IMG/VR virus record: IMGVR_UViG_2823949316_000001 | Coordinates: 69,531-95,542 of that record | DNA length: 26,012 nucleotides | Direction: 5' to 3' (one strand) | Source: a virus | Taxonomy: Duplodnaviria > Heunggongvirae > Uroviricota > Caudoviricetes | In this document: piece by piece, positions 1 through 26,012 of the stretch | Numbering within the stretch: position 1 is the first letter of the stretch | How the letters are laid out: each line of letters starts with the position of its first letter | Position numbers and translations under genes: made by a program | The notes under the pieces: generated by a model | Databases searched by the model: none | What the model was told of the DNA's origin: nothing | What the model saw: the letters and a program-made list of their open reading frames with translations, nothing else

Positions 1-168
1 ACCTTCCTGCCGCAGTCCGGATCGATCAGCGCTGACGGCCTGTCGCAGTCGCTGTCGGCCGACATGGGCAAATACTACGAGGCCATCGACCACATCATCA
101 ACGGCCCGGCCGGCAGCAACGGCGGCCTGATGTCGAAGATCCATGGCATCCGTATGATGGTCATGTAA
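1..168 (+). CDS. 3' end of a virion head-tail adaptor/neck-type protein (partial)
   Basis: Open frame from base 1 (TFLPQSGSISADGLSQSLSADMGKYYEAIDHIINGPAGSNGGLMSKIHGIRMMVM*) ending TAA at 166-168. Function inferred from position only. Confidence 0.55.
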   Translation, partial: TFLPQSGSISADGLSQSLSADMGKYYEAIDHIINGPAGSNGGLMSKIHGIRMMVM

Positions 169-177
169 GGGGGCTCC

Positions 178-819
178 ATGCGCTTAAATCCCAACGCCTT
201 CAACCGCCACGTGGTCAAGATGGGCCAGCAGGTGCTGTGGCGCCCGGCCTACGCCTGCTCCTGCACCAACCCGGACAGCGGCGCGCCGGATCCGAAATGC
301 AAGCTGTGCCGCAAGCACGGGCGCATCTGGAGCGAGCCGCTGCAGACCGTGGTCGGCCTACAGAAGCAGGAGGTCAAGCCAGAGTGGGAGAACTCAGGCC
401 TCTGGGAGGCCGGCGACCTGATGGTGACCGTCCCGGAGAACTCGCCCATGTGGAATGGCGGCCAGTTCGACCGGGTCACCATGCTCAACGCCGAGGATCG
501 CTTCTCCAAGCCCCTGGTGCGCGGCCGGCCCGACGAGGATCTGTCCACGCTGTCGGTGAAGCGGATCGAGCGGGTATTCTGGAAGCACCCGGTGACCCAG
601 GCGCTGGTCGAGGGCGGCATTCCTGTGGTTGACGCAGAGGGCAAGATCACCTGGGGTGAGGGGGCGCCACCAACTGGCATGGCCTACAGCATCACCGGCT
701 TCAAGTACCCCGACTATTTCATCTGGGCCGAGCTCCCGTCGAACAGGAACATGCATTCCGGGGTGCGCCTGCCCAAGCGGGTCGTGCTGCGGCGATGGGA
801 TCTTATTTCGCGCGGGTGA
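178..819 (+). CDS. Putative head-closure/neck protein (213 aa) with N-terminal CxC...CxxC motif
   Basis: GGGGG upstream of ATG; CSC-x10-CKLC motif; position between adaptor and tail genes. Confidence 0.6.
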   Translation: MRLNPNAFNRHVVKMGQQVLWRPAYACSCTNPDSGAPDPKCKLCRKHGRIWSEPLQTVVGLQKQEVKPEWENSGLWEAGDLMVTVPENSPMWNGGQFDRVTMLNAEDRFSKPLVRGRPDEDLSTLSVKRIERVFWKHPVTQALVEGGIPVVDAEGKITWGEGAPPTGMAYSITGFKYPDYFIWAELPSNRNMHSGVRLPKRVVLRRWDLISRG

Positions 820-821
820 GG

Positions 822-1652
822 CTACCCGCCGAGCTGCTTCTTGATGGCCGCGGCGAACGCGGCATTCGCTTTCGGCTGCATTTTTTGCTGAACCTTGCGT
901 GCCAGAAATTGCCCGGGTTGTGCCGGTCTGACCCATCCCGTCGATCCCTCCATAAGCACCCTGAACGTGAGGTAGGCGCTACTCTTAGCCCCGCCAGGCG
1001 TGCTCGTATTGAACCGCACCATGCCGGCGGCCCACTTATGCTGGCCCGCGTCCGCCTTGCTCAGCTTCTGACCCCAGGCGTAGTTGTTCTGCGGCACCAT
1101 CATCGCGCTGTGCGTCTTGGTGCTCGAGAGGAATGGCGTCTGGTTCTTGGACGGCGACATGCCTGACTTTGGCGACAAATGGGTGACCTCGCCGCTGGGG
1201 CGGGTGCTCTGGCTGGCGACGGTAGACGCGCCCAGCGCCTGCGCCTGCTCGTACAGGCCTGCTTCCTGCAGCTTCTTCACGTTGTGGCGCATCGGGATGA
1301 CCAGGAAACGCTTGCCGCTCTCGGTGCGGCGCACCTTGGGGCTCGTGTTCAGCATCTGCTTCATGTCGTAAGCAGGGCGGCCGTTCTCGATGGCCTGGTC
1401 GTGCTTGTAGTTCGACTCGATCACCGCGGTGAAGTCGCCGGTCATCTTCCAGGTGATGGTGCTGGCGTAGGCGTCCTTTTCGCCGCTCCAGAGCTTGGCC
1501 TGGTAGACCTCCTTCTGCCATTCCGCCGCCGTTTGCTGGGCGACAGCCCGCACCGCCTGATTCAGGAGCGGGAAGACCTGCTTGTTGATGATCGCCGTGA
1601 CGTCGAGCTTGGAGCCCAGGTCAAAGCTGATTTTGAAGGATGATCCGGCCAT
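822..1652 (-). CDS. Putative neck/tail-completion virion protein (276 aa), inverted relative to the operon
   Basis: Fills the gap exactly (2 bp from the upstream stop). The IENGRPAYDMKQMLN...GKRFLVIPMRH segment resembles neck proteins of large myoviruses (recalled, not searched). It has its own promoter-like motif. Confidence 0.7.
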   Translation of the reverse strand: MAGSSFKISFDLGSKLDVTAIINKQVFPLLNQAVRAVAQQTAAEWQKEVYQAKLWSGEKDAYASTITWKMTGDFTAVIESNYKHDQAIENGRPAYDMKQMLNTSPKVRRTESGKRFLVIPMRHNVKKLQEAGLYEQAQALGASTVASQSTRPSGEVTHLSPKSGMSPSKNQTPFLSSTKTHSAMMVPQNNYAWGQKLSKADAGQHKWAAGMVRFNTSTPGGAKSSAYLTFRVLMEGSTGWVRPAQPGQFLARKVQQKMQPKANAAFAAAIKKQLGG

Positions 1653-1658
1653 AGGCTT

Positions 1659-1674
1659 AGCATGCCGTCACGCC
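1659..1674 (-). promoter_or_regulatory. Late-promoter-like motif, copy 1 (GGCGTGAC-GG-CATGCT; 6 nt later ATG at 1652)
   Basis: Minus strand reads GGCGTGAC GG CATGCT AAGCCT ATG; same geometry as seven other copies. Confidence 0.75.
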
Positions 1675-1676
1675 TC

Positions 1677-1692
1677 GTCGTGACGCCACAAT
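1677..1692 (+). promoter_or_regulatory. Late-promoter-like motif, copy 2 (GTCGTGAC-GC-CACAAT; 6 nt later ATG at 1699)
   Basis: GTCGTGAC GC CACAAT GCCCAC ATG; back-to-back with copy 1. Confidence 0.75.
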
Positions 1693-1698
1693 GCCCAC

Positions 1699-2607
1699 AT
1701 GGCAATTTCAATCGTCCAGCCACTCCCCGCCGGCAACGCTATCCGGCTCTTTATCGCCCCGCCTCCGGGTGCGAGATACTGGCTCGTCCTGCGTTCCGCG
1801 ATGGATGATTTCGACAGTATGCAGCCCCTGGCAGACGCGCAGCGGGTCGACCACGACGGCCTGCCGTATATGGTCTGGGATGACGGCGCCATGGTTCCGA
1901 TCGCCTACGAAGGCGACGAGCGCGTGGTGATCGATGCCAAGCACCTGCAGAACGAGGTCATGGCGTTCTACCGCCCGTACTACCGGATGCCTGACGGCAG
2001 CTGGCAGGCTGCTCAGACCGCCACCGGCACGCCCAAGGCCCTGTTCGAGGAGAGCACGACCGACGTGCAATCCTTCATCCGTGATCGGCTTGAAGCCGGC
2101 CTGAAGGTCGAATGCGAGCGCGAGAACCTGGTGACCGAGCACGGCTACGTGCAGGTCTACACCGCCCCGCCAGCGCTCGAACAGAACCTGCGTTTCCCTC
2201 TGGTGACGATCACCCTGGAGAACGAGTGCCCGGTCGAGCGCGGCATCGGTGAGGACGTGGCCGGCGACGCGTTCGACGCAGTCGGTGACGACTGGTTCGA
2301 CTCCGAGGGCTGGCTGGCGCAGGTGCAGTTATCCCTCGTCGGCTGGTCGCTCAACAGCGACGAGCGCATCGAGCTGCGCAAGGCCATGCGCCGGGTGATC
2401 CTGGCCAATCTGCCGATCTTCGAATCCGTGGGCATGCTCACCCCGCAAGTCAGTTTTCAGGACGTTGACGCCCTCAGCGGCGAGTTCAACGCCAACATGT
2501 ACCAGGTCATGGGCTCCTTCTCGTGCCTGGCCCCAGTCCGCGTCGGTCGCCGTTACGGCGAGGGCGAGGTCGTCAACGATGTCATCACCAGGAGCACCAA
2601 TGGCTAA
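1699..2607 (+). CDS. Putative tail terminator/completion protein (302 aa)
   Basis: Good codon usage and position directly before the sheath region; C-terminal half has the alpha/beta character of tail terminators. No SD before the ATG. Confidence 0.55.
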   Translation: MAISIVQPLPAGNAIRLFIAPPPGARYWLVLRSAMDDFDSMQPLADAQRVDHDGLPYMVWDDGAMVPIAYEGDERVVIDAKHLQNEVMAFYRPYYRMPDGSWQAAQTATGTPKALFEESTTDVQSFIRDRLEAGLKVECERENLVTEHGYVQVYTAPPALEQNLRFPLVTITLENECPVERGIGEDVAGDAFDAVGDDWFDSEGWLAQVQLSLVGWSLNSDERIELRKAMRRVILANLPIFESVGMLTPQVSFQDVDALSGEFNANMYQVMGSFSCLAPVRVGRRYGEGEVVNDVITRSTNG

Positions 2608-2815
2608 ATCTCCCGCCGTTGCGGACAAGCCCGTCGAAAGCGCGGGCAGCGAGCCGCTTACCCTAACCGAGTTCTGCATCCGGCTCTCGAAGCGCGTGAA
2701 GCGCGTCGAGCTGATCGGCGCCTTCGAGTTCGTCGAGAAGGCTGCAGGCCACGTCCGCGATACCGAAGAAGCCTTCCAGGGCCGCTTCGACGCGTTCATC
2801 AAACAGCCTGCATAA
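2600..2815 (+). CDS. Small hypothetical tail-region protein (71 aa)
   Basis: AGGAG 5 nt upstream of ATG 2600, overlapping the previous stop; MAKSPAVADK...FDAFIKQPA; ends just before the sheath SD. ORF-track start 2465 is an upstream extension. Confidence 0.75.
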   Translation: MAKSPAVADKPVESAGSEPLTLTEFCIRLSKRVKRVELIGAFEFVEKAAGHVRDTEEAFQGRFDAFIKQPA

Positions 2816-2824
2816 GGAGGCGAC

Positions 2825-4537
2825 ATGTCCGTTTTCTTCGACGGGAAACTTCTCGTTACCCCGACTACCGCGTCTGTCGTCAATGACGAGGCGATGCGCA
2901 ACCAGAACATCTCGGTCGGCAACGTCGCCGCCCTGGTCGGCCGTTCCACCGGCGGCGAGCCGCACAAGCCGCTGCGCTTCTCCAGCCCGAGCGAGGCCAA
3001 GCGTGTCCTGCGCAGCGGCGAGCTGCTGGAAGCCGTGCTAAAGGCGTTCGATCCGTCCGCCGAGGTCGGCAGTCCTGCCACCGTGGTCGCCGTGCGTGTG
3101 AACCCGGCCATCCAGTCGGCGCTGACCCTCAAGAATGGCGCTGATGCCGACGTCATCAAGCTGACTTCGATCGGCTTTGGCCTGGGCGAAAACCAGATCA
3201 ACGCCAAGATCGAGTCCGGCACCCTGACCGGCAAGCGCATCACCATCCAGCAGGGCAACCGCTTCTACTCGGCCGACAACATTGCTCGCAATACTTTCAG
3301 CGTGCAGTACAGCGGCGGCGAAGCGACCGCAACACTGACCGTGAGCGGCACCCAGGTCGTGCTGTCGGCACCGGCCGGTACCGCTGTCGAGACCATCGCC
3401 CTGGCTGACTTCCCGACTGTCGGCGCGCTGGTCGATCGCATCAACGCCGTGCCTGGCTTCGCCGCCTCGGTAGAAGGCCGCAGCGACTCGCAGCCGACGC
3501 TGACCGCGCTGGACTTCGTGTCTGCTCAGGACGTCCTGACCAAGTACACCGCCACCGCCAACCTGCAGGCCGTCGTCGACTGGTTCAACGGTTCCAACCA
3601 GGATCTGGTGCGCGCCGAGCGCCTGGCGAATGCCGGCACCGTGCCCGCCAACATCGGCTTCACCTACCTGGCTGGCGGCAGCGACGGCACGACCACCGTT
3701 CAGGACTGGGCTGACGCCTATGAGGCCCTGCAGCGCGTCGACGTGCAGTGGGTTACCCCGATCAGCGGCGAGGCTGCCATTCACGCCCTCAACGACACCC
3801 ATTGCGCCTTCTGCTCCGAGCAGCTGCGCAAAGAGCGTCGCAGCATCGTCGGCACCACGGTGAACACCAGCAACGAGGCCGCCCTGACCGCCGCCAAGGC
3901 GCTCAACAGCGACCGCACCTCGCTCGTGCACCTGGGCTACTACGACTACGACCTGAGCGGCAAGCTCGTGCTCATGCCTCCGTACATGACCGCGGCCCTG
4001 CTGGCTGGTGCGTTCTCTGGCGTCAACCCGGGCACCCCGCTGACCAACAAGACCATCAAGGTTCGCGGCCTCGAGCGCGACCTGATCAACCCGACCGAGA
4101 CCGACGAGCTGATCCTGGGTGGCGTGCTGCCTCTGGAAAACACCGAGGCCGGCTACAAGGTGGTCAAGTCGATCAGCACCTGGCGCCAGAACGACAACTA
4201 CAACCGCGTGGAGCAGTCCTGCGGCTTCGCCCTCGACTTCACCGTGCGTACTGTGCGTGAAGCGCTGGACGTGCTGCGCGGCCAGAAGGCCAACCCGCTG
4301 CTGCTGTCGCGCGCGATCAGCATCGCCGACAGCGCCCTGCGCGAGCTGGCCCGCCAGGAGCCTCAAGGCCCCGGCATCCTGGCTGGTGACGCAGAGAGCC
4401 CTGCCTACAAGGGGATCAAGGCCTCGATCGAAGGCGACGTGGTTCGCGTCGAATTCGAATGCTCGCCGGTGATCCCTGCCAACTACATCCTCGTGAGCGT
4501 GTTCGCTGTCCCGTACAGCGGCAGCGCGAGCGCATAA
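2825..4537 (+). CDS. Contractile tail sheath protein (570 aa)
   Basis: Strong SD (TAAGGAGG); sheath-like C-terminus (GFTYLAGGSDG; STWRQNDNYNRVEQS; VRVEFECSPVIPANYI); size; followed by the tube gene. Confidence 0.92.
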   Translation: MSVFFDGKLLVTPTTASVVNDEAMRNQNISVGNVAALVGRSTGGEPHKPLRFSSPSEAKRVLRSGELLEAVLKAFDPSAEVGSPATVVAVRVNPAIQSALTLKNGADADVIKLTSIGFGLGENQINAKIESGTLTGKRITIQQGNRFYSADNIARNTFSVQYSGGEATATLTVSGTQVVLSAPAGTAVETIALADFPTVGALVDRINAVPGFAASVEGRSDSQPTLTALDFVSAQDVLTKYTATANLQAVVDWFNGSNQDLVRAERLANAGTVPANIGFTYLAGGSDGTTTVQDWADAYEALQRVDVQWVTPISGEAAIHALNDTHCAFCSEQLRKERRSIVGTTVNTSNEAALTAAKALNSDRTSLVHLGYYDYDLSGKLVLMPPYMTAALLAGAFSGVNPGTPLTNKTIKVRGLERDLINPTETDELILGGVLPLENTEAGYKVVKSISTWRQNDNYNRVEQSCGFALDFTVRTVREALDVLRGQKANPLLLSRAISIADSALRELARQEPQGPGILAGDAESPAYKGIKASIEGDVVRVEFECSPVIPANYILVSVFAVPYSGSASA

Positions 4538-4549
4538 GGAGCCTGACCC

Positions 4550-4972
4550 ATGAGACAGAACCTCAAAACCCGCTCCGGCAACCGGATCGCCATCGTGCTC
4601 GATGGCAAGCAGATCGGTCTGCTGCAGTCCGTCCGCGCAAACGATGACTACTCGCCCGAGCCGGCGAGTGGCATCGGCGACATTCACGTCGTCGAGCACG
4701 TGCCGACCATGGCCCGTCACTCGCTGAGCGTGAGCGCGATGCTGCTCAACCGCGGCGCCATGCTGGAGGCCGGCGTCGCCACCGAGAATGGCGAGACCGC
4801 GCTGCTCGGCCTGGTCTGCGACATCGAAGTCTACTCCAAGGACGACGGTGCCCTGCTGCGCAAGTACATCGGCTGTACCTACGCATCCGGCGACCTGGAA
4901 GTCAGCAAGCACGCCATCGTCATGCAATCTGGCCAGTTCATGGCCCTGGACGTGACCGGCAGCGCGGCGTGA
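4550..4972 (+). CDS. Tail tube protein (140 aa)
   Basis: SD TAAGGAG; immediately after the sheath; beta-rich, typical tube size (IGLLQSVRANDDYSPEPASGIGDIHVVEHVP). Confidence 0.88.
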   Translation: MRQNLKTRSGNRIAIVLDGKQIGLLQSVRANDDYSPEPASGIGDIHVVEHVPTMARHSLSVSAMLLNRGAMLEAGVATENGETALLGLVCDIEVYSKDDGALLRKYIGCTYASGDLEVSKHAIVMQSGQFMALDVTGSAA

Positions 4973-4981
4973 CGCCACAAT
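4966..4981 (+). promoter_or_regulatory. Late-promoter-like motif, copy 3 (GGCGTGAC-GC-CACAAT), overlapping the tube stop codon
   Basis: GGCGTGAC GC CACAAT AGCTGT A; CGTGACGCCACAAT is identical to copy 2. Confidence 0.7.
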
Positions 4982-4991
4982 AGCTGTAACC

Positions 4992-5025
4992 GCCGCCCAC
5001 CCGACCGGCTGGGCGGCTTTTCTTT
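4992..5025 (+). terminator. Intrinsic terminator-like hairpin
   Basis: GCCGCCCA (4992-4999) / TGGGCGGC (5010-5017) followed by TTTTCTTT. Confidence 0.8.
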
Positions 5026-5040
5026 ATCAGGAGAATGACC

Positions 5041-5406
5041 ATGGCTCGTGAGCCGCAGAAGACAGATTTCCCCGTCGAGGTCGAAGGCCTCGGCACGTTC
5101 ATTTTCGCCCGGCGCACGATGCGCGACGAGATCGTGATCCAGCGGGAGTTCGCCCGGTACATCGACGGCGTGGAGCCAACCGCCTGGCTGGCCCAGATCG
5201 GTGGCTGGCTGTCGGATATGCGCACGCTGATGGTCGAGGCCCCAGAAGGCTGGCTGGCCGATATCGACGGCAACCCGATCAAGGATCTGATGGACGTCGA
5301 CCCGCTCGACGAGGACACCTACTCCAAGCTCGCGAAGGTGCACGAAGCCTTTCGCGACAAGGAGCGGTCTTTTCGACGCAAACCTGCACAAGGCGGCGAA
5401 GCGTAA
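5041..5406 (+). CDS. Tail assembly chaperone (121 aa)
   Basis: SD AGGAG at 5029-5033; lies between tube and tape measure; followed by an overlapping start-less ORF. Confidence 0.8.
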   Translation: MAREPQKTDFPVEVEGLGTFIFARRTMRDEIVIQREFARYIDGVEPTAWLAQIGGWLSDMRTLMVEAPEGWLADIDGNPIKDLMDVDPLDEDTYSKLAKVHEAFRDKERSFRRKPAQGGEA

Positions 5407-5644
5407 CGGCAAGGAGAGGGCCAAGACGATCGAGTTCTGGTTCAGGCGCAAATACAACCTGACCAGCACCGACCCAAGGTTCCTGGAATGCACGCTGGAA
5501 GAAATGACCACCGACTACTGGGCTCACATCTACCACGACGACCCGAAAGCCGGTGACGAGGTGGAAGACGAAGACTTCGACATGGAAGCTGAGCTGGCCA
5601 AGCTGGAAAACGACCCTAACGCCTGGGAAAACCTGAGCAAATGA
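5375..5644 (+). CDS. Tail assembly chaperone C-terminal extension, probably reached by +1 frameshift at TCT TTT CGA
   Basis: The +1 frame is open from 5291 to TGA 5642-5644 (DANLHKAAKRNGKERAKTIEFWFRRKYNLTSTDPRFLECTLEEMTTDYWAH...WENLSK*) with no ATG until 5504. Its stop overlaps the tape measure ATG. Not in the ORF track. Confidence 0.7.
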   Translation, partial: DANLHKAAKRNGKERAKTIEFWFRRKYNLTSTDPRFLECTLEEMTTDYWAHIYHDDPKAGDEVEDEDFDMEAELAKLENDPNAWENLSK

Positions 5645-8529
5645 GCATCAAAATCCCTGTTGAGGCCAGTTTCGATTCTGGCGACATTGAGAAGCGCATC
5701 GCGCAGGTCAATCGCCAGTTCGAGGCGATCGGCAAGGCAGTCGCAAAGGCCAGCAACCAGCGGTTCGAGCCGATCACGCTGAAGAGCAAGCAGGATCTGG
5801 ACTACTTCACGAAGCAGTCCCAGCAGCTGCTGCGCATCCAGGGCGAACTCAGCGCGCGGATGAAGAAGAGCGGCCAGGAGGGCAAGAACCCGTTCGAGGC
5901 CGACTGGTCGAAGATGTACCTCAACGAGAGCACCCGCCTGCGCCGCATGCGCGAGGCGGTGGTCTTCATGGGCGCATCTTTCGAGGACGCGCATTCCCCT
6001 GTCTCGCCATCCCGGCGCCCGGGAGGCTCCTCGAGCCAGCCGCCGACTCGTGCCCCTGAGCCACCGACCCGTCGTCAGCCAGGTGTCGGCGCCGCGATCA
6101 TCGGTGGTGGCCTGCGCGGCCTCGGCCCGGCTGGCGGCGTTGCTGCCGGCTCGCTGTCGACCGGCCTGTCGATGGGTGCCGGCGCCGGCCTGATGGGCCT
6201 GCTCGGCGGCCTGGGCGCCCTTGGCCTGGGCAAGCTCGTCGGCGCCGCCACCGAGAAGATGGGCGTCGCCGAGGACAACGCTGTCGCCTATGACCGGCTG
6301 AAGCGCAGCCTGGGCGACGTCAATGTGTCGTTCGGCGCCCTGAAGAGCGTGCTGGAGAGCTCGGCCGACAACGTGAAGGTGACCTTCACCGAGGCCGCGC
6401 AGCTGGGCACCCAGTTTGCCAAGCTGGGCAACCTGACGGCCGACCAGTACAAGACGCTCGGCAGCGAGCTGCAGACCGGCGTCGGCCTGTCCCGCGCCTA
6501 CGGCCTCGACCCAAGCCAGGGCGTCGGCGCGCTCGGCACCATGCGCGGCATGCGCCTGACCAGCAGCGAACAGGACAGCCGCAAGTTCGCGCTGATCATC
6601 GGCGAGACCATCGCCCGCTCGAACGCCTTCGCCAAGGCCGACGAGGTGATGGACGCGATCGCCGGCTACGCGACCCAGCAGACCCGGGCGAGCCTGGGGG
6701 CGAACGTGGGCGGCTATGCCGGCATGTTCTCGGCCCTGACTGGTTCGGGCATCCCGGGCCTTGACCCTGCCGGCACGGCCGGGCTGCTGGCCCGGGTGAA
6801 TGCCACGCTGGCCGGCGGCGGCGCCAAGGGCGAGGCAAGCCAGTTCTTTACCCAGACCATCGGCGCGCGGCATGGCCTCGACCCGTTCCAGATGCAGCTT
6901 TGGCGTGAGGGTGGCGCATTCTCCACCCTCGACAGCACCTTCGGCCCGGGCAGCATGGCGAGCCGCTTTGGCATCCGTGGCCCCCGCGGGCAGTCCACCT
7001 TTCTGGAAGAATCGCTGGCCGGCCTGAAGCAGCAGTACGGCAGCAACGGCGGCATGATGCTGCATGCGACGGCCAACCACCTGGGCGTCAGCATGGCCCA
7101 GGCCGGCGCCCTGCACATGATCAACCCGAACCAGGCTGGCGAGATGGAGCGTCGCCTGTCTGCAGCTGGTGTGAAGCTGAGCGACCTGAATGCTGGCGGC
7201 ATCTCGTCCCTGTCCAAGGTGATGTTCGGCTCGGACGCTGACCGGGCCGGCATTGCCAGCAGCCTGCGCTCCCGCACCGGTGCCGGTGCCCTGTCCGCCG
7301 ACGAGCAACGCCAGCTCGACCAGGTCATGGGCGGGAACAACATCTCGGCCCAGAAGGAGCTGCTGACCCGCCTGGTGGCCAGCCGCGACCAGGAGCAGAC
7401 GCAGGGCAAGGACATCCGGGACAGCAAGAACGCCATCGATAACATCAAGACGTCGATCGCCGACAAGCTGATCCCGCTCACCCAGGAGATGCGCCACGGG
7501 ATCATGTACATCGCCGGCAAGGGCGAGAAGTCCGCGGCCGACATCCAGGAAGGCGTCATGCGGGCCGACTCGAACGGCCGGGCGCAGGCTATCAAGGGCA
7601 AGTACGGCGCGCTGATCGACGAGCAGGGCAAGAAAATCTTCGATGCCCGCATGGGCGAGAACCCGGCCGACTACAGCACCATCGAACGCTCCCGCGAGAT
7701 CCAGAAGGCGGCCAACGAGGAGATCGATCGCCTCAAGCAGGAGCAGGCCGACCTGCTGGCCGAGGAGAACGATATGCTGAGCGAGCGCGTCAAGGCGATG
7801 CGCGACGACGAGACCCGCAAGCTGCTGCCGGAGCCGGCCAGCTATTCGTCTGGTGGCCCTGGCCAGCGGTTCGTCAACGGCAGCGGCCGGCGCGGCACGG
7901 GATCGGCTGCATACCCAGCCGGCGCCGGTGGTGGCGTGATGCCCAAGGGGCTTGGCAAGCTGGCCTACGACCCGGCGTACCGGGCGATGGTCGCCGGCTA
8001 CGAGAAGGAGATCGGTGCGCCTGAAGGCCTGCTGTGGGCGCAGATGCAGCAGGAAAGCCGATTCCACGCGGGCGCTGTCAGCCACGCGGGCGCCGAGGGC
8101 GCTGCCCAGTTCATGCCGGAGACGAAGGCAGGCATGGAGCGCAAGTTCGGTCGCAAGTTCGACTCGTTCGACCCGCAGGACGCCGCCTTCATGCAGAAGG
8201 AGCTGATGCGCGAGCTCTATCAGCAGTTCGGCAACTGGGACGATGCCCTGCGCGCCTACAACGCCGGCCCGCGCCGCAGCCGCTGGAACAACAGCGAGAC
8301 GCGCAACTACGTGCCGGCCATCCGCGGCCACATGGAGCGCAACGCTGCGAGCCAGGGCACGCCGCTGCCTGACGGCGCCCCTGCTGCCGGCGGCCGAGAC
8401 CAGCGCTTCATCCTCGATGCGCCGCCGATTGAGGTCATCCACAAGAACGCAGCCGGTCAGCCAGTGGCGCCAACGCAGATGCTGGCGACCACCATCCGTC
8501 CGGCCAGTCCGTTCGGCACCACCGGCTAA
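5641..8529 (+). CDS. Tape measure protein with C-terminal lytic transglycosylase (SLT) domain (962 aa)
   Basis: Long Ala/Gly-rich helical protein after the chaperone; SLT motifs QQES, GAAQFMP, AYNAG, ETRNYV at about 7975-8340. Confidence 0.9.
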   Translation: MSIKIPVEASFDSGDIEKRIAQVNRQFEAIGKAVAKASNQRFEPITLKSKQDLDYFTKQSQQLLRIQGELSARMKKSGQEGKNPFEADWSKMYLNESTRLRRMREAVVFMGASFEDAHSPVSPSRRPGGSSSQPPTRAPEPPTRRQPGVGAAIIGGGLRGLGPAGGVAAGSLSTGLSMGAGAGLMGLLGGLGALGLGKLVGAATEKMGVAEDNAVAYDRLKRSLGDVNVSFGALKSVLESSADNVKVTFTEAAQLGTQFAKLGNLTADQYKTLGSELQTGVGLSRAYGLDPSQGVGALGTMRGMRLTSSEQDSRKFALIIGETIARSNAFAKADEVMDAIAGYATQQTRASLGANVGGYAGMFSALTGSGIPGLDPAGTAGLLARVNATLAGGGAKGEASQFFTQTIGARHGLDPFQMQLWREGGAFSTLDSTFGPGSMASRFGIRGPRGQSTFLEESLAGLKQQYGSNGGMMLHATANHLGVSMAQAGALHMINPNQAGEMERRLSAAGVKLSDLNAGGISSLSKVMFGSDADRAGIASSLRSRTGAGALSADEQRQLDQVMGGNNISAQKELLTRLVASRDQEQTQGKDIRDSKNAIDNIKTSIADKLIPLTQEMRHGIMYIAGKGEKSAADIQEGVMRADSNGRAQAIKGKYGALIDEQGKKIFDARMGENPADYSTIERSREIQKAANEEIDRLKQEQADLLAEENDMLSERVKAMRDDETRKLLPEPASYSSGGPGQRFVNGSGRRGTGSAAYPAGAGGGVMPKGLGKLAYDPAYRAMVAGYEKEIGAPEGLLWAQMQQESRFHAGAVSHAGAEGAAQFMPETKAGMERKFGRKFDSFDPQDAAFMQKELMRELYQQFGNWDDALRAYNAGPRRSRWNNSETRNYVPAIRGHMERNAASQGTPLPDGAPAAGGRDQRFILDAPPIEVIHKNAAGQPVAPTQMLATTIRPASPFGTTG

Positions 8530-8538
8530 GGGGTCAGA

Positions 8539-10089
8539 ATGCCGCATATCCAAGACGCGCAGCCGCAAATCAGCGTGCGCCTGTACAAGACGATCAGCCG
8601 CACGACGGTGGATGGCCAGACAGCCGTCTCCACCCGGTACCAGGGCAAGGACGAGTACATCGACCTGACCCCGTTCCTGGGTGAGGGATCGAGCGTGGTG
8701 ACCAGCAAGAGCGTGCGCGAGCCCGCAGGCGCCTTCAGCGTCACCTTCGCCGACCGGCCGCAGGGATCTGTTCTGGCCGAGGTGCAGCAGATGCTCTGCG
8801 TGCCGACCCAGGCTATCGAGTCGATCTATGGCCTGGTCGAGCCAATGGACGTGGTCGAGATCCGCATGTGGGGCGGCGTCGGCCCACGCCCGGCGGTGCT
8901 GCCGATCAAGATGCGCGGCTTCGTATCGGAAGTGCAGCGCATGCAGAGCATGTCCGGCGACGGCAAGCCGGTGCGCCAGGTGGTGATCAGCGGGCAGGAC
9001 TACGGGAAAATCTGGCAGACCTTCCAGGTGATCTACCTGGCCGCCTATGCCGAGGGCCAGGCGCTGCTGACCAGCTTCAACCTCTGGGACATGTTCGGCG
9101 TCGATGCCAAGAACGTGCTGTCGGCGCCTGAGTTCGTGCGGCAGATGATCAAGAAGGTGATCAACCCGCACATCACCAAATTCATGCCGAAGAACTCGCC
9201 CATGCCCAAAGAGCTGCAGACCGGCGACAGCATCGCGGTCAAGCACGGTGTGGTGAACAACAGCTACCAGAACATGCAGGGCTCGATCTACGACATCCTG
9301 AAGTTCTACGGCGACGTGGGCGTGTGGAACGAGCTCTACACCGAGGATCGCGAGGACGGCGTGCACGTGGTCTATCGCCCGATCCCGGCCATGCACCTGA
9401 CCAAGCCGAAGGGGGCGAAGAGCCGGAAGATCCAGGATGATGCGCCGGAGCCGGTCTATGTCACGGTGCCGGACGACTACATCGCCAGCGTCTCTACAGC
9501 GCGCTCAGACGCGAACGTGGCCAACTTCTACTGGGTCAACAACAGCAAGTACGACCTGGTGGACGACCTGTACCGCAAGCTGTCGGCCATCAAATCCTCC
9601 GATGACACCGTCAACTTGAAGGAATACCCGAACTCGGCCGTCAAATACTACGGTGTGCGCCCCATGTACGCCGAGACCCAGCAGGGTGGCGACGGGATCA
9701 CCAACGAGACCAGCGGCCTGCCGGAAGAGCAGCAAGACAAGCGATCGTCCGAGATCGAGTCCTGGATCGAGAAGCGCCGCCGGCTGATGGTCGAGATGAA
9801 CCGCGACAACGTGGTGCTCGAGCGGGGCATGGCCCGGATCAAGGGCGGCCTGATGCGCCGGGACGGCAGTGGGCCGCTGCGCGCTGGCGACTACGCCGTG
9901 CTCACGCTCGGCACCACCGAGGCGAACGCCTATGTCGTAACCCTCATCGACGAGTTCCTGCCGTTCCAGGGCTACACGGCCACGATCCAGTTCGAGCGTG
10001 GCGAGGGCTTCGTAAACCGTACATCCGCCGAGGGCGGCATCAATTCACCATGGCTGGCCGAGCAGGCCCGCAGGCTGGGATTCCCATGA
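8539..10089 (+). CDS. Putative baseplate hub / tail-tip protein (516 aa)
   Basis: Between tape measure and spike; two beta-barrel-like segments (SKSVREPAGAFSVTF; YVVTLIDEFLPFQGYTATIQFERG). Confidence 0.65.
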   Translation: MPHIQDAQPQISVRLYKTISRTTVDGQTAVSTRYQGKDEYIDLTPFLGEGSSVVTSKSVREPAGAFSVTFADRPQGSVLAEVQQMLCVPTQAIESIYGLVEPMDVVEIRMWGGVGPRPAVLPIKMRGFVSEVQRMQSMSGDGKPVRQVVISGQDYGKIWQTFQVIYLAAYAEGQALLTSFNLWDMFGVDAKNVLSAPEFVRQMIKKVINPHITKFMPKNSPMPKELQTGDSIAVKHGVVNNSYQNMQGSIYDILKFYGDVGVWNELYTEDREDGVHVVYRPIPAMHLTKPKGAKSRKIQDDAPEPVYVTVPDDYIASVSTARSDANVANFYWVNNSKYDLVDDLYRKLSAIKSSDDTVNLKEYPNSAVKYYGVRPMYAETQQGGDGITNETSGLPEEQQDKRSSEIESWIEKRRRLMVEMNRDNVVLERGMARIKGGLMRRDGSGPLRAGDYAVLTLGTTEANAYVVTLIDEFLPFQGYTATIQFERGEGFVNRTSAEGGINSPWLAEQARRLGFP

Positions 10090-10781
10090 GTAAGCGCTTG
10101 GCGGTGGTCGTTGCCACCCACCCTGAAGACCATTCCGTCGACTTGGTCATGGCCGATACCGGCGAGCGCATGGTCGGCGTGCAGGTCATGACCATGAACG
10201 GCAGCAGCCGATCGGGCACGGTCGACCTGCCGGCGGTGCCGGAGAAGGCCAACAAGTGGGATATCTCCCAGCGCACGGGTCAGGATCAGATCGCCGTCGT
10301 CGACGTCATCAACAAGCAGCCGGTGGTCAGCGGGTTCCTGTACCCGCAGGTCAACCAGATGCTGTCGAAGGATCCCAAGCGCCTGGTCGGCCGGCACCAG
10401 TCCGATGTCCAATGGTCGATCGACGGCGACGCCAACGTGCAGTTCCAGCACCCCAGCGGCACCTACATCCGCATCGGCGAGGCGCCGGACGCCGAGGACA
10501 CTGCCGGCCAGAACGCGGACGGCAACGCGAAAGCTGATCGCAACACCAGCCGCAAGGTCAACGTCCGCATCGGCCTGGCCGGCAACGCCGTGGTGCTGAC
10601 CATGACCCCTGATGGCGCCGTCACCTTCAAGCTGGAGAAGGACTTCACCATCGAGGCCGAGGGCGCGATCGCCATGAAGGCGAAGGGCAACATCTCGATG
10701 GAGACCGAGGGCGAGTTCCTGGTGAAGGCTTCTGGCGACGCCAAGATCAACGGCGCCAACGTGCGCCTCAACGAGGGCTGA
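10086..10781 (+). CDS. Baseplate central spike (gpV/gp5-like OB fold plus beta-helix; 231 aa)
   Basis: ATGA overlap with hub stop; N-terminal OB-like VVVATHPEDHSVDLV; C-terminal beta-strand repeats (FTIEAEGAIAMKAKGNISMETEGEFLVKASGDAKING); followed by PAAR. Confidence 0.8.
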   Translation: MSKRLAVVVATHPEDHSVDLVMADTGERMVGVQVMTMNGSSRSGTVDLPAVPEKANKWDISQRTGQDQIAVVDVINKQPVVSGFLYPQVNQMLSKDPKRLVGRHQSDVQWSIDGDANVQFQHPSGTYIRIGEAPDAEDTAGQNADGNAKADRNTSRKVNVRIGLAGNAVVLTMTPDGAVTFKLEKDFTIEAEGAIAMKAKGNISMETEGEFLVKASGDAKINGANVRLNEG

Positions 10782-10783
10782 TC

Positions 10784-11056
10784 ATGCCAGGCATCTCTCG
10801 CGTTGGCGTCGACGCGGCCGGCGGTACCATTATCGGCAACCTGGCGCCCACGGTCTTCATCAATGGGGCGCCATGCGCTGTCCAGGGCGCAGATGTTGCG
10901 CCCCATCCGCCGTTCCCGCCACACTCGGCGGCACCGGTGATGGTCGGGCACAGCTCGACGGTCTTCGCCTGCGGGATACCGGTTTGCCGCGCCGGCGACC
11001 AGGCCAGCTGCGGGCACGCGGCAACCGGGAGCGGCAACGTCTTCGCCGGCGGCTAG
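10784..11056 (+). CDS. PAAR-like spike tip protein (90 aa)
   Basis: TVFINGAPCAVQGADVAPH...SSTVFACGIPVCRAGDQASCGH pattern with His/Cys metal ligands, directly after the spike. Confidence 0.9.
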   Translation: MPGISRVGVDAAGGTIIGNLAPTVFINGAPCAVQGADVAPHPPFPPHSAAPVMVGHSSTVFACGIPVCRAGDQASCGHAATGSGNVFAGG

Positions 11057-11057
11057 C

Positions 11058-11073
11058 GTCGTGACCTCATACT
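11058..11073 (+). promoter_or_regulatory. Late-promoter-like motif, copy 4 (GTCGTGAC-CT-CATACT; 6 nt later ATG at 11080)
   Basis: GTCGTGAC CT CATACT GGTGGC ATG fills the 23-bp intergenic gap. Confidence 0.75.
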
Positions 11074-11079
11074 GGTGGC

Positions 11080-12264
11080 ATGCTACCAACAGCCCCGCCT
11101 ACCGATCAGCGTGCCGGCATCCGCCCGATAGCCTTCGTGCTCAACAACGGCGGAAGCCTCGGCTCGCCCGTATCCCTGAAGATCAGGCCAGAGGATCTGC
11201 AGCGCAATGAGCCGTCCCGGATCGCTGTAACCCAGACGCTTGGCCGCACCACCCAGGGGTGGGCCGATAACTTCGGGGCTGGCCTGCCTTCGTGCACGAT
11301 CAGCGGCCACACCGGGTGGCGGAAGGGCGGCTCGAGCGGTGAGGATGGCGCAGAGCATTTCTTGACCCTGCACGACACGGTCATGCCGGCCTATCACGCA
11401 GCCAAGCAGGCCGCGATCGAGATCGGCACCGATCCGGCCTCCGTCAAGCTCCTGTTCGTCGACATGCTCGATGGGTTCTGCTGGAACGTGGCGCCCATGA
11501 GCTTCACGCTGCGCCGCTCGCGTAACCGGCCGCTCCTCTTCCAGTACAACATCGCCCTGCAGGCCATTTCGACAGACATCGATAACCCTCTGCGCATCCT
11601 GCCGTTCCTGGGGAACATTCCGGCCGGCCTTGATGCCCTCGGCGGCGTGCTCGGCCGGCTCTGGGACTTCGCCCTGAGCGTGCAGGGCTGGGTCAGCTCG
11701 GCGCTCGGCTTCGTCGACAAGGCCTTGGCCCCGATCGCTGCCACGGTGAAGACTTTCGTCGACATCTCGGCTTCCGTGCTTGGAGCAGTCAGCACGGCGG
11801 TCGGGGCCGTCCGCAACGGGGTGAGTGGCGTCGCCAACCGCCTGATCGGCATTGCCGGCGACATGGCCCAGGTCGGGATCAATGTGTTCCGGACGATTTC
11901 GTCCATATCCAATCTGCCGGCCCATCTTCGCGCTGCGATATCCAGGGTCGGTGCCGCCTACAACGAGGCGCTGTGCATCCTGCGCAACTCGCTGCGCCCG
12001 CGCAAGACCTACCAGGAGTACGATGGGCTGTACGGCGCTTCGAACTGTTCCTCGACCACGGGCGGCCGTTCGATGAGCGCTTACACCAACATGAACGCTT
12101 TCGCGCTCATGCAGGAGGAAAAGCTGCCGATCGAACTGAACAGTGCGGCGCTTTCCAGCGTGTCCAGCGTGAATCGTAGTGACCCCGTTCTGGCGCCTAT
12201 CCCACTGGCAGAGATCGGTCGGCACCTCGACAACATCAACGCCGGCACCGTGGTGAACCAATGA
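11080..12264 (+). CDS. Putative tail tube initiator / baseplate protein (394 aa)
   Basis: N-terminal tube-like fold (LKIRPEDLQRNEPSRIAVTQTLG...DNFGAGLPSCTISGHTG) then a helical region; position after the spike. Confidence 0.6.
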   Translation: MLPTAPPTDQRAGIRPIAFVLNNGGSLGSPVSLKIRPEDLQRNEPSRIAVTQTLGRTTQGWADNFGAGLPSCTISGHTGWRKGGSSGEDGAEHFLTLHDTVMPAYHAAKQAAIEIGTDPASVKLLFVDMLDGFCWNVAPMSFTLRRSRNRPLLFQYNIALQAISTDIDNPLRILPFLGNIPAGLDALGGVLGRLWDFALSVQGWVSSALGFVDKALAPIAATVKTFVDISASVLGAVSTAVGAVRNGVSGVANRLIGIAGDMAQVGINVFRTISSISNLPAHLRAAISRVGAAYNEALCILRNSLRPRKTYQEYDGLYGASNCSSTTGGRSMSAYTNMNAFALMQEEKLPIELNSAALSSVSSVNRSDPVLAPIPLAEIGRHLDNINAGTVVNQ

Positions 12265-12992
12265 GCGAGTTCGAGCGCGAGCTGCCGCCATTTCGCCTGG
12301 TGCAGACGCACCATGGCGACGACCTGGGCACTGTCGCCACCCGTGAGCTTGGTGACGCCAACAGATGGCCTGAGCTGGTCTGGCTCAACGATCTGCTGCC
12401 GCCCTACCTCACGGACGACGAGAGCGCAGCAAGCCAGCGCGTCCTGCTCAACGGCACGTTTATCCGTGTTCCGGCCCCGGCGGGCAGATTCCTGGGCGAC
12501 GATGACAGTGTCGAGCAAACCTTCGGCCGTGATTGCGGCATGTGGGGGCGCAGAATGGCAGCCGACGCGGATGGAGACATCGCAGCCGTGTCTGGCGCCG
12601 ACAACCTCGTCCAGCAGCTCCGTCACGCGATCATCACGCCACGCGGGCAGCAGAAGCGGCATTCCCAATACGGCTGCCTGGTCTGGCGCCTGCATGGCAC
12701 AGCCAACGGCCCGCTGGCCTCCACGCTGGGCTCCGAGTACGTCCGCGCCACCCTGGCGGCTGACTACCGTGTCAATACCGTCAAAAGCTCCATCGCTGAT
12801 GTCTCTGGAGATCAGGTGCGCGTGACGGCGCGCGTCGAGACGATTGCCGGCGACGTGATCGACGTCGGCAGCGATGAGCCGAACTTCGCCACTGAAGACC
12901 CAACCCCGGAGCAGGAATTCGGCATGCATGTCGACCTGCTTCATGAATTCGTCCACTTCACTTTGCCGCCAAGGCTGAGGTTTAACCCATGA
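12261..12992 (+). CDS. Baseplate wedge/sheath initiator: LysM-like domain fused to gp25-like domain (243 aa)
   Basis: VQTHHGDDLGTVATRELGDANRWPELVWLNDL (LysM-like); DGDIAAVSGADNLVQQLRHAIITPRGQQKRHSQYG (gp25-like). Confidence 0.8.
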   Translation: MSEFERELPPFRLVQTHHGDDLGTVATRELGDANRWPELVWLNDLLPPYLTDDESAASQRVLLNGTFIRVPAPAGRFLGDDDSVEQTFGRDCGMWGRRMAADADGDIAAVSGADNLVQQLRHAIITPRGQQKRHSQYGCLVWRLHGTANGPLASTLGSEYVRATLAADYRVNTVKSSIADVSGDQVRVTARVETIAGDVIDVGSDEPNFATEDPTPEQEFGMHVDLLHEFVHFTLPPRLRFNP

Positions 12993-15040
12993 GCGACACC
13001 CCCAACGAACGCATCGAGGCATCGCTGGTGCGTCTTGAGTCCGACACCAGCACGCTGAATAACATCGTCCATGGGCCGGAGGGCGAGACAGTGCCGACTG
13101 AATCAGGCGAGGTGCCTACCGTGCACGAGCTGTTCAGGCAGATCGGCGAGCACGTCGGCGCGGTGACGACCGCTGCAGCTGCATCGGCAGAGCAGGCGCG
13201 TGTGAGTGCTGTCAGTGCGGCAGAGAGCGCCAACGTGGCGGCCAACCAAGTCAACGTAGCCACGGCTGCGGCAGAAGCTGCCGAACGGAGCGCTCAGGCC
13301 GCAGAGCAATCTGTGGCGGCTGCAACTGGCCAAGTAACTGCTGCTGCCGAGTCGGCCCAGCAGGCGCGAGCTTCCGCCAGCACGGCCGCACAGGTCGCCA
13401 ACCAGGCGCAGCAGGCGGCGCAAAATGCTAGCCAGAAAGCTGATACTGCGGGGCAGGCTGCGGCTACGGCTGATCAGAAGGCGACAGCTGCCGGCCAGGC
13501 CGCTGCCGCCGCCAACCAGAAGGCGAGCAGTGTGGTTGCCAATGATGGTGCTGGAATGGTGCCATTCGATAGCAGCATCAGTTACCCAGCCGGGAGCGTT
13601 GGCAAGGCATTGGCTGCAGCAACTCAGGCTAGTAGCTCAGTTGACAGGATTGTTTCATCGCTTGGCGAGTTGAAAAGTTTGACTGGTGCCAGAGCCGCCA
13701 TTCTGAACGGGGTCGTCTATAACTTGGACGAAGAAGACGACTCTTCTGCGGAATCATTTCCGTACCTAGTCGTTTCCAACGATGGGAAAAGATGGAAGTG
13801 GGAAGTTCCAAGTGTAATAACGGCTAGAATGTTCGGCGCCGTTCCGGGGATTTCTGCGGACAATACAGCTGCTATTCAGAAGGCGATTGATTACTGTCTA
13901 AGTTTCACGCCTGCAAAATCGCTCGTCATTTCGGAACGGTATCGTATCGCCGCCACGCTTATGGTTGACAACCCGGTCGATGCGTCTGCGGGTGAATTCT
14001 ACTTAATCGGCGTGAACGGCGGCGGGTTCTACGTGAATACGGCGATCACGCTGTTCTCAAGTCGTCTCCCATATGGATCTTTCGGCGCTCTGAAGTCACC
14101 TTCCTCCGAGTACCTGCACTTCGACAAAATAAGGTTTGAGGCTTCTGACCGTGCGTTGAATGCGTATGTCGTGAGTGACAAATTTCTCCGCCTGACCTTT
14201 GAGAGCTGCCAATGGCGCAATATAAAGTGCTTGCAGTCAGCAGACTATATTCAGAGCTGGGCCTTTACCGGCAAGAACCTGATGCGCCGTCATCAAGGCA
14301 TATTCCTTAATGCGACTTACGGCTACGACGTCAACATTCAGGACGTAAATTTCGAGATCAGCGGAAGCGGCTTCATTTTCGATCAATTTGTTAACGTCAT
14401 TCGCATGAGTGGGCTCTACGAAAACTCCGATGGCCCCTTCTTCCGTGGCGGTGCAAATACCGGCACTTTCGAAAAACTTTATTTCGAGATGAATGGCTCT
14501 CCAGAGCTAGACATTACGGGTGGCGCAACCATCCGAATTTCCGCTCACTTCCATCTCGATCAGTCTCAGGTGATCCCTGCAAATGATCACTGGCCTATTG
14601 TTCTTGGCCAATATGTTGATGCAGTGACCATCGATGGCTGCACAAGCAACGGAAACATTTGTAATAATTCTGCTGCACCCGCGTTTTCTGTTCGTCGCGG
14701 AACAAACACTGCCGGCCATCTTGAGTTCCGTACCAATCCGCTTGTCGATACCACTATGGCGGCGGCTGGCACGAACCAAGCAACGGCAACGCCTATCACG
14801 AGAGAATATTGTCTCGTGCTGTCCGGCGGAGCGGGTAATGGGGTTCGCTTACCAAGCGCCGACACCAAGGCTAGATACAGCCCCATTACTGTCCAGAATC
14901 GAACCGCTTCAACGATTACGGTCTACCCAGCGCCAAATGAGCGTATCCTCGGGAATGGCACTAACGCCGGTATGCCTTTGACTTCCGGGGCAACGGCTCG
15001 CTTTGTCTGGCAAAACGGAGACGCCTGGGCAAACTTCTAG
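12989..15040 (+). CDS. Tailspike / depolymerase-like receptor-binding protein (683 aa)
   Basis: N-terminal anchor (IVHGPEGETVPTESGEVPTV), Ala/Gln-rich coiled coil, pectate-lyase-like beta-helix start motif (ITARMFGAVPGISADNTAAIQKAID, from about 13817), C-terminal beta-sandwich-like domain; lower GC. Confidence 0.82.
   Translation: MSDTPNERIEASLVRLESDTSTLNNIVHGPEGETVPTESGEVPTVHELFRQIGEHVGAVTTAAAASAEQARVSAVSAAESANVAANQVNVATAAAEAAERSAQAAEQSVAAATGQVTAAAESAQQARASASTAAQVANQAQQAAQNASQKADTAGQAAATADQKATAAGQAAAAANQKASSVVANDGAGMVPFDSSISYPAGSVGKALAAATQASSSVDRIVSSLGELKSLTGARAAILNGVVYNLDEEDDSSAESFPYLVVSNDGKRWKWEVPSVITARMFGAVPGISADNTAAIQKAIDYCLSFTPAKSLVISERYRIAATLMVDNPVDASAGEFYLIGVNGGGFYVNTAITLFSSRLPYGSFGALKSPSSEYLHFDKIRFEASDRALNAYVVSDKFLRLTFESCQWRNIKCLQSADYIQSWAFTGKNLMRRHQGIFLNATYGYDVNIQDVNFEISGSGFIFDQFVNVIRMSGLYENSDGPFFRGGANTGTFEKLYFEMNGSPELDITGGATIRISAHFHLDQSQVIPANDHWPIVLGQYVDAVTIDGCTSNGNICNNSAAPAFSVRRGTNTAGHLEFRTNPLVDTTMAAAGTNQATATPITREYCLVLSGGAGNGVRLPSADTKARYSPITVQNRTASTITVYPAPNERILGNGTNAGMPLTSGATARFVWQNGDAWANF
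13433..13525 (+). repeat. Imperfect 42-bp tandem repeat (QKAxxAGQAAAxAx) in the tailspike stalk
   Basis: CAGAARGC recurs at 13433, 13475 and 13517. Confidence 0.8.
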
Positions 15041-15044
15041 AGAT

Positions 15045-15080
15045 CGCCTGACTACTTGCGCAATGCCCAAGTACCGGGCG
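15045..15080. other. Imperfect inverted repeat after the tailspike stop
   Basis: CGCCTG..TACTTG / CAAGTA..CGGGCG; no clear U-tract, so the role is uncertain. Confidence 0.4.
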
Positions 15081-15089
15081 GACGTTTGA

Positions 15090-15105
15090 GTCGTGACCCC
15101 ATACT
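15090..15105 (+). promoter_or_regulatory. Late-promoter-like motif, copy 5 (GTCGTGAC-CC-CATACT)
   Basis: GTCGTGAC CC CATACT GCCCGC A, upstream of the baseplate J gene. Confidence 0.75.
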
Positions 15106-15134
15106 GCCCGCATCACTAGATGCGGGCATTTTAC

Positions 15135-16232
15135 GTGGCTTTCCAGATCAAGGACTTCGCGTCCATCACCGCCGCCATCATCAACCACATGCGTGGCGTT
15201 ACCTCGAAGGTGACCGACTACCAGCCAGGCTCGGTGGCCCGCACCATCGTGGAAGGCCCTGCGGTCGAGATGGAAGAGCTGTACCTGCAGATGTTCCTTG
15301 GTCTGCGCGAGGCGATCCCGGTGGCGACATTCCAGTCGTTCGGGTTTGACACTCTGCCAGCAGCCTACGCACACGGCTTTGTCAGCGTATCGGCTGCGAC
15401 TCCACCGGCGGCAGATATCGTCGTGCCAGTCGGAACCAGCTTCACATCTACGGACGGGCGCGAATACCTGAGCTCCGTCGCCGTGACCTGGGCGGCAGGC
15501 CAGTCCATGGTGATCGTCCCTGTCATCGCTGCTGCGGCCGGCCTGGCCTACAATATCGCAGCTGGCCTGATCACCAGCTCCGCCTTCTTTGGTGCCGGCT
15601 ACACCATCAGCAATCAGGCCATCACCAATGGCACCGACGCAGAGACCGATGATGAGCGGTCGGCCCGCTTCGCCGAATTCGTCGCATCGCTCAGCCGCGG
15701 CACCGTCCTGTCCTGCCTCTACGCTGCAAAACAGGCCGCCGCGCGTGACGAGACTGGCAACATCTATGAGTACGTCACCAGATCCGGTATTCGGGAAACC
15801 GCAGGTTACGTCCGTATCTACCTTTACTCCTCGGTCGGTGTCCCGTCCGAAGGCCTGCTGGCCGATGGGCAGCGCCTGATCGATGGGCAGGCAGACCCGG
15901 AAACCGGCACCCCGCTGGTGGCGGGATTTCGTGCTGGCGGGATCCGCGTCGACGTCCTCCCTATGGTTGAGAGATCGATCCCCATGGGCATTGGGGTACG
16001 CATGCGGTCTGGGTATGCCCTGACGGCTGCGGTGCAGCAGACGATCTCTGACTCCTACGCCAACGCCATCCGCAACGTGCAGCCTGGTGACACGCTGCTG
16101 ATCGACAACCTGCGAGCGATCTTGATCGGGACGCCAAACGTGGCGGAGCTGGCATTATCGGCGACCTCGAACATCACCTGCGAGCAGAATGAGGCGTTGG
16201 TGCCAGGCGCGCTGACGATCTACGCCATATGA
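15135..16232 (+). CDS. Baseplate J-like wedge protein (about 365 aa; GTG 15135 preferred, ATG 15120 possible)
   Basis: KDFASITAAII...TDYQPGSVARTIVE; NGTDAETDDERSARF motifs typical of the baseplate J family. Confidence 0.9.
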   Translation: MAFQIKDFASITAAIINHMRGVTSKVTDYQPGSVARTIVEGPAVEMEELYLQMFLGLREAIPVATFQSFGFDTLPAAYAHGFVSVSAATPPAADIVVPVGTSFTSTDGREYLSSVAVTWAAGQSMVIVPVIAAAAGLAYNIAAGLITSSAFFGAGYTISNQAITNGTDAETDDERSARFAEFVASLSRGTVLSCLYAAKQAAARDETGNIYEYVTRSGIRETAGYVRIYLYSSVGVPSEGLLADGQRLIDGQADPETGTPLVAGFRAGGIRVDVLPMVERSIPMGIGVRMRSGYALTAAVQQTISDSYANAIRNVQPGDTLLIDNLRAILIGTPNVAELALSATSNITCEQNEALVPGALTIYAI

Positions 16233-17434
16233 ACATGTTGCAGAAGCTCCTCCGCCACCCGCACAGCGCTGTATTCGATAAGCAGCCAGACGCAGTTCGG
16301 GCGTTTCGACTGCGACACCCTGATGGCGCGTCGTGGAGCGTGTCCAATGACGTGTTGATCGCTGCGCATCCATCTCGCAGTTTCACCTACGACCTCTCGA
16401 CCTACACGATCGGTTCGCTGATCCTGCGGCTGAAAGCGGACGGCTTTGCCGTCACAGAGATGTCCTCCTACCTGTTCGGCCTGTCGGCCCGGGTGCTCAT
16501 TACGGGCAGTGGCTCTCAGAGCGTGTCCAACGGCGACCAGCTCATGGGTTTCCGCTCTCTGCTATGGTCGATCTATTCGGCCTTCACGCCCGAATTACGC
16601 GAGGCCAGGCGCCAGGTCGGCGAGGCCCTGAAACAAATGATCATCCCCACAGCCGAGGGCGAGTGGCTGGACTACTGGGGTAGCCTTTACGGCGTTCCTC
16701 GTGACGACGGAGAGCCGGACAGTCGCTACCAGGGGCGCATACCGGCCGAGGCCTTCCGGCTTCGCGTCAACAAGTACGCGATCGAGAAGGCTGTTCTCGA
16801 GCTGACCGGGAAGAAGGTCGTCATCCGGGAAACCTGGGAAAACATGTTCCGCCTGGATGTGTCTCGCCTATCTGGTTCAGACCACCTGGTCGATGATGCT
16901 AGGTGGCGATACGGCTATATCCAGCCAGTGGCCAATGAGCTCTTCGACTGGGGCGAAGTGCTTCGGGTGATCGATCGCAACCGCGCCGCCGGGGTGATCA
17001 TTTTGCCCCCGCAGGCCGAGATCGACGAGTTCATTGACGGGAGGCTCGACGGTACGGTGACGTTCGGTATCACCGAGCTCTTCGGCGCCTTGGTGCGCAC
17101 CCTTGACGAGGCGCGCCTGGACTGGATGCAGCTCGGTAACGCCCAGCAGATCCGCAACTGGCGAGTAAAGACGGAGAGCGAGGGAGGAATCCTCGTAGCC
17201 GGAGGTGTCGCCGGCATCGTGGCCATGGTCATCTTGGACGAGCTGTTCCCCATCTATGTTCACGGCGATCTGCCTGCAGCTCAAGAGCCCCCCGGCATTG
17301 CCGAAGAGTTCCGTCTACCCACCAACATCAACCACTGGTCAGCAGGCAGGACATGGTCGCGCGAGACATGGCGTGCCCGCGGCTCCGCATCGCCGCGCAG
17401 GTCTGCCGGCAGGATGGATACAGAGACCGCGTGA
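16229..17434 (+). CDS. Baseplate wedge protein, gpI-like (401 aa)
   Basis: ATGA overlap with J; TAEGEWLDYWGSLYGVPRDDGEPDSRYQGRI motif characteristic of the partner of baseplate J. Confidence 0.75.
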   Translation: MNMLQKLLRHPHSAVFDKQPDAVRAFRLRHPDGASWSVSNDVLIAAHPSRSFTYDLSTYTIGSLILRLKADGFAVTEMSSYLFGLSARVLITGSGSQSVSNGDQLMGFRSLLWSIYSAFTPELREARRQVGEALKQMIIPTAEGEWLDYWGSLYGVPRDDGEPDSRYQGRIPAEAFRLRVNKYAIEKAVLELTGKKVVIRETWENMFRLDVSRLSGSDHLVDDARWRYGYIQPVANELFDWGEVLRVIDRNRAAGVIILPPQAEIDEFIDGRLDGTVTFGITELFGALVRTLDEARLDWMQLGNAQQIRNWRVKTESEGGILVAGGVAGIVAMVILDELFPIYVHGDLPAAQEPPGIAEEFRLPTNINHWSAGRTWSRETWRARGSASPRRSAGRMDTETA

Positions 17435-17438
17435 TCCC

Positions 17439-17454
17439 GTCGTGACGCGACAAT
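17439..17454 (+). promoter_or_regulatory. Late-promoter-like motif, copy 6 (GTCGTGAC-GC-GACAAT)
   Basis: GTCGTGAC GC GACAAT GGTGGC A, 4 bp after the upstream stop. Confidence 0.75.
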
Positions 17455-17482
17455 GGTGGCAACACGAATTTACGAGGGTTCA

Positions 17483-17968
17483 ATGGTGGCAATTCTCACC
17501 GAACAGGGTCGCGTCGCTGTCGCCGCCTACATGTCAGAACAGCCGCTGCATATGGCCTGGGGCAATGGCAGTGTTGCATGGGATACGACCCCTGTGCAGG
17601 CTGGCCCGAACGAAACCAGCCTCGTTGCCGAGGTCGGTCGCCTGAAGGCAACTGCCATCCAGTACGCGGTGCCCAACGCAAGCGGCACCATCGACCTCCC
17701 CGAAGGTCGTTTCAACGTCAGTGCGACGCCGACCAAATACCTGCTGCTGACCTTCGAGTTCGCCTACAACCACGCAATCGGCGAGGATATCCGCGAGCTG
17801 GGTGTGTTCATCGGCACGACCCTCGCCACTGGCGTGCCTGCTGGCACCATCTACCTGACCCCTGATCAGATCGACAACCCTGGTCGCCTTGTGGTCGTTG
17901 AGCGCGTGGCTCGGTTCACTCGTCAGTCGAACACCAAGCAGAAATTCACCTACGTGATCGAGTTCTGA
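17483..17968 (+). CDS. Baseplate/fibre-attachment protein (161 aa)
   Basis: SD GAGGG at 17474-17478 before ATG 17483. LHMAWGNG...NETSLVAEVG...IRELGVF pattern recalled from the small gene preceding DUF4815-type genes in large myoviruses. Confidence 0.65.
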   Translation: MVAILTEQGRVAVAAYMSEQPLHMAWGNGSVAWDTTPVQAGPNETSLVAEVGRLKATAIQYAVPNASGTIDLPEGRFNVSATPTKYLLLTFEFAYNHAIGEDIRELGVFIGTTLATGVPAGTIYLTPDQIDNPGRLVVVERVARFTRQSNTKQKFTYVIEF

Positions 17969-17972
17969 TTCC

Positions 17973-19937
17973 ATGGCTGATATCGAGCTGGACAACTATT
18001 ACAACCGCTACAACCCGGCCAAACAGTACGAAGAGCACCTGTTTCGTGCGGGCAACGTGCTGCAGTCGGCTGAGCTGAACGAGATTCAGGCCTGCTCGGC
18101 GCAGCGCCACCGGATGATGGGCGACGCGCTCTTCAAGGACGGCGACATCGTGCGCGATGCTCGCGTGATCGTGGACAGCGTCACCGGTGCTGTGATCGCC
18201 GAGTCTGGAGCCATCTACCTGGATGGCCAGGTGCGCGGTGTGCCGCCGGCAAACTTTACGATCCCGCTGACGGGAACTGTGGTCATCGGTATCTATCTGC
18301 TTGAGTCGATCGTCACCGAACAGGAAGACCCTGAGCTCGCCGAGCCAGCCACGGACGTCCGCGCCTATGGAGAGCCGGGCGCAGCCCGCCTCAAGGTCGT
18401 GCCGATCTGGGGCATCCAGGGAGAGCGCGATGACGCAGAGTTCTACCCGATCTACTACGTCGACGATGGCCAGCTCCGCGCCAAGGAGGCGCCGCCTGTT
18501 CTGGATGCCGTGAGCCAGGCAATCGCCCGCTACGACATCGACAGCTCTGGCTCGAACTACGTGGTCGAGGGCATGCTGGTGCGACGCCTGTCCGATGAAG
18601 GCACGAACCAGGTGTACACCGTGGATGACGGCCGGGCGCGCGTGAACGGCTTCGGCGTCAACCTGACCAACTCGCGGCGCCTGGTGTATCAGACCGAACC
18701 AGTCATCAAATTGATCGACAGCGAGCCGACCACGTCCACGTCTGCAACGCTGCAGCACGTAACCTTTGCCCGCCCGCCGGCGCGCGATGTCGTTCAGGTG
18801 CGCATCACCGAGCAGTCGTCCGCTACGATGACGCACGCCAGCTTCTCTGGCGGTGCCGACCCGCTGCCTGACACGTCTGTCGTGCAGATCATGAGTGTCA
18901 CCCAGGGCGGCACCACCTTTGTGGAGGGCGCCGACTATGTGCTGACCGGGCAGACCGTAGACTGGTCGCCGGCTGGCAATGAGCCCGCCCCGGGCTCGAC
19001 CTACCAGGTCGTATACCGACACATTTCGACTGCCCAGCCGCAGAATCTGACCGCCAAAGGCTTTGACGTGGCCGGCGCCGTGGTCGGCAGCCTGATCCTG
19101 ACCACATACAACTGCATGCTGCCCCGGATCGATCGCCTGTGCATCGATGACAGCGGCCAGTTCGTGTGGGTGCAGGGCGTGTCGACCGACTACAACCCGG
19201 TGCGGCCGTCCGTCCCGTCCACGATGATCGCCCTGGCCCAGGTTCAGCAGAACTGGGACGATACCACCGTCGTCAACAATGATGGTGTGCGCACGGTCTC
19301 CATGCGCGAGATCGAAACCATGTTCACCCGCATGGATCAACTGACGGATCTCGTGGCGCAGCAGCTGCTGATCTCGGATGTGTCTACCCGCGAGGCGGCG
19401 GCCAAGAAGGGGATCTTCTCCGACCCATTCCTGAACGATAACCACCGTGACATCGGTGTCGCGCAGACCGCCGCGATCAGCAGCGGCGTACTCACCCTGC
19501 CGATTATCCCTGCCGTTCGCTCTGTCGGCAGCGACATCGAGACGCCGCAGAAGTGCGCCTTCGAGATCGAGGTGGTCATCGACCAGGCTGAGCGCACCGG
19601 TACCATGAAGGTCAACCCCTACATGGCGTTCGACGTGCCTGCAGCGCCAGTTACGCTGAATCCTTCCGTGGATCGGTGGACTGAGACCAGCACGCAGTGG
19701 CTCAGCGACGTCACGCAGAAGTTCATTGCCTACGACCCGGGCTATCACTACGCCCAGGGGAGCGGCCGAGGCCCGACCTATGTGGTGACCAGCCAGAACA
19801 CCAATTTGGTCTCGAGCAAATCGACGGCGATCGCTTACCTGCGACAGATCCCGATCAACTTCACTATCACCGGCTTTGGCCCGGGCGAAACGCTCACCAG
19901 CGTCACGTTCGATGGCATCCCTGTGACTCCGGTTTAA
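17973..19937 (+). CDS. DUF4815-like tail/baseplate adsorption protein, N-terminal part (654 aa)
   Basis: YYNRYNPAKQYEEHLFRAGNVLQSAELNEIQ start and GIFSDPFLND motif resemble the DUF4815 family (recalled, not searched). Confidence 0.72.
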   Translation: MADIELDNYYNRYNPAKQYEEHLFRAGNVLQSAELNEIQACSAQRHRMMGDALFKDGDIVRDARVIVDSVTGAVIAESGAIYLDGQVRGVPPANFTIPLTGTVVIGIYLLESIVTEQEDPELAEPATDVRAYGEPGAARLKVVPIWGIQGERDDAEFYPIYYVDDGQLRAKEAPPVLDAVSQAIARYDIDSSGSNYVVEGMLVRRLSDEGTNQVYTVDDGRARVNGFGVNLTNSRRLVYQTEPVIKLIDSEPTTSTSATLQHVTFARPPARDVVQVRITEQSSATMTHASFSGGADPLPDTSVVQIMSVTQGGTTFVEGADYVLTGQTVDWSPAGNEPAPGSTYQVVYRHISTAQPQNLTAKGFDVAGAVVGSLILTTYNCMLPRIDRLCIDDSGQFVWVQGVSTDYNPVRPSVPSTMIALAQVQQNWDDTTVVNNDGVRTVSMREIETMFTRMDQLTDLVAQQLLISDVSTREAAAKKGIFSDPFLNDNHRDIGVAQTAAISSGVLTLPIIPAVRSVGSDIETPQKCAFEIEVVIDQAERTGTMKVNPYMAFDVPAAPVTLNPSVDRWTETSTQWLSDVTQKFIAYDPGYHYAQGSGRGPTYVVTSQNTNLVSSKSTAIAYLRQIPINFTITGFGPGETLTSVTFDGIPVTPV

Positions 19938-19946
19938 GGAACCTTC

Positions 19947-21155
19947 ATGGCTCTCACTGCAAATCCACAAGGTGTAGTCACCGGGCAATTCACTATCCCG
20001 GCCAACGTATCTGCTGGCTCGAAGCGGGTTGAATTCAAGGGCTCCGGCGGCAGCCACGCCAGTGCCTCGTTCTTCGGTCAGGGCACTTTCGTTGAGAACG
20101 TGATGCAGAAGGTGGTCAACTCGACCACCCGCTATTACGACCCGCTCGCCCAAACCTTCTATCTCGACAGCCTGCGCCAGGTCGCCGGGCTCGACCTCTA
20201 CGTCGAAGCGAAGGGTACGACGCCGATCGTCGTGCATATCCGCGAGACCTCGAACGGCTATCCGGCCCAGACCATCTTGGCAGAGGCCAGTCTTCATCCC
20301 TCCGGCATCACCGCCGGTGCGTGGAACCGCTGGCTGTTCCAGACCCCGGTAACCCTGCTGCCGAATGTCGAATACTGCATCGTCGTCATGTGTGATGACG
20401 CAGTGTCCTCGATTGGGATCGCCGAGCTTGGCAAATGGTCGCTTTCGAGTCAGCGCTGGGTCACCAGCCAGGCGTCCAACGTTGGTGTGCTCTTCTCCTC
20501 GTCGAACAACTCGACATGGACGGCGCACCAAGACCGTGACATGACCTTCCGTTTGCTGGCGGCCAAGTACACCCAGGCCCAGCGTGTCGTTGATCTTGGT
20601 ACCGTAGCTGCCAGCGGGCATACCGACGCACTCGTGCTGTCCGCGCCTGACACCCCGACCAGCGAGACCACCTTCAGTATCGACCTGGAGCTGCCTGACG
20701 GCACCGTGATCACCACGGGTGACAGCCAGAAGGTGACGTTCATTCCCGCCGTGACCGGCAATATTGGCGTGAAAGCCCGGCTGTCCGCGAGCGAGCATGT
20801 GTCGACTACGGTATTCCCGGGCACGGTGCTCGCGCTGGGCACCGTCCAAACCACGGCTGACTATGTGTCGAGGGCGTTCCCAGCTGGCGCGCCTGATAGC
20901 GATGTCATGGTGATCTTCGACGCCTACCTGCCTTCTGGCTCGACCGTTGCGGTTTCTTTGTCCGGCACCGGGGCTGGCGACACATGGGAGACGATCCCCC
21001 AGGACGGCGTTGCGCTTCCCATTGGCGACGGGCTGTATGAGTATCGATTCAAGAAGGTCGACTTCAACAAGGCCAACTGCAAGATCAAGCTGGTTCTCAA
21101 TGGCACCAACGCCGCCCGGCCGATCGTCCGTAACCTGCGTGCGAGTGTGACCTGA
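19947..21155 (+). CDS. DUF4815-like protein, C-terminal part (402 aa)
   Basis: Same frame as the preceding ORF; DPLAQTF...GLDLYV and HQDRDMTFRL motifs; SD TAAGGA. Confidence 0.7.
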   Translation: MALTANPQGVVTGQFTIPANVSAGSKRVEFKGSGGSHASASFFGQGTFVENVMQKVVNSTTRYYDPLAQTFYLDSLRQVAGLDLYVEAKGTTPIVVHIRETSNGYPAQTILAEASLHPSGITAGAWNRWLFQTPVTLLPNVEYCIVVMCDDAVSSIGIAELGKWSLSSQRWVTSQASNVGVLFSSSNNSTWTAHQDRDMTFRLLAAKYTQAQRVVDLGTVAASGHTDALVLSAPDTPTSETTFSIDLELPDGTVITTGDSQKVTFIPAVTGNIGVKARLSASEHVSTTVFPGTVLALGTVQTTADYVSRAFPAGAPDSDVMVIFDAYLPSGSTVAVSLSGTGAGDTWETIPQDGVALPIGDGLYEYRFKKVDFNKANCKIKLVLNGTNAARPIVRNLRASVT

Positions 21156-21571
21156 TGATCGACGATCGCACTCCTGCGCTACAGCTTCCGCTGCCGCACG
21201 CCGACAACTACCTGGACGACGACGTCGCCAGGTTGCGGGAGGCCTTCACCTCGCTGGACGAGTTGCTGGCGTCCGACGACCCGGCCCTGTCGAGCATTCA
21301 GGAGCTGGTCGATGCGATCAAGGAAAATGCATCGAACATCATGACCCTGCGGGAGGATGCTGAGGAGGTGCAGACGCTGGCCGCTGACCAGACCGTGGTC
21401 AACCTCAATAGTCTGACCGATACGACTGGCTGTACCGTCTTCATTGAAGGCGTTCGCCTGAACAAGAACCAGTGGACGCGGGATCCTGCAGTAATGACCC
21501 GCTTCACTCTCACCCAGAGTTATTCGGCGCCAATGGTCATTACCATCGTGCGTCGTCAGGGAGGCGTGTGA
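21155..21571 (+). CDS. Tail fibre anchor/adaptor-like protein (138 aa)
   Basis: TGATG coupling; N-terminal MIDDRTPALQLPLPHADNYLDDDVARLREAF resembles fibre N-terminal anchors; coiled-coil middle. Confidence 0.55.
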   Translation: MIDDRTPALQLPLPHADNYLDDDVARLREAFTSLDELLASDDPALSSIQELVDAIKENASNIMTLREDAEEVQTLAADQTVVNLNSLTDTTGCTVFIEGVRLNKNQWTRDPAVMTRFTLTQSYSAPMVITIVRRQGGV

Positions 21572-22260
21572 GCAAACTACTCGACTTTTGGGGCGACATG
21601 ACTGGTGTCGTCCTCGACTATGCCCTTCCAACGCCGCCGAGTTCGGCCTGGGCTATGTGTTACGGGCAGGCACTGGTAGCGGGCGTACCTGAGACCGCGG
21701 CCCTTCGGAAAAAGCTCATCGACGCCGGCTTCCCGCACGGTAAGAATGGCAACAACGACCCGCTCGTGCCCGATGGCCGTGGCCGTGTGTTCGCTGGCTG
21801 GGACAGCATGGGCGGCACAGCTGCTGGGCGCTTAACGACAGCCGGCGGCGGGGTTAATGGGGCTGCCCTGGGGGCCGTTGGTGGCGCGCAAGCGCACACA
21901 CTGACAGCTGCGCAAATGCCGCAGCACAACCATGCCGTCACTGATCCTGGGCACAGTCATAGCGTCTATGACCCAACCCACACGCACAGCGTATATGACC
22001 CTGGGCACACCCACTCGATCACAACTACCGACACGGCTGATACGACGACCGGGTCACCAGGTAACGCGCAGGGCACAGCGAACCGAATTTTCAACGCCAA
22101 CGTCACTGCAAGCGCTACCGGCGTAAGCATCTACGGCGCCGCCACCGGCGTCAGTATCTATGCGTCCGGCACCGGGATCAGCACGCAAAACAACGGCTCC
22201 GGCGCCGCTCATCCGATCACCCAGCCGACCGGCGTGATGAACAAGATCATCAAACTCTGA
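21568..22260 (+). CDS. Tail fibre with tail-collar domain and His-x-His needle tip (230 aa)
   Basis: GTGA overlap with SD GGAGG; collar motifs (WAMCYGQ; VPDGRGRVFAGWD; GGAQAHTLTAAQMPQHNH; QPTGVMNKIIK). Confidence 0.85.
   Translation: MSKLLDFWGDMTGVVLDYALPTPPSSAWAMCYGQALVAGVPETAALRKKLIDAGFPHGKNGNNDPLVPDGRGRVFAGWDSMGGTAAGRLTTAGGGVNGAALGAVGGAQAHTLTAAQMPQHNHAVTDPGHSHSVYDPTHTHSVYDPGHTHSITTTDTADTTTGSPGNAQGTANRIFNANVTASATGVSIYGAATGVSIYASGTGISTQNNGSGAAHPITQPTGVMNKIIKL
21925..22191 (+). repeat. 27-bp period repeats: DPxHxHSVY x3 outbound and xATGVSIYx x3 inbound
   Basis: 21943-22023 and 22111-22191, separated by a non-repetitive loop. Confidence 0.85.
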
Positions 22261-22268
22261 CCGCCTGT

Positions 22269-22284
22269 GTCGTGACAGCAAACT
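22269..22284 (+). promoter_or_regulatory. Late-promoter-like motif, copy 7 (GTCGTGAC-AG-CAAACT), upstream of the lysis cassette
   Basis: GTCGTGAC AG CAAACT ACCCCA A. Confidence 0.72.
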
Positions 22285-22313
22285 ACCCCAAGACGCAAAT
22301 CTTGGGGTTTTTT
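22285..22313 (+). terminator. Terminator-like hairpin that also pairs the holin SD
   Basis: Perfect 9-bp stem ACCCCAAGA / TCTTGGGGT, loop CGCAAA, T-run to 22313, ATG at 22314. Confidence 0.75.
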
Positions 22314-22526
22314 ATGCAATTTATCGACGACTGGAAACGCCAGTTTCCGCGCCTCTGGAGCGTAAGGCTTTCGCTCTTGGCTGCGCTCGTGTCCAGCGTC
22401 GAGGCTGGGTTCACTTACTGGGCAACGGGCAAGGCTCCTGTCCTTGTTGTGGCGGCCGCCGTTATCTCGCTCGGCGCATCCGTGGCCCGCATCGTCGCTC
22501 AGGTAAAGGTGAGCGACAATGGCTAA
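22314..22526 (+). CDS. Holin-like membrane protein (70 aa)
   Basis: MQFIDDWKRQFPRLWSVRL start, two hydrophobic segments, directly upstream of and overlapping the endolysin. Confidence 0.75.
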   Translation: MQFIDDWKRQFPRLWSVRLSLLAALVSSVEAGFTYWATGKAPVLVVAAAVISLGASVARIVAQVKVSDNG

Positions 22527-23016
22527 AGTCGGTTCCCGCACCCTGCAAGGCACTGTCGGCGCCGGCGCCGCTGCTCTCCTCCTCGCCTACGTGCCGATGT
22601 TCGAAGGCACTATCCTGCGGGGTCACCTCGATCCGATCGGCATCGTCACGGCCTGCACGGGTCACACCAAGACCGCCGTGCTGGGCCGGCCGTACAGTGC
22701 TGAGCAGTGCAAGGCGCTGCTGGATCAGGATCTGGTCGAGCACGCCCAGGGCGTCCTGCGCTGCACGCCTTCACTGGAAGGCAAGACCTACCAGCTGGCC
22801 GCCGCCAGCAGCTTCGCCTTCAACGTTGGCGTCGGCGCTTACTGCAAGAGCTCGATCGCCCGTGCGTTCAACGCTGGCGACGCGATCACGGCCTGCAAGC
22901 GATTCAACGAGAATGCCGCCGGGCGCCCGCAGTGGGTGTCGGCCGGCGGCAAGGTTCTCCCCGGACTCGTCAAACGCCGCGCTATCGAGCGGCAAATGTG
23001 CGAGGGCAAGCTGTGA
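22519..23016 (+). CDS. SAR endolysin, GH24 phage lysozyme (165 aa)
   Basis: Weakly hydrophobic Ala/Gly-rich N-terminus; catalytic triad E-x8-D-x5-T (FEGTILRGHLDPIGIVT); FAFNVG and GLVKRRAIER motifs. Confidence 0.92.
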   Translation: MAKVGSRTLQGTVGAGAAALLLAYVPMFEGTILRGHLDPIGIVTACTGHTKTAVLGRPYSAEQCKALLDQDLVEHAQGVLRCTPSLEGKTYQLAAASSFAFNVGVGAYCKSSIARAFNAGDAITACKRFNENAAGRPQWVSAGGKVLPGLVKRRAIERQMCEGKL

Positions 23017-23053
23017 TGCCCATGCACCCACCAATCAACCGAGACCAGTAGTA

Positions 23054-23257
23054 ATGGCATCCGATGAGAAAGAGTTTCGGGAGATGGGTACCCAGATCGT
23101 CCGCCTTCAGGGGCAGGTCGAGCACATCCAGGAGCGGATGAAGAGTTTTGTCACGCAGGCCGAGTTCATCCCGGTGCGGATCATTGCATACGGACTGACT
23201 GGCATGACGCTGACCTCTGTCTTCGCCGCTCTGCTAGCGAAGGTCATCATCAAATGA
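23054..23257 (+). CDS. Small membrane protein, coiled coil plus C-terminal TM (67 aa)
   Basis: MASDEKEFREMGTQIVRLQGQVEHIQERMK...IIAYGLTGMTLTSVFAALLAKVIIK; ATGA overlap with the next gene. Confidence 0.7.
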   Translation: MASDEKEFREMGTQIVRLQGQVEHIQERMKSFVTQAEFIPVRIIAYGLTGMTLTSVFAALLAKVIIK

Positions 23258-23703
23258 GACGACAAATCCCCGCCAACATCGCTATCCCACTCATGGTGCT
23301 GTTCGCACTCTTCATCATGGTCAGCACCTGGTGGTGGGTCGTTCTCTCCGGCAGCAATCCCTACACCGTGACCAACGTCGGCGTGGTCAATGTCCGCGGC
23401 GAAGCGCAGGAGCAGTTCCGTCCGGGCGAGGTGGTCGGCATCATCCGCAATATCTGCACGAGCGAGAGCATCGGCACATCGTTCAATCCCGGACTGCGCA
23501 ATGACATCGGCCTGTTATTCCCCCTGCCAGGCGGCGTCATCCATAGCGAGGCCGGGTGCCGCCAGGGCAAGTACGGCTTCATCATGCCGAACCTGCCGCC
23601 CGGCACCTACACCTACGTCAATACAGTCCTGTACCAGAGCAACCTGGTAGGCCGTGACGAGCACGCGATCTTCCCGCCGCTAACCCTTGAGGTTCTGCCA
23701 TGA
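23254..23703 (+). CDS. Membrane-anchored protein with predicted periplasmic beta domain and two Cys (149 aa)
   Basis: N-terminal TM (IAIPLMVLFALFIMVSTWWWVVL) then a soluble beta-rich domain; ATGA-coupled on both sides. Confidence 0.75.
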   Translation: MRRQIPANIAIPLMVLFALFIMVSTWWWVVLSGSNPYTVTNVGVVNVRGEAQEQFRPGEVVGIIRNICTSESIGTSFNPGLRNDIGLLFPLPGGVIHSEAGCRQGKYGFIMPNLPPGTYTYVNTVLYQSNLVGRDEHAIFPPLTLEVLP

Positions 23704-24077
23704 TCTCCCTGCGAACCGCCAGCCTGGCGGTTTTAGCTGCCCTCCTGCTCGCCGGCGCTGCCGGTGGTGGTGCCGTCGTTGCTACGTGGAAGGCCAATGC
23801 CGGCCACGGCCAGGCGCTGCAGGACAAAGACGCTACCATCCTGCGCCTGGAGGGCCAGGTGTCCGAGCTCAAGCTGGCGATCGCCGAGCAGAACAAGGGC
23901 GTGGCGGTGGCCGAGGCCCAGGCCAAGGCAATCGACGACATGCAGGCCCAGGCCCAGCGGCACCTGACCGAGATGGCGACCTTCAGCCAGGGCCGCATGG
24001 ACAAGCTGGCCAAACTGGCTGAGCAGTCGACGAGCTGCGGTGAGGTGCTGCGCGGTAACTGGGAGATGCGGCGATGA
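23700..24077 (+). CDS. i-spanin (Rz-like, 125 aa)
   Basis: N-terminal TM followed by a long coiled coil and one C-terminal Cys, in the lysis cassette. Confidence 0.8.
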   Translation: MISLRTASLAVLAALLLAGAAGGGAVVATWKANAGHGQALQDKDATILRLEGQVSELKLAIAEQNKGVAVAEAQAKAIDDMQAQAQRHLTEMATFSQGRMDKLAKLAEQSTSCGEVLRGNWEMRR

Positions 24078-24412
24078 GCGAGCTGAAGAAATTACTGGCC
24101 CAGTGCGCGATCGCCGTGGCGGCCTGCCTGGGCACCCTGGTGATTGCCGGGTGCGCGGCTCCCGTGCAGGCGCCTGCGCCAGAAGTGGTGGTGGTCGAGA
24201 AGAAGGTGAAGGATCCCTGCATCAGCGAGGCGCCGGCCAGGCCGGCGTATGCAACCGGGAAGGGCGACTATCCGGTCGACGCAAAGGGGCAGCCGGATGA
24301 TGCCAAGGCGGCGGCCATCCTGGGCCAGGACTTCGAGCTCGCCGATCAGTACGGCAAGCGGTGGGAGGCGGCTGCCGCCGGCTGCGTGAAGGTGCCGGCG
24401 GCGAACCTCTAA
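24074..24412 (+). CDS. o-spanin (Rz1-like lipoprotein, 112 aa), separated architecture
   Basis: Lipobox LVIAGC; Pro-rich linker; additional Cys residues; follows the i-spanin with an ATGA overlap. Confidence 0.8.
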   Translation: MSELKKLLAQCAIAVAACLGTLVIAGCAAPVQAPAPEVVVVEKKVKDPCISEAPARPAYATGKGDYPVDAKGQPDDAKAAAILGQDFELADQYGKRWEAAAAGCVKVPAANL

Positions 24413-24636
24413 CGGGCGTAGCGCTTGCCGACCAGCTCGGCTTCCGTCTTGCAGGCGACGCACACGTCGAACCCATGCCCGCGGCGCGCTGCGGGCATTT
24501 CCGCATCGCAGTTCACGCACTCGGCCGGGCCGTAGCCGGCGTCGCCGGGCTGGTACTTCACCGGCGCCGGCCGGCTCTTGTTATTGCGTTCCCACTCCTG
24601 CAGCTCAATCTCCTGAGCGCGGTCTTCAGCTGACAT
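24409..24636 (-). CDS. TraR/DksA-family C4 zinc-finger protein (75 aa)
   Basis: CVNC-x16-CVAC; N-terminal EDRAQE helix; SD GGGGAG. Confidence 0.88.
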   Translation of the reverse strand: MSAEDRAQEIELQEWERNNKSRPAPVKYQPGDAGYGPAECVNCDAEMPAARRGHGFDVCVACKTEAELVGKRYAR

Positions 24637-24656
24637 CTTGATCTCCCCAAGGGCAT

Positions 24657-24684
24657 AAAAATGGCGCCGGTGATGTCCGGCGCC
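24657..24684 (-). terminator. Intrinsic terminator-like hairpin between integrase and TraR-like gene
   Basis: Minus strand GGCGCCGG ACATCA CCGGCGCC ATTTTT (perfect 8-bp stem). Confidence 0.75.
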
Positions 24685-24692
24685 TTATGGTT

Positions 24693-24708
24693 ATTGTGGC
24701 ATCACGCC
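24693..24708 (-). promoter_or_regulatory. Late-promoter-like motif, copy 8 (GGCGTGAT-GC-CACAAT), overlapping the integrase stop codon
   Basis: Minus strand GGCGTGAT GC CACAAT AACCAT A; 16/17 identical to copy 3. Confidence 0.68.
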
Positions 24709-26012
24709 ACGACTTTTATCATCGGCTCGCCCTGGGCTGGCGGCGTGCCACCCGCCAGGACGATCCCCATCCAGGCCGACCACTTGGCCATGGCCGTGCG
24801 CATCTGCGGCAGGTAATCCGCCCGGTCGTAGTTTTTCGAACCCGTGTCGTTCTTGGCGTGCTGCTGGATCAGGTCACGGGTGAAACGGTCGACGCCGGCG
24901 TCGTGGCTGCGGCTCTTCCATGTGCGGCGGATGTCCCGGGTCTGGAAGTGGGGCAGGTTCACGTCAGGACGCTCGAGCCAGCGGCCGATCGCCTGGTTGA
25001 TGCTGCGGTGGCAGATCAGATCGTCCTGGCTGCCGGTGCGGGCTGGGAACAGCGGGCCGTCGCCGTGCTTGTCGATCAGCAGCTGCAGGGTCGGGATGAC
25101 CACCGCCGGCAGCGGCACCGTGTGGGCGTGCTTCCCGCCCTTGGTCTTGCTCGCCGGCATCTTCCACACCTGGTTGGCCAGGTCGATCTCGGCGCCCTCG
25201 ATGCGCAGGGTCTCCTGCACCCGCTGGCCGCAGCCGATCAGCAGCCGGACGCAGGCGCCGGTCTCCAGGCCGAAGCCGCCATCGTCGTCCAGGGTGGCCA
25301 GCCACAGGGCGCGGATCTCGTCGGCGCTCAGGTTGCGGTCGCGGGTCTTGATCGCGCCTTCATCCTTGGCCACGTCCGCCGCCGGGTTCCGGGTAATGCC
25401 CCAGTCGATGCGCTGATCGACCGGAACGGTGTAGTCGTTGGCCGACGTGATGGCCCAGGCGAAGGCCGAAGCGATGTAGGAACGGGCCTTGTCGGCGGCG
25501 CCACGTTTCCCGCGCTGGTAGAATTTGGACACATGGTTGACCACGTCGAGCGGGGCGACTTCCGCCGCCGCGCGGGTGCGTCCCAGGTCGTCAGCGGCCG
25601 ATGGCACACGCTTCGACTTGAGCAGCATCCGCTCGACTTCCGGGGCGCTGGCCTGGCCTGATGCCTTCAGCTGGTCGACGTAACCCTGGAACATGCGCTC
25701 GACGGTCGCCTGGTTGACCTCGGCCTTGGCGGGTCGCAGCTCGGCGGCCGGATCCAGGCCCTCGGCCACCTGGGCGAAAATCTTGCGGGCCAGCTCGCGG
25801 GCCTTCTCCGGCGGCATGTCGCTGCAGCGCGCCAGGGTCATCTTGCGCTGGGTCTTGGCCGCGCTCTTCACCCGGTACCGGACGACATAGGTCTTGCGAC
25901 CGCTGGCCTGGATGCGCACGCCGAAGCCCTCGAGCTCGCTGTCCCAGTGCCACGAATCGCCGCTGGCCGGGGCCTTCAAATTATCCACAGCCGTCTTCGT
26001 CAGTTTTGCCAT
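24702..26012 (-). CDS. int: Tyrosine integrase with N-terminal arm-DNA-binding domain (436 aa)
   Basis: MAKLTKTAVDNLK...WDSELEGFGVRIQASGRKTYVVRYR arm-binding start; catalytic R (GQRVQE), K (SKTKGG), RDIRR, QHA and Y (KNYDRADY). Confidence 0.93.
   Translation of the reverse strand: MAKLTKTAVDNLKAPASGDSWHWDSELEGFGVRIQASGRKTYVVRYRVKSAAKTQRKMTLARCSDMPPEKARELARKIFAQVAEGLDPAAELRPAKAEVNQATVERMFQGYVDQLKASGQASAPEVERMLLKSKRVPSAADDLGRTRAAAEVAPLDVVNHVSKFYQRGKRGAADKARSYIASAFAWAITSANDYTVPVDQRIDWGITRNPAADVAKDEGAIKTRDRNLSADEIRALWLATLDDDGGFGLETGACVRLLIGCGQRVQETLRIEGAEIDLANQVWKMPASKTKGGKHAHTVPLPAVVIPTLQLLIDKHGDGPLFPARTGSQDDLICHRSINQAIGRWLERPDVNLPHFQTRDIRRTWKSRSHDAGVDRFTRDLIQQHAKNDTGSKNYDRADYLPQMRTAMAKWSAWMGIVLAGGTPPAQGEPMIKVVA

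Follow-up and report, generated by a model that had tools for sequence, protein, structure and literature searches.

A conserved element without a -35 box marks candidate late promoters in a lineage of temperate myoviruses of proteobacteria

Results

Eight copies of a composite element lie at gene boundaries of a myovirus prophage

The window, the whole stretch of 26,012 nucleotides that we analyzed, is part of a temperate myovirus prophage of ~94 kb (C1:~680600-775100) in a host genome of 4.95 Mb. It carries the tail sheath and tube genes, baseplate genes, holin and lysis genes, an integrase gene, and a gene for a small TraR/DksA-like protein. An earlier note on this DNA had described eight sites, each an octamer separated by two bases from a hexamer and each directed into the adjoining gene. 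The coordinates, strands, and sequences of all eight were verified in the window, as was their orientation (Table 1). Sites 1 and 2 are back to back and divergent, and the gene at 1699-2607 is the first of an operon that extends into the tail sheath and tube genes.

Table 1. Sites, hairpins, and associated genes in the window
Feature	Position	Strand	Sequence or score	Context
Site 1	1652..1674	-	GGCGTGAC-GG-CATGCT-N6-A	Gene 822-1652(-) has the A of its ATG at the predicted +1 (1652); predicted leaderless
Site 2	1677..1699	+	GTCGTGAC-GC-CACAAT-N6-A	Gene 1699-2607 has the A of its ATG at the predicted +1 (1699); predicted leaderless
Site 3	4966..4988	+	GGCGTGAC-GC-CACAAT	Predicted 47-nt leader to gene 5035-5406; TGA stop of the tube gene (4550-4972) inside the octamer
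Hairpin and T-run	4992..5025	+	-20.6 kcal/mol, z -4.6	Entirely 3' of the predicted +1 of site 3
Site 4	11058..11080	+	GTCGTGAC-CT-CATACT	Predicted +1 at the ATG of baseplate-module gene 11080-12264; predicted leaderless
Site 5	15090..15112	+	GTCGTGAC-CC-CATACT	Predicted 8-nt leader to baseplate gene 15120-16232
Terminator-like hairpin and T-run	15105..15134	+	-20.1 kcal/mol in read-through RNA; -0.7 in RNA from +1	Left arm 5' of the predicted +1 of site 5
Site 6	17439..17461	+	GTCGTGAC-GC-GACAAT	Predicted 22-nt leader with GAGGG ribosome site; ATG at 17483
Site 7	22269..22291	+	GTCGTGAC-AG-CAAACT	Precedes holin and lysis genes
Terminator-like hairpin and T-run	22285..22314	+	-14.7 kcal/mol in read-through RNA; -1.8 in RNA from +1	Overlaps the predicted +1 of site 7
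Site 8	24686..24708	-	GGCGTGAT-GC-CACAAT	Predicted 50-nt leader to the TraR/DksA-like gene; TGA stop of the integrase gene inside the octamer
Hairpin and T-run	24655..24684	-	-18.7 kcal/mol, z -5.2	Entirely 3' of the predicted +1 of site 8
TraR/DksA-like zinc-finger gene (75 aa)	24409..24636	-	phrog_54, E 2.5e-11	Putative regulon member

The signal lies in the octamer and the hexamer at fixed spacing. The pattern GKCGTGAY-N2-SANRMT occurs eight times in the window; 100 shuffles that preserved dinucleotide content averaged 0.02 matches and never had more than 1. The octamer by itself is scarcely enriched (11 matches versus 5.9 expected). It had also been described as pseudo-palindromic; it is indeed an imperfect palindrome, but this carries little weight as the core, TCGTGAY, is asymmetric.

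The element resembles a promoter that has a -10 region and no -35 box. We aligned 59 sites from four phages and obtained the consensus GTCGTGAY (-22 to -15), two bases, CAnAMT (-12 to -7), then five or six bases and CA at -1/+1, where C and A are over-represented. The A at -11 and the T at -7 are invariant in the hexamer, and the base at -12 is mostly C (35 of the 59 sites) or G, with T in just 8. Information content is approximately zero from -57 to -23, and there is no conservation in the early transcribed bases from +4 to +18. The C or G at -12, the conserved A-11 and T-7, and the missing -35 box proposed from the window thus hold across the four phages. The sites also lack the TG of an extended -10 at -15/-14 (position -15 is C or T and -14 is variable), and a promoter scanner found no TTGACA-like -35 at 16-18 bp from the -10 at the sites and, at the gene boundaries of the window, no promoter of the canonical sigma-70 type. 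Folding predicted no RNA structure within the 16-base element.

The motif is confined to the prophage and conserved in related phages

A scan of the whole host genome placed 15 of 16 matches to a relaxed pattern and all seven matches to a strict pattern inside the prophage, within 65 kb (C1:708372-773456), so the expectation that the motif is confined to the phage was borne out. A matrix gave 15 prophage sites of at least 20.7 bits and a best score of 18.4 bits elsewhere, a comparison that is circular as the matrix was built from these same sites. For independent validation we used a matrix from only the eight sites in the window. It found 10 matches in the remaining 68 kb of the prophage (0.66 expected), 14 in Pseudomonas phage Jeremy (0.9 expected), 13 in Bordetella phage PHB04 (1.4 expected), and 12 in Escherichia phage ECML-606-1 (1.2 expected). 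Each relative has 12-14 matches, versus about one expected. In the remainder of the host genome, the same matrix found 0.78 matches per 100 kb, which is the chance level.

The sites are placed and oriented as promoters would be. Fourteen of 16 are intergenic or at gene ends, and all are co-oriented with the next gene. Distant relatives keep the motif where orthologous operons begin, four phages share the divergent back-to-back pair, and the box is retained across alpha-, beta-, and gamma-proteobacteria, in their phages as well as their prophages. The earlier note had predicted a regulon restricted to virion and lysis genes. These genes are included, but the restriction did not hold: the motif also precedes a methylase operon, a gene encoding a 1295-aa protein, a metallophosphoesterase gene, and the TraR/DksA-like gene. 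Confinement, placement, orientation, and conservation together support a phage-specific regulon of probable late promoters that lack a -35 box.

Many sites have a geometry that would yield leaderless mRNAs

The distance from the element to the start codon is often exact. In four phages, an ATG begins exactly 22 nt from the start of the octamer at 19 of 57 sites and 23 nt from it at 2 of 57. Most of these ATGs open long reading frames, of 251-1295 aa at the +22 sites (74-2257 aa elsewhere), that include terminase, portal, and protease. In the prophage, the predicted leader has a length of zero at 7 of 16 sites. Genes at +22 sites have no ribosome site; genes with leaders have one. Such spacing would be expected if transcription began 7 nt after the hexamer and the mRNAs were leaderless, and the positions predicted for +1 agree with the exact spacing of the ATGs. 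For one Jeremy gene, annotated at 25667, the true start is probably near 25607-25608.

Terminator-like hairpins overlap or follow several sites

A hairpin with a T-run lies within 40 nt after four of the eight sites in the window, and all four predicted hairpins fold with z scores of -2.7 to -5.2. A scanner for intrinsic terminators (GC-rich hairpin and T-run) picked 15105-15128, 22285-22308, and 24684-24663(-). At the sites at 15090 and 22269, the hairpin is predicted to fold in RNA that reads through from upstream; RNA that starts at the predicted +1 cannot form it (Table 1). At the sites at 4966 and 24708(-), a complete terminator-like hairpin lies 4-30 nt past the predicted start, and a simple promoter model does not explain these two hairpins.

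A small zinc protein is a candidate for the factor

Known types of factor were not found in the prophage. A six-frame search of the whole genome with Sigma70_r2 (PF04542; E <= 1) gave 17 matches, none of them in C1:680600-775100. Searches with P1 Lpa (phmmer --max and tblastn against prophage proteins and DNA) returned no match with an E value under 2.6. Pfam and PHROGs searches of ~45 early and middle proteins found no RNA polymerase and no sigma factor; they identified helicases, a primase, an exonuclease, an HU-like protein, small HTH proteins, an AraC-type regulator, an ACP, and phosphatases. No known family could be assigned to several conserved early proteins. These searches support the proposal that a factor would be encoded outside the window, with no sigma, RNA polymerase, or Lpa gene detected in the prophage.

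Several conserved or regulatory proteins were considered as the required factor and set aside. ECML-606-1 bears the motif but has no AraC-like regulator, TraR-like protein, or NinI-like phosphatase, and the AraC-like and TraR-like genes are themselves downstream of motif sites. DUF7696 and a 128-aa zinc-ribbon protein (ZnF-128) are less likely, being absent near many motif-bearing loci. The resemblance of ZnF-128 (pLDDT 79) to the zinc ribbons of Elf1, TFIIS, and Rpb9 is weak (Z <= 4.8, E >= 0.3) and is not evidence of function.

The best candidate, which we put forward tentatively, is a 174-aa protein with two zinc sites, ZnF-174 (C1:702569-703093), possibly together with its neighbor ZnF-128. 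We infer this candidacy from the distribution and position of the gene. Of 50,697 phage records, the ten related ones all have the gene and no others do. In ECML-606-1, the homologues of ZnF-174 and ZnF-128 are CDS 79153-79698 and 78812-79153, respectively. The ZnF-174 gene comes first past the control region, is an early gene, and has candidate sigma-70-like promoters. In 48 bacterial loci around homologues of ZnF-174, the motif occurred 54 times and a reversed control once, and five of five near-complete IMG/VR contigs that were found by the motif alone encode ZnF-174. This association is confounded by shared ancestry, since all carriers belong to one phage supergroup. Furthermore, Morganella phage Mecenats66 keeps the ZnF genes and has almost no octamers. 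In a distant clade, the motif precedes the ZnF gene itself, so the gene could be a target rather than the reader of the motif.

The protein has no detectable likeness to known transcription factors in sequence, profile, or fold searches. It has invariant Cys pairs and Arg and Asn residues, and its predicted structure (pLDDT 87.5) is a mixed alpha/beta zinc fold. Fold searches found no match in the PDB (best E of 1.5 with Foldseek; best Z of 2.8 in a wide search with VIA-align) and just a fragment of a relative in BFVD. The AFDB clusters contained homologues only, one of them automatically named 'ArsR family transcriptional regulator' (domain at residues 97-270; an unconfirmed name). The longer homologues that were retrieved have no informative Pfam domain.

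Discussion

The motif has a fixed geometry, is restricted to the prophage, and is conserved in related phages. In our reading it constitutes a lineage-specific class of late promoters, and we infer promoter function, timing, and the involvement of a factor from the DNA sequence. We think it probable that the sites are the late promoters of this ~94-kb temperate myovirus prophage, used by host RNA polymerase together with a phage-encoded factor. Because there is no -35 box, and C or G takes the place of T at -12, host RNA polymerase alone presumably cannot use the sites. The factor is probably phage-borne, because the same box is kept across phages of alpha-, beta-, and gamma-proteobacteria. 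A product of the early rightward operon would bind the asymmetric TCGTGAY box adjoining the -10 and substitute for recognition of a -35, acting as an activator or as a very divergent sigma-like subunit. Transcription would begin 7 nt 3' of the hexamer, and at ~40% of the sites the first base would be the A of the ATG, making the first gene of the operon leaderless. Such genes would include those for terminase, portal, and protease, a giant gene, and genes of tail or baseplate modules. Where the start region of a promoter is overlain by the terminator hairpin of the preceding operon, adjacent operons may be insulated from each other: incoming transcripts would end at the hairpin and new transcripts would start within it.

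It is unlikely that a highly divergent phage sigma-like subunit reads the entire 16-base element, with no activator aiding sigma-70. T4 gp55 and SPO1 gp28/gp34 are sigma-like subunits of this kind, and the rigid element with its 2-bp spacing, absence of a -35, and odd base at -12 is reminiscent of promoters read by minimal phage sigma factors; the early proteins that lack a known family leave room for such a subunit. Neither the Sigma70_r2 search nor the family searches of early proteins found one, however, and the conserved A-11 and T-7 are what region 2 of host sigma-70 reads. The predicted fold of ZnF-174 is also not that of a helical sigma-2 domain. If, at the other extreme, host sigma-70 holoenzyme used the sites unaided, with the octamer serving as an unusual upstream extension of the -10, the invariant A-11 and T-7 would be accounted for, but not the C or G at -12 or the lack of both a -35 and a TG at -15/-14. 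In addition, the motif is at chance level in the host chromosome beyond the prophage, the box is identical across hosts of three proteobacterial classes, and constitutive expression of holin and endolysin from a prophage would presumably be lethal. We regard unaided use as extremely improbable.

The hairpins raise the question of whether a Q-like antiterminator loads at the box, binding between -35 and -10, then joins RNA polymerase and makes it read through the hairpins that follow several sites. Hairpins follow half of the sites in the window, those at 4966 and 24708(-) lie entirely within the predicted transcript, and the candidate proteins are zinc proteins, as is lambda Q. Against this, the sites lack a -35, the first 18 transcribed bases hold no conserved -10-like element that could induce a pause, each genome has 15-16 sites rather than one, and seven sites begin right at an ATG. 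RNA from +1 cannot form the hairpin at 15090 and 22269, and at the tube-gene site of PHB04 the T-run is 5' of the box. Together these make antitermination very unlikely. The strict orientation and the position at gene boundaries would also suit a signal for RNA processing or translation, and a motif that does not act in transcription might alternatively be a site for a packaging, replication, or recombination protein. Such roles are highly improbable, given that the fixed gap of 6-7 nt between the A..T hexamer and the ATG equals the distance from a promoter -10 to +1, that C and A are favored at -1/+1, and that the ribosome site is missing exactly at the +22 sites. The element itself has no RNA structure, and a divergent pair is kept in four phages.

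A more specific and rather doubtful proposal is that ZnF-174 represents a new kind of factor that redirects RNA polymerase: it would recognize TCGTGAY (-21 to -15), take over the role of a -35, and switch on late operons that are partly leaderless. Temperate myoviruses of ~90 kb, a widespread and unstudied group in alpha-, beta-, and gamma-proteobacteria, would share it, and in some lineages its own gene would be among its targets.

Detailed knowledge of the switches that turn on late genes is limited to a few model phages: lambda, T4, P1, P2/P4, and Mu. The motif offers a clean, computable promoter class for a whole uncharacterized phage lineage that has culturable members (on E. coli, P. putida, Bordetella, Yersinia, and Aeromonas). 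Operon maps and corrections of start codons become possible, as in Jeremy, and two or three small conserved proteins emerge that may include a new transcription factor. The sites could provide orthogonal, probably factor-dependent promoters for synthetic biology, and the predicted leaderless mRNAs a natural system in which structural operons are translated without leaders in proteobacteria. Laying a terminator over the start of a promoter would be a compact way to insulate operons.

Comparison with known systems

A literature search found no account of the promoters of PHB04, Dolphis, or fHe-Yen8-01, nor of the box sequence. The nearest likeness is to phage P1, whose late promoters have a -22 box and a -10 and are activated by Lpa with host SspA. 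P1 and the prophage are both myoviruses of about 94 kb, with no nucleotide similarity detected between them. Like the sites described here, P1 late promoters number more than ten per genome and have a -10 hexamer, no -35, and a short conserved box just 5' of the hexamer. The six that are annotated (AF234172) read AAGTGACTT-N4-TAnAAT. The earlier note had held that the element does not match that of P1. This is correct for the sequence and register of the box, but AAGTGACTT and GTCGTGAC have the pentamer GTGAC in common. The P1 box is a 9-mer 4 bp from the -10, whereas GTCGTGAY is 2 bp from it, placing GTGAC 4 bp closer. The P1 -10 is TAnnnT, in contrast to the rarity of T at -12 in our sites. 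P1 has Lpa, which lacks cysteines, unlike the zinc-protein candidates here, and no homologue of Lpa was found in the prophage. We do not know P1 late genes to be leaderless.

Late promoters of T4 (TATAAATA at -10; gp55/gp33) are read through a phage-encoded specificity subunit and likewise consist of an extended element in the -10 region only, with no -35. Their sequence is different, and the element described here is longer (16 bp) and is accompanied by no detected sigma-like gene, and nothing points to coupling with a sliding clamp. Lambda Q, which contains zinc, binds DNA between the -35 and -10 of PR'. The position of a factor site upstream of and near the -10, and the terminators that closely follow some sites, are similar here. 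Lambda, however, has one late promoter, with a -35 and a sigma-dependent pause element early in the transcribed region, compared to 15-16 sites with no -35 and no conserved pause element, many of them predicted to be leaderless.

Leaderless mRNAs are made from promoters with only a -10 in Deinococcus-Thermus, and lambda cI is leaderless when transcribed from PRM. In these cases, as at many of our sites, the hexamer is 6-7 nt before an ATG that is also +1, and there is no ribosome site. In contrast to those promoters, the sites described here couple the -10 to a phage-specific octamer and appear to serve the late structural operons of phages of proteobacteria.

The motif belongs to a prophage and recurs in its relatives

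The window is part of a prophage of roughly 94 kb, delimited by BLAST against Pseudomonas phage Jeremy. It carries myovirus modules for tail, baseplate and lysis, with genes for sheath, tube, a tape-measure-like lytic protein, PAAR, J/W-like baseplate proteins and holin, and it closes with a TraR/DksA-like gene and an integrase. Related phages have genomes of about 86-96 kb and include Pseudomonas phages Jeremy, Dolphis and Touem01, Bordetella phage PHB04, Escherichia phage ECML-606-1, Enterobacter phage phiT5282EW, Yersinia phage fHe-Yen8-01, Aeromonas phage ST4 and Morganella phage Mecenats66.

The eight promoter-like sites claimed in an earlier note are present exactly as described. GKCGTGAY-N2-SANRMT matched eight times in the 26-kb window, versus a mean of 0.02 and a maximum of 1 in 100 dinucleotide-preserving shuffles. 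The octamer alone was weakly enriched (11 versus 5.9), and additional octamers, lacking the hexamer, were intragenic.

Coordinates of features
Feature	Position	Strand	Remark
Prophage	~C1:680600-775100
Window	G000:C1:748749-774760
Octamer starts	1674(-), 1677, 4966, 11058, 15090, 17439, 22269, 24708(-)		window
Octamers without hexamer	7933, 12640(-), 22231		window
Relaxed-pattern matches (15 of 16)	C1:708372-773456
AT-rich control region	C1:702000-702500		L011:2000-2500
ZnF-174 gene	C1:702569-703093
Acyl carrier protein gene	C1:706815-707057		L011:6815-7057; PP-binding, E 7.6e-14
1295-aa gene	C1:723034-726921		L012:3034-6921
11-bp direct repeat	17449-17493		window
TraR/DksA-like zinc-finger gene	24409-24636	-	window; phrog_54
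Start region of Jeremy baseplate gene	L008:25585-25670		annotated from 25667
Site with hairpin over start, Jeremy	30000
Site with hairpin over start, PHB04	90389	-
Site with hairpin over start, ECML-606-1	7558	-

The motif is tied to the prophage: across the complete 4.95-Mb assembly, all seven matches to the strict pattern and 15 of 16 to a relaxed pattern were in the prophage. A matrix of 15 sites gave its own sites at least 20.7 bits versus 18.4 for the best match elsewhere, a circular comparison, as the matrix was built from the same sites. The eight window sites alone therefore served to build another matrix (threshold at least 14 bits). It found 10 more matches in the remaining 68 kb of the prophage (0.66 expected), 14 in Jeremy (0.9 expected), 13 in PHB04 (1.4 expected) and 12 in ECML-606-1 (1.2 expected), and one in Mecenats66 (0.8 expected). 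The earlier note had proposed such a scan of the host genome; outside the prophage, matches occurred only at chance level (0.78 per 100 kb). A looser core, TCGTGAY-N3-A-N3-T, occurred 10 times in ST4, 8 in fHe-Yen8-01 and 15 in Touem01, with none for the reversed control.

Anatomy of the element

Information content over 59 sites from four phages was essentially zero from -57 to -23, bearing out the claim that there is no -35 box; TG at -15/-14 was also absent from this profile. Every position from -22 to -15 was highly informative (G, T/g, C, G, T, G, A, C/t), -14 to -12 were low, and within the hexamer information was high again for A at -11, for A and A/C at -9/-8 and for T at -7. At -1 a C was enriched, and at +1 an A. 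The octamer had been called pseudo-palindromic, a remark that counts for little: it is an imperfect palindrome, and its conserved core, TCGTGAY, is asymmetric.

All 16 prophage sites are oriented into the next gene of their own strand, as had been claimed for the window, and 14 are intergenic or overlap just the final codons of the upstream gene. The same signal precedes the terminase gene and the giant 1295-aa gene. In the GGCGTGAY variants at 4966 and 24708(-), the octamer includes the TGA stop of the tube and integrase genes, respectively, and these embedded stops may explain the G at octamer position 2.

Many predicted starts coincide with start codons

An ATG lies exactly 22 nt after the octamer start at 19 of 57 matrix matches in four phages, and 23 nt after it at two. 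Nearly all of these ATGs begin long open reading frames, among them terminase, portal, prohead protease, the 1295-aa gene, the divergent pair at window 1652/1699 and the baseplate gene at 11080. No purine-rich ribosome site was found at these genes; leadered genes have one (for example, AGGAG before 5035 and GAGGG before 17483). The predicted leader has zero length at 7 of the 16 prophage sites. The hexamer ends 6-7 nt before the A of the ATG, the standard distance from -10 to +1, and the predicted +1 positions are thus confirmed, as far as geometry goes.

At 1652-1699 the octamers are back to back, 2 bp apart (GTCACGCC-TC-GTCGTGAC). The predicted starts of these putatively leaderless genes are 47 bp apart, so simultaneous binding of two polymerases would hardly be possible. 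Jeremy, PHB04 and ECML-606-1 all retain the pair, more widely spaced in the first two.

The direct repeat, CAATGGTGGCA, has two in-frame copies 30 bp apart. The first covers the -10 hexamer and spacer of the site at 17439, and the second contains the likely start codon at 17483; the repeat may be left over from a leaderless start that was duplicated. At the site at 11058, too, GGTGGCA comes after the hexamer (11074-11080).

For the Jeremy baseplate gene, motif +22 (about 25607) falls on an ATG, the point at which the prophage orthologue begins; the deposited start of the Jeremy gene is probably ~60 nt too late. The 1295-aa gene, predicted to be leaderless behind its motif copy, had no Pfam match. 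Its relatives (1213-2253 aa) are annotated as ADP-ribosyltransferase or N6 methylase, and we take its size and position to be reminiscent of P1 DarB-type packaged anti-restriction proteins.

Terminator-like hairpins overlie some predicted starts

Downstream of four window sites there is a GC hairpin with a T-run. At 15090 and 22269, the left arm occupies the spacer between hexamer and +1. Folding gave -20.1 kcal/mol for read-through RNA versus -0.7 for RNA from the predicted +1 at 15090, and -14.7 versus -1.8 at 22269. Corresponding sites in Jeremy, PHB04 and ECML-606-1 have the same layout. Such an arrangement would insulate operons: the terminator would halt incoming transcripts, and the promoter would restart transcription inside the hairpin. 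At 4966 and 24708(-) the hairpin is entirely downstream of the predicted +1, which could reflect attenuation or hint at a termination-resistant polymerase.

Mecenats66 (L023-L027) has almost no octamers and, at orthologous places, TGnTAnAAT-like -10 boxes instead. Upstream of its terminase, neck and tail genes this box is followed directly by hairpin, T-run and ATG; the hairpin-over-start layout therefore outlives the octamer. The TraR/DksA-like gene comes immediately after the integrase stop codon, preceded by a motif copy and a complete terminator hairpin. Jeremy shares this arrangement; PHB04 has the gene, and it was not found in ECML-606-1.

The reader of the motif is most likely phage-encoded

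Canonical sigma-70 promoters matched three times in 20 kb of the window (3.5 expected), never at a gene boundary, and not at all in its last 6 kb. The prophage yielded no Sigma70_r2 match even at E <= 1, and about 45 early and middle proteins scanned included no RNA polymerase or sigma factor. Phages of alpha-, beta- and gamma-proteobacteria have an identical box, and its reader is therefore most likely encoded by the phages.

Outside replication, only a few proteins both have no motif upstream and are conserved across Jeremy, PHB04, ECML-606-1 and Mecenats66: cysteine-rich proteins of 174 and 128 aa (ZnF-174 and ZnF-128) and a DUF7696 protein. The ZnF-174 and ZnF-128 genes, with overlapping stop and start, are the first two after the AT-rich control region. 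That region, whose AT content is extreme and which is flanked by many GCGACCG-like short repeats, includes sigma-70-like promoter candidates upstream of ZnF-174 for the early rightward operon, which also encodes an acyl carrier protein.

Cys pairs (C18, C30, C49, C52; C75, C78, C91, C94) are invariant in ZnF-174, as are Arg/Asn residues. In a set of 50,697 phage records the protein is restricted to this group; metagenomes supplied 230 relatives, frequently located on contigs of ~90 kb. Its AlphaFold model (pLDDT 87.5) matched no solved fold. Near 48 bacterial homologues the core motif occurred 54 times and the reversed control a single time; these loci often lack ZnF-128 and DUF7696. Two distant loci (L065, L066) have the motif in front of the ZnF gene itself, which is leaderless by geometry. 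When IMG/VR was searched with the motif alone, 18 contigs were recovered, and ZnF-174 is encoded on each of the five with at least 90% completeness. Based on this correlation within one phage supergroup, ZnF-174 is the best candidate reader and nothing more.

Comparison with known late promoters

The sites are real, and the late-promoter interpretation appears essentially right; they constitute a lineage-wide, previously undescribed class of predicted late promoters. T4 gp55-type and lambda Q-type systems fit more poorly than P1. P1 late promoters, annotated in the P1 record as AAGTGACTT-N4-TAnAAT, follow the same logic of a box and -10 without a -35, and the GTGAC pentamer is common to the P1 box and the prophage octamer. 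However, the register is shifted by 4 bp and the -12 base differs, in agreement with the earlier statement that the sequence departs from the P1 element, and whereas P1 uses Lpa, no Lpa homologue was found in the prophage. On these differences, we place the predicted promoters outside the Lpa system but similar to it in their likely working.

Follow-up and report, generated by a model that had tools for sequence, protein, structure and literature searches.

The window analysed here, a 26,012-nucleotide stretch of DNA that corresponds to C1:748749-774760 of a 4.95-Mb bacterial genome, covers the end of a prophage where the tail, baseplate, fibre and lysis genes are located. Its genes encode a sheath protein, a tube initiator, baseplate J, a DUF4815 protein, a tail fibre, a holin and an endolysin, and a tyrosine integrase is located at 24702-26012 on the opposite strand. 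The prophage is a roughly 90-kb Dolphis-like temperate myovirus. Judged by the DUF4815 protein, its closest named relatives are the Pseudomonas phages Dolphis and Jeremy (59.5% at the amino acid level), followed by Aeromonas ST4, Yersinia fHe-Yen8-01, Morganella Mecenats66 and IMG/VR contigs of 86-96 kb. A megablast search of positions 20000-24000 against phages found no nucleotide-level relatives and DNA-level matches in 60 related genomes did not exceed chance, so the relatives were identified through their proteins. An Rfam search of 14500-24800 at E <= 1 returned no family. The boundary between the tail-fibre gene and the lysis genes holds the following features:

21472-22260, + strand: tail-fibre gene from the ORF list (PHROG 8469/8763 tail fibre, E 1e-40)
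22269-22284, + strand: putative late-promoter motif, consisting of the octamer GTCGTGAC (22269-22276), AGC and the -10-like pentamer AAACT (22280-22284)
22285-22293, + strand: 5' arm of a hairpin, ACCCCAAGA, which pairs with TCTTGGGGT; candidate anti-SD strand
22291, + strand: predicted transcription start A, 7 nt after the pentamer T, placed by the spacing at leaderless copies
22300-22308, + strand: 3' arm of the hairpin, TCTTGGGGT, which contains the SD-like GGGGU (22304-22308)
22308-22313, + strand: U-run, T6, which begins at the last stem T and doubles as SD-to-AUG spacer
22314-22526, + strand: holin-like gene of 70 aa with two hydrophobic segments, DUF7940 (Pfam PF25612; PHROG 1356 holin)
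22519-23016, + strand: GH24 endolysin gene (PF00959, E 7e-29; PHROG 7)

The tail-fibre gene, whose true start may lie downstream of 21472 and whose stop codon TGA occupies 22258-22260, is the last gene of an upstream late operon that begins at the promoter copy at 17439. The start of the holin gene is fixed at ATG 22314 by the match to DUF7940, which aligns from the second residue of the protein onwards (residues 2-63 against positions 1-63 of the PF25612 model, E 2.4e-10). The endolysin gene overlaps the holin stop codon and has an SD of its own, AAGGTGAG.

The gap between the tail-fibre and holin genes measures 53 bp and is fully used, by 8 nt, the 16-nt motif, the 24-nt hairpin and 5 T. The hairpin arms enclose the loop CGCAAA (22294-22299), and six of the nine bases of the 5' arm lie upstream of the predicted +1. 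The only SD-like element of the holin gene, GGGG at 22304-22307, sits inside the hairpin, 6 nt before ATG 22314. With its 9-bp stem (5 G-C), 6-nt loop and U-tract directly after the stem, the structure is built like an intrinsic terminator, and it appears in a terminator scan as 9 pairs and a loop of 6, followed by TTTTTTATG. An earlier note on this DNA had described a hairpin of this type around the holin's sole SD-like element; its coordinates for the octamer, the arms, the GGGG and the ATG are all exact in the sequence. The 3' tail of the host 16S rRNA, GGATCACCTCCTTTCT (contig C15), contains ACCUC, which is complementary to GGGGU, and GGGG-type SDs are also used at other genes of the phage, at positions 178 and 8539. 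GGGGU is only a moderate SD. A terminator role on the minus strand was considered and rejected, as AGTTTGCTGT, the tail in the reverse direction, makes a poor U-run and the locus has no convergent gene.

The motif was searched for as GTCGTGAY-N3-A.A.T (that is, GTCGTGAY-N3-ANANT), with the reversed pattern as control. The 4.95-Mb genome contains 11 matches, all 11 of them on the + strand and all at C1:708372-771017, within 63 kb of prophage sequence; the reversed pattern has 0 matches in the same genome, which puts the motif well outside chance expectation. The octamer GTCGTGAC occurs five times in the window, every time on the + strand, just before a gene start and followed by N3 and A.A.T. 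The same phage specificity and strand bias is seen in Dolphis, with 8 matches, and in four IMG/VR records, with 6, 5, 6 and 5, all of them (30 in total) on the late-gene strand, and no match was found on the opposite strand or with the controls in these 5 phage records. The motif is retained across genomes of 44 to 63% G+C, and the family consensus is GTCGTGAY-g-n-C-A-n-A-m-T, at -22 to -7 relative to +1. The holin copy (22269-22284) matches exactly, is intergenic, lies on the late-gene strand directly before a gene, and is identical over its 16 nt to a leaderless copy at C1:743114. Judged from these sequence features, the phage has a late-promoter element of its own in 11 copies, and GTCGTGAC-AGC-AAACT is one of them.

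This element appears to be a previously undescribed, -10-proximal type of promoter. Literature searches with the motif string and with wording for a promoter within a terminator returned nothing relevant. A -35 box is absent, and a sigma-70 consensus scan at the holin promoter gave no match. Searches of the whole genome with Sigma70_r2 and Sigma70_r4_2 found no match within the prophage, and the ten ORFs upstream of the first late promoter had Pfam and PHROG matches only to families without an assigned function. A different reading of the promoter, with GTGACA (22272-22277) as -35 and GCAAAT (22295-22300) as -10, was rejected because the GCAAAT hexamer is not conserved in the other copies, whereas the A.A.T pentamer is conserved at a fixed 3-nt spacing. 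It has also been considered that the motif might be no promoter at all but an RNA-processing or protein-binding site, beside which the hairpin would be an independent terminator. The Mecenats66 genome paper, which offers no promoter analysis, leaves room for such a site, but the -11 A and the -7 T are conserved, a start codon stands exactly 7 nt beyond the T and no SD precedes it, which is the signature of a leaderless -10 element, and the motif sites are strictly intergenic, on a single strand and ahead of late operons. This explanation is thus regarded as extremely improbable.

The start point of the RNA is predicted from the other copies of the motif, four of which in the window are relevant here:

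1677-1701, + strand: leaderless promoter copy, with ATG 1699 located 6 nt after the pentamer
11058-11082, + strand: leaderless promoter copy before a tail-tube-initiator-like gene, with ATG 11080
15090-15137, + strand: twin module before the baseplate-J gene, with octamer (15090-15097), pentamer ATACT (15101-15105), hairpin (15105-15128), TTTT and GTG 15135
17439-17485, + strand: leadered copy driving the operon that runs into the holin hairpin, with SD GAGGG, real start ATG 17483 and no overlapping hairpin

At 7 of the 11 prophage copies an ATG lies exactly 6 nt past the motif, a leaderless geometry, and both ATG 1699 and ATG 11080 are the first possible start of their ORF and lack an SD. Across 72 non-redundant sites, the start codon of a long ORF is found at motif+22 in 16 and one base later in 4 more (20/72), and these leaderless starts match independent annotation twice, at Dolphis gp117 and at terminase gp1. 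Position -1 is C in 15 of the 16 leaderless sites, while 39 of the 52 leadered sites have a purine at +1, an A in 31 of them. An A at -11, a T at -7 and ATG at +1 match the spacing expected where a leaderless mRNA is transcribed from a -10 element. Promoters with only a -10 element that produce leaderless mRNAs are represented by lambda PRM/cI and by the TANNNT motif of Deinococcus-Thermus. The sister copies of the motif similarly place ATG exactly at the predicted +1; the holin copy differs in being leadered (23 nt), and the octamer at -22 to -15 is an additional element.

The fixed motif-to-ATG spacing at the leaderless copies places the predicted +1 of the holin copy at A22291, the position that had been proposed before, and the identical 16-mer at C1:743114 agrees with it. 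The start could differ if the polymerase does not follow sigma-70-type spacing. Any RNA started at about 22289 or later would lack the CCCC run, so that the terminator would be gone too. By contrast, if transcripts began at or before the base of the hairpin, every holin mRNA would carry it, and it would either stabilise the 5' end or constitutively dampen or attenuate holin synthesis. In keeping with such a start, no sigma-family gene was found in the prophage search, but with a start right after the pentamer the leaderless-type genes would have a leader of 6 nt that lacks an SD, and no purine preference is seen at motif+16. Furthermore, the fixed 6-nt spacing, the C at -1 and the A at +1 agree with transcription beginning on the ATG, and an RNA that carried the whole terminator 6 nt from its 5' end would cut short its own synthesis. 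An upstream start is consequently viewed as distinctly unlikely.

Folding predictions indicate that the two kinds of RNA would behave differently. The hairpin alone has a folding energy of -13.8 kcal/mol, and in its 81-nt context, which scores z = -2.93 against dinucleotide shuffles, it is both the MFE and the centroid structure. The predicted energy is -14.7 kcal/mol for the read-through RNA versus -1.8 for the RNA from 22291, which upholds the earlier suggestion that the locally started RNA is unable to form the hairpin, and none of 500 dinucleotide shuffles matches the folding-energy loss of the real segment on starting at 22291. In the read-through RNA the computed probability that the SD is unpaired is 0.004-0.005 over seven 3' ends; in silico, the longer RNA therefore shows SD masking of the T4 e type. 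In RNA from 22291 this probability ranges from 0.04 to 0.47, depending on the 3' end. The low value of 0.04 is attributable to possible long-range pairing, as the model suggests that in this RNA the SD may be partly paired with 22354-22360.

Taken as a whole, the 53-bp gap is probably a composite control module in which a late promoter of its own, a terminator and an SD mask insulate the lysis cassette. The late-promoter element would start RNA at A22291 by the fixed geometry of the family. RNA from the upstream operon would hold both arms and U6 and would mostly terminate at about 22309-22313, and in any RNA that escaped termination the holin SD (GGGGU) would be locked in the stem. RNA from 22291, without six of the nine bases of the 5' arm, would neither terminate nor mask the SD, and would present a 23-nt, U-rich, open leader. 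The net effect would be insulation, with the lysis cassette expressed from its own promoter alone and at the strength of that promoter; the input kept out would be read-through from the late operon or, in the lysogen, stray transcription.

The structural part of this proposal was examined in relatives at 15 holin-upstream sites from about 12 diverged lineages, whose sequences are not all mutually independent (Yersinia fHe-Yen8-01, Aeromonas ST4, Morganella Mecenats66 and, from IMG/VR, L061/63/64, L078/94, L091, L092/95/97, L093, L099, L100 and L101). The arm sequences diverge (ACCCCAAGA, ACCCTCATA, GCCCTCATAC, GCCCTTAAT, GCACCTATC, GCCTCTG, CCATTCAG, CCGCTTAGT, CTGCTTTGT and others), while the geometry is the same. 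The 5' arm begins at the first post-pentamer base, or at most 5 bases before it, in 14 of the 15 sites, and reaches back into the pentamer at nine. An SD-like purine block lies inside the 3' arm at 14 sites, and this arm ends 1-6 nt before the ATG at all sites except those of L093 and L100. Read-through forms have predicted energies of -10.5 to -27.7 kcal/mol and forms from +1 of 0 to -3.4, so that starting at motif+22 costs 8.7-24.3 kcal/mol at 15/15 sites; at every one of them no more than 3.6% of dinucleotide shuffles reach the observed energy difference. An alignment of eight sequences has 91% of its cells paired, compared with 24-57% in control registers in which the partner is slid by 1-3 columns. 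Six of the nine pairs show changes on both sides, and each stem position has 2-4 pair types among the relatives. This recurrence of the hairpin geometry with compensatory changes, as judged by sequence comparison, strongly supports the structural logic of the module and is the strongest evidence for it.

The comparison also bears on a simpler explanation, according to which an ordinary terminator is followed by an ordinary restart promoter. The hairpin would then merely end or stabilise the tail-fibre mRNA, and a tight gap and G-rich stems would produce both the overlap and the location of the SD in the 3' arm as by-products. The complete occupation of the 53 bp is compatible with this explanation, as is the finding that terminators elsewhere in the prophage lie simply upstream of promoters. 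At L100, moreover, a U-run is present and the SD lies outside the hairpin. On the other hand, the U-run after the hairpin is absent in 4 of the 12 lineages (ST4, L093, L099 and L101), in which the hairpin keeps the same register and the SD remains in the 3' arm; termination cannot be the conserved function there. The near-constant start of the 5' arm relative to the pentamer also speaks against coincidence of two ordinary elements, and the same design is repeated, again without U-runs, at the baseplate sites of L065, L068 and L086:4910. The simpler explanation is therefore considered unlikely, although it retains some weight. The lineages without U-runs, together with L100, suggest that the terminator and anti-SD roles of the composite module are separable and that neither is invariant. 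Two further sites lack the arrangement: at the Dolphis lysis promoter (L010:12306) a hairpin lies wholly downstream of +1 (p 0.8), and in a Nitrosomonas prophage (L011:13443) the terminator is upstream of the promoter. These exceptions indicate that the module is useful, not obligatory.

The holin of these relatives belongs to PHROG 8226 and is non-homologous to the DUF7940 holin of the prophage, whose own relatives in IMG/VR are found in ~40-kb phages of other types that lack the motif and thus say nothing about the hairpin. The presence of non-homologous holins behind the same module indicates that the lysis cassette was exchanged while the module stayed. An endolysin search in metagenome contigs returned no motif-bearing loci. 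It could be argued from the exchange that motif and hairpin are mainly a recombination joint, similar to a PeSL linker, for the swapping of lysis and tail-fibre cassettes, with regulation secondary; flanking genes vary among the relatives, and PeSL cassettes in T4-type phages behave in this manner (PMC2839356). However, the 16 nt alone are conserved and the hairpin sequences differ by lineage, which fits structural selection better than recombination homology. Such a joint would in any case be compatible with the regulatory reading, and as the main role of the locus it is judged very unlikely.

Within the prophage, the proposed insulating module has a twin before the baseplate-J gene. The twin hairpin (10 bp, -18.9 kcal/mol) begins on the last T of the pentamer, and its predicted +1, 15112, falls inside the 5' arm; the orthologous site in Dolphis (L010:4030) is laid out in the same way, with an ATG that aligns with GTG 15135. 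Across the family, a hairpin spanning the predicted +1 (p <= 0.05) is present at 58% of 52 leadered sites versus 15% of 20 leaderless sites. The prophage terminators are located 26-48 nt upstream of the motif at three leaderless promoters, and at the two leadered modules (15090 and 22269) they begin 15-16 nt after the motif start. This pattern of terminators, hairpins and leaderless starts fits the idea that translation of the first genes behind late promoters may be meant solely for locally started RNA. It may tentatively be extended to the whole late programme of Dolphis-like ~90-kb temperate myoviruses, although the extension has somewhat less than an even chance of being correct. A single rule would then apply, in which the first gene is translatable only from the RNA of its own promoter, implemented either as a leaderless ATG at +1 or as an anti-SD hairpin with its 5' arm at -6 to +3, optionally with a terminator; the 16-nt element, which has no -35, would be read by a factor that is not recognisably sigma-like. 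If this is true, the lysis cassette exemplifies a link, present throughout the genome, between where a transcript starts and whether it is translated.

The closest known parallel is the lysozyme gene e of phage T4, for which McPheeters et al. in 1986 reportedly described a translation-initiation hairpin. Four T4 genes, e, soc, 49 and I-TevI, have their SD or AUG sequestered in the longer transcripts, and RNA from late promoters just upstream of them is missing the 5' strand (PMC3014915), so that gene e had been correctly cited as a precedent for the holin locus. The holin locus is predicted to share with gene e the SD of a lysis gene within a helix in read-in RNA and a late promoter in the DNA of the 5' strand, so that locally started RNA would lack this strand and be translated. 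In contrast to T4, the hairpin here is also built as a terminator, with a U6 tail, the gene encodes a holin instead of a lysozyme, the putative 16-nt promoter motif is another one, and the phage family is unrelated.

A further difference concerns the origin of the read-in. In T4 it comes from early promoters, whereas here it would come from the same late promoter class, since the copy at 17439 carries the same motif and no other promoter-like site was found on the + strand from 17439 to 22269. The T4-style argument from early versus late timing consequently does not transfer, and the module would separate transcripts by origin, not by time. Insulating the level of expression, or shielding the cassette from stray lysogen transcription, thus appears to be a more defensible purpose than early/late timing; read-in from farther upstream or in the lysogen is possible. 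The earlier note had presented the locus as a lysis switch that makes lysis depend on the octamer regulator. Its structural logic is borne out by the sequence and the comparison, but the notion of a switch is overstated, and a dependence of lysis on that regulator adds little when the promoter of the upstream operon carries the same motif.

The compact overlap of promoter and terminator also has a counterpart in the PeSL cassettes of the T4-type phages RB49/phi1 (Arbiol et al. 2010), in which a promoter overlaps a terminator stem-loop followed by an SD and start codon, and for which both activities have been shown with reporters (PMC2839356). Like the module described here, PeSLs are compact intergenic cassettes, and the overlap is sometimes located at or after the -10; they isolate the downstream gene from upstream transcription and sit at gene-swap joints, as the prophage module may also do. 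The overlap followed by SD and start codon is likewise repeated within the prophage, at 15090 and 22269, and is matched by the overlapping hairpins at more than half of the leadered sites of the family (the 58% given above). PeSLs differ in having sigma-70-type early promoters (-35, -10 and AT-rich upstream sequence) and in flanking accessory ORFans, whereas the prophage module has a late-type, -10-proximal motif with no -35 box and a conserved block at -22 to -7, and precedes core late and lysis genes.

Masking according to transcript origin is not restricted to phages. In the fold-back inhibition of IS10/IS50 (Davis, Simons and Kleckner 1985), transcripts from outside are said to mask the ribosome site, and transcripts from the element's own promoter to start downstream of the masking segment; that system concerns a transposase gene, has no terminator function and operates on another scale. 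The principle is thus already known from T4 gene e, PeSL and IS10, and is not a new concept. Specific to the present case are the combination of terminator and SD mask, the undescribed -10-proximal motif and the family-wide pattern that is complementary to leaderless starts.

The value of these observations would lie in their breadth and in annotation, not in a new concept. If the proposed mechanism is true, a temperate phage shields its lethal lysis cassette from stray and read-through transcription with 48 bases that serve as promoter, terminator and translational lock. A promoter motif and predicted transcription starts would also become available for a phage family without transcription data, whose hosts are Pseudomonas, Aeromonas, Yersinia, Morganella and E. 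coli-type bacteria. Several gene starts would be corrected, including that of baseplate J to GTG 15135 and that of the baseplate-wedge gene to ATG 17483, and several late genes would be read as leaderless.

Copies of GTCGTGAY-N3-ANANT, the putative late-promoter element of Dolphis-like phages, lie close to the starts of the following genes, with positions given in the window or, where marked C1, in the bacterial contig that carries the prophage.

Window 1677-1701 and 11058-11082; C1:723012, 733712, 739649 and 743114: leaderless motif copies, recognized by motif-to-ATG spacing
Window 15090-15137: second promoter-in-terminator module, a twin of the holin one, before baseplate J
Window 17439-17485: motif copy and start of a baseplate-wedge gene (PF25691)

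At each of the leaderless copies, the gap between the motif and the ATG is exactly 6 nt, no SD precedes the ATG, and this ATG is the earliest start available to its ORF. The 6-nt spacing, the lack of an SD and the earliest-start ATG recur at the orthologous sites in Pseudomonas phage Dolphis and in IMG/VR relatives. The late genes behind these copies are predicted to be leaderless, with the start codon at the predicted +1. In Dolphis (L010/L053), the annotated start of gp25 (23748) is probably too far downstream, since the motif copy at 23666-23690 of that record places a leaderless ATG at 23688, which aligns with ATG 11080 of the window.

Two baseplate gene starts are also affected. The ATG chosen for baseplate J by the ORF caller (15120) falls within the hairpin of the 15090-15137 module, and alignment with Dolphis gp28 indicates GTG 15135 as the true start. 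For the baseplate-wedge gene, the start is most likely ATG 17483, with the SD GAGGG, rather than ATG 17453, which falls within the -10-like element of the 17439 motif copy.

The endolysin N-terminus (22519-22610; MAKVGSRTLQGTVGAGAAALLLAYVP...) is Gly/Ala-rich and in sequence resembles a signal-anchor-release (SAR) segment; if it is one, the two-TM DUF7940 protein would be its pinholin-type partner. The lysis cassette appears to have been acquired through modular exchange, because DUF7940 holin homologues in other phage types (L107-L120, IMG/VR contigs of ~40 kb) occupy the second position of a gene pair, immediately downstream of a gene for another membrane protein, and lack the GTCGTGAY motif.

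Downstream of the endolysin, 238 nt (23016-23254) without an assigned gene precede the cassette's next ORF. A weak Rz-like match lies at 23700-24077, and no spanin pair was identified. A perfect 8-bp GC hairpin (24663-24684) separates the cassette from the integrase gene and is probably the integrase terminator, as it has a good U-run on the minus strand only.

The sole motif copy found opposite the late-gene strand in any relative lies at position 66 of the related record L025 (minus strand), followed by a terminator-like hairpin entirely downstream of the predicted +1.
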